Source: an uncultured Gammaproteobacteria bacterium
Lineage (GTDB): Bacteria; Patescibacteriota; Patescibacteriia; UBA9934; GWF2-40-263
Length of the DNA: 64,000 bases
Direction: 5' to 3'
Assembly (NCBI GenBank): GCA_964538435.1
Contig: CAZIDX010000001.1
Span: 203,304 to 267,303, forward strand
Shown: positions 1 to 64,000 of the stretch, one piece after another
Layout of the letters: the number at the start of each line of letters is the position of its first letter
Position numbering within the stretch: the first letter of the stretch is position 1
Translations under genes and position numbers: made by a program
The notes under the pieces: model-generated
Told to the model about the DNA's origin: nothing
Database searches by the model: none
The model's input: only the letters and a program-made list of their open reading frames with translations

Positions 1-288
1 ACTGGTTCTGACCAGACATTCAACGGTTTGAGTTTCCTTTCTCGTGACAGTTGATTGCCTCGCGGCTAGACGATTAAAGCGTATTTCGAAAGTTTTGTCA
101 AGAATCAACGTAAACAAGAAACGACTCGCAAATTGAAAAATCACCACATTGTTCGGCGTAACACAACGTGATGATTTCGATAGCTGAAGGATTCAGCGTG
201 TAGGTTACTCGACCTTCTCGAACAGGTACGCTTTGAAGGTGACCGGGGGCCGCCTTGCGCCCACTTCACCAGCTAATACTGAATTCAC

Positions 289-1359
289 TTACTTAGGACC
301 TTGTGCAGAATATACCCTTGTCGCAAACCATGTTGCAATCGGGACCAACAGAACAAGCGTGCTCGTACCTGCAATGGTACGTATAATTTCCTCAGCAATA
401 ATCTCTTCGTTCAACAATCGTATAATTCCGATATCATCTCGAAGTGCAAAAAGGAGAAAAATAGGGAGAGCTACACCTGAATAAGCCAAGACAAGAGTAT
501 TCACTACAGAAGCAATATGATGTCTTCCAACAGACATAGCCTTTTTGTAAAGCTCCCTAGATGTAAGCTTTGGATTTGTCTCGTGAAGCTCGAAAACAGT
601 TTCTGTTTGTGTAATAGCAATATCATCCAACACACCAACCGCACCCAAGATGATTCCAGCCAACAACAATCCCGATGGAAGCTCAATGGCATCAGTGGTC
701 AAAAACAATAAAGAAGCTTCCTCCGAACCCAACCCAGAGAGTCGAGAAAAATACACAAAGAAAGCTGAAAAAAACCATGCAAAGCACAAACCGATGATCG
801 TACTGAAATACGCGTAAACAGTTCTTTTGTTGAAACCATGTGTCAATGGAAGGTTTATAAGCAAAATCATAGCTGATCCGATGACTGTGATAAGCACAGG
901 ATCAACACCATTAAGAATCTGAGGAACGATAACACCAAACAAGATCGCACAGGTAACAGCAAGACCGACAAGCGATGTAAGACCTCTCTTTCTGCCAACC
1001 AAAACAACAAGCACTGCAAAAAACAAAACGATCCAAAGAAGCGAAGGCGTCCTTACAACATCGACAAGAAACACTTGCACCGTATCATCAGGATAGACAA
1101 TAACTTGCAACAAAACCTCTTGCCCCACCTCCAAATCATACCGCGCATCACCAAGCAGCGATTCACTACCGTCCACTACATAGCTCACACCCTCATCATC
1201 AACCGCAGTAAAAGTTGCATGCGCACCGTCATCAATCTCTTCCACAAAATCAATCGAGCTCACACTCGCACGAACCTCCTGACTAGACTGAGCATGCACA
1301 AAACCACCTGACGCAAAAAACAAACTTATAACAAAGACTGCAAAAAGATATTTTTTCAT
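289..1359 (-). CDS. YibE/F-family polytopic membrane protein (signal peptide plus multiple TM helices)
   Basis: ORF 289..1539, trimmed to the internal Met (MKKYLFAVFVISLFFASGG...), ATG at 1357-1359. The hydrophobic multi-TM C-terminal half resembles YibE/F. Confidence 0.55.
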   Translation of the reverse strand: MKKYLFAVFVISLFFASGGFVHAQSSQEVRASVSSIDFVEEIDDGAHATFTAVDDEGVSYVVDGSESLLGDARYDLEVGQEVLLQVIVYPDDTVQVFLVDVVRTPSLLWIVLFFAVLVVLVGRKRGLTSLVGLAVTCAILFGVIVPQILNGVDPVLITVIGSAMILLINLPLTHGFNKRTVYAYFSTIIGLCFAWFFSAFFVYFSRLSGLGSEEASLLFLTTDAIELPSGLLLAGIILGAVGVLDDIAITQTETVFELHETNPKLTSRELYKKAMSVGRHHIASVVNTLVLAYSGVALPIFLLFALRDDIGIIRLLNEEIIAEEIIRTIAGTSTLVLLVPIATWFATRVYSAQGPK

Positions 1360-1430
1360 ACAAGAGAAATTATAACAGATCAGACACCACTCACTTAAAC
1401 AAAAACACCTGTAATCAGATGTCTTCTGCT

Positions 1431-1458
1431 GGCTCCGAATACTGAACGGGTTCAGAAC
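1431..1458. repeat. REP-like hairpin repeat GGCTCCGAATACTGAACGGGTTCAGAAC (copy a)
   Basis: Near-identical copies at 1561-1588 and, degenerate, at 7772-7799. Contains an internal palindrome CTGAACGGGTTCAG. Confidence 0.6.
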
Positions 1459-1503
1459 GGTTGATTGTAACACATCCGCATATAGACCTGACCCCATAGC
1501 CCC
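1459..1503. repeat. Solo copy of the IS right-end inverted repeat (…CATATAGACCTGACCCCATAGC)
   Basis: Matches 11703-11748, the right end of the Y1-transposase element, with a 2-nt deletion. No transposase is adjacent. Confidence 0.6.
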
Positions 1504-1533
1504 ATACACAAACTCTCGCCCAACCAAACAAAA

Positions 1534-1566
1534 AACCACAGCAAGCTGTGATTTTTTGTTGGCTCC
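1534..1566. terminator. Bidirectional hairpin terminator (CCACAGCAAGCTGTGG flanked by A and T runs), duplicated at 11891-11916
   Basis: The stem CACAGC/GCTGTG with TTTTTTG on both strands is seen directly. The same 31 bp follows the tRNA-Asn 3' end at 11891-11921. Confidence 0.55.
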
Positions 1567-1663
1567 GAATAGTAAACGAGTTCAGAACCGTGGATTGGAA
1601 GAAATTTCACTCAATAGTAACTCAATTTACAAACGCAAATTTCTGCCACTGCTGATATTCTAA

Positions 1664-2980
1664 CTAACTTTCGAGGACTGACCAGTATGGCTGATCATAA
1701 TTTTCACCATTTATATCCTTCAAGATATCAATGTGTTCTTGTGACAATCCATTCACGAGATCGTTTAAATAACTGATAAATTTATCACGATCATTTAAAG
1801 TAAAAAATCGTGTGTCATATTCACCAATACGAAATTGTTTTCGAGTGCCTTTTGGCAACTCTTTCAAAACTCTAGCCGATTGCTTGTCAACGAACATAGC
1901 GTCACAATATGGCAAGTAACTAGAAATAAATTGCATATCTGCAGTAGATTTTGGTGCCTTCTTTTCTCCCAAACGAGCTGATCGAGCCAATCCCGCAAAC
2001 ATTACTGAGTTAATTTTAAGATAAGGCACATCTAACAGAGAATCGGCGTCATTGAGGTACTTATGAATGATATCCAAAACTTTTGTTTGATCGACACCTT
2101 TTTCAATTGCACTTTGTATAAGTTTACTGAGCAAAGAAAAAGCGGGTGGTGGCAAGATATCGTTTATTTCAAATTGAAAGGTTGGATCAGAAACTGCCCT
2201 CAATGTTGCGTTTTCTCTTCTTTGAACAAAGGCCCTTGTTGAAGTCAATACACCTTTTCCGAAACCGAGAACCTCTTCTCTAACCCTATCCTCGAAAGAC
2301 ATTTCTTCAGACTGCCACCGCTTCCAGATATTTGCCAACTGTTGTTCTGTGGAAGTATTTACTTTTTTCAGGTTATCAATCTCCTCAGCTTGTTGTGAAA
2401 AACCCACCGAAATCCTCATGCCGATCTCCCAAGTATGTAAATCTCTAAATGAAATATTTTGAGGGTCAAGTTCAAATATTGCATGTTTCCCATCTAGCCA
2501 GCAAGCAAAGTGCTGTCGCACTTGTTGTTCTTCAATGACGTGCGCTGGAAACAATGTTTTCCCACCAGAAAAATGTTCGTATAACTTTTTTGCCACCTGA
2601 AAATCAATGCCACCAAAGCTTGACTCATCCTTATGAAAAAAGCTGTCTGGACAAACGATCACTTGTGATTTAGAAGCCCTCTCTAAAGCAACAAATAGAT
2701 CGTGCCAAAATGGGTCTCTTTTTATTCGCTCATGACTTGGGTGCGTAGAATCAAGTAGCTTTATCAGATTACTGATTACAAATTGATCTAAATAAATAAC
2801 CTGCTTAAACAGATCTGGCAGGCTGATACGATTCTGATAATGACATTTCACACATTCTCTTGTGTAATAATTGTCACCTGAAATAATAATCAAAACACCA
2901 AAAGATGTTTTGCTCTTGCATGAAGGACAATCTTTATAGGGTTCAGTTATTAAATCATTTCTTGATAACTCTTGAGCCAT
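1664..2980 (-). CDS. Hypothetical protein with N-terminal CxxC…CxxC zinc ribbon, last gene of the RM operon
   Basis: ORF 1664..3106. Start moved to MAQELSRNDL… (ATG at 2978-2980), 7 nt after the upstream gene stop. Motif CPSCKSKTS…ECVKCH. No recognisable catalytic domain. Confidence 0.45.
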   Translation of the reverse strand: MAQELSRNDLITEPYKDCPSCKSKTSFGVLIIISGDNYYTRECVKCHYQNRISLPDLFKQVIYLDQFVISNLIKLLDSTHPSHERIKRDPFWHDLFVALERASKSQVIVCPDSFFHKDESSFGGIDFQVAKKLYEHFSGGKTLFPAHVIEEQQVRQHFACWLDGKHAIFELDPQNISFRDLHTWEIGMRISVGFSQQAEEIDNLKKVNTSTEQQLANIWKRWQSEEMSFEDRVREEVLGFGKGVLTSTRAFVQRRENATLRAVSDPTFQFEINDILPPPAFSLLSKLIQSAIEKGVDQTKVLDIIHKYLNDADSLLDVPYLKINSVMFAGLARSARLGEKKAPKSTADMQFISSYLPYCDAMFVDKQSARVLKELPKGTRKQFRIGEYDTRFFTLNDRDKFISYLNDLVNGLSQEHIDILKDINGENYDQPYWSVLES

Positions 2981-2987
2981 AGGCCAC

Positions 2988-4475
2988 TCATACCAAGCTA
3001 AGCAGTCTTCTATATATTTCAACCATTGCCAACGTGTCCAGCTTACAGTATTCGAGTAGGTCTTTGGCGATCTGGTTTTTTTCTTTTTGAGAAGTCTCTG
3101 GATCAATCATCTTTTCCCATCGCTCAACTGCTTGGTCACCCTTCTGCACATTCAATGCTTTGTAAGTCAGCTCTGGCACAAGGACTGGTAACACCTTCTT
3201 GATACTCGCACTCCCCATAAACTTTGCATCAACATACATGTTTTTTGAGAAGATATGCATGAGATCAAACATGCGGTCATTCATGCCCTCAAGGAAGTCA
3301 GTGTGTTCTGGATGCAGCTCTGCGAGCTTATTGTTTCGCTGCGATTCGTACGACTTATACCAAGAGATAACAGAACCCTTGTCATCAAAATCTTTTCTCA
3401 TCTGCTCAATGAGCGGCAGGGTCAAATCTTTTGTTGGCTCAGTAATCAAAAACTCTTTATGCTCCATTGTTCCGTCTTCATGCAACACATGTAGCGAATA
3501 CTGGAACGGCACTTGTTCATAAGCACCAAAGCCGCTGAACCGAGGAATTGCAGACGAATAACCCTCATAATCAAAGAAGTGAATTGGAAACACAAGCTCG
3601 TCTAACGCTTCCTTAATAGCCTCATGGTCAATGAGAGGCTTACCAGCCATATAGGCGTTGTATTGGGCTAATTTCGCCCCTGTGAGCTTCTCAGGGTTAT
3701 CTATATCCTCAAATGCGTAGATACCACGATCAATCCAGTCATAAAACAACTTCTTGCTCCCACCAATACGATTGATGTCATGAACCGAATACTCAGGAAC
3801 GTCAGGATTCGAGTAAACAAACGTCGTACATTGCGCATTGCGGCCACGATACAAACACTGACATCCTTTCTCTTCTGGATCGTGTAAATAGGCTTTCAAA
3901 TCACTCATTTGAGCTTGTACCTCTTCCTCGGCACCAAGCACTTCATCGGTTAAATCAGCAATGATAAACAAGTCGTCATAATTAACCTTCGTAAGCATTC
4001 GATACTCACTATTAAGATGAATGACGCCCGACTTAACTATCTTCACACCACAGCCTTCAATAACAGTCTTCTGAAACGCAAGATCATTTACATGATGATG
4101 AGGCACAACACGCTTAACATCATTGGTCGCCTTAACCTCATACAACTCCCAACCACCTAACACTTCGTTAAAGCGCAAAACGTCAGCCTGAACAAAAAAC
4201 TCATCATGCAAAAATGCACCCTGAAAAATGGTGTGTGTTTTTGTTTCAAGAAGACTCTCTGTAAACGGCACTGCATTAGGACCAACAATCTCAACCAAGA
4301 CACCATCAGGAAACAGACCTCTTGCAGCTTCATCCGCAAGGTTTCCTTCTTCAATAATCTTCTTCTCAAACTCAGAAAGTTCTACCCCATCAAAAAGCTC
4401 TGGCTTATGCTTCTTCAGCCAAAGATTCTTCCTGCAATAGGTGTATTCAAGATAGTCAGTCTTTGTGATGTGCAT
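2988..4475 (-). CDS. DUF2779-like nuclease (Cas4/RecB-like PD-(D/E)xK N-terminal region plus exonuclease-like C-terminal region)
   Basis: N-terminus MHITKTDYLEYTYCRKNLWLKKHKPELF fits the characteristic DUF2779 start (…SKS.F..G.QC.K.LWL…H.PEL). Cys cluster CQCLYRGRNAQC. ATG at 4473-4475, 1 nt from the RM stop. Alternative start at 4502. Confidence 0.55.
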   Translation of the reverse strand: MHITKTDYLEYTYCRKNLWLKKHKPELFDGVELSEFEKKIIEEGNLADEAARGLFPDGVLVEIVGPNAVPFTESLLETKTHTIFQGAFLHDEFFVQADVLRFNEVLGGWELYEVKATNDVKRVVPHHHVNDLAFQKTVIEGCGVKIVKSGVIHLNSEYRMLTKVNYDDLFIIADLTDEVLGAEEEVQAQMSDLKAYLHDPEEKGCQCLYRGRNAQCTTFVYSNPDVPEYSVHDINRIGGSKKLFYDWIDRGIYAFEDIDNPEKLTGAKLAQYNAYMAGKPLIDHEAIKEALDELVFPIHFFDYEGYSSAIPRFSGFGAYEQVPFQYSLHVLHEDGTMEHKEFLITEPTKDLTLPLIEQMRKDFDDKGSVISWYKSYESQRNNKLAELHPEHTDFLEGMNDRMFDLMHIFSKNMYVDAKFMGSASIKKVLPVLVPELTYKALNVQKGDQAVERWEKMIDPETSQKEKNQIAKDLLEYCKLDTLAMVEIYRRLLSLV

Positions 4476-4476
4476 A

Positions 4477-7400
4477 TCATTCAGGTTTCCAAACATCATC
4501 AATCTCTCTCATGATACGCTCAGTATTTGTCAAAGCGACGATGATTTTTTGCCAGTGGAGAATGTCGTCAAAAGTCAACCTGCACCCGCATCGATTTTTC
4601 AACCATCTCTGTGCAGGCTTGTATCCACCTATGTGAAAGTCCCAAGTATTTTCAGGAACTTTATCAAAATACTGCGTTTTGTTGATGTACACCTTTCCTG
4701 CATCAAATTTAGGATAACTTTTCTCAATTGTATTCGATCCAGAAAACGGAAACTCTGTTTTGGGCTTATCGGAAGCTTTATGATTCAAAAGGTGATAGTT
4801 ACGCAATTCTCCACCTAGTTTGATCAATTCTACAAACCGCTCGGCTGTGTCAGGATACGGGATGCAAGGAAAGTTTGTGCTCAAAAATTTTACATATTTT
4901 TTTCGGTATGAAGGTGAATACAAAATCGCGTATACATAATCAAATACATCAAGCGGTGAAAAAACATCACCTTCTGTATCATTGATTGTGGTAGCATCAA
5001 AACTGAATCTCAACCCGGTTGACCGTTCTATTTTACTCACGATATCTTGATCTAAATTCGGATTTCGGTATTGATTTTCATTAGTCCCAAATGACGTTTG
5101 ATTTGATTTATCATCATATGTATACAGTGGAAAAATCGCCGACTGTGTCGTGCGTTCAGCAAACTTCGCCTCAGTTATCAGACTGCTAACAAAAAAATGA
5201 TCTGGCCTGCCACTCTTATTACTTCGCGCGCTTGCAAGAGCCAAGTTGTTACCTGTCAGCATGTTTCGCATTACACTCCCTCTGTCTCTTTCAATAAAAT
5301 CTGGACTGTAATAGATGTGTCGGTTATCGAACGGTCTATACGAAATCTGTTTAATATTTTCTGAGTCGTATGAATGCTGTTGCGCTTGCGCTATCTTCCA
5401 GCTCTTATTTTCACGGAGATTATATTTATTCTTAGCTATTATGGGATCAAGTGTTAGAAATTCCTCTATTCTTACTTGTAATTGTTCTTTATCAAAATCA
5501 ATAACGAATGCATCTCTTGATGTCACAATCCCAACCGAATTTATTGGAAACAGAATGTTTAGATAAAAACCTTCCTCATACTTTTCCATTGCTTGAAAAT
5601 CACATCTAACGAATGGGTAATTAGGCGCTTGATTATTTAAAGTAACCCAGTTGATGGATCTAATATCATTATTCATGAGATCGTTATACTTCTCGTTTCG
5701 TTTTCCATAAAAGTCAGCATGAAGTATCTCTGCCAGCTCACTTGTTTTTCTACCATTTTTTATTGCCAAAATGATTGAAACCCCTTGCTTAATATCGAAG
5801 ACATTCTCATCTTTTCCTCCATCTGGTGCAGTCTCATTTCTTTGAGAATTACCATGTAGGTCAACTATATATATTTTGTCGAAGGTCGTAAGTAGATGCC
5901 AACGCATACCTCGAAAAGTTGGGTTATCCAGGTAACCATGATTTGTAACAAATCCAAGAACCCCCTCTCCGCTCTGTTCGATCATGTATTCTGAAAATCG
6001 CATGAACTTCACATAGTCATCATTGATCCATTTTGGATTTCGTTCACGTAATTTTTCTATTCCACCAGGCTCCTTCTTATATGCTTCCATCAGACCCATG
6101 ATGAAGTCACCCTTATTTTTTGACTCACCACTATAAGGAGGATTACCAAGTATGACCACTACTGGAGTCTCTTTTTTAACCTTATTCGCGGCATTTGCTT
6201 CGTTACTAAGCCAGGAAGAAAATAATGTATTTGTATCAGGATGTGCCTCTTCCAAACTATTAGTCAAATAGACACCAAGACGTTCGTTGGTATTTTTCTT
6301 TTGTCTATAACCAAATTCAGTAAGCAATAAATCAAGCTTTAAATGACACATGGCATAAGGTGCCATCAGAAGTTCAAAACCGTGGATTCGAGGTAATAAA
6401 TGTTCATTCACATAACTGTCCCAAATACCTTCCTGCCCTTCGAAGTTTGAGTGTATCTTACGAACAATTTCTGCCAAAAAAGTTCCTGTTCCAGTGGCTG
6501 GATCTAGAATTTGTACTCGATGCACTTCTTTTTCGATCCTTCGTTTTCCATCCTTGTATCGACCATCTGCCATCTGTGCATCAACCTCAACAGTAGTCAT
6601 GCTTGTATCAGCCAGACCTTTTTCCAGATTGAATTCATCTTTTAGAATATCGTCAATCGCCCGAACAATGAATTGAACAACCGGCTCCGGCGTATACCAT
6701 ACCCCACGAGATTTGCGCAGTTCAGGGTTAAACTCAGAAAGAAAAGTCTCATAGAAATGAATGAAAGGATCTAATCGCTTACTCTCAGAATGGAAGCTCT
6801 CCAAAATCTTTTTCACATCCGCAGCCCGGAATACATCTGCAAGCGCATCCACAATCCAAACGATACGATCATCTAGATCAGGACCAGCGACAGTGTTAAA
6901 CAACTTGCGTAAAAAAGGATTTGTTTTTGGTAAGAGTTCAGCTGCTTCTTGTCGACTAAAAGTATCAAGTGTTGGATCATGCAAGCGAGCTGCAAAGAGG
7001 CCGTATGCAATTGTCTGAGCGTACATGTCAGCAAACTCATCTTCTTTCATGTCATGAATCAGCACATTTCGAAAAGCTTGAAGCTCGCTTCGCAGATTAG
7101 ACTCTTCTTCTTCTGAATTTAGTGCTTTTGTGATCACATCTTTCATCAACCTTGCTTTTCCAGCCATGGCTTTTACCAGCCTGGATGCGGATTTGATCGT
7201 CTGACCATTATATGAAATGAAATCAGTTAACAAGTGCTGGAAGCGCTCAACTTCCTTATGATCAAAGATGATTTTATTCTTCTCTTTTGTACCAACGCAC
7301 ACTTGATCAACTTTTTCTCCATTAACAAAAAAACGAAAGTCTAAATAATCTGTTAAAACTAGATTATCTAAACTTTCAAGATATCTTTTTATTTGATCAC

Positions 7401-7653
7401 TGTTCTCGACATCATCAAGAGCAGTGCCAACATCCTTAGCCTCAATATAGCCAATCGGAACCTCTTTTTTTGTAAGAATGAAGTCTGGTGCCCCACACTC
7501 CTGACGCTTAGGTTCATTAACTGCAGAAATATTCTTGTCTAAATTTTCAATGAGGCTCTTTAGCATTGGACGGTAGCTATGTTCCGTTGCTTGGCCTGTA
7601 TCAAACTCTCTTTGGACAGACAAAAAATACTCTGCAAAAGTATCTTCATTCAT
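4477..7653 (-). CDS. Type IIG restriction-modification enzyme (MmeI/YeeA-like: PD-ExK nuclease, gamma-class N6-adenine methyltransferase, target-recognition domain)
   Basis: 1058 aa. N-terminal APDFIL…GYIEAKDVG (PD…EAK nuclease motif). SAM motif I VQILDPATGTGTFL. Catalytic motif IV ILGNPPYSG. C-terminal region …ILYSPSYRKKY…YKPAQRWLKNR typical of MmeI/Type ISP target-recognition and coupler domains. Confidence 0.75.
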   Translation of the reverse strand: MNEDTFAEYFLSVQREFDTGQATEHSYRPMLKSLIENLDKNISAVNEPKRQECGAPDFILTKKEVPIGYIEAKDVGTALDDVENSDQIKRYLESLDNLVLTDYLDFRFFVNGEKVDQVCVGTKEKNKIIFDHKEVERFQHLLTDFISYNGQTIKSASRLVKAMAGKARLMKDVITKALNSEEEESNLRSELQAFRNVLIHDMKEDEFADMYAQTIAYGLFAARLHDPTLDTFSRQEAAELLPKTNPFLRKLFNTVAGPDLDDRIVWIVDALADVFRAADVKKILESFHSESKRLDPFIHFYETFLSEFNPELRKSRGVWYTPEPVVQFIVRAIDDILKDEFNLEKGLADTSMTTVEVDAQMADGRYKDGKRRIEKEVHRVQILDPATGTGTFLAEIVRKIHSNFEGQEGIWDSYVNEHLLPRIHGFELLMAPYAMCHLKLDLLLTEFGYRQKKNTNERLGVYLTNSLEEAHPDTNTLFSSWLSNEANAANKVKKETPVVVILGNPPYSGESKNKGDFIMGLMEAYKKEPGGIEKLRERNPKWINDDYVKFMRFSEYMIEQSGEGVLGFVTNHGYLDNPTFRGMRWHLLTTFDKIYIVDLHGNSQRNETAPDGGKDENVFDIKQGVSIILAIKNGRKTSELAEILHADFYGKRNEKYNDLMNNDIRSINWVTLNNQAPNYPFVRCDFQAMEKYEEGFYLNILFPINSVGIVTSRDAFVIDFDKEQLQVRIEEFLTLDPIIAKNKYNLRENKSWKIAQAQQHSYDSENIKQISYRPFDNRHIYYSPDFIERDRGSVMRNMLTGNNLALASARSNKSGRPDHFFVSSLITEAKFAERTTQSAIFPLYTYDDKSNQTSFGTNENQYRNPNLDQDIVSKIERSTGLRFSFDATTINDTEGDVFSPLDVFDYVYAILYSPSYRKKYVKFLSTNFPCIPYPDTAERFVELIKLGGELRNYHLLNHKASDKPKTEFPFSGSNTIEKSYPKFDAGKVYINKTQYFDKVPENTWDFHIGGYKPAQRWLKNRCGCRLTFDDILHWQKIIVALTNTERIMREIDDVWKPE

Positions 7654-7736
7654 ATTGTGCTTTGGTAGGATTTTATTTGCAAAAAGGGGTCAGGTCGGAC
7701 TACGGACTTTTTCTATCTCAATTTTATCACAAAAAG

Positions 7737-7766
7737 AAAAACGAACGCTATTGATGACGTTCGTTC
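7737..7766. terminator. Palindromic hairpin AACGAACGctattgatgaCGTTCGTT between the two island modules
   Basis: An 8-bp perfect stem is seen directly, downstream of the 7800..8567 gene on the minus strand. Confidence 0.35.
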
Positions 7767-7799
7767 CTCTTGGCTCCGAATTGTGGAGGATGTTAGAAC

Positions 7800-8567
7800 T
7801 CAAATTTCAAAGAACATCTCAATCTCCTCTCTTACAACAGCTTGAATTCTTTCAACAAAAGGTAAGACATACTCGGCCCTCGACTTGTCGTCAGGAACAT
7901 CATTTTCATCAACGTGATAACACGAAGGAGAGGTGGCTACTATTATTATATCTGGCCTCTTTGGTAATGAAGTAAATAGATGGTTTAAAAAAGTCTTTAT
8001 TTCAACATCACTCACAATAGAATCACCTTCGTCCGAAGGATAAAAATAATCAATATCAATATCAAGAAAAAGAATAGACTTGCTAGAAATACCCATCACA
8101 CTTTTACAAAACGACTCTTGATCAACAAAATTTTCAAACTTAAAATTCAATTTACAATCTTTGTTGAAAACCCCACGCACCTGACTCTGACGACACAACG
8201 TAAATATTTTTGCGCCCTCCCCACACTCATAAAGAAAAGGATAAATGAAATTTTCGAATTGCAACCACTCGTTTTCAAAATGATCTATTTCAGATAATTC
8301 CTTAGGCAAATAGTGAAGCATGTCTTTATCAATAACAGCATCAGGATGCGCATCAATGTGCAGAAGGATTATTCTGTTACCACACGACTTTGTCATCAGA
8401 AATCTTTTCCAAACACCATAAGCCAACCTATGATTGTTCATGATGAAATAAGCATTCTTTTCGTCCTTCAATAAAAACCTTCCACCTAAAGCGCTTGTAA
8501 AATCGTTATTTACACTTTCAAGATTTTGCTTATATCTCCAGCCATTATCCTCTTGGTCTAACTCCAT
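7800..8567 (-). CDS. Arginase/deacetylase-fold (ureohydrolase superfamily, UPF0489-like) metallohydrolase
   Basis: Motifs NNHRLAYG … ILLHIDAHPDAV … FLDIDIDYFYPSDEGD correspond to the GGDHS / DAHxD / SxDxDxxDP metal-ligand motifs of the arginase family. Confidence 0.5.
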   Translation of the reverse strand: MELDQEDNGWRYKQNLESVNNDFTSALGGRFLLKDEKNAYFIMNNHRLAYGVWKRFLMTKSCGNRIILLHIDAHPDAVIDKDMLHYLPKELSEIDHFENEWLQFENFIYPFLYECGEGAKIFTLCRQSQVRGVFNKDCKLNFKFENFVDQESFCKSVMGISSKSILFLDIDIDYFYPSDEGDSIVSDVEIKTFLNHLFTSLPKRPDIIIVATSPSCYHVDENDVPDDKSRAEYVLPFVERIQAVVREEIEMFFEI

Positions 8568-8633
8568 AAGTAATAATAGTAGATAAAACCGACCTCGTGG
8601 CCGGAGTATAATTTATCACAAACCTTCTCGATT

Positions 8634-9092
8634 TTATTGTTTTCCCGTGGTGATATTTTCAAAGACCTCCTTAAATTTGTTTCTTTTCCTTTTTTCCATA
8701 AACGACCAATCCATACTCTGCTCCAGAACTTCAATCATGTCAGAATTATCTAGCTCGTATATAACCTCTGACACACCATACTTTAAGGTCCTTCGGAATA
8801 AGTAAATCTTACCTTTGTATTCGAAATAATACGGTCTAACGATATTAAACTCATCTTCAAGCTTTTGTTTCAGAACAGAAAACTCACCGCTACCCCTATC
8901 AACAATTGGCTCTTCTGAAATTTTTGCACGTAATTCCTGTGCCGACAATCCAATATTTTTTGCATTAACAAACGCATCGAAATATCGTTCGTATAAATTT
9001 ATAAAGTACCCAACCACATCAATATCGACCACAAAAGGCTCGTTCGGACCAAATGTCTTCCATTCCAACTCATCTTGTATAACTCTTTTCAT
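8634..9092 (-). CDS. Hypothetical protein (152 aa), part of the four-gene module
   Basis: Intact ORF tightly packed with neighbours (15-nt and 66-nt gaps). No recognisable motif. Confidence 0.4.
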   Translation of the reverse strand: MKRVIQDELEWKTFGPNEPFVVDIDVVGYFINLYERYFDAFVNAKNIGLSAQELRAKISEEPIVDRGSGEFSVLKQKLEDEFNIVRPYYFEYKGKIYLFRRTLKYGVSEVIYELDNSDMIEVLEQSMDWSFMEKRKRNKFKEVFENITTGKQ

Positions 9093-9107
9093 ATTCTAGA
9101 TGCTTAT

Positions 9108-9662
9108 TTACAAAAGCCCCAATTCAGACAAGATACTAGCAGCAACACTATTCTGATTAGTGAGACTGACTTGCTCCGTTATCATCGCACCCGAACACAA
9201 CTCGACCGCTTTCATAAACTTCTTCTCAAAGTCTGCATCGGTAAACTTTTTCAAGAAAAACAAAGCCATCAACAAAACTGACCACATTGTGTAAGTATCA
9301 ACTCCTGTTGCAAACAACCCGAAACCATTTGCTTTCATCTGAAAGTTCATGTGATCCCGATCTGGATCAAAAGATATATCACCAACAAAATTCTTTTTTT
9401 CTGTTCGTGAAAATTCAAGTAAATTATTGATTGCATCTTCTGGAAAATATTCTGAACCCTGTTCCGAAAGCTCATTCAAAGCCATAGAAAGATATTGCAT
9501 CGTTGGATTTCCTTTAAGATTCGAAAACTGTCTCAAAGTAAATAATAGGAAAGCAAGAATTGCGCCTCTTTGATTTTCCTGAGCACTGTCACCAGACGTT
9601 TCAAAAAGAAAAGCTGCCTTATTTTCTTCCTTGCAGTGAATTTCAAAATGTATTGTTGTCAT
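9108..9662 (-). CDS. Hypothetical protein (184 aa), part of the four-gene module
   Basis: Intact ORF, 1-nt gap to the upstream gene. No recognisable motif. Confidence 0.4.
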   Translation of the reverse strand: MTTIHFEIHCKEENKAAFLFETSGDSAQENQRGAILAFLLFTLRQFSNLKGNPTMQYLSMALNELSEQGSEYFPEDAINNLLEFSRTEKKNFVGDISFDPDRDHMNFQMKANGFGLFATGVDTYTMWSVLLMALFFLKKFTDADFEKKFMKAVELCSGAMITEQVSLTNQNSVAASILSELGLL

Positions 9663-9663
9663 A

Positions 9664-10713
9664 TCACTTTTTCCAAGAAGTTTTACCTAAAACTATGTAA
9701 TAGAAAACTTTAGAGATTGCAAAAAATACCGCAACCGTTACCACAATAAACCAAGAACCTATTTCAGGATCATCAAGGTAAAGGGCCCATCCCAACAACA
9801 ATGTTAGCACAAGAGCAACGACATACAGCACCTTTAAGAATCTAAACCAAACCTTGCCTTGCAGTGGATTCTGAGAAACTGGATGTGCTGTGGTGGCATC
9901 GGCTTGTTCTGGAGATGCAACATTGTTCATGTACTCTTCAGGTTTACCAAAAAGACCCTCTGCTAATTCTGAGATGCGTTGGAGCAATTCAGATTCTTTT
10001 TTTGATGACTGTTCTAACAATCGAGTTGCTCTATCCACTCTCAACTTCATTTCTGTTGCGGAAATTTGTTTGGGCATTACCCCATCATTGTCTACAACAA
10101 TTGCTGGAATGATTCTTTCAATTGCAAGATTCTCTTCAAGGGCAGTTGCGGCATCCTTTCTTGCATCCTGTAGTTGATTAACCAAACCATTCCACTCGCT
10201 AAAGTTAGCACCTAAAACTTTAATGGAATCTTCTTGGCTATACTTATGCAATTTTTTGAAATCAATTTTCTTCAAAAATGACTCTATTCGCAACAACAGT
10301 GAAGCAACAACCTCCTGTTGTGTAAGCACACTTTCAAAAACCCGCTCCTCATAAACATCAATGATTTGCATTGCCGTTTTTGCAAGTTTCAAATTCTCCT
10401 CTTGGGTTTGAGTGTTATTAGGATCAGACAAAAGATCAGAAATTCTCTGCAAAGCCACAAAAGCATCATTCTCATCCTTGTGATCAAAATGAAAAGCAAG
10501 ATAGGACCCTTGTTTAATAGACGCTTTCTGAACCTCAGTTCCCAAAGCAATCAACAACTTCAAATTCCGATAATCAATTTTTGATTGTTCATATTCTTCG
10601 CGTGCTTTATCAATCTTTTTCTTGAAAAGGGTAAAAGGGTCAGGTCTATATATGATACTACTTTCTAGATATCTGTCCGATTGTTGAACAGTGAAGCCCG
10701 AGATGTTTCGCAA
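9664..10713 (-). CDS. Coiled-coil protein with C-terminal 2-TM region (possible membrane effector). N-terminus runs into IS-derived sequence, so the gene is likely 5'-truncated.
   Basis: C-terminus …VWFRFLKVLYVVALVLTLLLGWALYLDDPEIGSWFIVVTVAVFFAISKVFYYIVLG has two predicted TM helices. The first ~27 codons (10633-10713) lie in another frame inside the duplicated transposase 3' end and IR. Confidence 0.4.
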   Translation of the reverse strand: MRNISGFTVQQSDRYLESSIIYRPDPFTLFKKKIDKAREEYEQSKIDYRNLKLLIALGTEVQKASIKQGSYLAFHFDHKDENDAFVALQRISDLLSDPNNTQTQEENLKLAKTAMQIIDVYEERVFESVLTQQEVVASLLLRIESFLKKIDFKKLHKYSQEDSIKVLGANFSEWNGLVNQLQDARKDAATALEENLAIERIIPAIVVDNDGVMPKQISATEMKLRVDRATRLLEQSSKKESELLQRISELAEGLFGKPEEYMNNVASPEQADATTAHPVSQNPLQGKVWFRFLKVLYVVALVLTLLLGWALYLDDPEIGSWFIVVTVAVFFAISKVFYYIVLGKTSWKK

Positions 10714-11032
10714 TTTCAGTACTCAAATATCCACATCTAAACCTTGCAAACTTGATAGCATTATCTCGTTCTTGTTTTGATGAAACCCCTTCAAATATTT
10801 CATCAAGTGTGGGTCTGCCAACAATTCGTTGTAAAAGGGTCAGGTCTATATATGATGCTACTTTCTCGATATCTGTCCGATTGTTGAACAGTGAAGCCCG
10901 AGATGTTTCGCAATTTCAGTACTCAAATATCCACATCTAAACCTTGCAAACTTGATAGCATTATCTCGTTCTTGTTTTGATGAAACCCCTTCAAATATTT
11001 CATCAAGTGTGGGTCTGCCAACAATTCGTTGT
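10633..11032. repeat. 200-bp tandem duplication (10633-10832 and 10833-11032, 2 mismatches) covering the left IR and the 3' end of the transposase gene
   Basis: Direct comparison of the two 200-nt units. Confidence 0.85.
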
Positions 11033-11740
11033 TCTCTTGGATACTCTTTGAGCTGTTCAGAGCCGTTTGTATGATTCTCCCAAATCCAATGAACATACTG
11101 AGGAGACCCAAGTATAAATCCATTCGTGAGATCATTATATGGATTATCCGCAGCAATACCATCCATCACAAACTTTCTATACTGTTTCTGTGCTTCTTTT
11201 CTCTCATCTCCAAATAAACTTAGTATCCAATCTGTGTGCAACCACTCAGGACATTTACTCGTTCCTGCTGTGTGTTGGTAACTACTCCACTTCCATTTTT
11301 TGGGATGGTCGCAGAGAGAATCGCGAACCGGGTTCAAGACAATATATCGAGAAACAGCTAGAAGATAGGTGTCTTTTTCTATAACGAATGCCTTGTAGCG
11401 TCCTTGCATCAAATGTCCGACTGTTTTGTGTCGTGCGTTAAAAGATTGCGTGTAGTTTCCATTAATGTCACGCATAGCTTTTGAGAGATTTCCATCAGGG
11501 GTCTCGATAAGTAAGTGGTAATGGTTGTCCATCAAACAATATGCATGAACGATGAGATTGTGTAGTTCAACAGCATCCTGAATCATTTCAAGAAAAAGAA
11601 GACGATCCTTGTCTTCTTTGTAAATATTTTGATAGCCATTACCTCTAGACATCACATGATAGAGGGCTCCAGGATATTCAACTCTCAGTGGTCTTGCCAT
11701 ATGGTTGATTGTAACACATCCTCATATATAGACCTGACCC
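10837..11740 (-). mobile_element. IS200/IS605-like (Y1 HUH transposase) element bounded by 19-bp perfect inverted repeats GGGTCAGGTCTATATATGA, RAYT/REP-like organisation
   Basis: IR at 10837-10855 and its reverse complement at 11722-11740 flank the single transposase ORF. Extra solo or partial IR copies at 1459-1503, 10637-10655 and 7685-7698. Confidence 0.6.
10858..11700 (-). CDS. Y1 (HUH) tyrosine transposase, IS200-like TnpA fused to a DnaA-domain-IV-like C-terminal HTH
   Basis: LYHVMSRGN … CLMDNHYHLLIE (HuH motif) … RYIVLNPV. C-terminus LSTEIAKHLGLHCSTIGQISRK resembles the DnaA C-terminal DNA-binding helix. Confidence 0.8.
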   Translation of the reverse strand: MARPLRVEYPGALYHVMSRGNGYQNIYKEDKDRLLFLEMIQDAVELHNLIVHAYCLMDNHYHLLIETPDGNLSKAMRDINGNYTQSFNARHKTVGHLMQGRYKAFVIEKDTYLLAVSRYIVLNPVRDSLCDHPKKWKWSSYQHTAGTSKCPEWLHTDWILSLFGDERKEAQKQYRKFVMDGIAADNPYNDLTNGFILGSPQYVHWIWENHTNGSEQLKEYPREQRIVGRPTLDEIFEGVSSKQERDNAIKFARFRCGYLSTEIAKHLGLHCSTIGQISRK

Positions 11741-11756
11741 CATAGCACAACTTCAA

Positions 11757-11843
11757 AACCTCCTGACTCGACTGAGCATGTACAAAACCACCTGACGTAA
11801 AAAACAAACTTATAACAAAGACTGCAAAAAGATATTTTTTCAT
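11757..11843 (-). pseudogene. Duplicated 5' fragment of the yibE/F-like gene (promoter plus first ~29 codons) fused to the IS right end
   Basis: 11757-11893 is ~96% identical to 1273-1409. Translating from the ATG at 11841-11843 gives MKKYLFAVFVISLFFTSGGFVHAQSSQEV, then reads into IS sequence. Confidence 0.55.
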
Positions 11844-11916
11844 ACAAGGGAAATTATAACAGATCAGACACCACTCACTTCAAACAAAAAACCACAGCAA
11901 TGCTGTGATTTTTTGT

Positions 11917-11991
11917 TGGCTCGGGGGGTGGGGTTCGAACCCACGACCCACTGGTTAACAGCCAGTTGCTCTGCCACTGAGCTACCCCCGA
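11917..11991 (-). tRNA. tRNA-Asn (anticodon GTT), CCA encoded
   Basis: Reverse complement folds as TCGGGGG-TA-GCTCAGTGGCAGAGC-A-ACTGG-CTGTTAA-CCAGT-GGGTC-GTGGGTTCGAACCCCAC-CCCCCGA-G-CCA. Confidence 0.85.
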
Positions 11992-12233
11992 ACGTTTTCG
12001 TCTAGCCATTTCCTTCCTTGCACACATTTGAGAAACCTCTCTCTTTTCATGGCTTCAGACTTTGTTTGATACTCTTCTACATGGATTAAACTAAATGGCC
12101 CATTTTGTCTAGTCCATTGATTTGTACCAGTTAGGTGTTCATGCAATCGTACATTAACATCCCTGCTTGTAAAACCAACGTATCTTTTGTTGTTTTTTGT
12201 ACTACGCAAGACGTAGACCGAATATTTCTTCAT
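11982..12233 (-). CDS. GIY-YIG nuclease-domain protein (UPF0213/YhbQ-like)
   Basis: YSVYVLRSTKNNKRYVGFTSRDVNVRLHEH. The 3' end overlaps the tRNA-Asn 5' end by ~10 nt. Confidence 0.65.
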   Translation of the reverse strand: MKKYSVYVLRSTKNNKRYVGFTSRDVNVRLHEHLTGTNQWTRQNGPFSLIHVEEYQTKSEAMKRERFLKCVQGRKWLDENVRG

Positions 12234-12237
12234 ACAG

Positions 12238-12329
12238 CCCCCGCCGGAGGCGGGTCCGCCTTTGGCGGAAGTTGCTCTGCCACAAAGCTCTGACCGAAGG
12301 TCAGTCCGCCTCTGGCGGAACCCCCGAAT
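12238..12329. other. tRNA-Asn 5'-half-like fragment interrupted by four 13-15-nt GC hairpins with tetraloops (possible ncRNA or att-site remnant)
   Basis: AGTTGCTCTGCCACAAAGCTC … ACCCCCGAA matches the tRNA-Asn antisense CAGTTGCTCTGCCACTGAGCTACCCCCGAA. Hairpins: CCCGCCggagGCGGG, TCCGCCtttGGCGGA, CTGACCgaagGTCAG, TCCGCCtctGGCGGA. Confidence 0.5.
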
Positions 12330-12471
12330 CTATTCTTTTCTCAAAGAACGAGGAGAGTATAGCAAAAACCAACACCACGCGCAAGGGTCTAAATCCACAT
12401 GCAAACTCTTGAAGTTTTTACTCCTTCATGTTAAACAAACCACGGCAAAACAACCCCCTGGAGAACACCAG

Positions 12472-13326
12472 ATGCCCATCAAACTCGTTGTCACTGACTT
12501 CGACGGCACCATGACCGACGCTGAAGCCGAAGGCCTCCCCTTCATCGAGAGCTACACCGAGATGCTCCTGCACCTCACTGGCCTGGACACCGGGACCTTC
12601 TACGCACTCTTCGACGGCATGTCGCAGCAGATCCATGAGCACCCGCACAAGCACGGTGTGAAAAAGGGTGGAATCATGGTGGCACCTGCCATCGTGGACC
12701 CGTACCTGCGCATGCAGACGATTGCTGGCATGATCTTCGACCGCGAAGGGCTGTTCACAGACTCGCGCGACCGAGCCAACCTGCTCGAGATGATGTTCAG
12801 GGCCAGCTACGCCAAAACCGATGTCGTGCCTCGTCTAGGCGCTGTCGAGCTTCTCACCGCACTCACCCAGAGCAGCGACCTCGACACCTGCATCGTGACC
12901 AATGCACGGACCAAGAGCGTTCAGCACAAACTCGAAGTCATGGGCATGAACTCTGGCAGCATTCCGCTTTGCGCAAATGCCCAGAAATTCTTCATCGGAG
13001 ACGATCCCGCTCGCATCCCCGAGCGCATCCAACTGCTCGAAGAAACCGACGATCACCGCTGGATCTACCCGCGCCGCAGCAAGTACTACGAGCTGCTGAA
13101 CTTCCTTCGCAGACAGAACGAGCTGGACTGGTCCGAGATCTGCGTCATCGGCGACATCTTCGAACTCGACCTGGCCCTCCCCTTCCTCCTGGGCTGCGAG
13201 GTCATCCTGATCGTCAACGACATGACGCCAGGCTACGAAATCGACTGGCTCTCTCGCCTGACAGACGCGCGCGCACGAATCTTCGGCGACCTCAACGACG
13301 TCCGAGGTTACCTCCTCGGATACTAA
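12472..13326 (+). CDS. HAD-superfamily hydrolase (high-GC gene)
   Basis: Motif I VVTDFDGTMTD, RBS GGAG upstream. Start moved from 12262 to the ATG at 12472. Confidence 0.7.
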   Translation: MPIKLVVTDFDGTMTDAEAEGLPFIESYTEMLLHLTGLDTGTFYALFDGMSQQIHEHPHKHGVKKGGIMVAPAIVDPYLRMQTIAGMIFDREGLFTDSRDRANLLEMMFRASYAKTDVVPRLGAVELLTALTQSSDLDTCIVTNARTKSVQHKLEVMGMNSGSIPLCANAQKFFIGDDPARIPERIQLLEETDDHRWIYPRRSKYYELLNFLRRQNELDWSEICVIGDIFELDLALPFLLGCEVILIVNDMTPGYEIDWLSRLTDARARIFGDLNDVRGYLLGY

Positions 13327-13353
13327 CCCCGCCTTGCGGGGTTTTCTGATATA
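13327..13353 (+). terminator. GC hairpin CCCCGCcttgCGGGG plus TTTTCTGATATA (conserved high-GC-block terminator motif)
   Basis: Seen directly. The motif recurs at 14787-14800, 27361-27397, 43758-43770, 62241-62255 (minus strand) and 63427-63439 (minus strand). Confidence 0.6.
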
Positions 13354-13389
13354 CTCTAACTGATCCCGACTAACCCTTAACACAAACCT

Positions 13390-13899
13390 ATGTTAGTCAA
13401 CAACATCCCAACCATGAACATGGACATGTCCGAAACTGGATGCTGTCCAAAATTCCAGCCCCTTGCCTGGGACAACAAAGAAATCGTCCTCGATAACAAG
13501 CTTTTCCTCAAAGTCAAAACAAAAAGCTTCTTGCACATCCCCCTCAACATGAAAGGTGTGTTCATGAAAGCTTGTTCTGACATGCAAAAGCACGAAGCCT
13601 CTCCAACTGACAGTTACATGATCCTCTCGCACGATCCATCTCCTTGGCGAGCCGAGCATTTCTTTGCTGTCACAAAAGAAATCCCAGGATATGAGCATGT
13701 TCGCCTCTCAGGAAACTTCCTTGCCAAAGTTTTTGAAGGCCCATACAAGAACATGCGAAACTGGCACAAAGAACTCGAAGAGCATGTCGCTGGCCACAAC
13801 CGCAAACTCAAAAAAACCTACTTCTTCTACACCACCTGCCCAAAATGTGCTAAACACTGGGGCAAGAACTACGTTGTAGGATTCGCTGAAGTTGAATAG
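13390..13899 (+). CDS. Hypothetical protein (Cys-containing, 169 aa)
   Basis: Intact ORF. Start ambiguous (several Met near the N-terminus). No confident family assignment. Confidence 0.4.
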   Translation: MLVNNIPTMNMDMSETGCCPKFQPLAWDNKEIVLDNKLFLKVKTKSFLHIPLNMKGVFMKACSDMQKHEASPTDSYMILSHDPSPWRAEHFFAVTKEIPGYEHVRLSGNFLAKVFEGPYKNMRNWHKELEEHVAGHNRKLKKTYFFYTTCPKCAKHWGKNYVVGFAEVE

Positions 13900-13901
13900 C
13901 T

Positions 13902-14396
13902 ATGAACTATCTCTTTTGCCCATACTGCGGAGCTGCTTACGAAGACACAACGCAAACACATCTCTTTTGCAATACATGCGGACGAACATTCTGGCAAAAC
14001 TCAAAACCCACAGCCAGCACAGTAATCGTCAACGATCAGGGACAAATATTGCTTGGTAAGCGCGCTGGAGAGCCAATGAAGGATCACTGGGACGTAATCG
14101 GTGGATTCCTCGAGCCAGGAGAAGATCCTGAGGCTGGTGCCATCCGTGAAGCAAAAGAAGAAACAGGCTACAACGTAAAAATCACCTCATATCTTGGAAT
14201 ATTCACAGATCTCTACAGCGAGGAAAAAATCCCAACCCTCAACATCGCGTATTTGGCAAAAATCATTGACGGAACTGAGAAACCACAAGACGATATAGCT
14301 GAGCTCAAATGGTTCGATCCAAGCAAAATCCCTGAAAACACAGCTTTCCAGAACGGGAGAGACATGATTGAGGCTTGGAAACAATCAACAAAATAA
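13902..14396 (+). CDS. NUDIX hydrolase with N-terminal zinc ribbon (NudC-like)
   Basis: CPYCGAAYED…CNTCG zinc ribbon. Nudix box GGFLEPGEDPEAGAIREAKEETG. Confidence 0.75.
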   Translation: MNYLFCPYCGAAYEDTTQTHLFCNTCGRTFWQNSKPTASTVIVNDQGQILLGKRAGEPMKDHWDVIGGFLEPGEDPEAGAIREAKEETGYNVKITSYLGIFTDLYSEEKIPTLNIAYLAKIIDGTEKPQDDIAELKWFDPSKIPENTAFQNGRDMIEAWKQSTK

Positions 14397-14407
14397 GCAA
14401 GGACCGC

Positions 14408-14436
14408 TTGACAAAAAGCGGTTTTTGATTTAGTAT
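14408..14436 (+). promoter_or_regulatory. Sigma70-like promoter (TTGACA-17-TAGTAT) overlapping the NUDIX-gene terminator hairpin
   Basis: TTGACA at 14408-14413, TAGTAT at 14431-14436. Hairpin ACCGCttgacaaaaaGCGGTTTTT at 14403-14427. Confidence 0.45.
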
Positions 14437-14462
14437 CTTTAGTTCAAGACCGGAGGTTCATC

Positions 14463-14735
14463 GTGACCGAGACCCGCACGCAAAAGCAATCCGACCTGGC
14501 CTTCTCTGGCCTGCTGTGCAGCATCCTGATGCTCGTGGGTGCGCTCATCGGCGCATACATGATCATCAGTGATTTCCAGGGATCCCTGGGAATCCCCATG
14601 CTGGTCGTCGGAGGGGCCTCGATCGCGAGGCTCTTCATCAATCGACGCCTCAACCACAACACCCCGCTCGCGAAGATCGCGGCAATCTGCGGGGTCTTCC
14701 TGTGCGGAGGAGGGCTTGCCTTCCTCGTGTACTAG
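14463..14735 (+). CDS. Small hydrophobic membrane protein (high GC, GTG start)
   Basis: GGAGG RBS 7 nt upstream of the GTG. ~3 TM helices. Confidence 0.4.
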   Translation: MTETRTQKQSDLAFSGLLCSILMLVGALIGAYMIISDFQGSLGIPMLVVGGASIARLFINRRLNHNTPLAKIAAICGVFLCGGGLAFLVY

Positions 14736-14849
14736 CAGCCCAACGCCGGGCCGCTACCTACCACCTAATGCATCAGCGCAAAGGGTGGTTTTCTGATACT
14801 ATACCCGCTGGAATTGTCATGCTAGAATACTCGCGTAATAACAATCTTT

Positions 14850-15509
14850 ATGAAACTCAAACAAATCTTTGCCTTACTCATCCTTCCATTATTCCTGATG
14901 GGATGTGGAGGAACTTCTGAACCACAAATTGGCGACGAGCTTGTCTGGAATGATTACAAAAAAGTTTCTGTTACAGTCGATGTTGAAATAACTCCAAACC
15001 CTGCAATCTCATCGGACATCTCAACATACATCGGTTCTGCAGCATTTATGATGGATTTCTGGTTTGCTCCTGGAGGTGGTGACCCAATGCATCAGGAGGC
15101 TTCCTGGCAACTCACGGATTACAGACACTATGCATCAGGCAATGCCACCCCTTGTGTTGGAACTCCGGAAGAAGACGCTTGGAAAACTCGAGATCTGGAT
15201 GTAACAGCAACACTCGCACCAACAGACGATGACGAGGATTTGGATGTCTTCAAATTTCACGCCTCAAATCTTCCAATGGGAGAATCTTTCATGGTCACTC
15301 GCCAGTGCGAAGGTATCCCAGCCACATCCCCTGACCCAGCCCTACTCACACAGCTCGTTCTCCCTCTTTATCAAGAACAATGGCAAATTGACATCTGGGA
15401 AGAGACAACCGAAACAACAACTCGAGAGAATGTTGACCTCAATGGCATGGCGCTTGCAGATGTAACAATTACCGCAACCATGAAACGCGTAACCAGTATA
15501 GACGAATAA
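14850..15509 (+). CDS. Lipoprotein (signal peptide with lipobox LMGC)
   Basis: MKLKQIFALLILPLFLMGCGG. Confidence 0.55.
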   Translation: MKLKQIFALLILPLFLMGCGGTSEPQIGDELVWNDYKKVSVTVDVEITPNPAISSDISTYIGSAAFMMDFWFAPGGGDPMHQEASWQLTDYRHYASGNATPCVGTPEEDAWKTRDLDVTATLAPTDDDEDLDVFKFHASNLPMGESFMVTRQCEGIPATSPDPALLTQLVLPLYQEQWQIDIWEETTETTTRENVDLNGMALADVTITATMKRVTSIDE

Positions 15510-15538
15510 TTATCTACTAATCCCCTAATCTAAAAAGT

Positions 15539-15925
15539 ATGAAGGGATACATTACAAATCTAGAATCCGCCACAATCGAAAATACAGACTACCGCCGTGT
15601 TCTCTACACCGACAAAAACAGCCAACTCGTGCTCATGAACATCCAACCTGGTGACGAAATCGGAATGGAGGTTCACGATCTCGATCAGTTCATCCGCATC
15701 GAAGCAGGAACCGGAAAAGCAGTTCTCGACGGCGTGGAGCATGCACTCGAAGACGGATCAGCAATCGTGATCCCAGCCGGCATGAACCACAACGTCATCA
15801 ACACAGGCGAGACCGAGCTTAAGCTCTACAGCGTCTACTCACCACCAGAGCACATGGACGGCACTGTGCACGCGACCAAGGCAGACGAGCAAGAAGAGCA
15901 CTTCGACGGAACAACAACCGAATAA
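15539..15925 (+). CDS. Cupin-domain protein
   Basis: Small beta-barrel pattern …GDEIGMEVHDLDQFIRIEAGTGKAVLDGVEHALEDGSAIVIPAGMNHNVINTG. Confidence 0.55.
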   Translation: MKGYITNLESATIENTDYRRVLYTDKNSQLVLMNIQPGDEIGMEVHDLDQFIRIEAGTGKAVLDGVEHALEDGSAIVIPAGMNHNVINTGETELKLYSVYSPPEHMDGTVHATKADEQEEHFDGTTTE

Positions 15926-15962
15926 TCAAAAAACTCGAGGCTCATCCTCGAGTTTTGCTTTT

Positions 15963-16871
15963 CTAGTGTGTATGCTCGTCGTGATCATGGTCGTGATCAT
16001 CGTGCTCATCTTCATGCACATGAACCTCAAACTCATCAGCATGTTCATGCCCCTCAACCTCTTGCTCGTATTCGTGCTCATGAGCCCCATGATCATGTCC
16101 GTGAGCCTCATGACTATGAGTCATAGACGCCACAACCATAATTGCGATTCCAAGCAAGAAAATAAACACATTTAGTGAAAGTTTCTTCCTGTCAACCTGG
16201 TGCTTAAGCTCTGGTAACAGATCAGCTGCAGCAATGTAAATGAATCCTCCAGCAGCAATCGGGAGCATGATTGGCGCTGCCATTTCAAAGGTTTGAGTCA
16301 AATAATACCCAACAACCCCTCCCAGAACGACAGTAAGTGCGGCTCCGGCGTTTGCCAGTGCTGCCTTTTTTACTTTCCATCCGCTATGAATTAGCACTGC
16401 AAAATCACCAAGCTCCTGTGGAATCTCATGAAGCGCAACTGCTACTGCTGTTGTGATTCCAAGCGCAGGCGACACGATAAACGCCGCAGCAATTATGAGA
16501 CCATCAATGAAATTATGAATCGCATCACTAAAGATCACCAAGTTTGCGTACGGCTTTTCATGATCGCAGGTCTCTGGATTATGATGGCAACTATGCCAAG
16601 AAAAATATTGCTCGAAAAGATAAGAGCCAACAAACGCGACAAGCGTAAGCGCCATCACAGAATACAGACTAATCTCTCCATGATTACTCATCTCAACTGC
16701 TTCGGGAAGCAGGTGCAAAAAAGCTGATCCAAGCATGGTCCCAGCTGCTAAAGCAACAAAACCAAGCAACCCATCATGAAAATGTTTCCTTACTTTCAAA
16801 AGCACAGCCAAGCCGATAAGCGAAAATGAGGCAATGACTGACGTGGCAAGAATGATTTGTAATAGAGTCAT
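15963..16871 (-). CDS. ZIP-family metal (zinc) transporter with His-rich C-terminal tail
   Basis: HNFIDGLIIAAAF (ZupT HNxxDG motif). C-terminal HD/HE-rich tail. Confidence 0.75.
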   Translation of the reverse strand: MTLLQIILATSVIASFSLIGLAVLLKVRKHFHDGLLGFVALAAGTMLGSAFLHLLPEAVEMSNHGEISLYSVMALTLVAFVGSYLFEQYFSWHSCHHNPETCDHEKPYANLVIFSDAIHNFIDGLIIAAAFIVSPALGITTAVAVALHEIPQELGDFAVLIHSGWKVKKAALANAGAALTVVLGGVVGYYLTQTFEMAAPIMLPIAAGGFIYIAAADLLPELKHQVDRKKLSLNVFIFLLGIAIMVVASMTHSHEAHGHDHGAHEHEYEQEVEGHEHADEFEVHVHEDEHDDHDHDHDEHTH

Positions 16872-16879
16872 AGTATAGT

Positions 16880-17362
16880 TTATCCAATTTTACACACAAA
16901 TCGCCGAATAAGCCACTTATAAGGAGGTAGAGCAAGAGACCATGGGAAAATAACAAGCACTGCGGCCAAAACAACATTTGGATCTACAAAAAACTCACCA
17001 GCCAAATAAATTGCCAGCGTAAAATTCATGAACGTAAAGCAAGCAGAAATCGTCACCCGATCCTTACAAGATTCTTTGAAGAGTAAAAAGTACCCGAGCA
17101 AGAGCGAGACAGCAATAAACACTGTCAGCACAATAATCTGATATCCGATCGTAGTTCCAATCCCATCCAAAATCGTTTCTGCCTGACGTGCCACAACACC
17201 AGCGATAAGCAATCCGAGCAAGATGATCGACATAGGCTTAAACCTTGGATACAAAAACCTGATCTGCTTGTTCCAAAAATGACGAACGATCTGCGCAAGC
17301 ACAAACGGAACCAAGATCACCTTTGCCAAACTCACAAACATCCCACCAGCACTCACAGTCAC
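16880..17362 (-). CDS. BASS/AEC-like transporter, C-terminal half (second piece of the split gene)
   Basis: 160-aa polytopic segment contiguous with 17359..17778. Confidence 0.45.
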   Translation of the reverse strand: MTVSAGGMFVSLAKVILVPFVLAQIVRHFWNKQIRFLYPRFKPMSIILLGLLIAGVVARQAETILDGIGTTIGYQIIVLTVFIAVSLLLGYFLLFKESCKDRVTISACFTFMNFTLAIYLAGEFFVDPNVVLAAVLVIFPWSLALPPYKWLIRRFVCKIG

Positions 17363-17778
17363 AGCCGTGCTTGCAAAAACCCCACAACCAACGGAATCGA
17401 AAACGGTGCCAAGAGCGATGTGATAACTGTCAGCACAAGAGCCATCCCAACCTTCCCACCAAGCACCTCAACAAGCAGTGGCGCTGTCATCCCAATCGGC
17501 ATGGCTGCCAAAAGAAGCAGTCCAATAGCAAGCGACGGCGCGGCAAGCGAAGCAACAAGATAAACAATCGCAGGAAAAACAATCAGGATCGCCACCACAG
17601 GAATAATGAGCTCATACACATTATCAATCTCCTTCCAAACCTTCTTAATATCAATCTTCAAGCTCGTCAAAAAGAAAATCACCTGAAGAAAAATTGTCGC
17701 AAATGGAGCCAAGAGAACCGTCTCGTTTGGCAAGAACAACCCACCAAGCAAAGCCAAAATGATAACAACTTGAAACAT
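17359..17778 (-). CDS. BASS/AEC-like sodium symporter family protein, N-terminal half (gene appears split)
   Basis: 139-aa polytopic segment. Stop overlaps the next start as ATGA. Confidence 0.45.
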   Translation of the reverse strand: MFQVVIILALLGGLFLPNETVLLAPFATIFLQVIFFLTSLKIDIKKVWKEIDNVYELIIPVVAILIVFPAIVYLVASLAAPSLAIGLLLLAAMPIGMTAPLLVEVLGGKVGMALVLTVITSLLAPFSIPLVVGFLQARL

Positions 17779-18040
17779 ACCCTCCTATTGTATCAGAAGA
17801 AATGTTATTCTGGTGTATATGACCTACTCATTCGAAACCATCCTCTTCTTCCTCCTCCTCATCGACGCAATCGGCGCCAATCTTTTGTCATGGGGTGGCG
17901 GTGAGAAGTGGTGGAACAAACATCTTCGCATTTTCAGTCGTTACTTCCCTGCTGCAAAGGGCTGGACAAGCTACTATCTAGTACTCGTTCTCCTCATCGG
18001 CTGGATCCTTCACTCACATGGCGCCTTTTCAGCCTAATAT

Positions 18041-18280
18041 ATGAGCACACCAAAAATCATCGGCCTTGGCCTCCTGGCTCTGGGCTCCTTAATGCTAATC
18101 GCTTTCGGTCTCTACGAAGCAGGTCTAGAGCTCTGGTCAGATCCTGAAGTGCCTTTTCTTGTAAAGATCAGCTTAGGAGCACTCACCATTGGATTTCTTG
18201 TCCTGATAGGCGCTCTAGTAGCCGAACGTTTCAAAGATTCACAAAAAGCCAAACCATATGATAATGACCACAACCTTTGA
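18041..18280 (+). CDS. Small membrane protein (2 TM)
   Basis: Hydrophobic 79-aa ORF preceding the ybjQ-like gene. Confidence 0.35.
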   Translation: MSTPKIIGLGLLALGSLMLIAFGLYEAGLELWSDPEVPFLVKISLGALTIGFLVLIGALVAERFKDSQKAKPYDNDHNL

Positions 18281-18575
18281 TGTTCCAGGTCGCGAGATTG
18301 AAAAAACCTTCGGCATCGCACGCGGCAACACCATCCGAGCAAAGCATGTAGGAAAAGACATTATCGCAGGTCTACGCACCATTGTCGGAGGCGAGATCAA
18401 GGAGTACATGGAAATGATGACGCAATCCCGAGAGCAAGCCATCGCCCGCATGATCGAAGACGCAGAACGAATGGGAGCCGATGCTGTCATTGGTGTACGC
18501 TTCACAACCTCCCAAGTCATGTCCGGCGCAGCCGAACTCATGGCCTACGGCACCGCAGTTAAACTCAAAAACTAA
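18258..18575 (+). CDS. YbjQ/UPF0145-family protein (heavy-metal-binding-like domain)
   Basis: …DIIAGLRTIVGGEIKEYMEMMTQSREQAIARMIEDAERMGADAVIGVRF…. Confidence 0.7.
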   Translation: MIMTTTFDVPGREIEKTFGIARGNTIRAKHVGKDIIAGLRTIVGGEIKEYMEMMTQSREQAIARMIEDAERMGADAVIGVRFTTSQVMSGAAELMAYGTAVKLKN

Positions 18576-18593
18576 ACAGCAATTAAGTAACAC

Positions 18594-18622
18594 AAAAAAC
18601 TCACCATGGTGAGTTTTTGTAT
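18594..18622. terminator. Bidirectional terminator AAAAAACTCACCATGGTGAGTTTTT (palindrome CTCACCATGGTGAG)
   Basis: Perfect 14-bp palindrome with A and T runs, between convergent ybjQ-like and greA genes. Confidence 0.7.
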
Positions 18623-18705
18623 ATATCCGCTTTTGCTAATTTTAGAGAAAAGTTCAGCTTATCCACAACAACATTTATTCACCATGGTGAAGAAATGTCG
18701 TCATT

Positions 18706-19209
18706 TTAATTTGCATCAATCACTTTAAACATCTTCTTACTCACCTCATTCTCGATCTCCACCTCATCTCCCACCACCTTCCCAATCAACTCCTTCCCAA
18801 GCGGAGACAAGTACGAAATCCTTCCTCGCATTGGCTCTGCCTCCTGCTCCCCCACAATCTCATACATAAACTCTCGCCCCTCACTCTCGAGCCTCACGCG
18901 CGCTCCCAAACCAATCTTCCCGTCCTCACCAAGACCTTCATCGATTGGGATTGCGACCTTAAGTTTCTCCTCAAGAACTGTAATCCGATTAAGCATCCTT
19001 CTGAGCTTTGCCTTAGCCATCTGATACGCAGCATTCTCAGAAAAATCCCCCATCTCTCCAGTCCTCTGCACCTCTGCCCGCGCCTCAGGCATCTCTGCCT
19101 TAAGCCGATCAATCTCATCCTTCATTCTCGCGATCTTGCTCTTAGTCAAATAATTGTCTTGCTTTTTCAGCTTCTTAAGCTCCTCTCGACGTCGTTTCGG
19201 TACACGCAT
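18706..19209 (-). CDS. greA: Transcription elongation factor GreA
   Basis: …RTGEMGDFSENAAYQMAKAKL…RITVLEEKLKVAIPID… Start chosen at MRVPKRR (ATG 19207-19209). An upstream ATG at 19248 is possible. Confidence 0.75.
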   Translation of the reverse strand: MRVPKRRREELKKLKKQDNYLTKSKIARMKDEIDRLKAEMPEARAEVQRTGEMGDFSENAAYQMAKAKLRRMLNRITVLEEKLKVAIPIDEGLGEDGKIGLGARVRLESEGREFMYEIVGEQEAEPMRGRISYLSPLGKELIGKVVGDEVEIENEVSKKMFKVIDAN

Positions 19210-19210
19210 A

Positions 19211-19600
19211 CTAATCTTCGTCCTCTTCATCAAGTGGGTCATATGCATTGTCCCACGTTTCTCGAGGATGACTCATCTGATGCGCGTACGCCTGTTTCAC
19301 ATGCTCTTCGGCACGAATCTCATCAAGTGCTTTCCTGTGTTCCTTGTCTTCTTTTTCCTTTATCTTCATCTCTTTCCACTCAGGAAGTTCACGCAGCGCA
19401 TCCCAAACCTGATCTCGAGTATCTGCATTGTTTCTCAATCCTGCGTTTTTCAACGCCCTTGAGATCGCTGAAATATCACGTTCAAACTCCCTCACCTTAA
19501 TCCAATGCAAAGCTTCTTCCGCAGCACTAAGCACAGCCCGATCATGAGGTGTAAGCCTTTTTTCTGGCGGAACGTACCCTGGATTATCTCCTTTAGCCAT
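19211..19600 (-). CDS. Hypothetical acidic protein
   Basis: Intact 129-aa ORF. Confidence 0.4.
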   Translation of the reverse strand: MAKGDNPGYVPPEKRLTPHDRAVLSAAEEALHWIKVREFERDISAISRALKNAGLRNNADTRDQVWDALRELPEWKEMKIKEKEDKEHRKALDEIRAEEHVKQAYAHQMSHPRETWDNAYDPLDEEDED

Positions 19601-19601
19601 A

Positions 19602-20894
19602 TCACTTTTTCCTAATTGACAACATTAAATCAGAAATATTGATCCCTGTCATACCGGTCCGAATGTGAGACCTGGTTCCCACAAGAAAATCGTGAGACTG
19701 ATTCATCTCAAGCGCCTTGGCCGCACTCAAACCTTTCTTCTCAGCCCTAAAAAGCGTCTCCTCATCCGCAAACCCACCTGCAATCGACGTATGATCGATT
19801 CCATCTGAGTTAAGCGACGCAACCAAGTGTTTCTCTTCGAGGTGATCAAGCGCCCCAATCGCCACTTCTTGATTCCTTCCACCCTTTCCTGGTCTAAGCA
19901 CAGTCACCGTTGTCTCTCCTGCGGCTATGACAGCCTCTCCGGCGTGTGTATTCTTTGCCAAGAACTCACCAACCTCCCTAGCTTCACCTTCGAGTTCATT
20001 TGTAAGAATCGTTGACGTGTAACCAAGCTTCTTTGCCTTCTCCGCCATGGCAGTAGTTGCAATCGAGTTGCTCACCAAGATCACGTTGTACACATGTCGA
20101 AACGACTTAGAATCTTTGGGAGTCTCATGAAGCCCCTTCACAGACATCTTGTACTTTCTCAAAACCTTCTTAGCATCAACAACCGTTGTCTTGTCGAGCA
20201 CGGTCGGCCCTGAAGCAATCATGGATAGATCGTCTCCTGGCACATCAGAAAACACAAGGCTCAAAACCTTTGCTGGATGAGCCATCTGAGCAAACTGCCC
20301 TCCCTTGATATCGCTTAGATGCTTGCGAACTGTATTGAGCTCGTGAATGTCAGCACCTTTTTTCATGAGCTCACGACTTACCGCCTGCATCTGATCACAC
20401 TCAAGGCTGTGAGGCATGCACAAGAGTGCACTCCCACCACCAGAAATGATCGTGATGAGCAAATCTTTCGAATCCAAACCCTTCAAAAGCCCCATGATCT
20501 CTCCAGTGGCCCTGATGTTCTTTTTACTCGGAAGCGGATGTGTTCCTGCTACCGATCGAATCCTCTTAAGCTTAACACGCTTCACATCAACCACAATCCC
20601 ATCTGTAATCCGATCTCCCAAAACCTTCTCAAGCGCCATAGCAGCCTGCCCTGATGCTTTTCCAATCCCAACCACCAATACACGATTAAATTTTTTCAAA
20701 TCGTACGTTTTCCTCCCAATTGACAAGATCCCCCTCGAAAGCTTCAATTGCCCAAGCACCGCCTTTTGCGTATCAACTGCATCAAGTCCAGCCTCCAAAA
20801 TCGCCATGGCATCGCGCCGCATCTTGGTTGTGCCAAGCATTTTCCGATTCTTAATCCATTGTTTTTTCATACACAGACATTCTATCAAACCCAC
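19602..20894 (-). CDS. Glycerate kinase, MOFRL family (GckA/TtuD-like)
   Basis: …VVGIGKASGQAAMALE… and C-terminal …GGETTVTV…GGRNQE… pattern. Confidence 0.65.
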   Translation of the reverse strand: MGLIECLCMKKQWIKNRKMLGTTKMRRDAMAILEAGLDAVDTQKAVLGQLKLSRGILSIGRKTYDLKKFNRVLVVGIGKASGQAAMALEKVLGDRITDGIVVDVKRVKLKRIRSVAGTHPLPSKKNIRATGEIMGLLKGLDSKDLLITIISGGGSALLCMPHSLECDQMQAVSRELMKKGADIHELNTVRKHLSDIKGGQFAQMAHPAKVLSLVFSDVPGDDLSMIASGPTVLDKTTVVDAKKVLRKYKMSVKGLHETPKDSKSFRHVYNVILVSNSIATTAMAEKAKKLGYTSTILTNELEGEAREVGEFLAKNTHAGEAVIAAGETTVTVLRPGKGGRNQEVAIGALDHLEEKHLVASLNSDGIDHTSIAGGFADEETLFRAEKKGLSAAKALEMNQSHDFLVGTRSHIRTGMTGINISDLMLSIRKK

Positions 20895-20952
20895 CTTGCA
20901 ATGAACACTCTGGAGGAATACACTTTAATTAGAATTATTAACAAAAAAACAT

Positions 20953-21339
20953 ATGGAAACCTCAATTTTCCTAGCTCAACTCATCGGGTTTACCTACCTT
21001 GTGATGGGTATTGCCGTTTTTGTGCGAGCCAAAGACATTAACCACATGATGAAGGACTTTGAAAAAAATCCTGGAATCATGTTCTGGGCCTCAGCAATGG
21101 CACTCGTTGCTGGAATGGCAATCGTGCTTACTCACAATGTCTGGGACACAACCTGGCAAGCCATCATCAGCCTCTTTGGTTGGCTGGCCCTCCTTAAGGG
21201 AATCTTCCTTGCAGTCGCTCCAAAGCCACTCCTAAAATTCTCAGGATTCCTACAGTCAGAAAAGTACGCAAAAATCTGCGGAGTAATCATGGTGCTCGTA
21301 GCCATCTACATCCTAGGAAGCGGCCTAGCCTGGTTCTAG
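20953..21339 (+). CDS. Hypothetical membrane protein (4 TM)
   Basis: Hydrophobic 128-aa ORF. Confidence 0.4.
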   Translation: METSIFLAQLIGFTYLVMGIAVFVRAKDINHMMKDFEKNPGIMFWASAMALVAGMAIVLTHNVWDTTWQAIISLFGWLALLKGIFLAVAPKPLLKFSGFLQSEKYAKICGVIMVLVAIYILGSGLAWF

Positions 21340-21342
21340 CCT

Positions 21343-21933
21343 ATGATCGAAGTTGAAAAGAAATTCCGTCTCGACCCAGATCAAGAGGCCAAGCTTATTG
21401 ATGGCGCAGAATTCATGGGTGAATACACAAACCATGACATCTATTTTGATCAAGACGATTTCCATCTGACAAAAGATTTTAACTGGCTGAGAAAACGCAA
21501 TGGAAGATTTGAACTGAAAAAGCGTGCCCACAAACTTCAACCTGCAGGATTCTCTGGTGTGTACATGTATGACGAGATAGAAGACGAAGCTCAAATCGCT
21601 GAGACTCTCGGAATTGCATACACTGGAAATCTCGAAACAGATCTCGAGACAAATGGATATCTCCCATTCTCTGAATATGTTGTAAGTCGACGAAGTTACA
21701 AACAAGGACTCTTTCGAATTGATTTCGATTCCTGTGATTTCGACTACACAGTCGTCGAAATAGAGCGCATGGTTGATTCAGACGATCAAAAACAACAAGC
21801 TCTAGATGAAATCAACGCATTTGCTAAAGAAATCGGAATCGATACCACCCCAGCCACTGGCAAACTCATCGAGTACCTCAAACGCTTTTCACCAGACCAT
21901 TACAAGATCCTGCAAGACGCAGGTGTTGTCTAA
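21343..21933 (+). CDS. CYTH-domain protein (triphosphate tunnel metalloenzyme)
   Basis: N-terminal IEVEKKFRL (the ExExK CYTH signature). Confidence 0.7.
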   Translation: MIEVEKKFRLDPDQEAKLIDGAEFMGEYTNHDIYFDQDDFHLTKDFNWLRKRNGRFELKKRAHKLQPAGFSGVYMYDEIEDEAQIAETLGIAYTGNLETDLETNGYLPFSEYVVSRRSYKQGLFRIDFDSCDFDYTVVEIERMVDSDDQKQQALDEINAFAKEIGIDTTPATGKLIEYLKRFSPDHYKILQDAGVV

Positions 21934-21937
21934 ACGT

Positions 21938-22582
21938 ATGAAACACGTATCACTTTTTCTCTTTGTTCTTTTGTTTACCGGAGCTGGATGTGTTCCAGCA
22001 ATCACCGACTCTCTCACGGACACAACCGACGCTGACGTAGATCTAGATAGCATGCCAGAATACAACGACTGCGTAACCACAACAGCACACGACAGCTGCA
22101 TTGACTCAGATGGAAACGACGAAGCCCTCATTGGAACCTGGCAGCTTGAATCCATCACTATCTCTGGAGCTGTCATGAGCTTCTCAGGCCACACCCTTGA
22201 AATCGATTGGGGCTCATTTAACACAGACTACTCAACCGAACAATACACAAGCCCAACCGTTCCAGAAGAATCTTGTTTCTTTGACGGATCCACACGAGGA
22301 TATCATTACGCTTCATCAGAAGTCGATACATCAGACCCACCAATCACCACCAACTATCTAGACATTGCAAAAACAGAAGGCAGTGTCACATCAACATGCG
22401 AAGCCGCAGAAACAACGGTCACTCAAGTCACAAACATGTCGCTTGGAACAGGAGCAGCAAACCCAACCGCCATGATCGAAGGAGCTGTGCTCTACACCTA
22501 CACCATGCCAGACGATTGGAGCACGCTTATCATGACCGCATCGCATGTGCCTGTAACATACACCTACACACGAACTCAGTAG
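21938..22582 (+). CDS. Lipoprotein (lipobox LFTGAGC), Thr/Ser-rich
   Basis: Start moved to MKHVSLFLFVLLFTGAGC. Confidence 0.5.
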   Translation: MKHVSLFLFVLLFTGAGCVPAITDSLTDTTDADVDLDSMPEYNDCVTTTAHDSCIDSDGNDEALIGTWQLESITISGAVMSFSGHTLEIDWGSFNTDYSTEQYTSPTVPEESCFFDGSTRGYHYASSEVDTSDPPITTNYLDIAKTEGSVTSTCEAAETTVTQVTNMSLGTGAANPTAMIEGAVLYTYTMPDDWSTLIMTASHVPVTYTYTRTQ

Positions 22583-22583
22583 C

Positions 22584-23465
22584 ATGACCCCAGCAGCAAA
22601 ACTTCTGCGTTGGTACAAAACACACGGCCGAGACTTGCCATGGAGAAAGACCCGTGATCCTTATCGTATCCTTGTTAGCGAGATCATGCTCCAGCAAACT
22701 CAAGTAAACCGAGTGATCATCTACTACAAAGAATGGCTCAAGCGTTTTCCAAACTGGAAGTGGCTTGCCAAAGCATCAAATGCAGATGTTATTCATGCAT
22801 GGGCAGGGCTCGGCTACAATCGCCGAGCTCTTGCACTGCGCGACATCGCCATCCACATCAAGAAATACGGCACCCCGCTCACAGAAGAAGCCTGGATGAG
22901 CATTAAGGGAATCGGTCCATACACTGCCGCAGCAATCAGCGCCTTTGCACAACAAAAACGCACACTCCCCATCGACACCAACATCAGACGCGTAATCGGC
23001 CGCCTGTTGCTTGGACGCCCTTTTCCTGGACTTCGGGACGATTTTCGCATAAAAGCCGTTTCAGACGCATTTCTACCCCGCAGAGGGGCTTATTATGATG
23101 TCCCACAGGCCATCTTTGACCTCTCAACCTCAATCTGCAAAAAACAACCACTCTGCAACGCATGCCCGCTAAAAAATGACTGCAAGTCAGCAAAGGCATT
23201 CCTTTCTGGCAAAATAAAACCTGAGCGTCTTACAAAGAAACAAAACGAGCGTAAACATACAGGCAAGCGCTACCCAGACCGCATCTACAGAGGCAGAATT
23301 CTCAAACTCCTCCGCGAACAGAACTCTGTGCAGATCAACAAAATCGGTCCGCACATTGACCCAACATTTGATATAATCAAAGACGAAACATGGCTTCTGT
23401 CCATGATCAACCGCTTAATAACAGATGGTTTAATTGCCAAACATGGAAACATATTAACGTTATAA
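22584..23465 (+). CDS. HhH-GPD DNA glycosylase with 4Fe-4S cluster loop (MutY/Nth family)
   Basis: LPWRKTRDPYRILVSEIMLQQTQV… and CKKQPLCNACPLKNDC (Cx6Cx2Cx5C). Confidence 0.75.
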   Translation: MTPAAKLLRWYKTHGRDLPWRKTRDPYRILVSEIMLQQTQVNRVIIYYKEWLKRFPNWKWLAKASNADVIHAWAGLGYNRRALALRDIAIHIKKYGTPLTEEAWMSIKGIGPYTAAAISAFAQQKRTLPIDTNIRRVIGRLLLGRPFPGLRDDFRIKAVSDAFLPRRGAYYDVPQAIFDLSTSICKKQPLCNACPLKNDCKSAKAFLSGKIKPERLTKKQNERKHTGKRYPDRIYRGRILKLLREQNSVQINKIGPHIDPTFDIIKDETWLLSMINRLITDGLIAKHGNILTL

Positions 23466-23467
23466 CT

Positions 23468-23896
23468 ATGAATCAACCGAAACGACTTCAGTGGGAAGAT
23501 TCCTACAGTGTTAAAGTCGAAGAAATCGACAACCAACACAAAAAAATCATCACACTCATCAACCAGCTCTACGACGCAATGCTTGCAAATGAGATGGAAA
23601 CAACTGTTCACGACATCCTTGCTGAAATGCAAACATACGCTGACACACACTTTTCTACAGAGGAAAAATACTTTGACGAGTTCAACTACGAAGACACTGA
23701 AGCCCACACAAAAACACATGAGGCCTATCGAGAAAAAGTCCTCACCTTCATGCACATACTCGAAGAAACACCAGCAGACGGCATGACCGCATTCATGCTC
23801 AGTCTACTCTCGTTCCTTGAAGACTGGTGGATCGGCCACATCCTGCATAGCGATCAAGAATACGTTGAATGCTTTGTAAAAAACGGGCTATCATGA
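23468..23896 (+). CDS. Bacteriohemerythrin-like protein
   Basis: WEDSYSVKVEEIDNQHKKII…HFSTEEKYF…. Confidence 0.65.
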   Translation: MNQPKRLQWEDSYSVKVEEIDNQHKKIITLINQLYDAMLANEMETTVHDILAEMQTYADTHFSTEEKYFDEFNYEDTEAHTKTHEAYREKVLTFMHILEETPADGMTAFMLSLLSFLEDWWIGHILHSDQEYVECFVKNGLS

Positions 23897-24144
23897 CCGA
23901 GTTTAAAAAGCGCGTTTACGAAATCGTCCGCGCAATCCCAAAAGGTCGAACCTTGACCTACAAAGAAGTTGCAAAAGCTGCTGGACGCCCGCAAGCCTAC
24001 CGTGCTGTTGGAAATATTTTAAACAAGAACTACGACCCTGCGATTCCATGTCACAGGGTCGTTCGTTCTGATGGAACAGCTGGTGGCTACAATCGAGGGG
24101 AGGCCCAAAAACAAGACCGCCTTCACGAGGAAGGGGCCTTGTAG
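23893..24144 (+). CDS. Methylated-DNA-protein-cysteine methyltransferase DNA-binding domain protein (MGMT family)
   Basis: …IPCHRVVRSDGTAGGY… (active-site PCHR). ATGA overlap with the previous gene. Confidence 0.7.
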   Translation: MTEFKKRVYEIVRAIPKGRTLTYKEVAKAAGRPQAYRAVGNILNKNYDPAIPCHRVVRSDGTAGGYNRGEAQKQDRLHEEGAL

Positions 24145-24473
24145 GTGAGGACTCCGTTGCGCTAACTTGGCTAAGGGAAGTCGGACATCCCGCTGCGCGG
24201 GACGCATTTCAGAAACGTTCGGTTCAGCAATTACCAATCCGTCGCCTCCGATGAGCTTGGCCCATAAGGACTTGCCGCGTAGCTCTCATGCTACAGACAC
24301 GTCTGAAGCAGTTCTAAGCTATAAGCCATTTGTTTGCCCAAATTAGCACTGGGAGTCATTAATAGTTTAGCAACCCCAATCTCGAAACGCAAGGCAAACA
24401 AAAAACCCCACCTTTTGGTGAGGTCAACAGCCGAATCAAGGCTTGCTTGTCCCGCCAACGGCGGTGTTTTTTT
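24145..24473 (+). ncRNA. Candidate non-coding RNA or long structured 3' UTR (~320 nt, no ORF, ends in a strong intrinsic terminator)
   Basis: No ORF over 60 aa on either strand in a compact genome. Plus-strand terminator CCCGCCaacGGCGGtgTTTTTTT at 24451-24473. A minus-strand terminator for the sigma operon sits at 24398-24425. Confidence 0.3.
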
Positions 24474-24930
24474 ATCGAACTAAAATGACACCCTGAGGAG
24501 AAATCGGCACAAACTTCACAACCTGCTCTTGAGCAGCTTCAGCAAAGTCTGCAAGCGCAACTAGAGGAGCATCTGGATCACTCATGAAATCTGACGCAGG
24601 CACTGTCCCAACATCCACACTTGCAACCTCAGGAGCTGGAATGGCTTCTAAAACAATGTTCGCACCAGCACTGCTTGGCTGCGACTCGATTTGCTGAGTC
24701 GGAGCCAGTGTTGTTGCCATAAAGACAAAGACTCCCACCATAACCGTCCCTGCAACAAGCGGAGCTGAGTACGTAAACACAAAATCCCAACGAGACTTTT
24801 GCCTAGACGACTCAAAATGTTTAGAGCGAAGCAATGCCCGACGGAGCTCATAGCGATGCACAGTATCCTCATGCATCTCTTCACCCATACGCTCAAGCAA
24901 TTCTTCAATTTGAACCTTTTTATGTGTCAT
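24472..24930 (-). CDS. Anti-sigma factor-like membrane protein (single TM)
   Basis: Position immediately downstream of the ECF sigma gene. One central TM helix. Confidence 0.45.
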   Translation of the reverse strand: MTHKKVQIEELLERMGEEMHEDTVHRYELRRALLRSKHFESSRQKSRWDFVFTYSAPLVAGTVMVGVFVFMATTLAPTQQIESQPSSAGANIVLEAIPAPEVASVDVGTVPASDFMSDPDAPLVALADFAEAAQEQVVKFVPISPQGVILVR

Positions 24931-24937
24931 ATGTAAG

Positions 24938-25561
24938 TTAAGTGGCGGATGTTTGTCTGATTACCTTCTTTCCTTCAACAACTTCTTTTTTTGCTTCCTC
25001 ATCTTCCAACATGAGTACCTGCAGCTTCTTGATCGATCTATGAATATGAGACTTTACTGTCCCTTCCTTCATTTTCATCACATTTGCAATTTCTGGAACC
25101 GACATGTGTGAGAAGTACCTGAGCGTAAGAATATTTTGCTGTTTTTGATTGAGCTGCTTCATCACCCTGGCAAGCAAGGACACCTGCTCCTGAAGCTCAT
25201 CCGCATCCTCCCCCATTCGAAACGCGATATCAGGCCTGAACTCTTCCCTTCCAACAATCTCTGGCGCCTCATCTGTTGTGACCTCAAAAATCTTTGATCT
25301 TTTCCTGTAGTAATCACCCACCCTTGCCACAGCAATGGCGAACAACCACGATTTAAACTTCTTGCCTTTCTGGGGCTTGTACTTGTTCAAATTTTTCAAA
25401 GCCTGAAAGAACGTCTCGCTTGTTAAGTCCTTTGCAACCTCTGCATTGCCCGTGCGGTTGTACATATAACCAAAGACTGGTTGGTAGTACTCATCGTACA
25501 GCCGACCAAACGCCTCTGGATCATTTTGAGCATGGGCAATCACCTCCTGTTCATTTTCCAT
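24938..25561 (-). CDS. ECF-type RNA polymerase sigma-70 factor
   Basis: Region 2 (…YYQPVFGYMYNRTGNAEVAKDLTSETFFQALKNL…) and region 4 (…LTLRYFSHMSVPEIANVMKMKEGTVKSHIHRSIKKL). Confidence 0.8.
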   Translation of the reverse strand: MENEQEVIAHAQNDPEAFGRLYDEYYQPVFGYMYNRTGNAEVAKDLTSETFFQALKNLNKYKPQKGKKFKSWLFAIAVARVGDYYRKRSKIFEVTTDEAPEIVGREEFRPDIAFRMGEDADELQEQVSLLARVMKQLNQKQQNILTLRYFSHMSVPEIANVMKMKEGTVKSHIHRSIKKLQVLMLEDEEAKKEVVEGKKVIRQTSAT

Positions 25562-25743
25562 ACCCGCACGGGTTGGTTATTAGTTGTTAATACGGGGTAA
25601 GCCGTCTAGTACGAGGGGTATCAGACCCGCGGTTCTCGGGGGAAATACCGCGAGCCTGTCCTCCAATTGCACTCGAACATGCGTTCGACCTTGCACTAAC
25701 TATATCGCAAGTATAGCAAAAAGGTTGCACTCTTAATCAATAC

Positions 25744-25772
25744 TTGACAAAAAAACCCATTTTCGATAGTTT
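25744..25772 (+). promoter_or_regulatory. Sigma70-like promoter TTGACA-17-TAGTTT upstream of the radical-SAM gene
   Basis: TTGACA at 25744-25749, -10-like at 25767-25772. Confidence 0.4.
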
Positions 25773-25773
25773 T

Positions 25774-25822
25774 CTCTCTCCCGCACTAAAGAAAGAGGAC
25801 CCTCTTTAGCGCATGGAGAGAG
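25774..25822 (+). promoter_or_regulatory. Long hairpin (CTCTCTCC…GGAGAGAG) sequestering the RBS of the downstream gene
   Basis: 8-bp outer stem plus inner stem AAAGAGGacCCTCTTT. GGAGAGAGG is the RBS for the ATG at 25829. Confidence 0.45.
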
Positions 25823-25828
25823 GTGACA

Positions 25829-27346
25829 ATGTCACTCCAAACCGACGTCATCCCCGAGCCCAACCAAGAGCTTTTGATGCAGCTCGGCTCGCAAATGGCG
25901 AAAGTTCAAGGCTACCGTCTCCTGGACGGATTCCCCAGACCCCACCTGATGCTCGAAGCAGACGAAGAAGCTGATCCAGGAGATAGATGGTCTGAGCGAC
26001 CCTCGCTCATGGACAAGGACTCCGAACTGATCGTGTGCGTACTCCCGCACTCCATGTGCAACCCCCGCGTTGAAGCCTGCGGCTTCTGCACATTCCCTCA
26101 CGAAAAGCTCGTCATGAGCCAACTTCGCGCCACAGTTCCCATTGTGGCAGAAGAGATCCGACGTCGAGTCGAACTGATGGGAATCAAAGGTCACGAGGTG
26201 CACGCACTCTACTTCGGTGGGAGTACTGCCAACCTGACCCCACCGGATTTGTTCAGCCATCTGGTCACCACCCTGGAAGACAACTTCGAGCTTCGACGCT
26301 CAGAAGTCTCACTTGAGGGTGTTCCTGTGTACTTCATTGGTCGTCGCGGGCTCGAGGTTCTCGACCGGCTGATGGCTACTGAGTTCGCGCACAGACGTAT
26401 CTCCATGGGAATCCAGACCTTCAACGCAGCAGAGATCGAAGAGATGGGTCGCTCCCACTTCGGAGATGAAAGCACCGTACGAAAAGCAGTTTATGAGGCT
26501 CATCAGCGCGGGATGACCGTATCCGGCGACATCATCATCAACCGCCCGGGCCAAACCCAGGATCAGATGCTCAACGATGTCCGCAAAGCCATCCAGATCG
26601 GTCTGGATCAGATCTGCATCTACAACCTGGTGCTCCGCTCATACCTCAAGACCCCATGGTCTCAAGACCCCGAGAAACTCGCTTCTCTCCCCGTGGGCGA
26701 AGAAGCCTTCCAGAACTGGCGGTCAGTCGTTGAAATCCTGAATCATGCTGGCTACGTCCAGACAACCCTCTCGAACTTCGAACGCAGAGACGTTCTCGAA
26801 GCCGGAAGAGGCTTCCGCTACGAAGAGGCTGGCTTCCAAACCTGGCGCTACGACGCGCTCGGGTTCGGCCCCAGGGCACTGACCATCTTCAAGGGATCAG
26901 GACGATCCATTCCTAGCCAGAAGTGGATGAATCACTACGGCGCAGAACCGTACATGAACAACCAGCTTCGTGCCACTGAGAACCAGATCCCCTACGACAA
27001 GCACCACGCGTACGAATCGCGCGAGGACCTGCTGCTGCACCACATGACCCGTTCGCTTGCACTCCTGCAAGTCGACCGACACCTCATGATGAGCCTCACT
27101 GGTCGCGATCCTGTGCGTGTCTACCGCCAAAAGATGGAGGTGCTCGAGCACGCTGGCCTGGTGAAGATCACAGACGAAGAGATCAGGCTCACGCATCGCG
27201 GAGCTTTCTTCTCAGACTCAATCATCGCCCTTCTCACCATGCGCCGAGAGCGCACGCTCAAGGCAGACAACGCAGACGCGCGACACAGGCGGAAGTACGG
27301 GTGGGCCTTCAGCTCCGACTACTCCTACGGAGGCGGCGGAATGTAG
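25829..27346 (+). CDS. HemW/HemN-like radical SAM family protein (high GC) with unusual Cys spacing
   Basis: …IVCVLPHSMCNPRVEACGFCTFPHE… (C-x7-C-x6-C-x2-C rather than CxxxCxxC). …HALYFGGSTANL… HemN_C-like C-terminal region. Confidence 0.55.
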   Translation: MSLQTDVIPEPNQELLMQLGSQMAKVQGYRLLDGFPRPHLMLEADEEADPGDRWSERPSLMDKDSELIVCVLPHSMCNPRVEACGFCTFPHEKLVMSQLRATVPIVAEEIRRRVELMGIKGHEVHALYFGGSTANLTPPDLFSHLVTTLEDNFELRRSEVSLEGVPVYFIGRRGLEVLDRLMATEFAHRRISMGIQTFNAAEIEEMGRSHFGDESTVRKAVYEAHQRGMTVSGDIIINRPGQTQDQMLNDVRKAIQIGLDQICIYNLVLRSYLKTPWSQDPEKLASLPVGEEAFQNWRSVVEILNHAGYVQTTLSNFERRDVLEAGRGFRYEEAGFQTWRYDALGFGPRALTIFKGSGRSIPSQKWMNHYGAEPYMNNQLRATENQIPYDKHHAYESREDLLLHHMTRSLALLQVDRHLMMSLTGRDPVRVYRQKMEVLEHAGLVKITDEEIRLTHRGAFFSDSIIALLTMRRERTLKADNADARHRRKYGWAFSSDYSYGGGGM

Positions 27347-27405
27347 CCGCAACCAAAACACCCCACACTGAAACGCAGTGCGGGGTTTTCTAATACTCAA
27401 TAACC

Positions 27406-28641
27406 TTATTCGTACCTGAGCGCCTCAATCGGATTGAGCTTTGCTGCGCTACGAGCCGGGTAAATCCCAAACACAAGCCCAACAATTGTTGAAACAACAA
27501 AAGCCAAAAAGATTGCGTTTGGCGGCACGGAAATCATCCATCCATCCAAGAAAAAGCTCTTTACAATCCACCCAATCCCTATCGATGTAGCCGCTCCCAT
27601 TAAAACACCCACCAAACCACCAACCATTGTCAAAAGAACTGACTCTATCAAAAACTGTTTCATAATCTCACTATGTGTTGCCCCAACAGCCTTGCGAAGA
27701 CCGATCTCACGCGTACGCTCTGTCACAGACACGAGCATGATATTCATAATTCCAATTCCACCCACAATCAAAGAAATGGCAGCAATCGAAGACAAAAGAA
27801 TCGAAAGCACAGAACCCACAACCCCAATAATCTCTGTGGCATCCTCTTGCGAGCTCACAAAAAAGTTGTCTTTTGCCGGATCACCTTCTGGATTGTCAAT
27901 CTCATGCATCTCACGCATAATCCACCGAAGCTCTTCCTTTGCCTCTTCCACATTCCCGACTGCCACCGCGGCAATGTAGTTAATATAATCAACCCCAAGC
28001 ACATCACGCTGCATGGTTGTATACGGAATCGAGATGCGTTTATCTAAATTTTGAAAAAACCGACTCCCCTGTTTCTCAAACACACCAATCACTCGAAACG
28101 TTGTGCTCTTAATCTTAATCTTTTCTCCAACAGGATCCTGCTCACCAAAAAAATCTTCTGCAATTTCTACCCCAAGCACTGCTACTTTTTCATAAGAATC
28201 AATGTCTGACTTTTCTAAAAATCTTCCATACTTAAGGTCTGCAGGAAACACCCCAAGATACACTTCATCTGTTCCTTCGATCTGAGCATAATCACTAAAC
28301 TCACCATGACTCACAGCAACAGAAGTCATAATTGCAGGAGAAACAACATCAAAAAAATCCGATTCCTTCATTGCCTCAAGGTCATCATTTGTTATTGACT
28401 GCTCAATAAATGGATTTGGCGGACCAGCCATTGGATCACCACTTGCAGGCTCAACAAACACAAGATCTGATCCAAGATCAGTCACTTGCGACAAAATCAA
28501 ACTCTCTGCACCGCGACCGATAGCAAGCATTAAAATCACAGCAGCAATTCCAATCACAATACCCAAAACCGTCAAAAGAGAGCGGGACTTTGTCCGCAGA
28601 AGAGATTCTCCAGCTGTTCCAAATAGGTCTCTGTAATTCAT
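27406..28641 (-). CDS. ABC transporter permease, MacB/FtsX-like
   Basis: N-terminal TM, large periplasmic domain, C-terminal FtsX 3-TM bundle. Confidence 0.75.
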   Translation of the reverse strand: MNYRDLFGTAGESLLRTKSRSLLTVLGIVIGIAAVILMLAIGRGAESLILSQVTDLGSDLVFVEPASGDPMAGPPNPFIEQSITNDDLEAMKESDFFDVVSPAIMTSVAVSHGEFSDYAQIEGTDEVYLGVFPADLKYGRFLEKSDIDSYEKVAVLGVEIAEDFFGEQDPVGEKIKIKSTTFRVIGVFEKQGSRFFQNLDKRISIPYTTMQRDVLGVDYINYIAAVAVGNVEEAKEELRWIMREMHEIDNPEGDPAKDNFFVSSQEDATEIIGVVGSVLSILLSSIAAISLIVGGIGIMNIMLVSVTERTREIGLRKAVGATHSEIMKQFLIESVLLTMVGGLVGVLMGAATSIGIGWIVKSFFLDGWMISVPPNAIFLAFVVSTIVGLVFGIYPARSAAKLNPIEALRYE

Positions 28642-28643
28642 AC

Positions 28644-29360
28644 TTACTTTTTATATCCCCCTCGTCGCTTTGTTCCGTTACTTGTATCTGATTCAAGCAA
28701 ACCGTCTCGCAAGCGAATAATTCGCCCAGCATACTCAGCCGCCTCTTCTTCATGAGTCACCATCACGATCGTGTGCCCTTGATTGTTTAACTCTGCTAAA
28801 AGCTCAAGCACCTGCTCGCCTGTTTTTGTGTCTAGATTCCCAGTCGGCTCATCAGCAAAAATAACAGAAGGATCATTCACAAGTGCGCGTGCGATGGCCA
28901 CACGTTGTTTTTCCCCACCTGAAAGCTGATTTGAGTAATGCCCAGCACGATGCTCCATTGCAACCGCCTCAATCGCCTTCATTGCCCTTTCCTTACGATC
29001 ACGTTTTGACACACCCGCATACACAACTGGAAGCATGACATTTGTAAGCACGGTAGATTTTGTAAGCAAGTTAAACGCCTGAAACACAAACCCAACCTTG
29101 TTACGACGCAAAATTGCCAAATCGTCATCTTCGTACTCACCAATATCTTTTCCTTCAAACAAGTATGTCCCATGCGTATGTTGATCCAAAAATCCAATAA
29201 TATGCATTAAAGTCGACTTTCCTGATCCTGACGGCCCCATAATCGCCACAAACTCCCCCTCCTCAATATCAAAAGTCACGCCGCGGAGTGCGCGCGTGAC
29301 CACATCGCCATTTACATAATGACGCTTAATGTCTTTGAGTTGAATAAGTGGATTAGACAT
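28644..29360 (-). CDS. ABC transporter ATP-binding protein (MacB/LolD-like)
   Basis: Walker [10 protein letters not shown]. Signature [15 protein letters not shown]. Walker [13 protein letters not shown]. Confidence 0.85.
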
Positions 29361-31242
29361 CGATTTCTCGAATAACAATCTCGTCTCCCTCCTCAAGGCC
29401 AGTAATGATTTCCACGCGTCCCATATCAGCCTTCAAGCCAGTTGTAACTTCAACACGCTCAGGCTCTCCATTGCGAAGCACGCGCACATACTGTCCTTCC
29501 TCGTCCTCAAGCACAGCACGCTGCGGCAATGAGAACACATCACTTCGACTGTCTGTAAGAATTTCAAGATCAGCTGAAAGACCTGGGCGCAAGCTAAGCG
29601 AATCCTCTGCATCATCGAGGTAAACCGTAATTTCGTAGTAAACAACACCTTCTACGAGTTTTTCTGCAGGATCAATCTTTCCAACAAATGCATCAAACTT
29701 CACATCATCGCCAAACGCATCAAACGTGATTACAACAGGATCACTAAGCTTTACCTTTGTGATATCTGACTCTGAAATATCAGCTAAAATCTCAAACTGC
29801 TCATCTGTCGTCTGAACCACAATAATCGGCGTTGCTGCCACAACCTGTTCACCAACATCATATGACACATCTGTTACACGCCCAGAGATTGGGGATCGAA
29901 TCTCGGCATTATCAAGCCGCGCCAGCGCAGACGAATAGGTTGCCTGAGCGCGAGCAACCTCTGCTTCATACGAGGCCAAGTCAACCTCTCGTGGATCAGC
30001 TTCTGTCTGAGCAAGATTGGCCTCTGACTGTGCAAGCTCTGCAGTGCGAATTGCAACTGAAGCCTGAGCAGAAGAAAGATTCTGTGTTGCAGTAATCACC
30101 TGATAATCACGAACCGCCTGAGCGGAGGTATAAGCCGACTGAGCCTGAGTAAGTGCATTCGATGCATCTTCAATAGCAGCGTTTGTCGTATCAATGGCCG
30201 TCTCAAGTGTTTGGAAACTGTTCTCAAGTGCAGCCTGATCAGCTTGCACGTACGCACGCGCTGTATCAATTCCAGAAGCAAGTGTTGATCGCTCTGCAGC
30301 AGTAAAATTACTTGCTGTTGGTGTGGCGTCAACCACTTGCCTTGTGTAAAGAAGCACGCGAGCAGCATCATTCACAGCCGTCTCTGCAAGCCCAGCTGCA
30401 GAGTAAATCAATGACTGACTAGAACTATACGTAAGATTTGCAATCGCAACTTCAGCCGCATCCCGACTCTCCTCTGCAGTGTAAAACGCAGCCTTTGCAT
30501 TTGTATAAGCTTCTTTATTTGTTGCTGAAAGCACGCTCTCATAATCATCATTCGAATACCCAGCCCGCACCCCCAACACCTCATCCGCAGTCGCAAGTCC
30601 ACTTCGAGCCTCAATCACAGCTGCCCAAGCAGAACTCAAGAGATCTCCATAGGCATCAGATAATGTCTGACTGTTTGAAACCGTTGTTTGATCATAATCA
30701 TCCTGCGCACTCTCATGAGCAACACGCGCAGCATCTACGTCCGCATCATATTGAGTCTCAATCAAAGGAAGTAGCGCCTCAGCGGTACTGTAATCAATAT
30801 TTGCCGAGTCAAGCATAGCCTGATAGATCTGAACAGCTGATGAAGCCACATCAATCGCCTCACCTGTTGAACCAGCCTGCATGAGCTCAAGATTCGCCTG
30901 CGCAACCTGCACAGCCTGGTACGCGCTCTGCACATCTGCAATAAGCTCAGTGGTATCCAAGACAGCAAGAAGCGTGTCTGGCTCAACAGTATCTCCAACT
31001 GAAACAAGAACCTGATCCAAGGTTCCAGACAGATCAAAAGACAGATCAACTTCATCAACAGAAATGGCTTCACCACTGCTATCAACCGTTTGTGTCAGAG
31101 CGCTGCTTTCAATCCTCTCAGTCACATACGAGACATCATCTCCCCCAGAAAACAAGAAGGATCCTCCAATGAGTATCACAATAGTCACGATGACCCAAAG
31201 CCACCACTTTTTCAAAATTTTCGGTAATTTCATAACAAACAT
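29353..31242 (-). CDS. HlyD/MacA-family periplasmic adaptor (membrane fusion protein) with long coiled-coil
   Basis: N-terminal TM, extended Ala/Gln-rich coiled-coil, C-terminal beta-barrel/lipoyl-like segments. Confidence 0.65.
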   Translation of the reverse strand: MFVMKLPKILKKWWLWVIVTIVILIGGSFLFSGGDDVSYVTERIESSALTQTVDSSGEAISVDEVDLSFDLSGTLDQVLVSVGDTVEPDTLLAVLDTTELIADVQSAYQAVQVAQANLELMQAGSTGEAIDVASSAVQIYQAMLDSANIDYSTAEALLPLIETQYDADVDAARVAHESAQDDYDQTTVSNSQTLSDAYGDLLSSAWAAVIEARSGLATADEVLGVRAGYSNDDYESVLSATNKEAYTNAKAAFYTAEESRDAAEVAIANLTYSSSQSLIYSAAGLAETAVNDAARVLLYTRQVVDATPTASNFTAAERSTLASGIDTARAYVQADQAALENSFQTLETAIDTTNAAIEDASNALTQAQSAYTSAQAVRDYQVITATQNLSSAQASVAIRTAELAQSEANLAQTEADPREVDLASYEAEVARAQATYSSALARLDNAEIRSPISGRVTDVSYDVGEQVVAATPIIVVQTTDEQFEILADISESDITKVKLSDPVVITFDAFGDDVKFDAFVGKIDPAEKLVEGVVYYEITVYLDDAEDSLSLRPGLSADLEILTDSRSDVFSLPQRAVLEDEEGQYVRVLRNGEPERVEVTTGLKADMGRVEIITGLEEGDEIVIREIDV

Positions 31243-31310
31243 ATTATATCACGAACCAATTTTCAGCCCAATAAGAAAGCTCCCGAGATTACTCCCAGGA
31301 GCGCGTTGCG

Positions 31311-32645
31311 TCAAGGTGCTGGCGGATACTTGTTGGCCTCTGCCTGTTCCAAACGCATGAAGAAGTGTTCGAGAGCCGCCTGGCCTTCCGGCCTAGGATT
31401 CTCCTGCACAACCAGTGAGAGCCGTGCCACTTCATCGTATTCATCGAGCGCGTCATAGAGCTTGAGCGCTGCGTCGCTGTAACCAACCTCTTCCATTGAC
31501 TTCGCAAACGCGTAGAGTTCCTGCGTCTGCTCGTCTGCACTCAGCCCTGTCCGTGGATACCACAGAAAAAGCCGGGCCAGTTGATGTGGGTTGCACGGCT
31601 TGGGAAGATCCAGCCACGGCGCATACGGATTTCCCCCAAACACGAACGTGTTGGCTGCGTCGCTCACCACCTCCCAGGCGGCATTTTGTGCATCTTCTTC
31701 CATCCCAAGCTCACGATACATACTGTACGAACGGTGCGGCTCTGGACGCGGATGCCCATCCTCACAGATGTGCAGCGTCATGAAGTAGTCAGCTAGATGC
31801 GTTTTCCACTGCCGTTGCTTGACCGTGTGTCCAAGCACCTCAGAGAGCCACATGAGATGATCGAGCCGTTCTGCAAGCATTGAACACCAGAACGGATCCT
31901 GCACATCTGCATGCGCGAGCTGCATCATATACTCGTCTGTGTATCGAACCTTGGGATCAAAGCCGTCTTCTTTCTCGATCACGACCTCGAAAAACTGTTC
32001 GTACTCCTGAGCCTTGGGCAGAAGCTTCTCGTCACCCCCACTGGCATCCCACGCTCGGCGGAAAATCCAGAACGCATCCTCGGGATCATGAACCCCGGCC
32101 CCTGCTTGAGCTTCAGCTCCAGCTGCCTTGAGCCAGACATCGAACGTGTCGAGGTACTGATCGATCGCAGCGTGGTGCACGGGAATGAGATCCACGTAAG
32201 CTCGCATGATGGTCAGATGATCTGTGCTTCGGTCTGCCACATCCTGAATCTCCGAAAAAACCCCGCTGGCTTCATCGAAAAGATCCGGATCGTTCTGGAC
32301 CGCACGGATCCAGTTGCTCACCATGGTGGACTCGCTGTAGTACTCGCCTTGTCGCCACTGCTCAGTGTACTTACGTGCTCGCTCGAGCTCGTTCAAGGGT
32401 GGCGCCAAAGGCTCAGGCTCATACAGCTCTGTTTCAAGCTGCTCCTCCTGCACCGAACCATCGTCATCAGCGTAATCATTGCTCTCATAGCTTGGATCCC
32501 AGCTAATCACCACAAAGGCAATCACCGCGAACACCCCAAGCCCGAGCCATGCCTTCCAACTACCAGGCTTCGCTTCCACGTTCCCTCCAGTGTTCGTACA
32601 TTTTGACGTACACGCAAAACTACCCCAAAAACACTCCATTGTCAA
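31311..32645 (-). CDS. Hypothetical membrane-anchored protein (high GC)
   Basis: Intact ORF with high-GC codon usage and an N-terminal TM. Confidence 0.4.
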   Translation of the reverse strand: MTMECFWGSFACTSKCTNTGGNVEAKPGSWKAWLGLGVFAVIAFVVISWDPSYESNDYADDDGSVQEEQLETELYEPEPLAPPLNELERARKYTEQWRQGEYYSESTMVSNWIRAVQNDPDLFDEASGVFSEIQDVADRSTDHLTIMRAYVDLIPVHHAAIDQYLDTFDVWLKAAGAEAQAGAGVHDPEDAFWIFRRAWDASGGDEKLLPKAQEYEQFFEVVIEKEDGFDPKVRYTDEYMMQLAHADVQDPFWCSMLAERLDHLMWLSEVLGHTVKQRQWKTHLADYFMTLHICEDGHPRPEPHRSYSMYRELGMEEDAQNAAWEVVSDAANTFVFGGNPYAPWLDLPKPCNPHQLARLFLWYPRTGLSADEQTQELYAFAKSMEEVGYSDAALKLYDALDEYDEVARLSLVVQENPRPEGQAALEHFFMRLEQAEANKYPPAP

Positions 32646-32747
32646 TCAAAAACATACTGAAATATTGACAAGTGCCGTTATTCTGTGTGTTATCACTTGC
32701 TTCAGACTCACAGAAAGCAACATTCTGGACCTAACCTGGGAGGCATC

Positions 32748-33551
32748 ATGCCATCCGAAACCGCAGCGAAACTGCTCGAAAACTGGCTCAAGCGCGGATA
32801 CATGCGCTCGCGGGTCGAAGAATACGCACAGTCCCTACGCTCCAGTGATGACAGCTTCTACACATCAACTCTCGATCACAAGGGAAAAGATGCAGCCGAA
32901 GCTCATCTCGCCGAGATGATCGCCAAGCGTCACATGCACGAGTTCGCGAACGCCATCGAGCCGGCTGTCCGAGGCCTGCTCGCCCTGGCCAAGATCGAAG
33001 ACAAGGGCCTCATCAGGATTCTGGACCCCTCCATCTCGCTCGAGAGCGATTACAACTTTGCCTTCACCGAAGCCACGCTCGTGTTCAAGAACGAGATGGC
33101 TCCGGGATGCAGCTGCATGCAACCCCAGGGCAGCAACATCTTCGGTCGCTGGGGATCCGACCTGGAGCTGATCGCTGTCACCCTGCGCGTCGGAACCCAC
33201 CGCGATGGATACCCGGTCGCCAAGCTCGGCCTGGTCATGCCTTGCCGTCAGGTCGTCCGCTATGGCAAGAACGCTCGCGAAGCTTACACCATCCTCACCT
33301 TCGACCTCAAAGGCGACAACGGAGGTTCGCAGTACACACTCGAAGACGACCACTTGGTGCACTTCGCACACCTGATCGGTGAACAAAGTGATAGAAACAT
33401 GATGGTGGGCACCATGACGGGTGGCAGCATCTCTACCCGCGTCGGCTTCCCCGGCGCCAGCGACTACTTCGCCAAGTATCTCAAGGACCTCGGCCCCTTC
33501 CTCGAAGGTCTGGCCAAGCACCTCGATCCGGATCACCTGCTCCAGCACTGA
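32748..33551 (+). CDS. Hypothetical protein (high GC)
   Basis: GGGAGG RBS then ATG at 32748. Confidence 0.45.
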   Translation: MPSETAAKLLENWLKRGYMRSRVEEYAQSLRSSDDSFYTSTLDHKGKDAAEAHLAEMIAKRHMHEFANAIEPAVRGLLALAKIEDKGLIRILDPSISLESDYNFAFTEATLVFKNEMAPGCSCMQPQGSNIFGRWGSDLELIAVTLRVGTHRDGYPVAKLGLVMPCRQVVRYGKNAREAYTILTFDLKGDNGGSQYTLEDDHLVHFAHLIGEQSDRNMMVGTMTGGSISTRVGFPGASDYFAKYLKDLGPFLEGLAKHLDPDHLLQH

Positions 33552-33652
33552 TCCACAACCGCTACGCACCCGACAAGGACGCATCCGCTTCCTACCGGGT
33601 GCGTCTTTGTTTTCAAACAGAAAAGAGACCAGGGGGTCTCTTGCGTGTGAAC

Positions 33653-34765
33653 CTACAGGTCCACCGTGTTGGAGCGAAGCCACTCTGCTTGTGGCGGCTC
33701 CCAGGTCTCGGTTGAATCCCCGAGGTCTGCGGGGTCAGTGTAGCTACGGATGTAGCTTGCCACATCAAACTGTCCGATCTCGTCAGCGTACTCCGCTCCC
33801 TGGTTCAGGAGCATGACCAGCGAACGGTCGTTCATGCCCGACAGTGCATACCAGAGCACTGCCTCATCAACGAGCTCCTCGTCACTTCCAGACACCTGGA
33901 GCTCCTGAACGAACTGCTCCTGACACGCATTGAGTTCGACCGGTGTCGTCCCAACAGCCGCTGTGAGCGCTGCATTCCCCATGGAAACCGCTGCAGCCTG
34001 AGCCTCGACCTCCATCTGGCCGCCATGATACAGCATCCAGGCCATCTGGGGATCGTATGTGCCATCCGGCACGCCCCCGCACATGTAGCACGACAGAGCA
34101 GCATCACCGCCATGCATCATCCAGATCTTGCGGTCGTGCATACCCAGAAGGTCTCCGAGCATCCCAACCATCATGATCTGGTTTGAAAGACTGGTGCACA
34201 CAAACGGATCGTACGGAGCATTGACCTCCTCGCTGTCTCGGTAACGACTCGCTGGATTGAATCCTGCAAGCCGAATCCGAGTCCGCCCCAAATCGTAGAG
34301 CATCTCCAGAGCCGGAACTAGATGAGGCGTCTGCGTCGCGTACCAATGATCCCAGGTCATGGCGTACACAACGATGTACAAGTCATCGTTCTTGATGTCC
34401 GAGTCGATCAGGTCTCTGGCAAAAGACTCGTAGCGGCTATACGCACTCGGAAACTCTTCACCAGCCATCAGGTAGAGACCAGCGATGCTCAGAGGCTCGT
34501 ACGCACTCTGGTCATTGCGCCAGACCTCTTCGGCGATTGACGCAAGACCCAGAACCTCGTTGCCGGTCAGTTGAACCGGATTCTCACCGTTCTCGTCCAC
34601 GAGAAAAACCGTATGGCCCTCTTCTGTCTGCACGAGCACAATCAGATCTGGACTCGGAAGAGTGCTTGCCGCACGATCCATGCTCGTCACCAGCACCAAC
34701 GCAGCCACCAGGATCACACCCAACACAATCGCGACGTACTTTTGCATCCGTTTCCTCCAGCTCAC
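33653..34765 (-). CDS. Hypothetical membrane-anchored protein (high GC)
   Basis: N-terminal TM. Hairpin terminator AGAGACCagggGGTCTCT downstream. Confidence 0.4.
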   Translation of the reverse strand: MSWRKRMQKYVAIVLGVILVAALVLVTSMDRAASTLPSPDLIVLVQTEEGHTVFLVDENGENPVQLTGNEVLGLASIAEEVWRNDQSAYEPLSIAGLYLMAGEEFPSAYSRYESFARDLIDSDIKNDDLYIVVYAMTWDHWYATQTPHLVPALEMLYDLGRTRIRLAGFNPASRYRDSEEVNAPYDPFVCTSLSNQIMMVGMLGDLLGMHDRKIWMMHGGDAALSCYMCGGVPDGTYDPQMAWMLYHGGQMEVEAQAAAVSMGNAALTAAVGTTPVELNACQEQFVQELQVSGSDEELVDEAVLWYALSGMNDRSLVMLLNQGAEYADEIGQFDVASYIRSYTDPADLGDSTETWEPPQAEWLRSNTVDL

Positions 34766-34915
34766 CCCTGTTTGTCAGGAGCCCCCATCCTGTCACAACC
34801 CAAATCCACTGTCAATCAAGTCCTCACGTATTCACCTGACCGTCCCCCACCTATCATTATCCAACATTATCCAATAATTCCTAATACTTAACACTAATAG
34901 ATCTTCATACACTAA

Positions 34916-35078
34916 GGGGCCGGGTCGTTACTTGTAGCATTTCACTTTTTCATACGTTTATATCAAAAAAATTAATTTAGTATTCACTAAATATGTATTT
35001 GTGTTACAAAAAGTGCCACCATACAACCTATTACACTCAGATATAAAATGAGAATGCTACAAGTAACGACCCGGCCCC
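34916..35078. repeat. 26-bp perfect inverted repeat GGGGCCGGGTCGTTACTTGTAGCATT flanking a 111-bp AT-rich spacer (MITE-like hairpin element)
   Basis: Arms at 34916-34941 and 35053-35078 are exact reverse complements. Sits at the boundary of a high-GC block. Confidence 0.7.
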
Positions 35079-35135
35079 CGCCAACCTAAATCCACTACCA
35101 ACAAAAAACAGACCGTAATGGCCTGTTTTCTCTTT

Positions 35136-35471
35136 TTACCAAACTCTTCTACCTTCTGAAGCCTCATCCCCTTCTGTATCCTCATCCAGCTCAACCTCCA
35201 TATTTGCCTCAATTGCATCAACAAATTTCCAACCTTCTTCTTCCTCCACTTCCAGACTGTAATTATAATCACAGTTCCCCTCACTCGGAGTCCCTTCATA
35301 ATCTCCAAACGGACGAGGAATCCTGTCAAATTCGATTTCATCTCGACTCTTACACTCTCCACTCCAGATAACCTCCTCTCGCCCCTTTGTCTGAACAGGT
35401 TCAGACAAGCTCCCCGGCTCATCTCGCTCTACAGCATAAATATGCTCTTTTTGCACGATTCGAAACTTCAT
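35136..35471 (-). CDS. Hypothetical acidic protein
   Basis: Intact 111-aa ORF. Confidence 0.35.
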   Translation of the reverse strand: MKFRIVQKEHIYAVERDEPGSLSEPVQTKGREEVIWSGECKSRDEIEFDRIPRPFGDYEGTPSEGNCDYNYSLEVEEEEGWKFVDAIEANMEVELDEDTEGDEASEGRRVW

Positions 35472-35480
35472 ACATTTTGA

Positions 35481-36716
35481 TTAATAATCTCTAAGCTTCT
35501 CAATAAGTGGATTCGCTTGAATCTTCTCAAGCGCCTTTGCCTCAATCTGACGAATACGCTCACGAGTCACATCAAACTCCCGACCAACTTCCTCGAGCGT
35601 ATGACTTACCCCGTCTGTCAGCCCAAAGCGCATTTCCAGAATCTTCTGCTCACGTGGAGTCAAGCCCTCCATGGACTCAAGCACATAGTTGCGTAAAAGC
35701 TCTCGTCCAGCACTCCTGTCAGGTGAAATTGTCTTTACATCCTCGATAAAGTCCTGAAGCTTTGAATCTTCATCATCGTCTCCAACACTTGTCTCAAGCG
35801 AAACTGTGTCTTGCGAAATCTTTCTGATGTGACGAACTTTATCTACTGGCTGCCCCATCTCAGCAGCAATCTCTTCTGGAAGAGGCTCACGACCCAGGTC
35901 CTGAATAAGCTGACGCTCAATCTGTTGAAACTTATTAATCGTCTCAACCATGTGCACTGGAATACGAATGGTTCGAGACTGATCAGCAAGCGCACGCGTA
36001 ATCGCCTGACGAATCCACCAAGTCGCATACGTAGAGAACTTATAACCCTTTCTGTACTCAAACTTTTTCACTGCACGGAAGAGCCCCACATTTCCCTCTT
36101 GGATAAGATCCAAAAGTGACATGGACTTTCCTACAAATTTCTTTGCAATCGACACAACCAATCGAAGGTTGGCCTCAATAAGTCGTCGCTCTGCTTCTTT
36201 TTCGTTTCGCTCCTTTCGCTTTGCTAGACCAACTTCCTGCTCTGCAGTAAGAAGCGGAATTTTTCCAATCTCGCGCAAGTACATCTGAATTGAATCCTGG
36301 GTGATCTCTGGAAGCTCTGAGCGACGCGCCTCATCTGAAAGACGAATCTTGTCATACACTTCATCACGTTCCTTGTCTCGTCCAAGAATCCCCTCCTTGA
36401 GCTCAACAAAGTGAACTCCAACACGATCCAACTCTTCTAGAAACTCCTCAAACAAATCAACATAGTCCTCCACCTCAACAAACGTAAACAAGATTTCATT
36501 CTCTGTGATGTATCCACGGCGCTGCCCTTTGGCAATCAAGTTATCAAGGATCTCGTATGAAGGCGGAGCTGATCGTTTGTATCGCGGCTTTCGCGCTTTC
36601 TTCACTTTCTTTGGCGCAGCTTTCTTTGTTGTTTTTGCTGCTTTCTTTTTTACTGCTTTTTTCTTTGGTGCAGCTTTTTTTGCGGTAGTCTTTTTCTTCG
36701 TAGGTGTCTTTGGCAT
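35481..36716 (-). CDS. rpoD: RNA polymerase sigma-70 factor RpoD with Lys/Ala-rich N-terminal extension
   Basis: Regions 1.2-4 conserved (…[11 protein letters not shown]… DLIQEGN.GL… [14 protein letters not shown]… region 4 HTH). Confidence 0.85.
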
Positions 36717-36779
36717 AACGCAAATATTCTTCCCGACGCCTATTTGGGTCGAGGCATTGGCCCGAAGCAAAGTCCTCAG

Positions 36780-38549
36780 CTATTGCTCGAGCTGTTTTAA
36801 TAATGCAGCAACAGCGTCCTTATCTCCCGCCGCTTCTGCTTGTCGAAGTTGACGCGCAAGCTCTGCACGTCGAAGTTTTGTCTTGTTGCGATCAAGCACA
36901 ACAAATAAATTGTCGAGTTGTTCCAGCACCTGTATGCGCGATAGTTCAGCAAAGGTTTGTTCGGCCAAAAGTGATGATGTATCGACGATCGACAAAAGTT
37001 GATCTCGATCTTGGCGGCCTTCTACCTTGTTGCGGACTCGCGAAAATATTGATTTCTGTGCTGAATTGCTAGCAAAATCATACTCTTCTTCGAGCATCTT
37101 GTAAAGCGTTATCCACAGATCGCTTGACGGACGATAATCCTTTGTTCTCTCCAAAATCTCCCTATCTTCAGTAGTTAATACGTACCCAAACACAAGAAGC
37201 TGAATCCTCTTCTCCTTGCTCATCTTTTCAACCTCAGGCTTCTTTGCCTTTGTTTGAGCTTGTTTCACTGTCTTTTTTGGAGAAATAGATTCCCGAAGCG
37301 CCTTAATATCAACCTTTAAAAGATCCGAGACGATTTGCAGCCAATGCTCCCGCTCAACAACATCCTGCACCTCACTTATTGCAGGTAAAAGCTCTTTTCC
37401 AACCGCTCGCTTATCATCAACGCTCGACAAGTCTTTACCCTTTGTCACATGCGAAATCAAAAACTCCATGATTGGCACAGACGCTTCTGTCAGCTGCTTC
37501 CACGCGCTTGCATCTTTTTGCACAAGCTCATCTGGATCTTTTACATCATCTGGCAAAATCGCAGCCCGAATATCCAATCCCAAACCACGCGCAAGCGACA
37601 TCCCTTTCTTTGCTGCTGCAAACCCAGCCGCATCAGAGTCAAACGCAAACACAATCGTCTCTGTGTAACGCTTGAGCAGCGTGAGCTGATCTTCAGTTAA
37701 TGCCGTGCCTGAGCTTGCAACAATATGCTTCACATCTGCCTTGTGCGATGCAACAACATCAAGGTTGCCTTCTGTCACGATAATAAACCCAGCATGCTTT
37801 GCTGGCTGCTTGGCAAGATCAAGGCCATACACCAACTGACTCTTATTATAAATCGGTGTCTGAGGCGAGTTCATGTACTTAGGTCCTGCCTTGTCATCCC
37901 CTGGCATGGCTCTTCCTGTAAACCCAACCGTATTGCCATGATGATCTCGAAGCGGAATCATAATCCGATTCCTAAACCGATCGATCACTCCCGTTCCTCT
38001 CTTCTTTTTCATCCCAAGCCCAGCAACCACAATCTCAGACTCTGAATAGCCGCGCTTAAGCAAAAGTTTGCAAAGCCGATCCCACTCATCTGGCGCGTAC
38101 CCAATCCCAAATGTCACCAAAAGCTCTTCACTCATTCCACGCCCCTCAACATACGCCCTTGCCTGCTTTGAACCATCTGAATCTGAAAGTACTTTGCAAT
38201 AAAACTTCTCAGCAAGCTCATGCATGGCAAGCAGCCGCTGTTTTTGATTCCCTTCGGTTGTGCTAAACCGCTTCACCTCCACCCCAACCTTTTTCCCAAG
38301 ATGAATAAGCGCTTCTGGAAAACTCATACCTTCCATGCGCTGCACAAAACTGTAGCAGTCACCACCCTCACCGCACCCAAAGCAATGCCAGATCTGCTTA
38401 TCTGTTGAAACATGAAAAGAAGGAGTCTTTTCCGCATGAAACGGACAAAGCCCCTTAAACGAATGCGTCCCAGATGGCTTGAGTGTCAAATACTCAGCAA
38501 TCAGCTCCGCAATATCGATCTTGTCTTTAATTTCATCTTTCGGATCCAT
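36780..38549 (-). CDS. dnaG: DNA primase DnaG
   Basis: CHC2 zinc finger (CPFHAEKTPSFHV…HCFGCG) and TOPRIM (…IVTEGNLDVV…). Confidence 0.85.
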   Translation of the reverse strand: MDPKDEIKDKIDIAELIAEYLTLKPSGTHSFKGLCPFHAEKTPSFHVSTDKQIWHCFGCGEGGDCYSFVQRMEGMSFPEALIHLGKKVGVEVKRFSTTEGNQKQRLLAMHELAEKFYCKVLSDSDGSKQARAYVEGRGMSEELLVTFGIGYAPDEWDRLCKLLLKRGYSESEIVVAGLGMKKKRGTGVIDRFRNRIMIPLRDHHGNTVGFTGRAMPGDDKAGPKYMNSPQTPIYNKSQLVYGLDLAKQPAKHAGFIIVTEGNLDVVASHKADVKHIVASSGTALTEDQLTLLKRYTETIVFAFDSDAAGFAAAKKGMSLARGLGLDIRAAILPDDVKDPDELVQKDASAWKQLTEASVPIMEFLISHVTKGKDLSSVDDKRAVGKELLPAISEVQDVVEREHWLQIVSDLLKVDIKALRESISPKKTVKQAQTKAKKPEVEKMSKEKRIQLLVFGYVLTTEDREILERTKDYRPSSDLWITLYKMLEEEYDFASNSAQKSIFSRVRNKVEGRQDRDQLLSIVDTSSLLAEQTFAELSRIQVLEQLDNLFVVLDRNKTKLRRAELARQLRQAEAAGDKDAVAALLKQLEQ

Positions 38550-38602
38550 GTACGCACACTTTAACCCAATCCAAAAACGGGGTCCAATCCCCGCTTTTTA
38601 AA

Positions 38603-39568
38603 CTACCCACGAACTACCGCGAAAACGATATATGCAATATAAAGCAGAATAAACAAGGCGCCAGTTCGCTTACCAATCTCATGTTTCTTTTCAGATTGCA
38701 ACAAAATAGCAAGCAAAAGCACCGTCACAACCATCACAGCGACGGCATCCATAATACTATCGTTTTTAAATGGAAGAGGATTCACAATCGCAGTTGCCCC
38801 AAGAACAAACAATGAGTTGAAAATAATCGTTCCAACAATTCCACCCACAACCAAATCAACATGCTTTTTCTTTGCAGCAGAAATCGCTGTTACAATCTCA
38901 GGCAAAGACGTTCCTGCTGCAACAACTGTAAGTCCAATCAAATTTTCTGACATACCAACCCCTGCCGCAATCCCAACCGCTGCTTCAACAGTAAGATAAC
39001 CACCGATCGCAAGCGCAGCAATTCCACCAAAGATCGAGCCAAACATCCTCCATGTTCCCATGGTTGGAATATGCTCCTGCGGCTGCTCTCCAGACTTTTT
39101 CACACCAAACGTATACACCAAGAAAATGAGGAAGAAGCTAAACAGTGCGATACCTTCTGCTCGAGTGATCGCATTTGGAAGAGTTCCATCTAAAAAGTAA
39201 TCGCTCCCGAACACAAGAATCATGAGTGCTCCCAAAAGTGAAAACGGAATCTCTTTCCAAACCGTCGCACTCTTCAAGCTCAGTGGCACAATGATCGCAG
39301 CGATTCCAAGCCCTAGCAAGATGTCAGCAAAGTTACTTCCCAAAACGTTTCCAATCGACAAATCCGTTGATCCCTGCGTTGCCGCAATGATGTTCACAAA
39401 AAGCTCTGGCGCTGACGTTCCAATCGAGATAATCGTCAAACCAACAATGAGCGCTGGCACACCCATCTTGCGCGCAAGCGATGCAGAACCTGCAACAAAA
39501 TAATCGGCTCCACGGATGAGCAGGAAGAAACCGACGATCACGAGAATAATGTTTGTCAACATACGCAA
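38603..39568 (-). CDS. Sodium/calcium exchanger (CaCA family) membrane protein
   Basis: Two alpha-repeat regions (…GTSAPELFVNI… and …GTSLPEIVTAI…). Confidence 0.7.
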   Translation of the reverse strand: MRMLTNIILVIVGFFLLIRGADYFVAGSASLARKMGVPALIVGLTIISIGTSAPELFVNIIAATQGSTDLSIGNVLGSNFADILLGLGIAAIIVPLSLKSATVWKEIPFSLLGALMILVFGSDYFLDGTLPNAITRAEGIALFSFFLIFLVYTFGVKKSGEQPQEHIPTMGTWRMFGSIFGGIAALAIGGYLTVEAAVGIAAGVGMSENLIGLTVVAAGTSLPEIVTAISAAKKKHVDLVVGGIVGTIIFNSLFVLGATAIVNPLPFKNDSIMDAVAVMVVTVLLLAILLQSEKKHEIGKRTGALFILLYIAYIVFAVVRG

Positions 39569-39620
39569 GAAATTATATCATAGGGACGTGCAACTGATAA
39601 TAAATACGGGGATAACCGCT

Positions 39621-40409
39621 ATGGCCACAACACTCTTTAGTACGCTCACAGAAAAAGACAAGAGCGACGCAATCAAACGTCTCATTGATGAAAGCACACC
39701 GCGCGACGAATTCTTTCTCATGACCGTGCTTTCTGTTCTCATGGCAGCGTTTGGGCTTCTCATTGATAGCTCAGCCGTAATCATAGGGTCCATGCTGATC
39801 GCCCCACTTCTCTCACCAATCCTCGGTGTCTCACTCGGGGTTGTCATGGCAGACTCCAAGCTCATGATGCGCTCGCTCATCACAATCGGAAAAGCCTTGC
39901 TTTGGTCCATCCCAGCCGCTGCCGTCGTCACACTCCTGTTTGCAACACAAGTAGACCTTGGAACAGCAATGAATGGTGAAATCCTGGCTCGAACAGAAGT
40001 CTCGATTGTCTATATTGCAATCGCAGTCATCGCTGGTTTCGCAGCATCATTTGCACTGATCAAACCACAACTAAGTGCCACTCTCCCTGGAGTAGCGATC
40101 TCAGTCGCAATCATCCCTCCACTTGCTGTAACAGGAATCGGAATCGCCAACTTCAACTGGAACATGATCACCAGCTCATTCATCCTCTTCCTCATCAACG
40201 CAATCAGCATCGTCTTCGCCAGCATGATCGTATTCTCATTCATGAACCTCTACGTAAAACGAGCCGTTGCTGATAAAGCCATCGAAGAAGAGGATAAGGA
40301 ACTAGAAGCAGATAAAAAGAAAGCAGAAAAAGCCGCAGAGATCAGAAAAAAGCAAACCGACATTCTAGAAAAAGTCGACAAGGCACTAGAGAAAGCTGAA
40401 GAGGAATAA
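39621..40409 (+). CDS. DUF389-like membrane protein with charged coiled-coil C-terminal tail
   Basis: Start moved to MATTLFS. Polytopic core, K/E-rich tail. Confidence 0.5.
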   Translation: MATTLFSTLTEKDKSDAIKRLIDESTPRDEFFLMTVLSVLMAAFGLLIDSSAVIIGSMLIAPLLSPILGVSLGVVMADSKLMMRSLITIGKALLWSIPAAAVVTLLFATQVDLGTAMNGEILARTEVSIVYIAIAVIAGFAASFALIKPQLSATLPGVAISVAIIPPLAVTGIGIANFNWNMITSSFILFLINAISIVFASMIVFSFMNLYVKRAVADKAIEEEDKELEADKKKAEKAAEIRKKQTDILEKVDKALEKAEEE

Positions 40410-40489
40410 ACAAACTAAAAAAGAGCCCCACGGCTCTTTTTCTTATTGCAGAGAAAGTGTTTCTTCTGTATAGTTTCACGCGTAAATAT

Positions 40490-40577
40490 GGAGAGGTGGC
40501 CGAGTGGTTTAAGGCGCACGCTTGGAAAGCGTGTTGAGTGAAAGCTCACGCAGGTTCGAATCCTGTCCTCTCCGCCA
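40490..40577 (+). tRNA. tRNA-Ser (anticodon GGA), long variable arm, CCA encoded
   Basis: GGAGAGG-TG-GCCGAGTGGTTTAAGGC…CTTGGAAAG…variable arm…GGTTCGAATCC…CCTCTCCGCCA, followed by a hairpin terminator at 40578-40620. Confidence 0.85.
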
Positions 40578-40790
40578 AAAAAAGAACCTTAAACATCTTG
40601 AGGTTCTTTTTGTTTTTTCATTCATATCTTCATACCATCCATTGTTCGTGCAATAACACAAGCCACCACCCCCCAAAGGGAACCAAACCAGCAACACAAT
40701 CCCGACACCCACATACACACCCTGAAAGAATTAATGAGTTCATTCTATTGGAAAAGCCTCACGCCGTATACGTGAGACTGAGCAGGATAG

Positions 40791-41066
40791 CTACTTGAGG
40801 AACGCGTCGACCACAGCATCGATGATGCCAGGCTTTTTCCGACGATCAGCAGCCTGCTGCTTTGCGATCCTGGTATTCGACTCGATCCGACCACGGCGTT
40901 CCATGGCCTTATGAGCCTTCGAGTCGTTGCACGAACAACGCTTGCTCCCGTAGTTGCTGGGAATCTGACCACCGATGCACTTTTTGCATCCACACGCACA
41001 TCCACACACACCCATTCTTCTCTCCTTTGCAGCTTTTGCTGCTTTTTGGGCTGTCTTCTCTCTCAT
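40791..41066 (-). CDS. Small Cys-rich protein (CGCACGCKKC…CSC), unknown function
   Basis: Short ORF with a metal-binding-like Cys cluster. Start uncertain. Confidence 0.3.
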   Translation of the reverse strand: MREKTAQKAAKAAKERRMGVCGCACGCKKCIGGQIPSNYGSKRCSCNDSKAHKAMERRGRIESNTRIAKQQAADRRKKPGIIDAVVDAFLK

Positions 41067-41253
41067 TACCAATCTATCAAGACCACAAAAACTAACAATC
41101 ATATCCGTTTTATTGTTGTGGATTGCTAGATTTTAGCACTCATGCTAGCGTAAAAAACAACGGGGAATCCCGTCGTTAGATATCTGAATCCACTTCGTAC
41201 CTACGAAATAATTTCACCATTTTTGCTTTTCACCCCCTCAAACCAACCATCAT

Positions 41254-42108
41254 ATGCAAACATTCCGCCATTACTCCAAGAAACTCAAAGAGCTTGGAAT
41301 GTCCGCGCGCGTAAGCGAGGTTTACCTTGCCCTGCTACATGAAGGTGTAACTGGCGCTGCAAAAGTAGCAAGAAAACTAGATCGTCCCAAAAGCTCAGTG
41401 CTTGATGACCTCAACTGGCTCGCATCAAAGGGTTTTGTGTCACGGCACAAGAAACGTAACACCTTTATGTTTGATGCCGACCCTTCCCTTCTTCAAATCA
41501 GCATCAAAAAACAACGCCGCGAACTTGAAAACCTTGAAGAAAAAGCCGGACGCCTTGCGGCAGAACTTGACACAATGTATCAACTCCCGAGCAAAAAGCC
41601 ACAAATTGAATACCTCGATGGCAAAGATGGAGTCAAGGCAGCCTTCCAAGACATTCTCAGGCACCCAGGCACTGAACTTGTCGGGTACGGCGACATTCAA
41701 TCAGAGCTCGATGCATTCCCCAAACTCTTTCCCGGCTACTATAAAATGCGTGCCCGAAATCGCATTGGTGGGAACGGCATCCTCCCAGCCTCCCCAGCCT
41801 CACTCAAAGAATGTTGGAGCAACGACGAAAAACATCTTCGCAAAACCAGATTTGTGAATCTAGACAAGTATCACCCCATTGGTTTTTACGTCTACGAAGA
41901 CAATGTCTCCATCATCTCACTCAACGAACTCTTCGCAGTAATCATCCGCTCTCGCCCTGCTGCCCGCTGTCTGCACACCATGTTCAAACTTGCACTTAAA
42001 GGAGCAGAAACAGAAGATCAGGAAATCCGCGACTGGATTGAAAACATTGGCATCAATGAAGCCATCAAACAAAATCAGGTAGAATTTGATAAAATCAAAT
42101 CACTATGA
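41254..42108 (+). CDS. TrmB-like transcriptional regulator (N-terminal winged HTH)
   Basis: N-terminal ~70-aa wHTH followed by a ~200-aa effector-domain-like region. Confidence 0.45.
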   Translation: MQTFRHYSKKLKELGMSARVSEVYLALLHEGVTGAAKVARKLDRPKSSVLDDLNWLASKGFVSRHKKRNTFMFDADPSLLQISIKKQRRELENLEEKAGRLAAELDTMYQLPSKKPQIEYLDGKDGVKAAFQDILRHPGTELVGYGDIQSELDAFPKLFPGYYKMRARNRIGGNGILPASPASLKECWSNDEKHLRKTRFVNLDKYHPIGFYVYEDNVSIISLNELFAVIIRSRPAARCLHTMFKLALKGAETEDQEIRDWIENIGINEAIKQNQVEFDKIKSL

Positions 42109-42677
42109 ACATTGCAATCGACATCGACGAAGTGTTAGCCCAGTTCCTGCAGGGAGTAATCGACTATCACAATCACACCTATAAAACCAATCTCGTTGCT
42201 GATCAATTCAAATCTTACTATTTTTGGGAGACCTGGGGCGGCACTCGAGAACAAGCCATAAAGAAAGTTGCTGACTTTTCAAAATCCGACTTTTACACAA
42301 ACATCAAACCTGTTGACGGCGCGCAAGAAGCAATTCAAACACTCAAACAGAACCATTCACTTTTTGTTGTAACCGCAAGACCTGAAACCATGGAAAAGGA
42401 AACCTTGTCTTGGCTCAACAGACACTTCCCAGACTGTTTTCAAGAGGTGGTATTTACCAACCATTGGGCTGATGGTTGTGAAGCAATTTCAAAAGGAGAT
42501 GTGTGCGACCGATTTGGTGCAGAGCTCCACATCGAGGACAATATCGACTATGCAAAAGAGTGTCTGAATGGGAAACGACACGTTCTCCTCATGGACCAGC
42601 CCTGGAACCAATCAAACTCTCTCCCAGACGGCGTAACCCGCGTTTTTTCCTGGGAGGAAATCCTAAAACTCATATAA
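42105..42677 (+). CDS. HAD-like 5'(3')-deoxyribonucleotidase family protein
   Basis: IAIDIDEVLA (DxD motif). ATGA overlap with the previous gene. Confidence 0.55.
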   Translation: MNIAIDIDEVLAQFLQGVIDYHNHTYKTNLVADQFKSYYFWETWGGTREQAIKKVADFSKSDFYTNIKPVDGAQEAIQTLKQNHSLFVVTARPETMEKETLSWLNRHFPDCFQEVVFTNHWADGCEAISKGDVCDRFGAELHIEDNIDYAKECLNGKRHVLLMDQPWNQSNSLPDGVTRVFSWEEILKLI

Positions 42678-42793
42678 AACAAAGAACTCCCAAATGGAAG
42701 TCTTGCCCGCCAGAGCTACAGCGACGGAGGGTTTTGGATTGACAAATCTCCCCAAACAAGGCTAAATCTAGTCGTGAAACACTGGGAGGAATC

Positions 42794-43240
42794 GTGGAAA
42801 TTCTCAAATCCGTCTTGTTCATCGAGTTCCTGGTCGACTGGCCCCTTGGCACGTTCATGGCCCTGCTCATCTATGCAGGCATCCTGGGCGGCATCTCGTT
42901 CCTGATCTACTGGATCTACACCGAGCTCAACGAATACAACCGCCCGGCCATCCGCGGTCCGGCCGTCATCATCAGCAAGACCTTCATTGCTGCACACCCT
43001 CAACTCGTACCTGACTTCAACTCGTCAGATGGAACTGTGGAGATGATCCGTGTCAACATTCCAGACCATTGGTATATCACCATCATGGTCAAAGGTTCAG
43101 TGCCTCTGCAAGGATCAATCTCTGTAGCGCAACACCTCTACGAATCCGTCGAGGAAGGCCAAGTGGTGGAAGCTCTCTACTACATCACGCGATTCTCCCA
43201 CGAGCTCAAACCCCAAGAACTCTACCAGACCGCGGCGTAG
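42794..43240 (+). CDS. Small N-terminally anchored membrane protein (high GC), paralog A
   Basis: GTG start after GGAGG. A tandem paralog follows. Confidence 0.4.
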   Translation: MEILKSVLFIEFLVDWPLGTFMALLIYAGILGGISFLIYWIYTELNEYNRPAIRGPAVIISKTFIAAHPQLVPDFNSSDGTVEMIRVNIPDHWYITIMVKGSVPLQGSISVAQHLYESVEEGQVVEALYYITRFSHELKPQELYQTAA

Positions 43241-43249
43241 GAGAAGAAC

Positions 43250-43708
43250 ATGAGGCTGCTCGATAACATCTTCATGGTCGCCATCTCAACCCTGGTCTGG
43301 GGCCTCATCGCGTACATGTGCCTCAAAGCGTTCCTGTGGCTCTTCAACAAGGCCGATGGATACAAGCGCCCGACCATCAAGACCAACGCCAAAGTCACTG
43401 GCAAGAGAATCATCCCAGCCCATGTCAAACAAGTGACTGACTGGGACTACGAGCACGATGTTCCACACGACTTCGAAGTCGAAGTGCCTGACAAGCACAT
43501 CCTCGAAGTCATCATCAACGAAAAGCCTGCGGAAACCTCCGTAACGAGCGTGCTCTACCCACGCATCAAGACCGGTGATGAGATCCCTGTCTACTACAGC
43601 ACAGGCCGAATCACCAAAAAGATCGTGAGTGCAGAACCCATCTGGCCAAAGCTCTTCAAGCGCTTCCCAGCCCCAAAAACCCACTCAGACTCCCCACCCG
43701 CGGCATGA
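43250..43708 (+). CDS. Small N-terminally anchored membrane protein (high GC), paralog B
   Basis: Same architecture as 42794..43240. Confidence 0.4.
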   Translation: MRLLDNIFMVAISTLVWGLIAYMCLKAFLWLFNKADGYKRPTIKTNAKVTGKRIIPAHVKQVTDWDYEHDVPHDFEVEVPDKHILEVIINEKPAETSVTSVLYPRIKTGDEIPVYYSTGRITKKIVSAEPIWPKLFKRFPAPKTHSDSPPAA

Positions 43709-43831
43709 CCCACGCAAGCCATGCCACCCCCCGCCATAGCTCGCCAGAGCGACGGCGGGTTTTCTAATTGAAAAACCCCTCGTCCGGAGACTCAGGGTTC
43801 GTTGTGCTCGGTGCGTCCGAACACTCTGGAT

Positions 43832-44680
43832 CTACAGATCCGTGACCAACTCCTCGTACCCAGCCTCGCGCGCGGCGCGCTTGAGACGAAGCAAGTTGAG
43901 CTTGTCCACGTTGACCAGGACCTTGCCGATCGTGTCCTTGTTGACCCGGTCGTTGGGCACATAGCCGGCCATGTGGTTGAGGTAGAACTGGGCCACCTCG
44001 GGCGACTCGAACGTGTAGCCGTGCCGCGCCAGGATGCCGTTGTAGACCAGGTGCAGCTCCTCGTACGTCAGCGGCGCGAGCCACTCGACCTCGAGCTTGT
44101 TGCCATCAGCCACCCAGTCCATCAGGGCCAGAGGCGTGGCCTCGAACACGAAGTGGGGGTGTTCGGACTCGATGCTCTCGTACAGAGCCACGATCACGAA
44201 CTCGCGCTCCTCGGGCACCTCGGTCTCGCACTCGCAGTCCTCGAGGGGAAGCGCGCTGTCTCCCATGGGCTCATACTCGAACTGATCCCAGAAGGCCGTG
44301 CACTTGTGATGCTCCTCGGCCGCGAGGATCGCCTTCACCGCAGCATGGTCGTTGGGCGACATGAGCTGTTCGACCGTCTCGGACGTCACGGACTCGTCGC
44401 GCTGGTAGCGCTCCTCACCGATGAAGTGCTCGAGCACCCATTCGTTCGTGAACGCGAACCCGTGCCGCGCGTACACCGCGTTGCGCAGGATGCGCAGCTG
44501 CAAGCACTCGAACCGTTCCATGTTGTCCAGCTCGGTGAGCCGACCGTTCATGAGCAGGTCGTACGTGATGCTCAGATCCGCCTCACGCTCCTTGAGCTCA
44601 GCTTCTGCGGTCACACCCATCACACTCGCCGGCAGCATCGCTGCCAACACCATTCCGATCACCAGAACCAGCTCCCGCAT
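43832..44680 (-). CDS. YARHG-domain protein (two repeats) with signal peptide, high GC
   Basis: LRILRNAVYARHGFAF and LHLVYNGILARHGYTF. Confidence 0.65.
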   Translation of the reverse strand: MRELVLVIGMVLAAMLPASVMGVTAEAELKEREADLSITYDLLMNGRLTELDNMERFECLQLRILRNAVYARHGFAFTNEWVLEHFIGEERYQRDESVTSETVEQLMSPNDHAAVKAILAAEEHHKCTAFWDQFEYEPMGDSALPLEDCECETEVPEEREFVIVALYESIESEHPHFVFEATPLALMDWVADGNKLEVEWLAPLTYEELHLVYNGILARHGYTFESPEVAQFYLNHMAGYVPNDRVNKDTIGKVLVNVDKLNLLRLKRAAREAGYEELVTDL

Positions 44681-44785
44681 GGCTCCTCCTTCCTTGTTGT
44701 TTCTCGTGGATCGAGGGATAAATATACAATATCCACCCTATTTTGTCAACACATGAACCACCAAATCTGCTATACTTAATGCAGT

Positions 44786-45100
44786 ATGCCAAGTCGCACA
44801 CCTGCTCTTCATCACAAACACAGGAGGACCGAAAAACGAGCTGATCATCCTGTGATTGATAAGCTCATTTATTTTGCAGCAATTTTCAGCCCAGCAATGA
44901 CACTAGATCAACTTTGGATCATCTGGGTTGATCAAAACGTAGCAGGCATCTCTTTGCTCACCTGGCTCTCATACACGATCGTGACCTTCATTTGGCTTGC
45001 CTACGGCATCGCACACAAAGAACGCGTCATCATTCTCAGCAACATCATCTGGATCATCATTGACCTTCTTATTGTGTTTGGTGTCATCCTGTACCAATAA
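44786..45100 (+). CDS. Small 3-TM membrane protein, possibly PQ-loop/SemiSWEET-like
   Basis: Hydrophobic 3-helix pattern. Weak resemblance only. Confidence 0.3.
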   Translation: MPSRTPALHHKHRRTEKRADHPVIDKLIYFAAIFSPAMTLDQLWIIWVDQNVAGISLLTWLSYTIVTFIWLAYGIAHKERVIILSNIIWIIIDLLIVFGVILYQ

Positions 45101-45102
45101 CT

Positions 45103-45846
45103 ATGTTCGAACTCTCAACCCTCATCTTTGTAGGAATCATCTTCCTGATCGTGTCGTTTATTAAAGGTGCTACAGGTTTTGGGTTTGGACTGCTCGCACT
45201 CCCGCTCCTCCTCCTCTTTCTCCCACCAGAAACAGCCATCCCTCTCATCCTGGGTCTTGCATTTGTCATTGAAGCAACGCTCCTACCGTCTACGCGAGGA
45301 CACGCTCACATAAAACGCGTCTCACCGCTTGTTATTGGAGGTGTGATCGGAGTTCCATTCGGCTTCTACGTTGTTGACCTTCTTCCATCTCACGTTATCG
45401 GGCTCATCGTAAGCATTCTCATTACAACAGTTGGCGTTCTCATCATCACAAAGAAACTATCCCGCATTCCTGACAACGCAAATCACAGAACAATCGTTGG
45501 ATTCTTTAGCGGTGCCATCCACGGAGCCTCATCTCTTGCAGGCCCCTTCCTTGCAAGCTACCTCGAAGGTGCAGGAGAAAAAAAAGATGACTTTCACGCT
45601 GACATGGTTATCAGCACACTCTTCCTAAGCCTCACAGCCGTGCTCTTCTTTGGAACAGGAGGATATTTTTCTCCTGACATCCTCATGTCCGTAGCGATCA
45701 TGATTCCAGTTGTATTTATCGGCAGCCTATTGGGTGTTGTTTTCGAACACAAAACAAAACAAAAAAGCTTCCACCTAGTTGTTTTATCTATGATAATCTT
45801 CGCGGGACTTCTTTCTTTAGGCTCTCAACTGTACACACTTTTCTAA
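45103..45846 (+). CDS. TSUP (TauE/SafE) family membrane transporter
   Basis: Gly-rich GATGFGFGLLALPLLL motif, repeated in the second half. Confidence 0.7.
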   Translation: MFELSTLIFVGIIFLIVSFIKGATGFGFGLLALPLLLLFLPPETAIPLILGLAFVIEATLLPSTRGHAHIKRVSPLVIGGVIGVPFGFYVVDLLPSHVIGLIVSILITTVGVLIITKKLSRIPDNANHRTIVGFFSGAIHGASSLAGPFLASYLEGAGEKKDDFHADMVISTLFLSLTAVLFFGTGGYFSPDILMSVAIMIPVVFIGSLLGVVFEHKTKQKSFHLVVLSMIIFAGLLSLGSQLYTLF

Positions 45847-45916
45847 AAACAAAACTCAAGCCACCCACACAAGCGCTTGACGCTTGTCTTTTTTTAAGAG
45901 ATTCTAAAATAAAGGT

Positions 45917-46315
45917 ATGAAACGTGTGCTTGCAAAACCCATAAAAGACACACCAAACAACCTTATGAAAAGCGTTGGCTATGTTCGGCATTGCACAGAA
46001 GCTGGGCGCGCCTGCTTTCACAGACCCTTGCATGACATCCCTTTTCCTAGATTCCACGCCTACACCGAAAACACGAAAGAAGGCTTAGAAATTGATCTCC
46101 ACTTTGACCAGTTTGACCCAATCAAACACAAAGGAAATCACGACAAAGAGTGGGCCTATTCTGGAAGTCGTGTAAGAAACGAAATGAAACGAATCTTCGA
46201 AGAATTCAAAGGTGAATCAAAAATCGGCAAAATCAACCAGTCAGTCTCTCGAAAAAAAACTTCTTTTAAAAAACCTCCGAAAAAGAAAAGTTTGTTCGAA
46301 ATCCTTTTCAAATAA
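45917..46315 (+). CDS. Hypothetical protein, tandem paralog 1 (motif FPRFHAYTE…IDLHFDQ)
   Basis: Shares LGY…R.AG…FPR(F/Y)H.Y.E…G…(I/V).LH.DQ…Y.G…EM.RI with the next gene. Confidence 0.4.
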   Translation: MKRVLAKPIKDTPNNLMKSVGYVRHCTEAGRACFHRPLHDIPFPRFHAYTENTKEGLEIDLHFDQFDPIKHKGNHDKEWAYSGSRVRNEMKRIFEEFKGESKIGKINQSVSRKKTSFKKPPKKKSLFEILFK

Positions 46316-46317
46316 TT

Positions 46318-46689
46318 ATGAAAACATTTTTCCCAGGACCACTTCCAGATCACACAAGAAATATTCTCAGGCGCCTAGGCTATGCCGAGCAGCGCACCCG
46401 AGCCGGACAAATCAGCTACACAAAACGTGCTGGAGGCGATCGATTCCCTCGCTACCATGTCTATGCAGAAGATAAAGACGGAGGCATGCAGGTCAACCTT
46501 CACCTCGATCAAAAAGAAGCAAGCTACTCAGGCACCTCAGCGCATGCAGGCGAATACGAAGGACCTCTTGTAGAAAAAGAAATGCACCGCATCAAGCAGT
46601 TTGTTAAGGGGCTCAAGAACGCACCACAATCAAAACCACAGCAAAAAACAGACGACAAGAGCGGGTTCTGGGGAAACTTATTTGGATAA
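46318..46689 (+). CDS. Hypothetical protein, tandem paralog 2
   Basis: See above. Confidence 0.4.
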   Translation: MKTFFPGPLPDHTRNILRRLGYAEQRTRAGQISYTKRAGGDRFPRYHVYAEDKDGGMQVNLHLDQKEASYSGTSAHAGEYEGPLVEKEMHRIKQFVKGLKNAPQSKPQQKTDDKSGFWGNLFG

Positions 46690-46726
46690 TAAAAAAACGG
46701 GATCAACTCCCGTTTTTGATTTATTG

Positions 46727-47621
46727 TTATATTCGATGAATGTTATTTTCTTGATCAAACTCCCTTAAACGTCGGACCAACTCTTTCACCTGACTGTCAA
46801 CATTTTCAAGTTTAACATTGTTTTGCAAAAACCTTATCGCAGACATTACAAGAGTATCACTAGATTTTTCAAGATTTAATTTGCTTAACACTTCTACCTG
46901 CCTTTCACTTCCTCCATAAACCGAAACTCTATCTAAATCTCCAATAATTGTGTCCACCTCACCTGTATCTTTCGTAAGAATAAAAAAAGCACAATCATCA
47001 TCAAGATTAACCCCGTTCTCAGCTGACTTTACAGCAATCTCAAATAAACCATCTATCCATTCTTGAAAATTCTTAACTTCTTCAATTCGCTCCTGACCAA
47101 AATCCTCAACACTCTCTGTGCCTTCATTCCACACATTCACCAAAACTGTTTCGTTTGAATTTCCATTTGTCATAAGAACACGCGGTGCATTCTTTTCCAG
47201 TCTATAAGTATTAAATACCGGTATACCAATATCTTTTAGTTTTTGATGTGTTTCAACAGCACGCTTTGCTGCATTTCGCCGAATCTCAGGTCTATCTCCT
47301 AAATAGAGTCCCCTCAGAATAATCTTTAATGACACCTTTATACTCCTTTGCTCTACCCTCCTTACCCGGCACCTCAAGATCAGCTTCATAAATCGCTCCA
47401 TACTGCCCGCTTGCCAAATAACGTTCTTTTTTCACGACAACCGCCGTCCCTCCATCAGTATCAAATACAATGTTCTCTCTTTCTTTTCTTGGTTTAACAT
47501 AAACCTCTTCTTTTGTTGGGGGCTTATTAGAAACCTCAACTTCACTACCCTCCTCATTTTCATCAAAAACAACCTCAATAGCCGCTTCCTCTGGAATAAA
47601 CTTTTCTTGACCTTCGATCAT
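46727..47621 (-). pseudogene. Protein-kinase-like gene apparently split by a frameshift (ORFs 47292..47621 and 46727..47401 overlap by 110 nt)
   Basis: The upstream piece has a Gly-rich loop LASGQYGAIYEA and a VIK lysine. The downstream piece has …LDDDCAFFIL…GDLDRV (catalytic/DFG-like). Confidence 0.35.
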
Positions 47622-47656
47622 AAAACAATATCAAAGCCTTATTAAATAATACTACC

Positions 47657-48412
47657 TTACAAAAATCTCCACATCGCATCAAACACCATCTGCTGAGTCG
47701 TGGCAATCGCCTCGTCTTCAATAATCACCCCAAACAACTCCCTCCGCTCATCAACAGACACAAATGCCGTCTTTCCAGGATACATAAATACATACGACGG
47801 CGCTGCCTCATCTTCAGTAAGCCACTTACGCTCATCAAGCCCATACGTGCGTCCACCTTTCCCAATCGAGATCGTGCGAACACCCACACCTTGGCGAATC
47901 CGTTTTTTAATGAACCCTGGCCACGCACTTGCAATCAAACCACGAACACCTTCAGAAGAATAAATCCGAAATCGTTTCTCTTCAGATGATTCACAAACCT
48001 TAAGCACATCCTCAAGAATCTCTCGAACACCACTTGATCCCTCGTAATACCTCACACTTGGTCGATGCTTGCTCCGTCCAAGGACTAGCTGCAAATCAGG
48101 GATCACCTCACGAATCTTCTCACGAGCTTCTTGCACAGCAACCTCTCGCCGCGTTGCAAGACCAGAAAGTTTTTGCGGATCCTCAGCAGTAAAATAACGA
48201 TGAGTCTTTGCATCAACATAACTCACAAGCCCAGCATCTAATAGATGCTTAAGTGCATCATACGCAGTCCCTCGATTAAGCCCTGCTTCCTCTGCAATCC
48301 TGCGAAGCGGTGCTGTTCCAAGCTCAAGCAAAGCTGTATAAACCTGCATATCTTTTTCTTTGAGGCCAATAAGCTCCAAAGTCCGTGCATTTAGTGTAAT
48401 TTTCTTCGACAT
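47657..48412 (-). CDS. TrmB-like transcriptional regulator (second copy)
   Basis: N-terminal wHTH …GTAPLRRIAEEAGLNRGTAYDALKHLLDAGLVSY…. Confidence 0.5.
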   Translation of the reverse strand: MSKKITLNARTLELIGLKEKDMQVYTALLELGTAPLRRIAEEAGLNRGTAYDALKHLLDAGLVSYVDAKTHRYFTAEDPQKLSGLATRREVAVQEAREKIREVIPDLQLVLGRSKHRPSVRYYEGSSGVREILEDVLKVCESSEEKRFRIYSSEGVRGLIASAWPGFIKKRIRQGVGVRTISIGKGGRTYGLDERKWLTEDEAAPSYVFMYPGKTAFVSVDERRELFGVIIEDEAIATTQQMVFDAMWRFL

Positions 48413-48473
48413 AAATAAGAAATAATCAAAAACACCCTTTTCTAAGGGTATTTTCTTTGCTCTTCTCTGTCAA

Positions 48474-49232
48474 CTATTTTTCGACAGTCTTTCTCTGTTT
48501 TTTCCACAGCCACACACCCCAAACCACCATTGCAATTGAAACGTATTGCGCAGGAGTCAATCCAAGATATCGCGTATCAACAATCGCGCCATCAGTTGCA
48601 CGGAAAAAGTCGAGTGCGAATCGCACAGCGCCGTACCAAATCAAGAATACGGTCGTGTAAACCCCGTATGCCACCTGTCTCTTTCTGAGCCAAAGGAACA
48701 CGAGAAACAAAACAAGTCCGTTAATCGAAAGCAGCATTCCATGATCAAGCCGCGCTCCACCTGGATACTGAACCGCAAAGAACACATCTGTAAGCGCGCC
48801 TGGATGATCATGAATCAAAAAGCATCCAATCCGACCAACAAACAAACCAAGTGGAAGCCCAAATAAGAGCGTGTCCGCATACTCTCGAACACTCACCTTC
48901 TTCTTTCTGAGGTACCAAACCCCAACCAGCGAGGCTCCCAAGAAACCACCCATCACAGAAAGACCTCCATGCCAGACATGCAGAAGCTCAATCGGATTCT
49001 CAAGATACACACCAGGATCATACACCACATGCATGAGTCTTCCACCAACCATTGCCCCCACAATAATCCAAAGCACCGCATCCCAAACAAGTTTCTCATC
49101 CTGATTTCGCTCACGAGCAAGACGCGCAGCAGCCCATGCTCCTGCAATCACACCAAGCGCTACCAAAAGACCCCACACGTGAATCGTGACAGGGCCTAAT
49201 GTTATCGATGTGAATTGAAAATACGGGATCAT
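48474..49232 (-). CDS. lgt: Prolipoprotein diacylglyceryl transferase
   Basis: Lgt signature …GRIGCFLIHDHPG… plus 7 TM. Confidence 0.8.
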   Translation of the reverse strand: MIPYFQFTSITLGPVTIHVWGLLVALGVIAGAWAAARLARERNQDEKLVWDAVLWIIVGAMVGGRLMHVVYDPGVYLENPIELLHVWHGGLSVMGGFLGASLVGVWYLRKKKVSVREYADTLLFGLPLGLFVGRIGCFLIHDHPGALTDVFFAVQYPGGARLDHGMLLSINGLVLFLVFLWLRKRQVAYGVYTTVFLIWYGAVRFALDFFRATDGAIVDTRYLGLTPAQYVSIAMVVWGVWLWKKQRKTVEK

Positions 49233-49236
49233 GTGC

Positions 49237-50685
49237 TTACAACTCAGGCATCCTCTTGTGCCAATCTGTCACAGACTGATAAAACGCTCCAGCGCGATAC
49301 AGCTGATACTCATCAAAATGCTTTGCAGCTAAATGAAGTCCTACTGGCAAATCATGAACGAACCCACAAGGAATCGACATTGCTGGCACAGATACAAGGT
49401 TTGCTGTGATCGTATAGATATCAGAAAGGTACATCGTAATCGGGTCATTAAACTTCTCTCCAAGCCCCCAAGCAACCGACGGACTTGTTGGTGTGATAAT
49501 AAGATCCACTTGCTTCAAAGCTTCATCAAAATCTTGTTTCAAGAGTGTTCGCACCTGCAAGGCCTTGCGGTAATAAGCATCATAATACCCAGCAGAAAGT
49601 GTGTAGGATCCTAGCATGATTCGACGTTGCACCTCTTTTCCAAATCCCTCTCCACGTGTTCGCTCATAAGTCTCAATCAAATTCTCGCCACACGAATGAT
49701 ACCCAAACCTAAGACCATCATAGCGACCAAGGTTTGAACTCGCCTCAGCCGGCATCACAATGTAATACGTTGCAAGCGCGTATTCTGCATGCGGCAAAGA
49801 AATCTCCTTCACTTGAGCACCTGCTTTTTCAAACTCACTCACAGCGTCCATCACAAGCTTCTTGATCCCCGAATCCATTTCATCAACAAAATACTCTTTT
49901 GGAATCCCAATTTTCAAGCCTTTTACATCCTTTCCAAGAAGCTCTGGGACTGTAGTGTCTTTTAGCTCAACTGATGTCGCATCCTGCCCATCTCTCCCCT
50001 CAATCACCTCCATCACAAGAGCAGCATCTTCCACGCTGTGAGCGAATGGTCCAATCTGATCAAAACTCGATGCTAAAGCCATGAGTCCGTAGCGAGAAAC
50101 ACGCCCGTATGTAGGTTTCAAACCTGTCACACCACACAAACTTGCAGGCTGACGAATTGATCCACCTGTATCAGAACCGAGCGCAACAGGAACAAGCCCA
50201 GCAGCCACAGCTACAGCACTTCCCCCACTTGACCCTCCAGGAACCTTCTCAAGGTCCCAAGGATTTTTTGTCGGACCGTAGTGAGACGTTTCTGTTGAAG
50301 ACCCCATAGCAAACTCGTCCATGTTCGTGCGCCCGATCAAAATCGCTCCAGCTGCCTTGAGCCGCTTTGCAACGGTTGAGTCATACGCACTCCTATGCCC
50401 CTCAAGAACCATCGATCCACCAGTTGTTTTCCAACCTTGCACAAGCATATTATCCTTGAGTGCAATTGGCACCCCTCCAAGCACACCAACATCCTCTCCA
50501 TTTGCCAAACGCTTATCGATTTCCCTTGCTTGATCCAAAGCATCTCCTGCAACTTCAATAAATGCATTGAGTTCCTTATTCTCTTCGATACGATCAAGGC
50601 AGGCCTTCACAATCTCCTCGGCTGTAGCTTTTTTGCTTGCAATTGCCTCTTTGATATCTTTTATTGTCATTGTTGATACATCCAT
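49237..50685 (-). CDS. gatA: Asp/Glu-tRNA amidotransferase subunit A
   Basis: Amidase signature [14 protein letters not shown]. Confidence 0.9.
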
Positions 50686-50688
50686 AAA

Positions 50689-50994
50689 CTAAACTGATCT
50701 ATTCTCAAAGACAGCCTGTACTTCAAGCAGATCATCTTGTTTATTTGAAAAGTTCTCAAGCGCCTGATTACGCACATCATCCCCGCACCCAACTTCCACA
50801 TCCTCACGCAAAACATTCTCAAGATCAGCCACATGCTGCATTTCTGCAACATCAGTTGTATCAAGCGACTGAAGCTTTTTTACGTAATCCAAAATGGAGC
50901 TGAGCTGCTCCTGATACTCTGCCACCTGCTCTTCCTCAAGATGCAACCGAGCAAGTTTCGCAATATGAATAACCTCTTCTTTTGATAATGCCAT
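50689..50994 (-). CDS. gatC: Asp/Glu-tRNA amidotransferase subunit C
   Basis: Size and position upstream of gatA. MALSKEEVIHIAKLARL…. Confidence 0.75.
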   Translation of the reverse strand: MALSKEEVIHIAKLARLHLEEEQVAEYQEQLSSILDYVKKLQSLDTTDVAEMQHVADLENVLREDVEVGCGDDVRNQALENFSNKQDDLLEVQAVFENRSV

Positions 50995-50999
50995 ACTGT

Positions 51000-52997
<1,998 letters not shown>

Positions 52998-53061
52998 CTA
53001 CAATTTTACCATTTTACAACACCTTTCTCAAATCAAGACAACAACACCAGCAACAAACCCA

Positions 53062-53099
53062 TGACTCAAAACCCTCACCATGGTGACAGTCTTGAGTCA
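53062..53099. repeat. 38-bp palindromic repeat TGACTCAAAAcCCTCACCATGGTGAcAGtcTTGAGTCA (copy 1), with a direct-repeat partner at 53589-53626
   Basis: Contains the CTCACCATGGTGA palindrome also seen at 18600-18613 and 18678-18692. Confidence 0.65.
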
Positions 53100-53567
53100 C
53101 GGCAAACGAGCGATATAAATCTTCACCCAATCATGAATATTGGCTTTTTCAACAAATCCTAAAACATCCTTGAAAACATCTCTCGTTGATTTCCACACAC
53201 TTTTTTGCACTTGCTCAAAACCTGACTGTTTCAAGAAATTTCTAAACGCGTCGCGTCCAGCTCGTGCTGTTGTGGGAAAATCATACACAACAAGACACTC
53301 CTGATCGAACCCAAGTCTCGGTCTCTCTTTCATTGTTCTTTTCAATAATTCTCGCTCCCCCTCTTGACTGAGCCTAGCAAGCATCTTACCTTCTTTCTTT
53401 TCAATCTTTATCATTTCTTTCTCTCTCAATCTTATCACTCGTTGTTTTTGTCTCCTTTTCTCTCTAGCCTCACTACAAATTCGATCCCATTCAGGATCAT
53501 ATCCTATCCCCTTCCTCATTCTCCACAATTCAAACAACTCATCCACAACTACCGCCTCATTTGCCAT
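53097..53567 (-). CDS. Hypothetical protein whose C-terminal region has a Cas2/VapD-like beta-alpha-beta pattern
   Basis: …LVVYDFPTTARAGRDAFRNFLKQSGFEQVQKSVWKS…DWVKIYIARL resembles Cas2 (VVYDI…RR..L…G.RvQ.SVFEC…vRIYRL). Start moved to MANEAVVV (after the upstream palindrome). Confidence 0.3.
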   Translation of the reverse strand: MANEAVVVDELFELWRMRKGIGYDPEWDRICSEAREKRRQKQRVIRLREKEMIKIEKKEGKMLARLSQEGERELLKRTMKERPRLGFDQECLVVYDFPTTARAGRDAFRNFLKQSGFEQVQKSVWKSTRDVFKDVLGFVEKANIHDWVKIYIARLP

Positions 53568-53840
53568 ATACCGAAGCGTTTCTGTGATTGGATCAAAACT
53601 CTCACCATGGTGAGGATTTTGAGTCAAATCACTTTTTCCTTCTTTTTGAAAAACCTTTCTTTTCGAATTATTCTTGCGTTTCATACCTCCTTTGCTTAAA
53701 CAAAAACCCTGACTGCAAACAATCTTGCATTCAGGGGGAGGGTGTATTTTCTGATTCAATGGGACCACGAACGCTCGCTATTGTCAACCCCATCCAACTG
53801 AAAAGATCGCGCCGTCTGCGCGATCTTGTGAGAAAGCCTA

Positions 53841-54518
53841 CTACTGCTTTCCCCACTCGTAGTTGAGAACCAGACCAGTCTCATCAATGGCAGTATAGAC
53901 GAGTTTACCGTCCTTGATACGAACTTGCCAGATGCTGGGCTCTCTTGCACCCCAACGAGAAACCGAAGGGAACGAACGCTCATCCCGAGAATCACCCACG
54001 AACACAGCCCATGACTCATCATGCAGACGAACGACCATGACCGGCTCATCATTCCAGATCACAGGCCCGCTTTGCGGAATCCCACCGAGCACACCATAGG
54101 TGTACACACGCCCACCATACACAATAGTATTCTGGTACTCAGTACCAACATAGCCATTCGTAGCCGCATAGAAGATCTTGCCATTTACAACGACGGGGTT
54201 GTACCAGATGGACTGAAATGGTTCCGCAAGCTCACGCCCATGACCGAACACTTGTCGCCCATCCTTATCACCACCGACGTAGAACACTTCGTTGTCGTGG
54301 ATGCCATAGACATGCAGATGATAAGTGAACAAACGACTCTTCCAGCCTCCCCACCGAATCCTGCAAGACCCAGCTCTACCATCCTCGATGCTAACCCCTT
54401 CAGCCTGAATTGCAGATGGAACCTCCCACCAACATTTGGCCTCGTCCTGAGCATATGCTGACGGCTGGACCAGCAATGTGATCATCATGAGAAGAAACAC
54501 TGAAAACACGTATCGCAT
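53841..54518 (-). CDS. Secreted hypothetical protein (signal peptide, Trp/Gly-rich repeats), higher GC
   Basis: MRYVFSVFLLMMITLLVQPSAYAQ signal peptide. Confidence 0.45.
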   Translation of the reverse strand: MRYVFSVFLLMMITLLVQPSAYAQDEAKCWWEVPSAIQAEGVSIEDGRAGSCRIRWGGWKSRLFTYHLHVYGIHDNEVFYVGGDKDGRQVFGHGRELAEPFQSIWYNPVVVNGKIFYAATNGYVGTEYQNTIVYGGRVYTYGVLGGIPQSGPVIWNDEPVMVVRLHDESWAVFVGDSRDERSFPSVSRWGAREPSIWQVRIKDGKLVYTAIDETGLVLNYEWGKQ

Positions 54519-54612
54519 GAACCCTCCCTGGTTCTTCGAGTGCGAACCTGATCATACAGGATCAAACAAAATAGTCAATCAAAAAACTCGCTTCAAAAAA
54601 CGAGTTTCTGAC

Positions 54613-55362
54613 TTAAACAAAAAGTGAAAGGTACCACTTCACCATCTCAGGCCCAACAAATATCACAATAGCAGTTGCCACAGCCAAAAATGTTCCAAAC
54701 GGAATCGGAGTCTTGCGATTCCCCTTCTTGGCCAAGATAAGAGCAGCTCCAACAATCGCACCCATGACATAAGCAAGAAACAATGCCGTTAAACCATATC
54801 CAAGCCCAAGCATAAACCCCATGAGTGCCCCCATCCTAATGTCACCTCCTCCAACCCAAGTCCCTTTTGAAACCACGAACTGAATGTGAAAAAACGCAGC
54901 AAGGACTAGTCCCCCAAGAATAAGAGTGAGTGGAGGTACAGCCCCTATCCAAAGATTGAACAAAATCGCAATAATCATTGCAGGAATCGTAAACTTATCA
55001 AGGATAAGCATCCACCGCAGATCATACACAAAAATAATGACAAGATACGTTAAAAACGTTGCGTCTCGAACAAAAATAAGGAGTGAATCTGCGTGCAAAA
55101 ACGCAAGCGCAAAGAGCAGCCCCATCACCACTTCAACCACGGGATACTGCCACGAAATTACATCTTTACAATTTCTACACCGCCCCTTCAACCGCAAATA
55201 ACTTACAATTGGAATCAAATCTTTTGCCCCAATCGGCACTTCACAAGACCTACATTTTGATCGTGCATTCACAACAGGATCCCCCTCCCTTACACGAAAA
55301 ACGGCAGCATTTACAAAGCTGCCGATACAAATTCCTAAAATGATAACAAGAATGACTTCCAT
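54613..55362 (-). CDS. pilD: Prepilin peptidase (A24 family)
   Basis: N-terminal Cys-pair zinc motif CRSC…CRNC, polytopic, conserved Asp. Confidence 0.8.
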   Translation of the reverse strand: MEVILVIILGICIGSFVNAAVFRVREGDPVVNARSKCRSCEVPIGAKDLIPIVSYLRLKGRCRNCKDVISWQYPVVEVVMGLLFALAFLHADSLLIFVRDATFLTYLVIIFVYDLRWMLILDKFTIPAMIIAILFNLWIGAVPPLTLILGGLVLAAFFHIQFVVSKGTWVGGGDIRMGALMGFMLGLGYGLTALFLAYVMGAIVGAALILAKKGNRKTPIPFGTFLAVATAIVIFVGPEMVKWYLSLFV

Positions 55363-55363
55363 G

Positions 55364-55867
55364 CTAATCCTGACAAACTCCAGCCTCCATCCCCTCAGGT
55401 GTCGCGCAATTCACCCCCGTCTGCATTCCAACACTCGCAAGACCATTCTCAAGCTCAAAGTGAATCACATAGGACTCACCTTCCTCAAGCTGGGTGTAGC
55501 AAAACGCCTGCTGCGCAGGTTCTCCACACGTAACAATGCCATCCAAACCTTTATCAAAAGCACTTGGTACAATTCTCATGAATACACTTGTGTCTCCACT
55601 GCAACTTGCTGCAAATCCACCAGACCCCAAACATGCACTCAAAGCAGAATCTCCAAGCGGAAGAAGTTCTCCGTCTGGATATTGGTTATATTCATTGAAA
55701 TGATCTTCCAGTGCTGACTGCATTTGTCGCACATTTGAAAGACGTGTTGCATCCCGCTGTTTTGATCGCGCACTGTTTACGGCCACAGCTGCAAACACGC
55801 CAATCAGGGCAATCACAGCAATCACCACAAGCAGTTCAACTAATGTAAATCCTTTTTTGTTTTTCAT
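55364..55867 (-). CDS. Type IV pilin / pseudopilin with prepilin N-terminal methylation motif
   Basis: KGFTLVELLVVIAVIALIG. Confidence 0.75.
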   Translation of the reverse strand: MKNKKGFTLVELLVVIAVIALIGVFAAVAVNSARSKQRDATRLSNVRQMQSALEDHFNEYNQYPDGELLPLGDSALSACLGSGGFAASCSGDTSVFMRIVPSAFDKGLDGIVTCGEPAQQAFCYTQLEEGESYVIHFELENGLASVGMQTGVNCATPEGMEAGVCQD

Positions 55868-55872
55868 ACATT

Positions 55873-56256
55873 CTACTCATCACGTCTCTCATCAACGAGA
55901 CGCTGAAGTTTTTTTATAGCTTCTGAAGGAAAAAAATGTCCTTTGAAAAAATACCCATCTGCTCCTACCTCCTCTGCAGCTCGAACGGTTTCTCTGTCTC
56001 CTAGCTTAGTTAGCACCGTCAACACACTTTTCATAGTCTGAGCATCAGTTCTTAACCCACTGAAAAACTCAAGCGCCTCATCAATACCATCCGGATCAAA
56101 AATCACTGCATCTGGCACACCTTTCTCCAACTGTCTGCCAGCATCCTCAATCGTCTCAGCTACACGCACCTTCCACCCAGCTTTTTCAAAGCGACTAGCA
56201 AAAACACCTGCATGATATGCATCCTCATCTACAATTAGCAGTGTTTGTTTGCTCAT
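55873..56256 (-). CDS. Response-regulator receiver-domain protein (CheY-like, stand-alone)
   Basis: LLIVDED…DAVIFD… receiver pattern. Confidence 0.65.
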   Translation of the reverse strand: MSKQTLLIVDEDAYHAGVFASRFEKAGWKVRVAETIEDAGRQLEKGVPDAVIFDPDGIDEALEFFSGLRTDAQTMKSVLTVLTKLGDRETVRAAEEVGADGYFFKGHFFPSEAIKKLQRLVDERRDE

Positions 56257-56257
56257 A

Positions 56258-57400
56258 CTAGTTCATGTCGCGCATAGCAAGCCCAATGGCAACACTCATT
56301 CGAGGCCCTATCTCTTCTAAAACGCTTTCCAGATCCTTTGGATACACAACGCGCGCCCAAGGATCACCTCGATAACAGTTAATGTTCAAAACCTCTGCCA
56401 GATATTCTGGAACACGCGGCAAATGAGATGAACCGCCCGTTAACACAATCTTATCAACCGTATCAGTCTCTGTAAGCTCCATCTTTGCAAACAACTGTAT
56501 TGCATATCGAATCTCGTTCACAAGCGGCTGCATCACAGGCTCAAGAATCTTTGGCAAACCACCAGGCAAATCAGAAACAGCTGTCCCCATCGTGCCAAGA
56601 TCACGCTTCATGCGTTCAGCCTCCATCTCAGGAAGCTGCATTTGATTCACAAGATACTGAGTCACATTATTCCCTCCCAAACCAACACTTCGCGTCACAA
56701 ACGGAACTCCCTTCTCAACAATCATGATATTCGTGCGCTCAGATCCAAAATCAATAATCATAACCGCACTGCGATCTTTTCCAATCAGAGATCGAATCAA
56801 GGCAAACGACTCCGTATCAAGTGCCTGCAAATCCACCTTCGCAGACTTGAAAACCTCAATATACTTTTGAACAAACGATTTTGCTGACCCTGTCACAAGC
56901 ACTCGAAAATGCTTATCATCTGTTTCTGATTTCTTTTCTTCAGGCTCCCCCTGCTCTTCTTTCTTTTTCTTTTTTGCTTTTGCATCCTCCTTTGCAGCCT
57001 TCTTATCCTCATCCATAAAAATCCTCTGTGTGATCATCTCTGAAAGAGGAAGTGGCGTGAGCTTTCCAAGCTCGGCATCAATAACAGCGTCACGCTGTTT
57101 TTTATCCTTCACTTTTGGAAGCGATAAAATAGTTGAAAAAACATCCGTTGTCGGAAGCGCAGACATTGCCTGCGTTGCTTTGACATTTGAAGACTTCATC
57201 ACGCTCGACAAAAGCTCACCTGTCTTTTTTGGCTGATCAAAAAATGAACCACCTGCCACTCCTGGCGGAAGTTCAGCATAACCATACGTCATGAGCTTTG
57301 CGCGACCTTTTTCCTGAGCAAGTTCAACAACCTTGATGCTGCTTGCACCAATATCCACCCCAAGAAAACTGTTTGATTTCTTACCTCCAAATAGTCCCAT
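56258..57400 (-). CDS. pilM: Type IV pilus assembly protein PilM (actin-like ATPase fold) with Lys/Glu-rich insert
   Basis: FLGVDIGASSIKVVEL… and the second actin motif …IIDFGSERTNIMIV…. Confidence 0.7.
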   Translation of the reverse strand: MGLFGGKKSNSFLGVDIGASSIKVVELAQEKGRAKLMTYGYAELPPGVAGGSFFDQPKKTGELLSSVMKSSNVKATQAMSALPTTDVFSTILSLPKVKDKKQRDAVIDAELGKLTPLPLSEMITQRIFMDEDKKAAKEDAKAKKKKKEEQGEPEEKKSETDDKHFRVLVTGSAKSFVQKYIEVFKSAKVDLQALDTESFALIRSLIGKDRSAVMIIDFGSERTNIMIVEKGVPFVTRSVGLGGNNVTQYLVNQMQLPEMEAERMKRDLGTMGTAVSDLPGGLPKILEPVMQPLVNEIRYAIQLFAKMELTETDTVDKIVLTGGSSHLPRVPEYLAEVLNINCYRGDPWARVVYPKDLESVLEEIGPRMSVAIGLAMRDMN

Positions 57401-57429
57401 ATGAACTCATTATAGCAGAAAAAACACGT

Positions 57430-57843
57430 TTAGGTATTCTCATCCAAACACTTGTTCACAAGCGCATCTGCTTCTTTATTTTGTTCTCGACGAACATGAG
57501 TGAATGTCACGCGTTCAAACTGATGCATCAAATTCTTTACCTCCAAGAACCGCTTTGCAATCTCGTGATCCTTAACTTTGTATTCTCCATTAAGTTGCTT
57601 GGTCGCAAGCTCTGAATCAAGCCTCAGCTCAACCCTCTTCACCCCAAGCTCCGCAGCTTTCTCAAGCGCAATCACAATCGCCGTATACTCTGCCTGATTA
57701 TTTGTGTCTTCACCCAAAAACTTCATCACCTCAGCAAGCACCTTACCTTCAACCTCATCCTCAAGAGCATAAATTACAGCCCCAGCCGCAGCAGGACCTG
57801 GATTCCCACGAGAGCCTCCATCAGTATAAATCCGTACGTTCAT
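57430..57843 (-). CDS. rnhA: Ribonuclease HI
   Basis: IYTDGGSRGNPGPAAAGAVI… with the conserved D/E/D residues. Confidence 0.8.
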   Translation of the reverse strand: MNVRIYTDGGSRGNPGPAAAGAVIYALEDEVEGKVLAEVMKFLGEDTNNQAEYTAIVIALEKAAELGVKRVELRLDSELATKQLNGEYKVKDHEIAKRFLEVKNLMHQFERVTFTHVRREQNKEADALVNKCLDENT

Positions 57844-57845
57844 AG

Positions 57846-59582
57846 TTATTTTGTTTTTATTAAATCAACAAGACGCAACTGAAGTTCGCGATTTCCGTTC
57901 CATTCATTAAGCGTAACCTCATAGGCCACATCGATCTCACTACCAAGCTCAAGATCTTCTGCCCAATACCCAAAACGAAACGCTATTGCATTCATTATTT
58001 TACCATCACCAGACTGAAGACGCAGCTTCAAGTGCGCTCCTTCTTTTCCTACAGCAGAGAACGACACAACACGAACCTGTTTTGTGCAAAAAATCGGCTG
58101 TTTATTTCCGCAACCAAACGGCCGAAACGCCTCGAGCGACTCGTAGAGAGACCAATCGATCTGACTAAACTCCATGCAGGCATCAATCGACAATGATGGA
58201 ATAAGCATTTCATCTGTGATTTTCTCAGCTGCAAACATCTCCATTGCCTCAACAGCTTTTTTAAACCGATCCATGCCGCTTGTTGAAAACCCACATGCCT
58301 GCGGATGCCCACCAAACTTATCCAAATACTCACTAGCCGCATGCAATGCCTGCGTCACATCAAAACCATCAACACTGCGACCAGAACCAACATACCGATC
58401 TCCATCTTTCCCCACAGCAAACACTGGCACACTAAAATCCGACAACAGCTTTCCAGCCACAAGCCCAACCAACCCAGGATTCCACCCCTCACCTGCAACA
58501 ACAATAATCCTGCGATCTCCAAGCTCTCCCACCATTTGTTTGGCTTCCTCGTACATCTTTTGAGAGGCTTTTTGTCGCTCTGTGTTTGTTTGATTGAGCC
58601 GCATAGCAAGCTCTGTAGCCTTCACCTCGTCTTCCTCAATCATCAAATTAAGTGCTTCTGTTGCATGATTCATTCGTCCAGCAGCATTCAAGCGCGGCCC
58701 AATCTGATACCCAATGGAAACCGTATCAAGTTCCCCCATCTTGGCACCAGTAATCTCAATCAATTTTTTCAAACCAACCCGCCGAGTCTTGTTGAGCACA
58801 AGAAGACCATACTTCTCGAGCACTCGATTCTCACCAACGATCGGAACAATATCTGTCACAGTCGCAATCGCCACCAAATCAAGAAGCCACTTGTTGTATC
58901 CAACCGGAAAATCCGCTCCCCGCTCTCGCGCCTCATGTATCATCGCAGCCGCAAACTTATACGCCACTCCAGTTCCACACAGCTTTTTATTCGGAAATGT
59001 CTCACCAGGCACAAGCGGATGAATCAAAATCGCCTGATCAGGTAACTCCTTTGGCATGGCGTGATGATCACAAATAATTGTATCAATCCCTAGCTCCTTT
59101 GCTCGATCAACGGCATCCTTATTGCTAATTCCACAATCCACAGTAATAACAAGACCGGTTTCCTCATGCTCTTTCAAATGCTCAATCGTTGCCACAGACA
59201 TGCCATAGCCCTCTTTTTCACGATGCGGGATATACACATTCAACTTCTGCTCATCAAACCCCATCTTCCTGCAAATATCCCGAAGCGTAGTGAGCAAAAC
59301 CGTTGAACCACAAACACCATCAGCGTCATAGTCCCCATGCACAGTGATCACCTCATTATTCTCTAGCGCATCAAATGTCCGCTTAACCCCCTCTTTCATG
59401 TGCAAAAACAAATCCGGACTGTACACATCACGACTCCAGTCCGGGCTCAAAAACACATCGATCTCCTCCTGCGTCTTCACTTCACGATTCCAAAGCATTT
59501 GCAAAACAACCGGATCTAACTCCGGGAACTGATCTTGAACATCTTTTGTGATCGGATCTGCAATGATCCATCGTTTATCCAC
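57846..59582 (-). CDS. recJ: Single-stranded-DNA-specific exonuclease RecJ
   Basis: DHH motifs (…VHGDYDADGV…, …ICDHH…) and DHHA1 (GGGHPQACG). Confidence 0.85.
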   Translation of the reverse strand: MDKRWIIADPITKDVQDQFPELDPVVLQMLWNREVKTQEEIDVFLSPDWSRDVYSPDLFLHMKEGVKRTFDALENNEVITVHGDYDADGVCGSTVLLTTLRDICRKMGFDEQKLNVYIPHREKEGYGMSVATIEHLKEHEETGLVITVDCGISNKDAVDRAKELGIDTIICDHHAMPKELPDQAILIHPLVPGETFPNKKLCGTGVAYKFAAAMIHEARERGADFPVGYNKWLLDLVAIATVTDIVPIVGENRVLEKYGLLVLNKTRRVGLKKLIEITGAKMGELDTVSIGYQIGPRLNAAGRMNHATEALNLMIEEDEVKATELAMRLNQTNTERQKASQKMYEEAKQMVGELGDRRIIVVAGEGWNPGLVGLVAGKLLSDFSVPVFAVGKDGDRYVGSGRSVDGFDVTQALHAASEYLDKFGGHPQACGFSTSGMDRFKKAVEAMEMFAAEKITDEMLIPSLSIDACMEFSQIDWSLYESLEAFRPFGCGNKQPIFCTKQVRVVSFSAVGKEGAHLKLRLQSGDGKIMNAIAFRFGYWAEDLELGSEIDVAYEVTLNEWNGNRELQLRLVDLIKTK

Positions 59583-59832
59583 CGAAAAGCGTTTAGCGTT
59601 TAGCGGCTAGCGAGGAGGCTTCTCACTATTCGCTATACGCTACTCGCTCCCTAAACACTAAATCCAACCAAGAAACTAAACCCAACCATGCTCAGAATCA
59701 CCATGATCCCAACCACAGTCCAGAACATACGAACCTTCTTTGAACGTTTCATAAAAATCTTTCTTCTCCCATCAAGACGATGGGATTGTTACTTACCATG
59801 ATGGATCGCCGCATTATTGACCAAATACCGTA

Positions 59833-59925
59833 CGAAATGCTGCGTGAATATTTCGCGAGGTGGTGGTCGTCTATACTGCGCGACGGCCCGGCTCCGCCGA
59901 GTGGAATATTCACGCAGCATTTCGA
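59833..59925. repeat. 20-bp perfect inverted repeat CGAAATGCTGCGTGAATATT with a 53-nt GC-rich loop, immediately downstream of lepA
   Basis: Arms at 59833-59852 and 59906-59925 are exact reverse complements. Confidence 0.65.
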
Positions 59926-59936
59926 ACTCAAGCGCA

Positions 59937-61751
59937 TTACTGATCTCTTTTCAAGACCTTAAGATACGCATCCGTAGGAATATTAACCTTACCTCTACCC
60001 ATCGCCGCCATCTTAGCCTTCCCCTTCTTTTGCTTCTCCAAAAGCTTTCGCTTTCGCGTAACATCTCCACCATACAATCCAGCGGTAACATCCTTTCGAA
60101 CTGCAGAGATTCGCTCACTAGCAACTATCTTACCACCAATCGCAGCCTGCAGCTTAATAACAAAGTTTTGACGAGGAATATTTTCTTTAAGTGACTTCAC
60201 AATCCGCCGACCAGCTTTTGCTGCTTCATCACGATAAACAAGAGTTGAAAACGAATCCACAGGATCTTCAGCTACCAAAATATCCATCCGAACAACATCA
60301 GCAGTCCGATAATCAATGATTTCGTAATTCAGTGATGCATACCCTGAGGTCACCCCTTTCAGCTTGTCGTAAAAATCAACAATGATCATTGAGAGTGGGA
60401 TTTCATAATGCAAAATCGCACGATCCCCAGCCAAATATTCCGTATTCTGATATACACCACGCCGCTCCTGTACAAGCTGCATCACAGCCCCCACATACTC
60501 AGAAGGAGCAACAATATCAACCTTCACCCACGGCTCATCAATATGGTCAACATGTGACGGATCAGGAAGTTCAAGCGGACTCTTGATCATCCGATGCTCT
60601 CCATTGCGCAAGTAAATCTCATACGCAACAGAAGGAACTGTAACAACAAGATCAATGTTGAACTCTCGCTCAAGCCGCTCTTTTAAAATCTCAAGATGAA
60701 GCATTCCAAGCAAACCGCACCTAAATCCATACCCAAGCGCAGGCGAGTGCTCTGACTCATACACAAGCGCAGAGTCATTCAGTTTTAATCGCTCGATCGC
60801 CTCGCGTAAACGATGAAAGTCATCACCTTCCTGTGGAAAAATACCCGCAAACACCATTGGCTTAACCTCCTTGTATCCAGAAAGTGCCTCAGGTTCATTC
60901 TCAACAACATTTGTAATCGTATCACCCACGCGACAAGCACTGATATCCTTGAGCCCAGTCACAACATATCCAATCTGCCCAGTACCAAGCACTGGCGTAG
61001 CCTTAAGCCCACCTGGCGTCACCGCACCTGTCTCAAGCACCTGAGCGTCTCCTCGTGTTGCCATCATCTTCATCTTCTTTCCTTTTTCAAGCACACCATC
61101 CATCACACGAACATACGCCATCACTCCACGATAATCATCATAAAACGAATCAAAAATAAGTGCGCGCGCTGAAACCGCTTCCTGTCCCTTTGGAGCTGGA
61201 ATGCGTTTCACAATCTCATCCAAAAGCTCTGGCACACCTTCACCTGTCTTCCCGCTCACAGCCAAAATCTCATCGCGCTCACAGCCAATAAGCTGCACAA
61301 GCTCCTCTGACCGAGCCTCAACATCAGACGCAGGCAAGTCAATCTTGTTAAGAACCGGAATGATCTCGAGATTCTCCTCAAGCGCTAAGTAAAGATTCCC
61401 AATCGTCTGAGCCTGCACACCCTGAGTAGAGTCAACAAGCAAAATCGCACCCTCAACCGCAGCAAGCGAACGTGACACTTCATAATTAAAGTCCACATGC
61501 CCAGGCGTGTCGATAAGGTTCAAAGTGAACCCATCATGCTCCATCCGAGCCGGAGCAAGCTTAATCGTAATCCCTTTCTCACGCTCAAGCTCCATTGAGT
61601 CCAAAATCTGCTCCTTCATCTTCCGCTTGTCTACAGCACCCGTAACTTCAAGAAGCCGATCCGAAAGGGTCGACTTACCATGATCAATATGCGCAATAAT
61701 GCAAAAATTTCTAATCTTTTCTTGTGGAATTCGTTCAGTCATAGTCGCCAC
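59937..61751 (-). CDS. lepA: Elongation factor 4
   Basis: G-domain AHIDHGKST, DTPGHVDF, NKID plus the LepA C-terminal region. Confidence 0.9.
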   Translation of the reverse strand: MATMTERIPQEKIRNFCIIAHIDHGKSTLSDRLLEVTGAVDKRKMKEQILDSMELEREKGITIKLAPARMEHDGFTLNLIDTPGHVDFNYEVSRSLAAVEGAILLVDSTQGVQAQTIGNLYLALEENLEIIPVLNKIDLPASDVEARSEELVQLIGCERDEILAVSGKTGEGVPELLDEIVKRIPAPKGQEAVSARALIFDSFYDDYRGVMAYVRVMDGVLEKGKKMKMMATRGDAQVLETGAVTPGGLKATPVLGTGQIGYVVTGLKDISACRVGDTITNVVENEPEALSGYKEVKPMVFAGIFPQEGDDFHRLREAIERLKLNDSALVYESEHSPALGYGFRCGLLGMLHLEILKERLEREFNIDLVVTVPSVAYEIYLRNGEHRMIKSPLELPDPSHVDHIDEPWVKVDIVAPSEYVGAVMQLVQERRGVYQNTEYLAGDRAILHYEIPLSMIIVDFYDKLKGVTSGYASLNYEIIDYRTADVVRMDILVAEDPVDSFSTLVYRDEAAKAGRRIVKSLKENIPRQNFVIKLQAAIGGKIVASERISAVRKDVTAGLYGGDVTRKRKLLEKQKKGKAKMAAMGRGKVNIPTDAYLKVLKRDQ

Positions 61752-61859
61752 AATCCTACCTGAAAACTGGTATTTAGTCGAGATTAAAGTCTAACATCCA
61801 AAGCTAGACGTCCAAAGTTAGACTTTGAATCAGAAAAGCGACCCTGCGTGGATCGCTCG

Positions 61860-62186
61860 TCACATGATGATGGTGAATCCAGGGCCTGTGTACGACGGTC
61901 GCTCCCATGGATACGGGAAAATGTACGGATCACGGTTGGGATGGTCAGTGAGTTCGACCCACTCCCGATACTCTTGCATGCACTCCGCCTCTTCGGACTC
62001 AGTGAGATCCTCTTGGCCCGCACAGGTCGGTGCAGGATCGTTGTAGTGAGCACAGTAACGCTCCCAGCTGGCATTCTTGGGCTCCTCACACCCAAGAGGC
62101 AGCTGCTCCTCTTCTTCCTGCTCGACCGTCGCGCAGCCGTAGAGCAGAATCACGCCCATCATGATCATCAGGAGTCCCCGGTTCAT
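61860..62186 (-). CDS. Small acidic Cys-containing lipoprotein (high GC, lipobox LYGCA)
   Basis: MNRGLLMIMMGVILLYGCA. Confidence 0.45.
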   Translation of the reverse strand: MNRGLLMIMMGVILLYGCATVEQEEEEQLPLGCEEPKNASWERYCAHYNDPAPTCAGQEDLTESEEAECMQEYREWVELTDHPNRDPYIFPYPWERPSYTGPGFTIIM

Positions 62187-62281
62187 ATCTCTCTCCTAGA
62201 TAGGGTTCAGATAAACCCTCGCATAAATATTCTAGCTCGTCAATTAGAAAACCCCGACCGAAGTCGAGGTCCGTGCCTAGA

Positions 62282-62803
62282 TCAGGTGACCCAGGGCATT
62301 TGCGAACGATATCTGCCCTCGAGCACACCGATCAGTGCCTTGCGCGCACTCGGCAGATCCTTGGCATGCACACGGATGTTCATGCGCCTGGAATCGTCCT
62401 TGGTGGGACTGGTCGAGATCACAGCCCCCACCCTGCCATCATCGCTCTTCCAGGTCCCAGGCTTGAGGGCCTTCTCGTCAGTGCGATACACCGTGACCCA
62501 GCTCTCGAGCTGCACGTCGCGCACCGGAACACCCTCGAACTTGCTCTCCACGAACAGCTGATCGCAGGTCGGATCGATCGCCAGGTCCAGACGCGCACAC
62601 AGCGTACCATCGTGCCTGCGCATGATCGTGTCCCCCTCACGGAACTTGTTCACCGGCATGAGCCAAGGAACCTTGCTCTGCTCGAGCTGCTCACGAAACT
62701 CCCCAAGCGGAAGATCCTTGCGCCCGCTGGTTGGCATCTGACATTTGCTCGGATCCATCCCAACAGCCTTCGGATCCATGATGACGAAAACCTGTCCGTA
62801 CAT
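62282..62803 (-). CDS. Hypothetical protein (high GC)
   Basis: Intact ORF. Terminator with the TTTTCTAATTG motif downstream. Confidence 0.4.
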   Translation of the reverse strand: MYGQVFVIMDPKAVGMDPSKCQMPTSGRKDLPLGEFREQLEQSKVPWLMPVNKFREGDTIMRRHDGTLCARLDLAIDPTCDQLFVESKFEGVPVRDVQLESWVTVYRTDEKALKPGTWKSDDGRVGAVISTSPTKDDSRRMNIRVHAKDLPSARKALIGVLEGRYRSQMPWVT

Positions 62804-62926
62804 GCAATTTCCCCAATCGAGTTCTCAACAGCCGGACGTTGCGTGCCCCCAAGCACCTCATGTGCTTAGCAACCACAAGATCATGCCAAATCCTCAACAA
62901 AACGTCAAGAAAAGAAAAACCCAGAC

Positions 62927-63319
62927 TTACGCCTGAGCAGAGCCGCCGAACGCATCGGCGGGTGTGATGTTCTCTCCAGGAGCATGGAGCTTGAACGATG
63001 GCGTGTCACCAACCACGATGAGAATTGATTCATCCTCGAGTCGATGCGGAGTGCTGTCACAGAGCGGAACCAGCGGAGAATTGAGCCCATCACCAGACTT
63101 GATGATGTGAGGCCGCGCATCAACCATTCCCCGATACGCCACCCACTCCGGACGAAAAAGCACAGAGTCACCCACTCGAACCATGGCACCCATGGGACCT
63201 CGAAACAGCATGATCGGACCGAGCTTCAACACAACCTCAAAATCAAGCCCTCTCACACTGAATTCATAGAGCAACTCATCCCAGTCCATAGGACCCACCC
63301 GAATCATTGAACCATCCAT
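62927..63319 (-). CDS. Hypothetical protein (high GC)
   Basis: Intact 130-aa ORF. Confidence 0.4.
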   Translation of the reverse strand: MDGSMIRVGPMDWDELLYEFSVRGLDFEVVLKLGPIMLFRGPMGAMVRVGDSVLFRPEWVAYRGMVDARPHIIKSGDGLNSPLVPLCDSTPHRLEDESILIVVGDTPSFKLHAPGENITPADAFGGSAQA

Positions 63320-63471
63320 CGCGCTTCACCTCCTAGCAACATTCACAGATAACGACCATACCAAAACCCGCAAATCCGTCAAACCAACACCCAGTGTCCA
63401 ACACTGGATGCCCAACACTGGATGTTGAATTAGAAAAGCGTACCGTATTACCGATACGCTCCGTTGGTGGC

Positions 63472-64000
63472 CTAGGCCACCTTGATCTCGATCGAGTCCA
63501 GGGCTTGCCCCAGATCCCAGATCAGATCCTTCTCCGCCTCGGCTCCGACCGAGAGCCGGATCATGTTCTCGGTGATCCCGATGCGCTCCTGGTCCTCATT
63601 GGACACATCCGAGTGTGTGTGCCAGGCAGGTGCCTCAGCCAGCGTGATTGTCCCACCCAGACTCACAGCCAGACGGGCAATCTTCAGCCTGTTGAGCACC
63701 CTGAAGATGTCTTCCTTGCCACCCTTGACCGTGAAGGACATGAGCGACCCACCGCCACGACACTGCTCCTTGAAACGCCGCATCTGCTCCTCATCCTGCT
63801 CGAACCCAGGGTAGTAGACCTTGTCCACTGCCGGATGTTCGTGCAGGAACCGAGCGATCCGCTGCGCCCGCGCCTGAGTCCACTCGATGCGCATGTGCAG
63901 AGTCTCGAGACTGCGAAGCAGCATCCAGGCCGTGTGCACACCGATCACCGTACCCAGAATCGTACGGAACGCCTTGAGTAGAGTGATCTGTTCGATGCTC
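63472..64000 (-). CDS. Cystathionine gamma-synthase/beta-lyase-family PLP enzyme, C-terminal part (gene continues beyond the window end)
   Basis: …HPAVDKVYYPGF… GGSLMSFTVKGG… SLGGTITLAEAPAWHTH… LIRLSVGAEAEKDLIWDL… Reading frame is open through 64000. Confidence 0.65.
   Translation of the reverse strand, partial: SIEQITLLKAFRTILGTVIGVHTAWMLLRSLETLHMRIEWTQARAQRIARFLHEHPAVDKVYYPGFEQDEEQMRRFKEQCRGGGSLMSFTVKGGKEDIFRVLNRLKIARLAVSLGGTITLAEAPAWHTHSDVSNEDQERIGITENMIRLSVGAEAEKDLIWDLGQALDSIEIKVA

Follow-up and report, generated by a model that had tools for sequence, protein, structure and literature searches.

A TIRYT element with end-anchored tandem duplications in a Patescibacteria contig

Layout of the locus

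The window analyzed here, a 64-kb stretch of DNA from a member of the Patescibacteria, carries an IS-like unit of about 0.9 kb (10837 to 11748). Its single gene encodes a RAYT-related Y1 HUH tyrosine transposase with a C-terminal helix-turn-helix (HTH) and lies between 19-bp terminal inverted repeats. We assign this unit with high confidence to the TIRYT elements, also called TIRtrons. The element and the features discussed below are as follows.

1459 to 1500, minus strand: orphan upstream end with no transposase gene attached, recognized by alignment with the element's upstream end
7686 to 7696, plus strand: isolated 11-nt repeat core GGGGTCAGGTC, fitting the family-wide core, in the intergenic gap between the genes at 4477 to 7653 and 7800 to 8567
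9664 to 10713, minus strand: two-TM gene as annotated (349 aa, NCBI protein P0121), aligned with its only two homologs
10625 to 10640, plus strand: 8-nt micro-duplication, two copies of AAAAGGGT, straddling the outer boundary of the distal downstream repeat
10631 to 10830, plus strand: distal copy of a 200-nt tandem repeat (198/200 identity)
10837 to 10855, plus strand: proximal copy of the terminal inverted repeat at the downstream end, 2 nt past the stop codon, with outer end GGG, not GGGG
10858 to 11700, minus strand: transposase gene, an intact ORF of 280 aa (Pfam Y1_Tnp, NCBIfam, homolog alignment, AF2, and Foldseek)
11701 to 11721, minus strand: spacer of 21 nt that separates the upstream repeat from the ATG, as read from the sequence
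11722 to 11740, minus strand: upstream terminal inverted repeat, 19 nt, GGGTCAGGTCTATATATGA when read on the minus strand, the exact complement of 10837 to 10855 and 10637 to 10655
11741 to 11748, minus strand: outer extension of the upstream end, CATAGCAC on the plus strand, which forms CCCCATAGC with the last bases of the repeat
11757 to 11893, minus strand: truncated copy (94% identity) of the promoter and signal-peptide start of the YibE/F-like gene at 289 to 1362

The 19-mer occurs exactly at 10637 to 10655 and 10837 to 10855 on the plus strand and at 11722 to 11740 on the minus strand, with no matches in 100 shuffles. The perfect inverted pair formed by the last two, already described in a first-pass annotation, recurs as the same repeats in homologous elements elsewhere. 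The upstream end reads tGGGGTCAGg, and the downstream end has one G fewer (GGGTCAG). With the next outward base, the upstream repeat becomes GGGGTCAGG, which fits the TIRYT consensus GGGGWSAS. The outer extension aligns with positions 1492 to 1500 of the orphan end, and this sharing suggests that it may be part of the mobile unit. An A-run beside the downstream repeat is common to three elements in different contexts, and part of what is called flank may therefore belong to the element. The spacer holds an extended -10-like box, TGTTACAAT (11708 to 11716), 7 nt short of the ATG; it was not called by a consensus promoter scan and may serve as a promoter.

The element lies on the margin of a low-GC island and interrupts a duplicated gene fragment. 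The truncated YibE/F-like copy abuts its upstream end and is flanking context, outside the element. We rejected the idea that the signal-peptide ORF at 11685 to 11843 and the two-TM gene are one gene split by the element, because the signal-peptide piece is a copy of the YibE/F-like start, and the rest of the YibE/F-like gene bears no relation to the two-TM protein. Rfam detects only two tRNAs in the whole window, and in the repeat-rich region at 1200 to 1800, a single RNAI match below threshold (27.7 bits versus 47), which we regard as chance.

Two orphan ends lie in the 64-kb window. The one at 1459 to 1500 comprises 19 nt of the transposase 5' untranslated region, the inverted repeat, which has lost 2 nt (TA) and differs by one substitution, and the outer CCCCATAGC; its homology ends 2 nt short of the expected ATG position. 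For the core at 7686 to 7696 we calculate a chance expectation of about 0.03 matches over both strands of the 64 kb; it is probably what remains of an orphan end that a related element left behind. The first-pass annotation had counted three solo or partial ends. The first is a clear orphan, the repeat at 10637 to 10655 lies inside a duplicated unit and is not independent, and the third, given as 7685 to 7698, is intergenic and carries the family core but is reduced to those 11 nt. There are just two orphan ends in 64 kb, and REP-like dispersal in this genome is at most a possibility. The exact 19-mer has no match in the genome collection that we searched, of which the source genome is not part.

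The transposase and its ends among known Y1 elements

The 280-aa protein matches Pfam Y1_Tnp (3e-12) and scores 77.0 bits against NCBIfam REP_Tyr_transpos, below the equivalog cutoff of 80. It carries the HUH motif H60-Y-H62, the catalytic Y119 in RYIVLNP, N123, and a W138-S-S-Y141 motif. Across 38 homologs H60/H62, Y119, and N123 are invariant, and the HUH, Tyr, Asn, and WSSY residues as a whole are invariant or nearly so. The AF2 model (pLDDT 88) has as its best Foldseek match the Escherichia coli TnpA_REP structure 4er8_A (E = 2e-7, 15% identity in the structural alignment), followed by the TnpA proteins of ISDra2 and IS608. The IS200-type HuH/Tyr core proposed on first reading is thus borne out by both profile and fold.

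A disordered linker (about residues 216 to 227) and a C-terminal three-helix HTH (about 228 to 280) are predicted, and the isolated domain again models as a three-helix HTH (pLDDT 89). Pfam HTH families are found in the homologs (HTH_23 in 17/38, HTH_3 in 10/38, and HTH_28 in 5/38), and the window transposase has no Pfam HTH match at E ≤ 0.1. This extension had been likened to DnaA domain IV. Foldseek places the Mycobacterium tuberculosis DnaA DNA-binding domain (3pvp_A) first, at a nonsignificant E = 0.28, alongside HipB, KorA, LsrR, and sigma region 4. Pfam detects Bac_DnaA_C neither in the window protein nor in any of the 38 homologs. Profile searches of the PDB, run with the complete protein as well as its C-terminal domain, retrieved no DnaA, nor is one among 45 PDB sequence matches at E ≤ 10, and an hhalign comparison with E. 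coli DnaA domain IV gave P = 0.04 and a probability of 1%. These results point only weakly to a DnaA type, and while the HTH itself stands as a prediction, the DnaA-C label was overstated.

We also weighed assignment of the locus to the classical IS200/IS605 elements or to the canonical RAYTs associated with REPs (REPtrons), which the Y1_Tnp match, the structural similarity to TnpA_REP and to the TnpA proteins of IS608 and ISDra2, and one JGI homolog annotated "REP element-mobilizing transposase RayT" would allow. The ends decide against it. Folded as DNA on both strands, both element ends and the orphan end form hairpins no better than shuffled sequences (z scores of +0.45 to +1.35 in five of six folds and -0.02 in the sixth). 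Because no end folds better than its shuffles, we rejected the hairpin-end model for IS200 and REP alike. The repeats are perfect and inverted, not self-complementary, and neither a subterminal hairpin nor a GTAG-tagged palindromic REP lies near the gene. The protein, with its extra HTH, is about twice the size of an IS200 TnpA, and its RAYT equivalog score falls short. We therefore consider this explanation rejected, at a residual probability that is very small. The element shares with IS608 and ISDra2 the HUH/Y1 fold, the catalytic residues, and the lack of visible target-site duplications at the ends inspected, whereas their ends are asymmetric subterminal hairpins without inverted repeats and their TnpA proteins (about 130 to 155 aa) have no HTH. 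This agrees with the two departures from classical IS200/IS605 noted on first reading, the terminal repeats and the C-terminal extension. TnpA_REP offers the closest solved catalytic core, and the E. coli enzyme likewise has dispersed short repeats as its substrate. However, it is a 165-aa protein without an HTH that recognizes GTAG-tagged hairpins (REPs), in contrast to the non-self-complementary repeats, additional DNA-binding domain, and low sequence similarity found here.

The architecture instead matches a type that had already been named, which the first-pass annotation, though right in its central reading on each point we could check, overlooked. Di Nocera, De Gregorio and Rocco (2013, BMC Genomics 14:522; PMC3733652) described 26 TIRYTs from cultivated bacteria, for example Acidobacteria and Stenotrophomonas, with the repeat motif GGGGWSAS, and found orphan, paired, and clustered repeats in some host genomes. 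As in those elements, a RAYT-like Y1 gene here lies within terminal inverted repeats, not REPs, at a short fixed distance from the repeat, and the outer end of the repeat, GGGGTCAG, fits the published motif. The host differs in being a patescibacterium. Quentin et al. (2018, BMC Genomics 19:475; PMC6006769) equated TIRYTs with subclass 2.1 of TnpA_REP, to which 20 of the 26 belong. This subclass, the second largest and present in 14.9% of the strains surveyed, has C-terminal domains resembling Bac_DnaA_C, HTH_23, or HTH_28 and lacks REPs (PMC6006769). The long Y1 protein, the C-terminal HTH, the serine motif after the catalytic Tyr region, and the absence of nearby REPs suggest, together with the 20/26 correspondence, that the window element belongs to subclass 2.1. 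The Patescibacteria clade differs in showing HTH_23, HTH_3, and HTH_28 in Pfam and never Bac_DnaA_C, and it therefore corresponds to the "short" HTH version of that paper (PMC6006769). The element is thus a fresh example, from Patescibacteria, of a described class and an ordinary member of it, so there is no new transposon type to be claimed.

Conservation of the repeats and evidence of mobility

A protein search returned at least 7990 homologs, the closest named among the matches listed being from Patescibacteria and Uhrbacteria. In species-representative genomes we confirmed at least 595 relatives, which are scattered patchily over many phyla and share the repeat core GGGGTCAGGTCT; 80 of the 595 were kept (44 to 65% identity, full length). 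Among the relatives, the core marks 64 upstream ends and 53 downstream ones, within a flanking consensus, tGGGGTCAGGTCTTg, that extends the published TIRYT motif. The outer core of the 19-bp repeat, (G)GGGTCAGGTC, is conserved throughout the family, and the distance from core to ATG is mostly 30 to 45 nt (median of about 35.5). A tRNA next to the element, true of several Patescibacteria copies, was rejected as a family rule since it fails in other phyla.

Mobility is supported by three kinds of observation. In one genome (L049), two copies with 98% identity over 922 nt lie about 4 kb apart in different contexts. A metagenomic locus (L085) is a 143-bp internally deleted derivative in which both 19-mers are exact and the start of the gene is decayed. 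Orphan cores are in excess in flanking DNA, where we counted 56 against 12 expected. One Patescibacteria contig (L001) accounts for 11 of these within 17 kb, two of which form an inverted pair separated by 121 nt; it also carries several divergent copies, and several of its orphan ends keep a decayed gene start. The 143-bp element and the inverted pair resemble MITEs or REPINs, the nonautonomous derivatives mobilized in trans. The REP/RAYT-like behavior suggested on first reading is supported insofar as orphan ends and a MITE-like derivative exist. A second metagenomic locus (L086) encodes a protein 73% identical to the window transposase, between repeats that match 19/19 upstream and 18/19 downstream.

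RAYTs are commonly viewed as domesticated, and the locus could accordingly be a nonmobile, RAYT-like host gene whose inverted repeats are HTH-bound operators or structural sites. The strong, full-length conservation of the protein between phyla would suit such a gene, as would the overlap of the upstream repeat with promoter-like TTGAC/TTGCA in the family consensus and the single intact copy in the window. Against domestication stand near-identical copies in different contexts, a deleted derivative that keeps both repeats, a contig with divergent multiple copies and many orphan ends, the patchy spread over unrelated phyla, and the position of the window element at an island edge within an interrupted gene fragment. 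We thus judge a domesticated gene unlikely and retain the reading of a mobile TIRYT.

End-anchored duplications and a candidate cleavage site

Beside the downstream end, the assembly contains a 200-nt tandem repeat (periodic region, 10631 to 11032). The distal copy consists of 4 to 6 nt of outer flank, (GT)AAAA, followed by the downstream repeat (10637 to 10655), the stop codon, and the last 58 transposase codons (10658 to 10832). A duplication of this content had been reported as exact. It is present as described, with two differences in 200 nt: A at 10657 versus G at 10857, 1 nt past the stop codon, and A at 10667 versus C at 10867, a synonymous change in a Ser codon of the transposase frame. 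The copies meet at CGTTGT/AAAAGGG, with 2 nt of microhomology (GT); the assembled sequence at 10827 to 10845 reads CGTTGT/AAAAGGGTCAGG. The unit of the 8-nt micro-duplication is made of 4 nt of flank and the first 4 nt of the repeat, and its boundary between 10632 and 10633 is one of the allowed phases of the 200-nt unit. At the same place, the element at L086 has two copies of AAAAGGGG.

The duplication also affects the neighboring gene. The first 27 codons of the two-TM gene (10633 to 10713) come from duplicated element sequence read in another frame. P0121 has 349 aa, which places its start at the TTG at 10713, inside that sequence, as the first-pass annotation had supposed. A longer N terminus in one distant homolog makes it plausible that the native 5' end was displaced. 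The locus thus puts an annotation error on show, in which the start codon of a neighboring gene was set within duplicated element DNA.

The 200-nt duplication might be an assembly artefact, for example chained strain variants, and the true locus a single-copy TIRYT abutting the two-TM gene. The source is an NCBI metagenome-assembled contig of 285,363 bp, metagenome assemblers can generate false tandem repeats, and a difference of only 2/200 positions is what strain variants would look like. However, the junction requires novel sequence, which collapse or bubbles in an assembly graph would not create, the 8-nt micro-duplication falls at the same boundary, and end-anchored duplications are also found in independent assemblies from other phyla and projects. 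An artefact is, in our estimate, quite improbable.

These other duplications form a pattern. Over 82 loci and the window (807 kb), 28 of the 78 tandem repeats touch a repeat core, with about 2 expected. An exact tandem copy lies distal to 24 of the 189 cores, and in 13 of these 24 the inner junction is at repeat position 5 to 8 (mode, 7). The typical duplicated unit is about 10 nt of flank (mostly 9 to 12) plus GGGGTCA, in up to five copies. The modal junction is thus GGGGTCA^GGTC or, on the other strand, GACC^TGACCCC, a C^T site. Larger end-anchored duplications occur in other genomes (283 nt in L040, 902 nt in L067, 72 nt in L032, and 187 nt in L001); in L040, as in the window, the 3' end of the gene and the downstream repeat are duplicated, together with arrays of 17 to 19 nt. 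The two duplications in the window appear to agree with this family pattern, although the fit is not complete in detail. The micro-duplication junction is at position 5/6 (GGGT^CAGG), not 7/8, and the inner junction of the 200-nt unit (GAGAAC/AACGAA) lacks a C^T step. A second cluster of junctions at positions 14 to 17 is not explained by a single-site model, and outer junctions have no common cleavage motif.

Alternatively, the duplication could be real and independent of the transposase, a product of replication slippage or unequal recombination, with orphan ends as remnants of dead copies. The 200-nt junction, with only its GT microhomology and no recognizable cleavage motif, would fit this explanation, as would the orphan end at 1459 to 1500, which stops right at the gene start; the decayed gene starts kept by several L001 orphan ends are consistent with simple erosion. 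The more than 10-fold enrichment of tandem repeats at cores and the clustering of inner junctions at positions 5 to 8 count against it, because unspecific slippage predicts neither. We regard slippage as rather unlikely.

A different origin is suggested by the E. coli enzyme. TnpA_REP requires a C^T step in single-stranded DNA, which it cuts at TGCC^TGAT, and forms a 5'-phosphotyrosine link; in E. coli, REP clusters occur as tandem reiterations that include flanking DNA, and Ton-Hoang et al. (2012) proposed that REP/BIME amplification proceeds by nick, primer extension, and rejoining (PMC3333891). The modal junction in our data maps to GACC^TGAC, similar to the E. coli site. By analogy, a TIRYT enzyme dimer would recognize both repeats, its HTH presumably binding duplex DNA while the Y1 domain acts on a locally melted or replication-exposed strand. 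Within the repeat, the C^T step of GACC^TGACCCC would be cleaved, with a 5'-phosphotyrosine link, and rejoining of strands would move the whole unit or, more often, leave by-products. These would include orphan repeats, internally deleted MITE-like derivatives, and tandem reiterations of the repeat with adjacent DNA. The window's 200-nt duplication and paired AAAAGGGT would be such by-products, the former having pushed element sequence against the two-TM gene so that its annotated start now falls in element DNA. Cleavage at this site and an origin of the duplications by nicking, extension, and rejoining are possible, and we put them forward tentatively on the basis of the junctions.

We know of no in vivo trace of the nick, primer-extension, and rejoin mechanism proposed for REP/BIME amplification. 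We found no experimental or biochemical work on TIRYTs in the searchable literature and nothing on their mechanism beyond Di Nocera 2013 and Quentin 2018. The original description says nothing of tandem duplications anchored at the ends or of their stereotyped junction ("duplicat" has no match in the text of PMC3733652). The comparison set assembled here reveals a repeat core that is nearly invariant between phyla, mobile-unit behavior with MITE-like derivatives, and stereotyped end duplications. It is conceivable, at less than even probability, that these duplications are in vivo footprints of the enzyme and that TIRYTs amplify DNA locally in a rolling-circle-like manner. The duplication pattern predicts, in concrete and testable form, where cleavage occurs and how repeat families amplify. 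If the footprint reading is true, the duplications would locate the TIRYT cleavage site at GACC^TGACCCC and show local DNA amplification by these elements.

The element and its published class

The element consists of an intact transposase gene enclosed by inverted repeats. The exact 19-mer GGGTCAGGTCTATATATGA occurs three times in the window, where chance would give none, and the copies at 10837 and 11722 form, as the first-pass annotation had described, a perfect inverted repeat around the gene; they lie 2 nt past its stop codon and 21 nt before its ATG, respectively.

Features of the element and related repeats in the window
10858-11700, minus strand: transposase ORF, 280 aa, intact
11722-11740, minus strand: exact 19-mer, upstream end
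10837-10855, plus strand: exact 19-mer, downstream end
10637-10655, plus strand: exact 19-mer
7686-7696: repeat core, intergenic
1476-1494, minus strand: degraded copy of the 19-mer
1459-1500: orphan upstream end (19-nt 5'UTR, repeat and shared outer CCCCATAGC)

This architecture is already named and classified (TIRYT, TnpA_REP subclass 2.1). Di Nocera et al. (2013; PMC3733652) described the TIRYT as a RAYT-like gene between inverted repeats and the whole unit as a TIRtron, with a repeat motif, GGGGWSAS, that the upstream end in the window (GGGGTCAG) fits exactly. They noted that the repeats can build dispersed families whose members are single, paired, or grouped. Quentin et al. (2018; PMC6006769) placed 20 of 26 TIRYTs in subclass 2.1, whose C-terminal extension resembles Bac_DnaA_C, HTH_23, or HTH_28 and in which REPs are not nearby, and they reported that the TIRYT repeat motif is unlike the DnaA box. 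No later TIRYT papers or TIRYT experiments were found in the literature searched. The earlier interpretation of the locus was right in substance, and the observation itself was largely correct.

By protein search, the transposase has at least 7990 homologs. The closest named homologs among the matches listed belong to Patescibacteria and Candidatus Uhrbacteria, and the window's own protein is a single record on a 285,363-bp NCBI contig. Relatives confirmed in species-representative genomes number 595, and we kept 80 with 44-65% identity over the full length, spanning many phyla, including Desulfobacterota, Nitrospirota, Gammaproteobacteria, Acidobacteriota, Atribacterota, Bipolaricaulota, Chloroflexota, and Patescibacteria. 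Perfect inverted repeats of 19-27 nt beginning (T)GGGGTCAGGTC bracket the genes in the first loci fetched, and the repeat core shared by the window and its relatives is GGGTCAGGTC(T). Across all loci, the core GGTCA(G/A)GTC lies at 64 upstream and 53 downstream ends, mostly 30-45 nt from the ATG in the former case (median, 35.5), and the consensus flanking the relatives' genes is tGGGGTCAGGTCTTg. The bases beside the repeats in the window are an A-run at the downstream end and CATAGC at the upstream end.

The spacer between the upstream repeat and the gene holds an extended -10-like box, TGTTACAAT (11708-11716, minus strand), 7 nt 5' of the transposase ATG; a consensus promoter scan made no call there. 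If this box is the promoter, the transposase mRNA would be leaderless or nearly so. In many relatives, the gene-proximal portion of the upstream repeat contains TTGAC or TTGCA, spaced as a -35 box would be.

The element had been said to differ from classical IS200/IS605, and DNA folding bears this out. The two element ends and the orphan end, each strand separately, were folded as single-stranded DNA and compared with shuffled controls, and none of the six folds was better than its shuffles (z of +0.45 to +1.35 for five; the orphan end's minus strand gave -0.02). The presence of inverted repeats without hairpin ends sets the element apart from IS200/IS605 and from REP-associated RAYTs, and an assignment to either group is ruled out on this ground.

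The transposase and its C-terminal domain

The window transposase matches Pfam Y1_Tnp over residues 14-120 (3e-12) and scores 77 bits with the NCBIfam RAYT equivalog model, slightly below its 80-bit cutoff. An alignment of 38 homologs shows invariant HUH histidines (H60 and H62), Y119 and N123 within RYIxxNP, and W138, while S139-S140-Y141 is conserved at 90% or more. The best PDB match of the AlphaFold model built from this alignment (mean pLDDT, 88) is E. coli TnpA_REP with a bound REP hairpin (4er8_A; E, 2e-7), followed by the ISDra2, IS608, and IS200 transposases.

A low-confidence linker (residues 216-227) leads in the model to a small helical domain, which the first-pass annotation had likened to DnaA domain IV. 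Modeled alone (pLDDT, 89), this domain comprises a short helix followed by three HTH-type helices. Its top Foldseek match is the DNA-binding domain of M. tuberculosis DnaA (3pvp_A), but with an E value of only 0.28, and the scores of HipB, KorA, LsrR, DeoR, and sigma region 4 are nearly the same. The Pfam matches among the 38 homologs are HTH_23 (17), HTH_3 (10), and HTH_28 (5), with Bac_DnaA_C in none, so that of the two domains proposed for an HMM scan, only Y1_Tnp was recovered. DnaA is also absent from a PDB profile search up to an E value of 10, and hhalign against E. coli DnaA domain IV aligns the expected helices with a P value of 0.04 and a probability of 1%. On these grounds, the C-terminal domain is, as modeled, an HTH, whereas a particular resemblance to DnaA amounts to a weak lead and not to a result.

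Orphan ends, derivatives, and genomic setting

Several loci provide evidence, from sequence comparison, that TIRYT elements move and shed ends. A Desulfobacteraceae contig (L049) holds two copies about 4 kb apart in different contexts, with 98% identity over 922 nt that begins about 9 nt outside GGGG. The exact 19-mer is found in two contigs of the JGI metagenomes. In the first (Ga0233425_10030326, L085:303-445), the element measures 143 bp and comprises the two exact 19-bp repeats, the 5'UTR, a decayed start of the transposase gene, and no more; it is a MITE-like internal deletion. In the second (L086), the element is complete and its protein shares 73% identity with that of the window, with 19/19 positions matching in the upstream repeat and 18/19 in the downstream repeat; the repeat is thus more strongly conserved than the gene.

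Over all flanks, 56 orphan cores were observed versus 12 expected. A Patescibacteria contig (L001, JBHPEM010000013.1) has 11 in 17 kb, mostly intergenic and of at least three subfamilies; some are upstream ends that retain a decayed start of the gene, and two cores 121 nt apart (11623/11744) form an inverted pair. Two divergent TIRYT genes are also present on L001. In the window, the five cores all fall within the first 12 kb. The solo ends previously proposed there hold up at 1459-1500, an orphan upstream end, whereas the stretch around 7685-7698 contains only an intergenic core.

A low-GC stretch (0.36-0.42 versus 0.45-0.57 elsewhere in the window) has the element at its right-hand border. 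This block of about 10 kb (roughly 1566-11756) contains a Type ISP/MmeI-like methyltransferase-type gene, a DUF2779/RNase_H-like gene, and unknown ORFs, with no integrase visible. It is bounded by a direct repeat of about 166 nt (1273-1409 plus 1531-1565, and 11757-11922), in which the promoter and signal-peptide start of a YibE/F-like gene are combined with a terminator hairpin and the final 6 nt of tRNA-Asn. Identity between the two copies is 94% over 137 nt, and a further shared terminator stretch of 35 nt contains one indel. An insert of 121 nt that carries the orphan element end interrupts the left copy. The block looks like an island put in by recombination beside tRNA-Asn.

A motif of about 30 nt, TGGCTCCGAAT...GTT(C/A)GAAC, occurs at 1429-1458, 1559-1588, and 7770-7799. 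On the minus strand its end, ...ATTCGGAGCCA, directly precedes a hairpin resembling a terminator, an arrangement also seen where the genuine tRNA-Asn ends (3' end TGGCTC, 11917-11922). ARAGORN and Rfam made no call at the three sites, which may be relics resembling tRNA 3' ends or a 3'UTR element. An ORF of 83 aa with a GIY-YIG nuclease domain (11982-12233, minus strand; Pfam, 1.2e-15) shares its strand with the tRNA-Asn gene and, at its own 3' end, overlaps the 5' end of that gene by 10 nt. In Patescibacteria, a tRNA gene is often found within 50-260 nt of the element (tRNA-Asn in two cases, tRNA-Gln in two), which could mean that the element prefers to insert there or that such intergenic sites are safe; such proximity was not seen for relatives in other phyla.

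tRNA genes near Patescibacteria copies
Window, 11917-11991: tRNA-Asn
L001:14089-14163
L086:3513-3586
L007:6487-6560

Tandem duplications at element ends

A 200-nt tandem repeat occupies 10631-11032 in the window. Each unit opens with 4-6 nt of outer flank, (GT)AAAA, and continues through the downstream repeat and the stop codon into the final 58 codons of the transposase. This duplication had been reported as exact; however, the copies are identical at 198 of 200 positions. They differ at 10657 A/10857 G, 1 nt past the stop codon, and at 10667 A/10867 C, in a synonymous Ser codon of the transposase frame. The copy-to-copy junction reads CGTTGT|AAAAGGGTCAGG, and directly outside the distal copy, the 8-nt AAAAGGGT stands twice (10625-10640).

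The neighboring gene in its public annotation (P0121, 349 aa; 9664-10713, minus strand) needs a TTG start at 10713. Since this codon lies inside the distal copy, the first 27 codons are element DNA read in another frame, as had been noticed, and their residues are almost certainly not native protein. The accompanying claim that the native 5' end was displaced is plausible at most, because the only two distant homologs (28% identity each in the search; 30% and 24% in the alignment) disagree at the N terminus, one being about 60-90 residues longer and the other starting near the same point.

Tandem repeats of this kind recur across the family. TRF (period of at least 12) over 807 kb, covering 82 related loci and the window, yielded 78 tandem repeats, 28 of which contain or abut a repeat core versus about 2 expected. 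The larger units include a 283-nt duplication of the gene 3' end with the downstream repeat (L040), a 902-nt duplication of a whole element whose second copy lacks the upstream repeat (L067), a 72-nt duplication (L032), and an exact 187-nt duplication of an orphan upstream end (L001:1354-1727). An assembly artifact could in principle create a tandem repeat such as the 200-nt one, but these independent parallels in other loci make it unlikely, and the duplication is probably genuine.

Short arrays are commoner than large units. Each of their units joins a short piece of outer flank to a truncated repeat, typically about 10 nt of flank and GGGGTCA. Up to five units stand beside a single complete repeat, and the arrays lie at the outer edge of the repeats at both element ends.

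Example arrays
L059:2843-2933
L042:3339-3385
L040:7123-7205
L019:3321-3569

An exact tandem copy is present at 24 of 189 cores, with a flank part of mostly 9-12 nt and five units in L059. The inner junction falls at repeat position 5-8 in 13 of these 24 (mode 7, GGGGTCA^GGTC); 5 others have it at position 14-17, and 6 have it farther in. Read on the opposite strand, the modal junction is GACC^TGACCCC. In E. coli, TnpA_REP cuts single-stranded DNA at TGCC^TGAT with an absolute requirement for the C^T step, and the authors of that work proposed that BIMEs are amplified when, after cleavage, a host polymerase extends the 3'-OH and the strand is joined again to the tyrosine-linked 5' end (PMC3333891). 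The modal TIRYT junction and the TnpA_REP cleavage site share the C^T step. Because of the family pattern and this parallel with TnpA_REP, we infer that the 200-nt and 8-nt duplications in the window would be products of the same process as the end duplications of the family. The 8-nt junction, at repeat position 5/6, and the inner junction of the 200-nt unit, without C^T, fit this poorly, and the class of junctions at position 14-17 is not explained by it. The stereotyped duplication of ends across the family is the most interesting point that remains, and it gives a testable cleavage-site prediction for TIRYT enzymes.

Follow-up and report, generated by a model that had tools for sequence, protein, structure and literature searches.

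The GC-rich genes scattered through the window, as we call the whole 64,000-nucleotide stretch of DNA analysed, probably represent a long-resident, fast-evolving, GC3-rich accessory gene class of one Uhrbacteria subclade. On sequence grounds, the window is assigned to a chromosome of Candidatus Uhrbacteria (candidate phyla radiation, CPR); its LepA is 82% identical to that of a Candidatus Uhrbacteria MAG. For comparison, ~30 Uhrbacteria loci were recovered. Two of them, L081 and L087, lie next to each other on contig FLOH01000056.1 and share their gene order with the window from 15 to 53 kb, with core proteins 70-98% identical to those of the window (exceptions are CYTH, 53%, and DnaG, ~58%). 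Another, L082, is a TARA contig.

Composition supports the GC-rich genes as a distinct class. The 13 open reading frames (ORFs) concerned lie in six blocks (Table 1) and have a GC content of 0.54-0.63 (weighted 0.577) and a GC3 of 0.56-0.89 (weighted 0.72), versus 0.46 and 0.44 (GC3 range 0.33-0.58) for the 40 core ORFs. In a 500-nt profile, GC is 0.55-0.64 at 12.5-13.5, 26-27.5, 31.5-34.5, 43.5-44.5, and 62-64 kb and 0.40-0.50 elsewhere; the block at 14.4-14.8 kb is below the resolution of this profile and is visible per gene and at 100-nt resolution. The six high-GC blocks described in an earlier, sequence-only reading are confirmed. Their contrast with a low-GC backbone is also real, but the background is uneven, the interval 1.4-11.9 kb being a separate low-GC island (0.35-0.42). 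This island is of the textbook kind, adjoining tRNA-Asn and having 137-nt direct repeats. The description of the encoded proteins as mostly hypothetical, exported or membrane proteins holds in part: about seven of the 13 have an N-terminal transmembrane (TM) segment, signal peptide or lipobox in a by-eye reading of the translations, whereas the HAD, radical SAM, CGS, 173-aa and 130-aa proteins and ORF288 look cytosolic. No functional coherence was found among the GC-rich proteins.

Table 1. GC-rich genes of the window and their predicted terminators
Feature	Position	Strand	GC	GC3	Details
HAD-superfamily hydrolase gene	12472..13326	+	0.59	0.79	Pfam PF00702
HAD terminator (predicted)	13327..13350	+			hairpin CCCCGC-CTT-GCGGGG then TTTTCTGAT; -13.4 kcal/mol, z -3.8
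90-aa membrane protein gene	14463..14735	+	0.61	0.82	own promoter TTGACA-17-TAGTAT at 14408-14436
90-aa gene terminator (predicted)	14761..14797	+			hairpin then TTTTCTGAT; -14.4 kcal/mol
HemN/HemW-like radical SAM gene	25829..27346	+	0.57	0.69	Pfam PF04055 + HemN_C
Radical SAM terminator (predicted)	27361..27394	+			hairpin then TTTTCTAAT; convergent with macB
hyp444 terminator (predicted)	31270..31302	-			hairpin then TTTCTTATT
hyp444	31311..32639	-	0.55	0.61	N-terminal TM segment; clade-restricted
ORF288	32748..33551	+	0.59	0.75	orphan; 267 aa from first Met
ORF288 terminator (predicted)	33578..33614	+			hairpin then TTTGTTTTC; back-to-back with hyp370 terminator
hyp370 terminator (predicted)	33616..33640	-			hairpin then TTTTCTGTT
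hyp370	33653..34765	-	0.57	0.67	N-terminal TM segment; clade-restricted
Two small single-TM protein genes	42794..43708	+	0.54	0.71 and 0.73	148 and 152 aa
Paralogue-pair terminator (predicted)	43730..43768	+			hairpin then TTTTCTAAT; -20.3 kcal/mol; back-to-back with YARHG terminator
YARHG terminator (predicted)	43766..43797	-			hairpin then TTTTTCAATT
YARHG-domain protein	43832..44680	-	0.63	0.89	Pfam PF13308; secreted
Lipoprotein terminator (predicted)	61829..61856	-			motif 61829-61837; hairpin then TTTTCTGAT; -15.3 kcal/mol
108-aa lipoprotein	61860..62186	-	0.57	0.69	LYGC lipobox; exact gene call on record
173-aa gene terminator (predicted)	62243..62269	-			hairpin then TTTTCTAAT
173-aa hypothetical protein	62282..62803	-	0.60	0.75	own promoter TTGACG-17-CATGAT
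130-aa gene terminator (predicted)	62908..62937	-			hairpin then TTTTTCTTTTCT
130-aa hypothetical protein	62927..63319	-	0.54	0.56	own promoter TTGACG-16-TATGGT
CGS terminator (predicted)	63429..63459	-			hairpin then TTTTCTAAT; -15.7 kcal/mol, z -5.7
Cys/Met-metabolism PLP enzyme gene (CGS family)	63472..64000	-	0.60	0.78	Pfam PF01053; 3' part only, cut by window end

Ten of the 13 genes (HAD, radical SAM, hyp444, hyp370, both small paralogues, YARHG, 173-aa, 130-aa, and CGS) have positional orthologues in related Uhrbacteria, with protein identities of 27-66%, well below those of their core neighbours (70-98%). These orthologues are GC3-elevated wherever their DNA could be read: 0.65-0.79 in L081 and L087, with other genes there at 0.30-0.62, and 0.65 (hyp370) and 0.59 (hyp444) in L082, versus 0.24-0.45 for its other genes. 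The radical SAM gene occupies the same slot in L081 (55% identity, GC3 0.66), hyp444 is syntenic in L081 (GC3 0.65) and L082, and hyp370 has orthologues in both (61% identity and GC3 0.67 in L081, 43% in L082). The small single-TM proteins are distant paralogues of each other (BLASTP 22% identity, E 1e-9), and their orthologues share a slot in L087 (28% and 67% identity, GC3 0.66 and 0.72), where a YARHG orthologue is also found (63% identity, GC3 0.79). The 130-aa and 173-aa genes have syntenic homologues adjoining lepA in L001 (40% and 31% identity, GC3 elevated), and CGS homologues adjoin lepA in L004 and L006 (51-52% identity, 4-7 GC points over their flanks). Divergence at four-fold sites is 0.60-1.23 in six GC-rich pairs versus 0.54-1.83 in 29 other pairs, values near 1 approaching saturation. 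Since most of the genes are at the same positions in relatives, they appear to be old residents rather than recent imports or mobile cassettes, and the shared positions, GC3 elevation and neighbour-like synonymous divergence together indicate that they predate the split of these genomes.

Some gene turnover exists, as seen from a few genome-specific members: ORF288 in the window, a 105-aa gene in L001, and ORFs of 79, 116 and 238 aa in L087. ORF288 is a window-specific insert in the hyp444/hyp370 interval, missing from L081 and L082, and a search for homologues found none. Its strand is uncertain, as the gene caller picked an antisense 239-aa ORF while the codon-position GC pattern favours the plus strand. 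The true start of the HAD ORF is near 12472, a 5' extension covering a tRNA-like remnant.

The motif TTTTCTRAT occurs ten times in the window (expected 2.1 ± 1.6; 0 of 100 shuffles reach ten). Seven matches lie 15-55 nt past the stop codon of a GC-rich gene, each immediately behind a stable hairpin (-13 to -20 kcal/mol, z -3.2 to -5.7); the remaining three (20244-, 40341-, and 53747+) fall within coding sequence or on its opposite strand, in line with the chance expectation. Six of the hairpin sites had been listed exactly from the sequence alone, and the seventh, at 61829-61837 on the minus strand, had been missed. Five loci gave 55 curated terminators, of which 18 have a TTTTCT tail, and in 17 of these the preceding gene has a GC3 of 0.58 or more (Fisher p = 1.8e-6, a pooled value inflated by the non-independence of orthologous terminators). 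The tabulation of tail against gene class within the window, 8/0 versus 5/15 (p = 4e-4), is a fairer test. A statistical tie of the GC-rich class to this terminator variant is supported. The tail is missing in five of the 13 GC-rich units, and TTTTCTGAT also follows a core gene, rpoD of L081, so the tail is not exclusive to the class.

Judging from its layout, the hairpin with TTTTCTRAT is an ordinary Rho-independent terminator, in which a hairpin is followed by the 7-nt U-tract UUUUCUR and then by an A-U element, and these hairpins would be expected to terminate transcription. The tail fits GC(U)7RU, a terminator motif reported by Battaglia et al. 2026 (bioRxiv 10.64898/2026.05.29.728758). 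As in the canonical terminators described there, a G/C-rich stem is directly followed by a 7-nt U-rich tract. Also shared with canonical terminators are a purine and U at tail positions 8-9, the 15-55 nt distance past stops, and back-to-back pairs between convergent genes; what differs is a fixed C at U-tract position 5 in one compositional gene class. This C is the only class-specific terminator feature. Core terminators have the same layout with an unbroken U-run (T5-6 then GAT), the purine-A-U part being common to both: a purine then T is found at tail positions 7-9 in 21 of 27 GC-rich-class and 22 of 28 core terminators. Of the 27 GC-rich-class terminators, 17 have a stem that closes with GG or GC. 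Core genes had been said to use terminators of the CTCACCATGGTGAG type, but most end in a hairpin, T5-7 and GAT(T), and the CTCACCATGGTGAG palindrome is a separate repeated element.

Orthologous terminators differ in their stems and retain the tail. The L081 radical SAM orthologue has a different stem followed by TTTTCTAATTCC; tails are TTTTCTATT (L081) and TTTCTGATT (L082) for hyp444, TTTTTCTGTTGA (L081) and TTTTCTAGTTGA (L082) for hyp370, and TTTTCTATTT for YARHG in L087, and the terminator of the 130-aa homologue in L001 ends in TTTTCTGAT. None of ~30 other Uhrbacteria loci, the 54-58% GC ones among them, contains the hairpin with TTTTCTRAT, and non-CPR loci have it once among 379 terminator-like sites; in the loci sampled, the tail is all but confined to the window's subclade, of which ~110 kb was examined.

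It is conceivable, if rather doubtful, that the high GC3 was generated and is held in place, in hypervariable genes undergoing frequent recombination in populations with GC-biased mismatch repair. Synonymous sites, and those terminator positions that tolerate it, would gain GC through biased repair, and the edges would be abrupt because the flanking core genes, being too alike, would yield no mismatches. Consistent with this, GC3 is 0.59-0.79 in four lineages with backgrounds of 0.24-0.50, protein divergence is 3-4 times that of neighbours, and what marks the class is a C in place of a T in the U-tract. The polarised synonymous changes in hyp370 and hyp444 (42 GC-to-AT versus 30 AT-to-GC) are nearer to equilibrium than to decay and indicate no fast decay, for which our own two-state estimate under the core regime predicts ~2.7:1, although the polarisation (parsimony, single outgroup) is rough and its core control is itself unbalanced (53:73). 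However, all 90%-identity clusters are singletons, the HAD, radical SAM and CGS enzymes are unusual candidates for hypervariable loci, and synonymous divergence is not clearly above that of neighbours. Recombining bacterial genes reportedly tend toward higher GC3 in connection with GC-biased gene conversion. The GC elevation ascribed to that process is likewise gene-specific, lies mainly at third positions, accompanies faster evolution and is seemingly stable, but the contrast here (GC3 0.72 versus 0.44) is unusually large and bimodal.

The mosaic had been attributed to repeated acquisition, and we consider it unlikely that a single high-GC donor lineage supplied these genes recently, on several independent occasions, and with each of them its own type of terminator. 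The GC steps are abrupt, at 0.12-0.2 inside 100 nt of gene or terminator edges, and GC1 and GC2 are shifted as expected for a ~58% GC genome. The dinucleotide signature distance from the class to the core is 125 (null 30 ± 9), the nearest signatures among those sampled being a Myxococcota locus (74) and a 58%-GC Uhrbacteria locus (90); the GC-normalised signature is far from the core, as expected of foreign DNA, although high GC3 may distort the measure. The existence of genome-specific members also favours acquisition, as do the source-named matches of the radical SAM protein, from Armatimonadota, Planctomycetota and Myxococcota (41-43% identity), high-GC phyla in which the nearest relatives of this one member outside the clade lie. 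Multi-billion-protein searches yielded no closer donor, and a search for viral or metagenome relatives found none. Outside the window's own genome, nothing closer than 55-57% was obtained for radical SAM, hyp444 or HAD. The only proteins matching hyp444 among 5.8e9 are itself, L081 (57%) and the TARA contig (50%); for HAD and for radical SAM, a single relative reaches 55-57% and the rest are at or below 46%, the HAD top match among 1.84e9 cluster representatives being at 57% and the next at or below 42%. That HAD homologue, on a JGI contig, lies upstream of a Bact_hydrolase gene, as in the window. Synteny largely refutes recent acquisition for most genes, their positional orthologues being GC3-elevated wherever DNA could be read and neighbour-like in synonymous divergence, and repeated acquisition is contradicted on the very ground, ancestry within the lineage, that the earlier reading had named. 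The idea of a donor-borne terminator signature conflicts with a tail that is absent or nearly so from the other loci sampled and whose purine-A-U part is shared with native terminators. Horizontally transferred genomic islands share with these blocks atypical GC, GC3 and dinucleotides, orphan or clade-restricted proteins and abrupt boundaries. Here, in contrast, the scale is that of single genes, the edges have no tRNA, direct repeat or integrase, GC is above rather than below that of the host, and both positions and GC elevation are kept across genomes ~0.8-1 synonymous substitution per site apart.

A regulatory reading, in which the C-interrupted U-tract marks weak or factor-dependent terminators of co-regulated GC-rich genes, is highly improbable: the tail is kept across orthologues while stems turn over and is tightly associated with one gene class, but the hairpins are strong, which can compensate for an imperfect U-tract, and the proteins lack functional coherence. 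Less probable still are mobile gene cassettes, integron-like or hairpin-targeted, with the hairpin and TTTTCTRAT as recombination site. The units are single genes with a terminal palindrome, as in integron cassettes with attC, the gene of a Y1 (IS200-like) transposase occupies 10858-11700, and the NT5C terminator (42706-42740) resembles the paralogue-pair terminator, as if duplicated on insertion, although the L087 NT5C terminator at that slot differs. Among the GC-rich units we found no integrase, no shared recombination or 5' site and no conserved stem; as had been noted before, they lie on both strands with no integrase adjacent. Unlike integron cassettes, they have no intI or attC-like conserved boxes, carry their own promoters, of ordinary TTGACA types, and have a palindrome followed by a terminator-like U-run. 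Their slots are stable across genomes, and the suggested cassette-like family dissolves into unrelated stems in which only the U-rich tail is conserved. Chimeric assembly or mis-binning, by which sequence of a high-GC organism would have entered a genome of 46% GC, has the compositional contrast alone in its favour and is for practical purposes refuted, as the 0.3-3.5 kb blocks are interleaved with core genes, the same arrangement recurs in independent genomes, and the stretch 21311-34938, including two blocks and their edges, is reproduced at 100% identity by an independent Logan assembly.

In the resident-class reading, the six blocks would be single genes or short gene runs of one class, whose members would either be restricted to the clade or have no more than distant relatives elsewhere. 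As to the cause of the lasting high GC3, ancient foreign origin with occasional turnover and still partial amelioration has close to an even chance; active maintenance in place, whether by selection at the codon or mRNA level or because hypervariable genes undergo GC-biased gene conversion, is a serious candidate whose probability falls short of that, and some other cause is improbable. Each gene or gene pair would form its own transcription unit, with a sigma-70-type promoter and a canonical Rho-independent terminator whose A-U dinucleotide would be where the transcript ends. The C at U-tract position 5, like the G/C-rich stems, may reflect the same GC-enriching regime or common history as the genes themselves, and would sit at a position that the terminator tolerates.

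The window carries the core genes ligA, gatA, gatC, recJ, lepA, dnaG, rpoD and a macB-type ABC exporter, as well as two tRNAs. Its LepA shares 82% identity with the LepA of a Candidatus Uhrbacteria MAG, and a scan of one genome per species recovered approximately 30 Uhrbacteria lepA neighbourhoods with local GC contents of 0.35-0.58. Gene content and LepA similarity together indicate a chromosome segment of an Uhrbacteria (Patescibacteria/CPR) bacterium. Positions 21311-34938 are matched at 100% identity in a Logan assembly of run SRR8146440. GC skew is negative in nearly all 500-nt intervals of the window (1-64000, cumulative -26) regardless of gene orientation, so the whole window probably lies within one replication arm, with a C-rich plus strand.

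The GC-rich blocks described in the sequence-only reading are present, and they are also found in related genomes. Five of them appear in a 500-nt profile, with GC contents of 0.55-0.64, and the short block at 14.4-14.8 kb is visible at 100-nt resolution. The GC step is confined to at most 100 nt around gene or terminator edges. The blocks hold 13 ORFs, encoding a HAD protein, a 90-aa membrane protein, a radical SAM protein, two clade-restricted transmembrane proteins (hyp444 and hyp370) with an orphan between them (ORF288), two small paralogues, a YARHG protein, a 108-aa lipoprotein, a 173-aa protein, a 130-aa protein and a CGS-family enzyme. Their weighted composition is GC 0.577, with 0.62, 0.39 and 0.72 at codon positions one to three (GC1, GC2, GC3), against means of 0.460, 0.57, 0.37 and 0.44 for the 40 core ORFs. 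The class thus has the composition, atypical of its host, that is expected of a recently acquired genomic island. Its GC-normalised dinucleotide signature lies at a distance of 125 from the core (random 10-kb core subsets, 30 +/- 9), a value that is not decisive because high GC3 combined with low GC2 may itself distort the statistic. A third compositional class, not separated in the sequence-only reading, is a low-GC island at 1.4-11.9 kb, whose signature distance to the core is 38. Two ORFs suspected to be ribosomal protein genes have no Pfam match. We found no literature on GC heterogeneity or terminators in Uhrbacteria.

Coordinates of features in the window and in two related loci (L081 and L087)
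Feature	Sequence	Position	Strand	Details
Low-GC island	window	1273-11893		GC 0.35-0.42
137-nt direct repeats at island ends	window	1273-1409; 11757-11893		94% identical
Partial tRNA-like repeats	window	1429-1458; 1559-1588; 7770-7799; 12270-12301		
200-nt unit, two tandem copies	window	10631-11030		99% identical
Y1 (IS200-like) transposase-family gene	window	10858-11700		
tRNA-Asn	window	11917-11991	minus	adjoins the low-GC island
Core terminator tails, T5-6 GAT(T) (examples)	window	14422; 15933; 46713; 48432; 54586		
Palindrome CACCATGGTG	window	18602; 18680; 32319; 53076; 53603		
Gene between hyp444 and hyp370	window	32685-33683	ambiguous	
NT5C terminator	window	42706-42740		CCCGCCAGAGCTACAGCGACGGAGGG-TTTTGGATT
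Paralogue-pair terminator	window	43730-43768		CCCGCCATAGCTCGCCAGAGCGACGGCGGG-TTTTCTAAT
Suspected ribosomal protein ORFs	window	45917-46689		GC3 0.43-0.45
224-aa ORF	window	46727-47401	minus	GC 0.37, GC3 0.30
Seventh hairpin-linked TTTTCTRAT	window	61829-61837	minus	
Insert between DUF389 and TrmB genes	L087	2300-10000		~7.7 kb
GC-rich segment of the insert	L087	3000-4000		GC 0.63-0.65
Reverse-transcriptase-like 335-aa ORF	L087	5010-6017		
988-aa secreted protein	L087	6352-9318	minus	
Palindrome CACCATGGTG	L081	3397; 3472; 18161; 18731		

The low-GC island looks like an element integrated at a tRNA and is possibly a defence island. Besides the Y1 gene, it encodes a 1058-aa methyltransferase-like protein, a DUF2779/RNase H-like protein and a UPF0489 protein. 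The tandem 200-nt unit takes in the end of one ORF and the start of the Y1-transposase-like gene that follows it, and may be a genuine duplication or have arisen in assembly.

The age of the GC-rich genes can be assessed from related Uhrbacteria. Two loci, L081 and L087, are adjoining stretches of FLOH01000056.1 (GCA_900089805.1) and are collinear with 15-53 kb of the window. Core proteins are mostly 70-98% identical between the two genomes (MacB 86%, ABC ATPase 87%, YknX 86%, RpoD 95-98%, GatA 89%, LigA 85%), with lower values for CYTH (53%) and DnaG (about 58%). In the same slots, these loci hold orthologues of the GC-rich genes: radical SAM (55% identity), hyp444 (57-59%), hyp370 (61%), paralogues A (28%) and B (66%) and YARHG (63%). 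Their GC3 is 0.65-0.79, against 0.30-0.62 (mostly <0.50) for the remaining genes there. The pattern extends to other contigs. In the TARA marine contig L082, hyp370 and hyp444 have GC3 values of 0.65 and 0.59, with adjoining RpoD at 0.45 and YknX at 0.24. Orthologues of the 130-aa and 173-aa proteins adjoin lepA in locus L001 (40% and 31% identity, GC3 0.69 and 0.59), and CGS homologues adjoin lepA in L004 and L006, with GC 4-7 points above their flanks. The sole 57% homologue of the HAD protein, on a JGI 3300072015 contig, shares two neighbours with its window counterpart: a Bact_hydrolase gene downstream and a cupin gene nearby.

Positional orthologues were thus found in these loci for 10 of the 13 GC-rich genes, a count in which the 90-aa gene and the 108-aa lipoprotein are assigned neither way. 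The genes of a recent island would be absent from close relatives at the same locus; these 10 are present. ORF288 is the exception, as the slot between hyp444 and hyp370 is empty in L081 and L082. Divergence at four-fold sites between the window and FLOH01 is 0.60-1.23 in six GC-rich pairs and 0.54-1.83 in 29 other pairs, an overlap suggesting that both classes diverged over the same period. Faster amino-acid change, rather than older separation, then accounts for the low protein identity of the GC-rich genes. The GC-rich class is best read as a long-standing accessory set that has been inherited vertically, evolves fast and uses native promoters and canonical terminators. The repeated acquisition proposed in the sequence-only reading does not fit at least 10 of the 13 genes, which are ancestral to the lineage.

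The gene in the ORF288 slot has an ambiguous strand: the public gene call is a 239-aa minus-strand ORF, and we favour the plus-strand ORF for its codon-position GC (0.61/0.40/0.73) and plausible protein sequence. Neither strand's ORF has a homologue; for ORF288, the database probably holds an antisense gene call in its place.

An ancient foreign origin with some continuing turnover is possible, given the distinct signature, the relatives of the radical SAM protein and the genome-specific genes. The source-named radical SAM relatives outside the clade belong to Armatimonadota, Planctomycetota and Myxococcota (41-43% identity), and genome-specific GC-rich genes comprise ORF288 in the window, an unrelated 105-aa gene beside ligA in L001 and three more in L087. 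A recent import fares less well, as no close homologue was found in a plausible donor. Among 5.8 billion proteins, hyp444 has only three homologues, all within this subclade, and its best match beyond the congeneric orthologue is 50%, on a syntenic TARA contig. The radical SAM protein has one relative at 55% and then none above 46%; for the HAD protein, these values are 57% and 42%. A metagenome scan with the YARHG protein returned no relative. None turned up on viral contigs either, in scans with HAD, hyp370 and the 173-aa protein, so nothing points to a phage origin. The high-GC blocks carry none of the hallmarks of mobility (integrase or transposase, tRNA target, flanking direct repeats), which are confined to the low-GC island. 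The interpretation in the sequence-only reading is thus only partly right: what stands is a distinct gene class tied to a terminator variant, and recent import does not stand, given the orthologues and the missing donor.

The sequence-only reading also linked the GC-rich genes through a shared 3' signature, a hairpin followed by TTTTCTRAT (R, A or G). Hairpins directly followed by T-runs were sought in the window and in all retrieved loci; this search replaced a ready-made terminator scanner, which had caught one of five TTTTCTRAT sites in two regions. The motif occurs 10 times in the window (2.1 expected). Seven copies lie directly behind stable hairpins 3' of GC-rich genes, namely the six sites already proposed and a seventh; the other three are inside or antisense to coding sequence, approximately the number expected by chance. 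All seven hairpins are stable, with folding energies of -13.4 to -20.3 kcal/mol (z -3.2 to -5.7 relative to shuffled sequences), and, in each, the stem ends in GG or GC and A-T occupies tail positions 8-9. The tail begins at the first base past the stem and has six U in nine positions, the first four of which are invariant. These sites sit 15-55 nt past stop codons and are followed by either a promoter-like site or a convergent gene. They thus combine the elements of a Rho-independent terminator: a stem-loop, a U-rich tract, bubble-edge elements (in sequence phase only) and a position after the stop. Rfam matched nothing except the two tRNAs, which places the hairpins outside known RNA families.

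We curated 55 terminators within 70 nt of stop codons from the window, L081, L087, L001 and L082. Both gene classes share an architecture of a stem, a pyrimidine run of approximately six bases, a purine and then A/T-T; core tails are of the form T5-6 GAT(T) and GC-rich tails of the form TTTT-C-T-(G/A)-A-T. At tail positions 7-9, 21 of 27 terminators of the GC-rich class and 22 of 28 core terminators have a purine followed by T (43/55 overall). High-throughput mapping of in vitro termination recently yielded a GC(U)7RU terminator motif, in which the stem ends with G-C/G, the U-tract is 7 nt long and the last two RNA positions are purine-U (Battaglia et al., bioRxiv 10.64898/2026.05.29.728758). 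The window terminators match this motif in phase, by sequence only. This match and the sharing with core terminators argue that the hairpin with TTTTCTRAT is a canonical intrinsic terminator, with termination predicted from sequence, and its RAT part appears to be a general purine-U element, not the mark of a donor.

The class-specific feature is a C at U-tract position 5, present in 17 of 27 GC-rich-class and 2 of 28 core terminators. TTTTCT tails follow genes with GC3 >=0.58 in 17 of 18 cases (Fisher p = 1.8e-6, in a pooled test that counts orthologues repeatedly; 8/0 vs 5/15, p = 4e-4, for the window only), the single exception being rpoD of L081. In orthologous terminators, the tail is kept despite wholly diverged stems, suggesting that it is conserved or repeatedly regenerated. 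Hairpins with TTTTCTRAT number seven in the window (all intergenic), two in L001 and two in L081; none was found in approximately 30 other Uhrbacteria lepA loci, including those of 54-58% GC, and only one among 379 terminator-like sites in non-CPR loci. This distribution argues for a feature of the subclade and against a terminator brought by any sampled high-GC donor.

The palindrome CACCATGGTG, usually found as TCACCATGGTGA, has five copies in the window (0.05 expected) and four in L081; the other 86 loci have none. In both genomes, copies lie on both sides of a PaaX-like regulator gene and in the YbjQ/GreA convergent spacer, a placement that suggests a putative operator of this regulator rather than the plain terminator for which it had been taken. 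The ~7.7-kb L087 insert is missing from the window, where the corresponding spacer holds tRNA-Ser; candidates for its identity are a diversity-generating retroelement and a retron-like unit. Conversely, the 224-aa ORF has no Pfam match and is missing from the otherwise collinear L087, and so appears to be a window-specific low-GC insertion.

The alternative of a family of cassette-like elements conflicts with unrelated stems that share only the U-rich tail and lack attC-like conserved inverse core sites, with units on both strands and with genes that have their own promoters. Integron cassette arrays have an adjacent intI with attI and a common promoter, unlike the window blocks: no integrase or recombinase domain was found with Pfam and NCBIfam in the ORFs scanned (most of those present). 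Upstream of the GC-rich genes, the only common motifs are ordinary -35 boxes (TTGACA) and the -10 boxes of divergent promoters, with no recombination site. The sole hint of cassettes is the resemblance of the NT5C terminator to that of the paralogue pair, as if duplicated; the L087 NT5C terminator at the same slot is unrelated.

With vertical inheritance as the preferred reading, the persistence of high GC3 has to be considered. GC3 of the GC-rich genes is about equal in four lineages, which counts against simple decay of old imports. In a two-state calculation, the ~0.5-0.6 synonymous substitutions per lineage since the L082 or L001 split should have brought the excess over the core equilibrium down to ~40%, and simple decay would need GC3 to have started near 0.95-1.0. 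With L082 as the outgroup, the polarised synonymous changes of hyp370 and hyp444 comprise 42 GC-to-AT and 30 AT-to-GC, a lower ratio than the ~2.7:1 predicted for decay under the core regime (p ~0.005, our binomial estimate), although these estimates are rough, with sites near saturation, a single outgroup and a core control itself at 53:73. They lean towards maintained high GC3. GC-biased gene conversion at hypervariable loci would jointly account for high GC3, fast evolution and sharp edges; the 90%-identity clusters are all singletons. A broader scenario, which we consider unlikely, is that the subclade keeps two gene classes at separate compositional equilibria in a ~1 Mb genome. Scattered, fast-evolving and largely clade-specific genes would be actively held at GC3 ~0.7 by GC-biased gene conversion at hypervariable loci or by class-specific selection, which would also have fixed the U-tract C, so that terminator type marks gene class. 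If this holds, the lineage, one of ultra-small episymbionts, would be a natural setting in which biased gene conversion, or class-specific termination, could be studied cleanly.

Recent transfer or cassettes need not lie behind a GC mosaic, even a striking one whose blocks share a 3' motif. Comparison of these terminators independently supports the recently proposed purine-U element at the 3' ends of terminators, here in a phylum for which no transcription biochemistry is known, and the C-interrupted U-tract would be a simple sequence marker with which to find the GC-rich class genome-wide. The residual puzzle, of specialist interest, is a GC3 of ~0.7 in a dozen scattered genes of a small CPR genome, across lineages approximately one synonymous substitution per site apart; if it is actively maintained, these genes would make GC-biased gene conversion, or selection at the codon level, tractable to study in Patescibacteria.

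Follow-up and report, generated by a model that had tools for sequence, protein, structure and literature searches.

The window, the whole 64,000-nucleotide stretch of DNA analyzed here, contains a tRNA-Asn look-alike that a collinear comparison identifies as a copy of the 5' part of the neighboring tRNA-Asn gene. The copy carries GC-rich double hairpins and forms the leader of a minimal GIY-YIG nuclease gene, which in turn runs into the complete tRNA. The same three-part arrangement is found in at least 70 other genomes, and the look-alike is one instance of this conserved module, since the arrangement recurs among the 80 loci compared below. With moderate confidence, we read the module as a selfish nuclease cassette that resides in a tRNA gene and has been colonized by mini-hairpin elements, and whose movement we infer from sequence.

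Anatomy of the tRNA-derived leader

The module comprises the following features, listed 5' to 3' along the minus strand.

12356-12364, minus strand: TGCTATACT, a putative extended -10 promoter element that precedes the tRNA-like start by ~28 nt
12327-12320 (12320-12328 with the flank base), minus strand: copy of tRNA-Asn nt 1-8, TCGGGGGT, 8/8 matches
12290-12319, minus strand: distal double-hairpin insert, TCCGCCAGAGGCGGA + CTGACCTTCGGTCAG, 30 nt, after tRNA nt 8; a homologous insert occupies the same position in locus L003
12270-12289, minus strand: copy of tRNA-Asn nt 9-28, AGCTTTGTGGCAGAGCAACT, 18/20 matches, spanning the D-arm through the 5' strand of the anticodon stem
12240-12269, minus strand: proximal double-hairpin insert, TCCGCCAAAGGCGGA + CCCGCCTCCGGCGGG, 30 nt, after tRNA nt 28
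12234-12239, minus strand: copy of tRNA-Asn nt 29-34, GGCTGT, 6/6 matches, immediately followed by the start codon
11982-12233, minus strand: GIY-YIG nuclease gene, 83 aa (UPF0213, prokaryotic Slx1-like); its stop codon TAG is tRNA nt 8-10
11917-11991, minus strand: intact tRNA-Asn(GTT) with encoded CCA (ARAGORN; Rfam, 71.7 bits over 11920-11991)
11883-11917, no strand assigned: terminator-like hairpin CACAGCA-N-TGCTGTG with T-runs on both strands, an inverted repeat at the end of the unit

Once the two 30-nt inserts are removed, tRNA-Asn nt 1-34 and minus-strand positions 12327-12234 are identical at 32 of 34 positions, and the T at 12328, directly 5' of the copy, also matches the tRNA flank (flank base plus nt 1-8, TTCGGGGGT). 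The four hairpins of the leader are distributed two per insert, those of the distal insert having perfect 6-bp stems. The copy reaches the second anticodon base of tRNA-Asn and is separated by 0 nt from the ATG of the GIY-YIG open reading frame; the 3' arm of the proximal insert and GGCTGT together make up a G-rich stretch, 6 nt before the ATG. The window leader is predicted to fold strongly (-54.4 kcal/mol, z = -3.7), and no T-run follows its hairpins.

A first-pass annotation of this DNA had described hairpins and tRNA-Asn similarity at this place and had read the segment as tRNA-derived and as the 5' leader of the GIY-YIG gene, all of which the alignment confirms. Its layout requires two corrections. 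The interruption at the acceptor/D-arm junction is real; the hairpin pair described as preceding the homology is instead a second insertion within the copy, because tRNA homology continues on both sides of it. Likewise, the D-arm and 5' acceptor strand are matched as described, but the copy does not stop at the D-arm and continues into the anticodon.

These similarities lie far beyond chance. A 20-mer search allowing up to 3 mismatches finds only the tRNA and the look-alike in the window (0.01 matches expected by chance), the collinear leader pattern as a whole is unique in the window (0 expected), and hairpins of the form YCNGCC-NNN-GGCNGR number three in 64 kb against 0.11 expected, all of them at this leader (12240-12319). 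In these shuffle tests, of the kind that had been suggested as a check, the match to tRNA-Asn exceeds chance. A second suggested check, a covariance-model search, does not recover the look-alike: at E values up to 10, Rfam returns only the true tRNA and spurious mir-266 and IS128 hits between 11000 and 13500, and assigns to 12234-12329 no credible score as a tRNA, a tRNA pseudogene or any other family.

The GIY-YIG gene (252 nt) is all that separates the duplicate from the tRNA. Its open reading frame ends in GTT CGG GGG TAG, and its stop codon is thus tRNA nt 8-10. The tRNA itself contains no group I intron detectable with the Intron_gpI covariance model, and its 3' end has no second copy anywhere in the 64 kb. 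The upstream -10 element was not flagged by a consensus promoter scan that requires a -35 box. The eight neighboring open reading frames scanned beside the tRNA encode a Y1 transposase-like protein, a HAD protein, a hydrolase, a NUDIX protein and four unknowns, and no integrase. The Y1 transposase-like gene (10858-11700), 220 nt beyond the tRNA, is RAYT-like (Pfam Y1_Tnp, E = 3e-12), scoring 77 bits with the NCBIfam model REP_Tyr_transpos, under the cut-off of 80. The look-alike sits in a divergent intergenic region, upstream of the HAD gene. The annotation had also placed a switch to a high-GC block here; GC content does rise, from 41.5% to 52%, but the rise is part of the block of the HAD gene.

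Recurrence of the three-part module

A scan of one genome per species yielded 317 nuclease loci, of which the best 80 were examined. These derive from CPR/Patescibacteria and a few other phyla; totals of 81 or 57 include the window. Genomic neighborhood analysis reveals a same-strand tRNA starting at most 400 nt downstream of the nuclease gene in 56 of the 80 loci, mostly overlapping it or less than 40 nt away. This tRNA is mostly tRNA-Asn, with Ala, Ile, Pro, Val, Met, Phe, Thr, Arg and Lys species also represented. Among the remaining 24 loci, the contig ends within ~70 nt of the gene in nine, and in 10 of 11 apparently tRNA-less loci a group I intron interrupts a tRNA-Asn after GGCTGT. The stop codon of the nuclease lies inside the tRNA in 27 of 57 loci, at nt 8-10 in 21 of these.

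Both other parts of the module recur along with the tRNA. A hairpin of the same family is present within 200 nt upstream of the start codon in 75 of 81 loci, the distance from its 3' end to the ATG having a median of 20 nt (6 nt in the window), and in most loci 6-37 nt separate the end of the last hairpin from the start codon; 159 of the 221 family hairpins in 352 kb are within 250 nt upstream of a nuclease gene. When stripped of hairpins, the leader aligns to the 5' part of the downstream tRNA of its own genome in 53 of 57 loci, usually from nt 1, and copies that match the resident tRNA are also present at cassettes beside the Ala, Ile, Pro, Val, Met, Phe, Thr, Arg and Lys species. At Asn loci, the mean alignment score of the leader is 24.6 against the tRNA of its own genome and 16.7 against the tRNA-Asn of other genomes, the own tRNA being strictly the best match in 18 of 32. 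Homologous loci, the comparison that had been called for, likewise have tRNA-like leaders and hairpin inserts. The proposal that the duplicate arose by insertion into or at the tRNA-Asn gene holds, its recurrent partner being the GIY-YIG gene.

In most Asn loci the doublet comes after nt 28. Further insertion points follow nt 8, 12 or 17 or lie in the D-loop of other tRNA species, and the base before the doublet is always a T at tRNA sites. The end of the homology varies among loci from nt 9 to nt 43, and for this reason an exact coincidence of that end with the group I intron site was discarded. A -10-like hexamer precedes the leader copy by 15-50 nt in 23 of 44 loci; in the same interval before the intact tRNA, only 4 of 44 have one. 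In most loci, the sequence of the intact tRNA equals that of the interrupted copy.

A minimal GIY-YIG nuclease

The window protein belongs to the GIY-YIG superfamily (Pfam PF01541, E = 1.2e-15, 58 bits against a cut-off of 22.6). Four residues invariant across 29 homologs (G20, H33, E53 and E65) and three that are at least 90% conserved (Y7, Y18 and R29) are all present, while two near-invariant positions have changed (S70C and G71V). The 91 close homologs are 75-146 aa long, nearly all 79-83, and come from Patescibacteria and metagenome bins; the exact window protein is not on record in sequence databases. Pairwise dN/dS values of 0.07-0.15 indicate purifying selection and, because the catalytic residues are also conserved, the enzyme looks functional.

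To our knowledge, no link between UPF0213 or Slx1-like proteins and tRNA genes has been reported. The family profile matches the solved UPF0213 proteins 1ywl and 1zg2 (E = 2-3e-10), and this match, together with the same minimal single-domain architecture, places the window protein in the prokaryotic Slx1-like/UPF0213 family. A C-terminal DNA-binding domain of the I-TevI or Seg type is absent, the 83-aa protein consisting of the catalytic domain only, and the NCBIfam model grpIintron_endo gives 22.7 bits, below its cut-off of 56. Dunin-Horkawicz et al. assigned 1ywl and 1zg2 to the prokaryotic Slx1 family, which they characterized as the minimal GIY-YIG form, lacking auxiliary domains, and as mostly vertically inherited, with a presumed role in repair and one fusion to a TrmH-like tRNA methyltransferase that was taken as a link to RNA metabolism (PMC1564403).

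The hairpin doublet family

The hairpins occur as doublets with the consensus TCCGCC-NNA-GGCGGA + CCAGCC-TNN-GGCTGG (65 distinct doublets), in which the GCC/GGC cores never vary. Purines prevail in the first loop and pyrimidines in the second, which gives the doublet dyad symmetry. Outer stem positions co-vary as complements, a statistic that is partly circular because the doublets were chosen as hairpins. A single long 30-nt hairpin, considered in place of two short ones, performs no better than shuffles. Family hairpins begin with YCMGCC, and the doublets are flanked by CAGTT/TAGCT on the left and GGCTGT/GACTGT on the right.

Doublets are found well beyond the nuclease loci. About a dozen low-GC viral contigs carry them in short gaps between genes, away from any nuclease gene or tRNA, and in metagenomes one stem variant alone occurs in at least 120 stretches; these scans rule out that the hairpins are exclusive to GIY-YIG cassettes. 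Phages were rejected as carriers of the cassette: among 2.9 million viral contigs, only two nuclease genes of moderate similarity were found, and both lacked the standard arrangement.

Among the matches listed for this stem variant (126 occurrences), four lie directly upstream of a GIY-YIG gene, 113 are nowhere near one, and 68 (54%) fall within open frames that extend for at least 50 codons in both directions. Within the same matches, 55 open frames read the doublet in a single frame, as SAxGGPAxGW, usually after a TTT codon. The host proteins are varied: DnaJ, with three insertions in a single gene, is among them, as are MiaB-like, UvrD-like and ABC ATPase proteins; compared with solved homologs, the doublet residues form a 9-residue insertion in a phosphoglycerate kinase and a 13-residue insertion in PurD. 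Again among the matches listed, TTT is the left flank in 58%, and 22 of 126 doublets (17%) stand between direct repeats of 3 nt or longer that resemble target-site duplications, an enrichment over the 5% with shuffled partners that is not general; no target-site duplication was seen at tRNA sites. The doublets thus occupy many unrelated sites, in frame in conserved genes, as in-gene palindromic repeats do. Their distribution shows that they constitute a separately mobile family of mini-elements inserting preferentially after T-runs, which pile up in the dispensable tRNA copy and elsewhere stand in frame in housekeeping genes. The first-pass suggestion of a later colonization by GC-rich mini-hairpins therefore holds, the hairpins of the window being members of this family.

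Signs of a dynamic cassette

Several pairs of loci suggest that the cassette changes place and content. Loci L046 and L049 are 99.1% identical over exactly 334 nt, a span that comprises tRNA nt 22-28, the doublet, a spacer, the nuclease and tRNA nt 1-34, and no similarity was detected on either side of it (the two loci are from two metagenome bins). L046 has both an extra doublet at nt 8/9 and a group I intron, and L049 has neither. Between L021 and L022 the flanks are 95-100% identical, and L022 has an additional 113-nt unit without a nuclease (tRNA-Pro nt 1-18, doublet and spacer) between the nuclease and the tRNA. Tandem units are present in L004, L008 and L010, and two whole cassettes in L045. 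In L016, hairpin-bearing 5' and 3' tRNA-Asn fragments flank the cassette, and the intact tRNA-Asn between them has a different sequence, which gives the impression of a resident gene that was split and replaced.

Turnover is also evident in the leaders, the source of the copy in L057 and L058 being a different tRNA-Arg isoacceptor, and several loci having older, degenerate copies further upstream. In the nuclease tree, clades associated with particular tRNA species are nested among Asn-linked genes, and occasional switches of host tRNA are therefore indicated. Between the window and the 80 loci the cassette alone is conserved (79% DNA identity to L001), with no neighbor gene in common. No true empty site was recovered; the best homolog of the window's HAD gene is only 56% identical.

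A probable selfish cassette inside a tRNA gene

The reading that we consider probable is that the look-alike represents the original, promoter-proximal nt 1-34 of tRNA-Asn, displaced by a compact cassette that now sits inside the gene and consists of a tRNA 5' copy with a GC hairpin doublet, a minimal Slx1-like GIY-YIG nuclease and a complete tRNA. Transcription would start at the tRNA's own promoter and proceed through the hairpin-bearing leader, the nuclease and the tRNA to the terminator. The nuclease frame would open 6 nt past the last hairpin and close at the UAG formed by tRNA nt 8-10, so that one transcript could yield either a tRNA matured by RNase P or a fully translated nuclease, not both, and nuclease expression would therefore stay low. 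Both the hairpins beside the start codon and the fact that the stop codon overlaps the RNase P substrate would throttle expression. Such an element, comparable to a homing endonuclease and welded to an essential tRNA, could persist in its host, and could spread or duplicate by recombination using the tRNA sequence on both sides as homology.

Several observations weigh against a selfish cassette. The protein is a catalytic domain only, unlike the characterized GIY-YIG homing enzymes, and its strong purifying selection and wide distribution would equally fit a host function, as would the fusion to a TrmH-like methyltransferase, read as a link to RNA metabolism (PMC1564403). The stop codon is within the tRNA in only about half of the loci, the comparison of L046 with L049 rests on two metagenome bins, most metagenome doublets (the 113 of 126 among the matches listed) are away from GIY-YIG genes, and the window's own lineage yielded no empty allele. 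In addition, the identity of the intact tRNA with the interrupted copy in most loci means that a purely sequence-specific enzyme would cut its own allele as well.

The closest known parallels to such a cassette are the free-standing homing endonucleases of T-even phages. Phage T4 SegB is a free-standing GIY-YIG enzyme encoded in a tRNA region (PMC2988022). SegB and the window gene are both small GIY-YIG genes wedged among tRNA genes (PMC2988022); in both systems expression would ride on host transcription, a conserved gene would protect against deletion, and a stable RNA hairpin stands at or just before the ribosome-binding site. The window family differs in being a bare 81-83-aa Slx1-like catalytic domain without a DNA-binding module, in lying, on this reading, within the tRNA transcription unit with its stop codon in the tRNA (27/57), in being accompanied by a tRNA 5' duplicate (53/57) and a hairpin doublet (75/81), and in residing in cellular (CPR) genomes rather than phages. 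A further parallel is collaborative homing (PMC2988022), in which a free-standing endonuclease works together with a group I intron that has no ORF of its own: the tRNA-Asn of at least 10 related loci has a group I intron after GGCTGT, the very end of the window copy. Unlike in that system, the window tRNA is intronless, cassettes on other tRNA species break in the D-loop, and the end of the homology varies.

It is also conceivable, though in our view unlikely, that the Slx1-like GIY-YIG nuclease mobilizes the 30-nt doublets themselves, the tRNA-parked cassette being the autonomous form and the solitary doublets its non-autonomous derivatives. Such ‘micro-transposons’ would insert after T-runs into intergenic DNA, into tRNA remnants and, in frame, into housekeeping genes. 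The near-universal doublet before the nuclease gene may mark a master copy of the hairpins, serve in regulation or simply occupy a hot spot. The best precedent for the doublets is provided by the Rickettsia palindromic elements, which are 105-146 nt long and occur in frame in conserved proteins and also in tmRNA and RNase P RNA genes (PMC2229807). The doublets share with them, and with other MITE-like repeats of bacteria, a palindromic structure, many unrelated sites, in-frame positions in conserved enzymes, presence in tRNA-derived sequence and polymorphism between close relatives. They differ in their length of only 30 nt, in comprising two independent 6-bp hairpins with NNA and TNN triloops, in favoring one reading frame (SAxGGPAxGW), in concentrating upstream of one gene family and in lacking consistent target-site duplications.

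Alternative explanations

A functional RNA that controls expression of the nuclease, the tRNA or both, akin to the structured or regulatory leader suggested in the first-pass annotation, is the most credible alternative, although we regard it as unlikely. The hairpins could occlude the ribosome-binding region, or the 5' copy could compete for the 3' half of the tRNA and thereby switch the transcript between ‘mRNA’ and ‘tRNA precursor’ forms. The retention in the leader copy of the acceptor-strand sequence of the own genome's tRNA fits such a role, as do the closeness of the last hairpin to the start codon in most loci and the strong fold of the window leader; in phage homing-endonuclease genes, ribosome binding is indeed controlled by hairpins (PMC2988022). 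Against it, the D-arm portion of the copy is free to decay and to take up insertions, with two mismatches in the window and heavy disruption in L003, L046 and L079. Older copies upstream are degenerate, the homology ends anywhere from nt 9 to nt 43, no Rfam family matches, and the dyad symmetry of the doublet is not something an RNA role requires. Sense-strand G-U and A-C mismatches number 5 and 9, which shows no G-U excess but is an uninformative count.

A somewhat fainter prospect is that the hairpins are REP-like sequences moved by a Y1 (RAYT-type) transposase, with the tRNA remnant as a landing pad and the GIY-YIG gene unrelated. The RAYT-like gene beside the window tRNA suggests this possibility, as do four RAYT-like genes located 0.5-1.9 kb from doublets in 772 kb of hairpin-centered metagenome loci (a weak enrichment) and the location of most hairpins far from GIY-YIG genes. 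None of the 80 cassettes, however, has a RAYT-like gene within 2.5 kb. A RAYT is flanked by its own REPs, which are numerous in extragenic DNA, and the window gene has no flanking hairpins, those of the window being confined to 12240-12319, although action in trans would be possible. REPs carry a conserved GTAG foot; none is seen here, given the YCMGCC start of the hairpins and the flanks described above. The doublet just upstream of 75 of 81 nuclease genes would also be left unexplained.

The first-pass annotation had offered a decayed partner att site of an old integration targeting tRNA-Asn, which now appears very improbable. Integration into tRNA genes is classical, and inserted DNA is bordered here by a partial duplicate of the tRNA, as in tRNA-targeting integrative elements. 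However, it is the 5' part of the tRNA that is duplicated, with no copy of the 3' end in the window; the insert is a nuclease gene of about 250 nt, with no integrase in the eight neighboring frames scanned; and the same arrangement is present in at least 70 genomes. Finally, a chance resemblance combined with ordinary terminator hairpins, in keeping with a location between divergent genes, has a negligible probability given expectations of 0.01 or lower for the 20-mer and the collinear pattern, hairpins not followed by a T-run, and recurrence in other genomes.

Implications for CPR genomes

A search of the full-text literature, with most subscription journals outside its scope, found no published description of the cassette, the hairpin sequences or the SAxGGPAxGW peptide. 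The cassette resembles the free-standing homing-endonuclease kind, and the hairpins would be extremely small in-gene palindromic repeats, apparently undescribed. For genome analysis, the cassettes and the hairpins affect tRNA counting in CPR genomes and give rise to tRNA pseudo-fragments and spurious protein insertions in annotation, and many metagenome contigs break at the cassettes. The 30-nt double hairpins add ten residues to conserved enzymes in low-GC contigs of uncultivated bacteria. If the nuclease does mobilize them, they would be a nuclease-driven kind of element not described before and an unrecognized source of 10-residue insertions in CPR proteins. For the widespread nuclease family itself, tRNA-gene DNA and hairpin or cruciform DNA become candidate substrates. 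If the selfish reading is correct, many ultra-small uncultivated bacteria carry a selfish nuclease gene within the transcription unit of an essential tRNA, which would give a parasite gene an unusually tight route both to expression and to protection from deletion.

Hairpin doublets and tRNA fragments around tRNA genes

Among the best 80 of 317 homologous cassette loci, L016, L019, L030, L036, L042, L050 and L055 carry copies of the tRNA 3' part downstream of the tRNA, and the junction that bears a hairpin doublet in the upstream copy bears one here too. In these loci, the cassette and the intact tRNA are thus bracketed by two hairpin-bearing tRNA fragments. Single family hairpins also occupy tRNA-like genes themselves: one replaces the D-arm in L073 (2746-2820), which ARAGORN still calls tRNA-Met, and another replaces the anticodon arm in L101.

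A separate arrangement is seen in L001, L009, L029, L038 and L078, where short inserts of about 57-190 nt lie immediately 3' of the tRNA, and beyond them the last 17-25 nt of the tRNA occur again. These inserts look like another kind of small element, one directed at the 3' ends of tRNAs. In L003, L004, L015, L032, L041, L046, L064, L068, L071 and L072, tRNA-Asn(GUU) is interrupted by a group I intron between anticodon nucleotides 35 and 36. The viral contig L100 has an insert at the same site, within which a candidate HNH-like ORF appears on inspection by eye. No published report of this tRNA-Asn 35/36 intron site in these bacteria was found.

Hairpin doublets within protein-coding genes

The 30-nt GC double hairpin is also found in-frame within conserved housekeeping genes of metagenome loci (L109-L228; e.g. 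L129, L137, L147, L148, L163), including those for Pgk, PurD, DnaJ, MiaB-like and UvrD-like proteins; one DnaJ gene carries three copies. The frame bias is strong: in 55 cases, the in-gene doublets of these loci are read in a single frame, as SAxGGPAxGW, usually preceded by a Phe codon.

Contig ends at cassettes

Assemblies stop within about 70 nt after the GIY-YIG gene in L025, L033, L034, L037, L049, L056, L067 and L075, and at 210 nt in L008. Such breaks suggest that metagenome assemblies are split by repeats of the cassette or of the tRNA.

The cassette and its surroundings in the window

Two genes lie near the window tRNA:
10858-11700, minus strand: RAYT-like gene for a Y1 transposase, scoring 77 bits with NCBIfam REP_Tyr_transpos (cut-off 80)
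11985-12233, minus strand: GIY-YIG nuclease gene of the cassette

The nuclease differs at two near-invariant family positions (FLKSGQGRK to FLKCVQGRK), changes that may mark the start of decay. The RAYT-like gene lies on the tRNA's far side, 220 nt away, and has no flanking hairpins. After the tRNA, a 52-codon ORF begins with TGTATGAAAAAATAT (11832-11846), identical at 14 of 15 nt to the start of the GIY-YIG gene (12222-12236), and is preceded by TGTTATAAT-TTCCC (11850-11870), a stretch similar to the promoter that L001-L003 have ahead of the leader copy. Judged by these likenesses, the two stretches may be the remnant of another cassette, or may have arisen by chance.

From the HAD gene onward, certain blocks (12400-16000, then 26-27, 32-34, 43-45 and 62-64 kb) have a GC content of 50-59%, up from about 40%. 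The best HAD homologue among 5.8 billion proteins is only 56% identical; the organism thus lacks a close sequenced relative.
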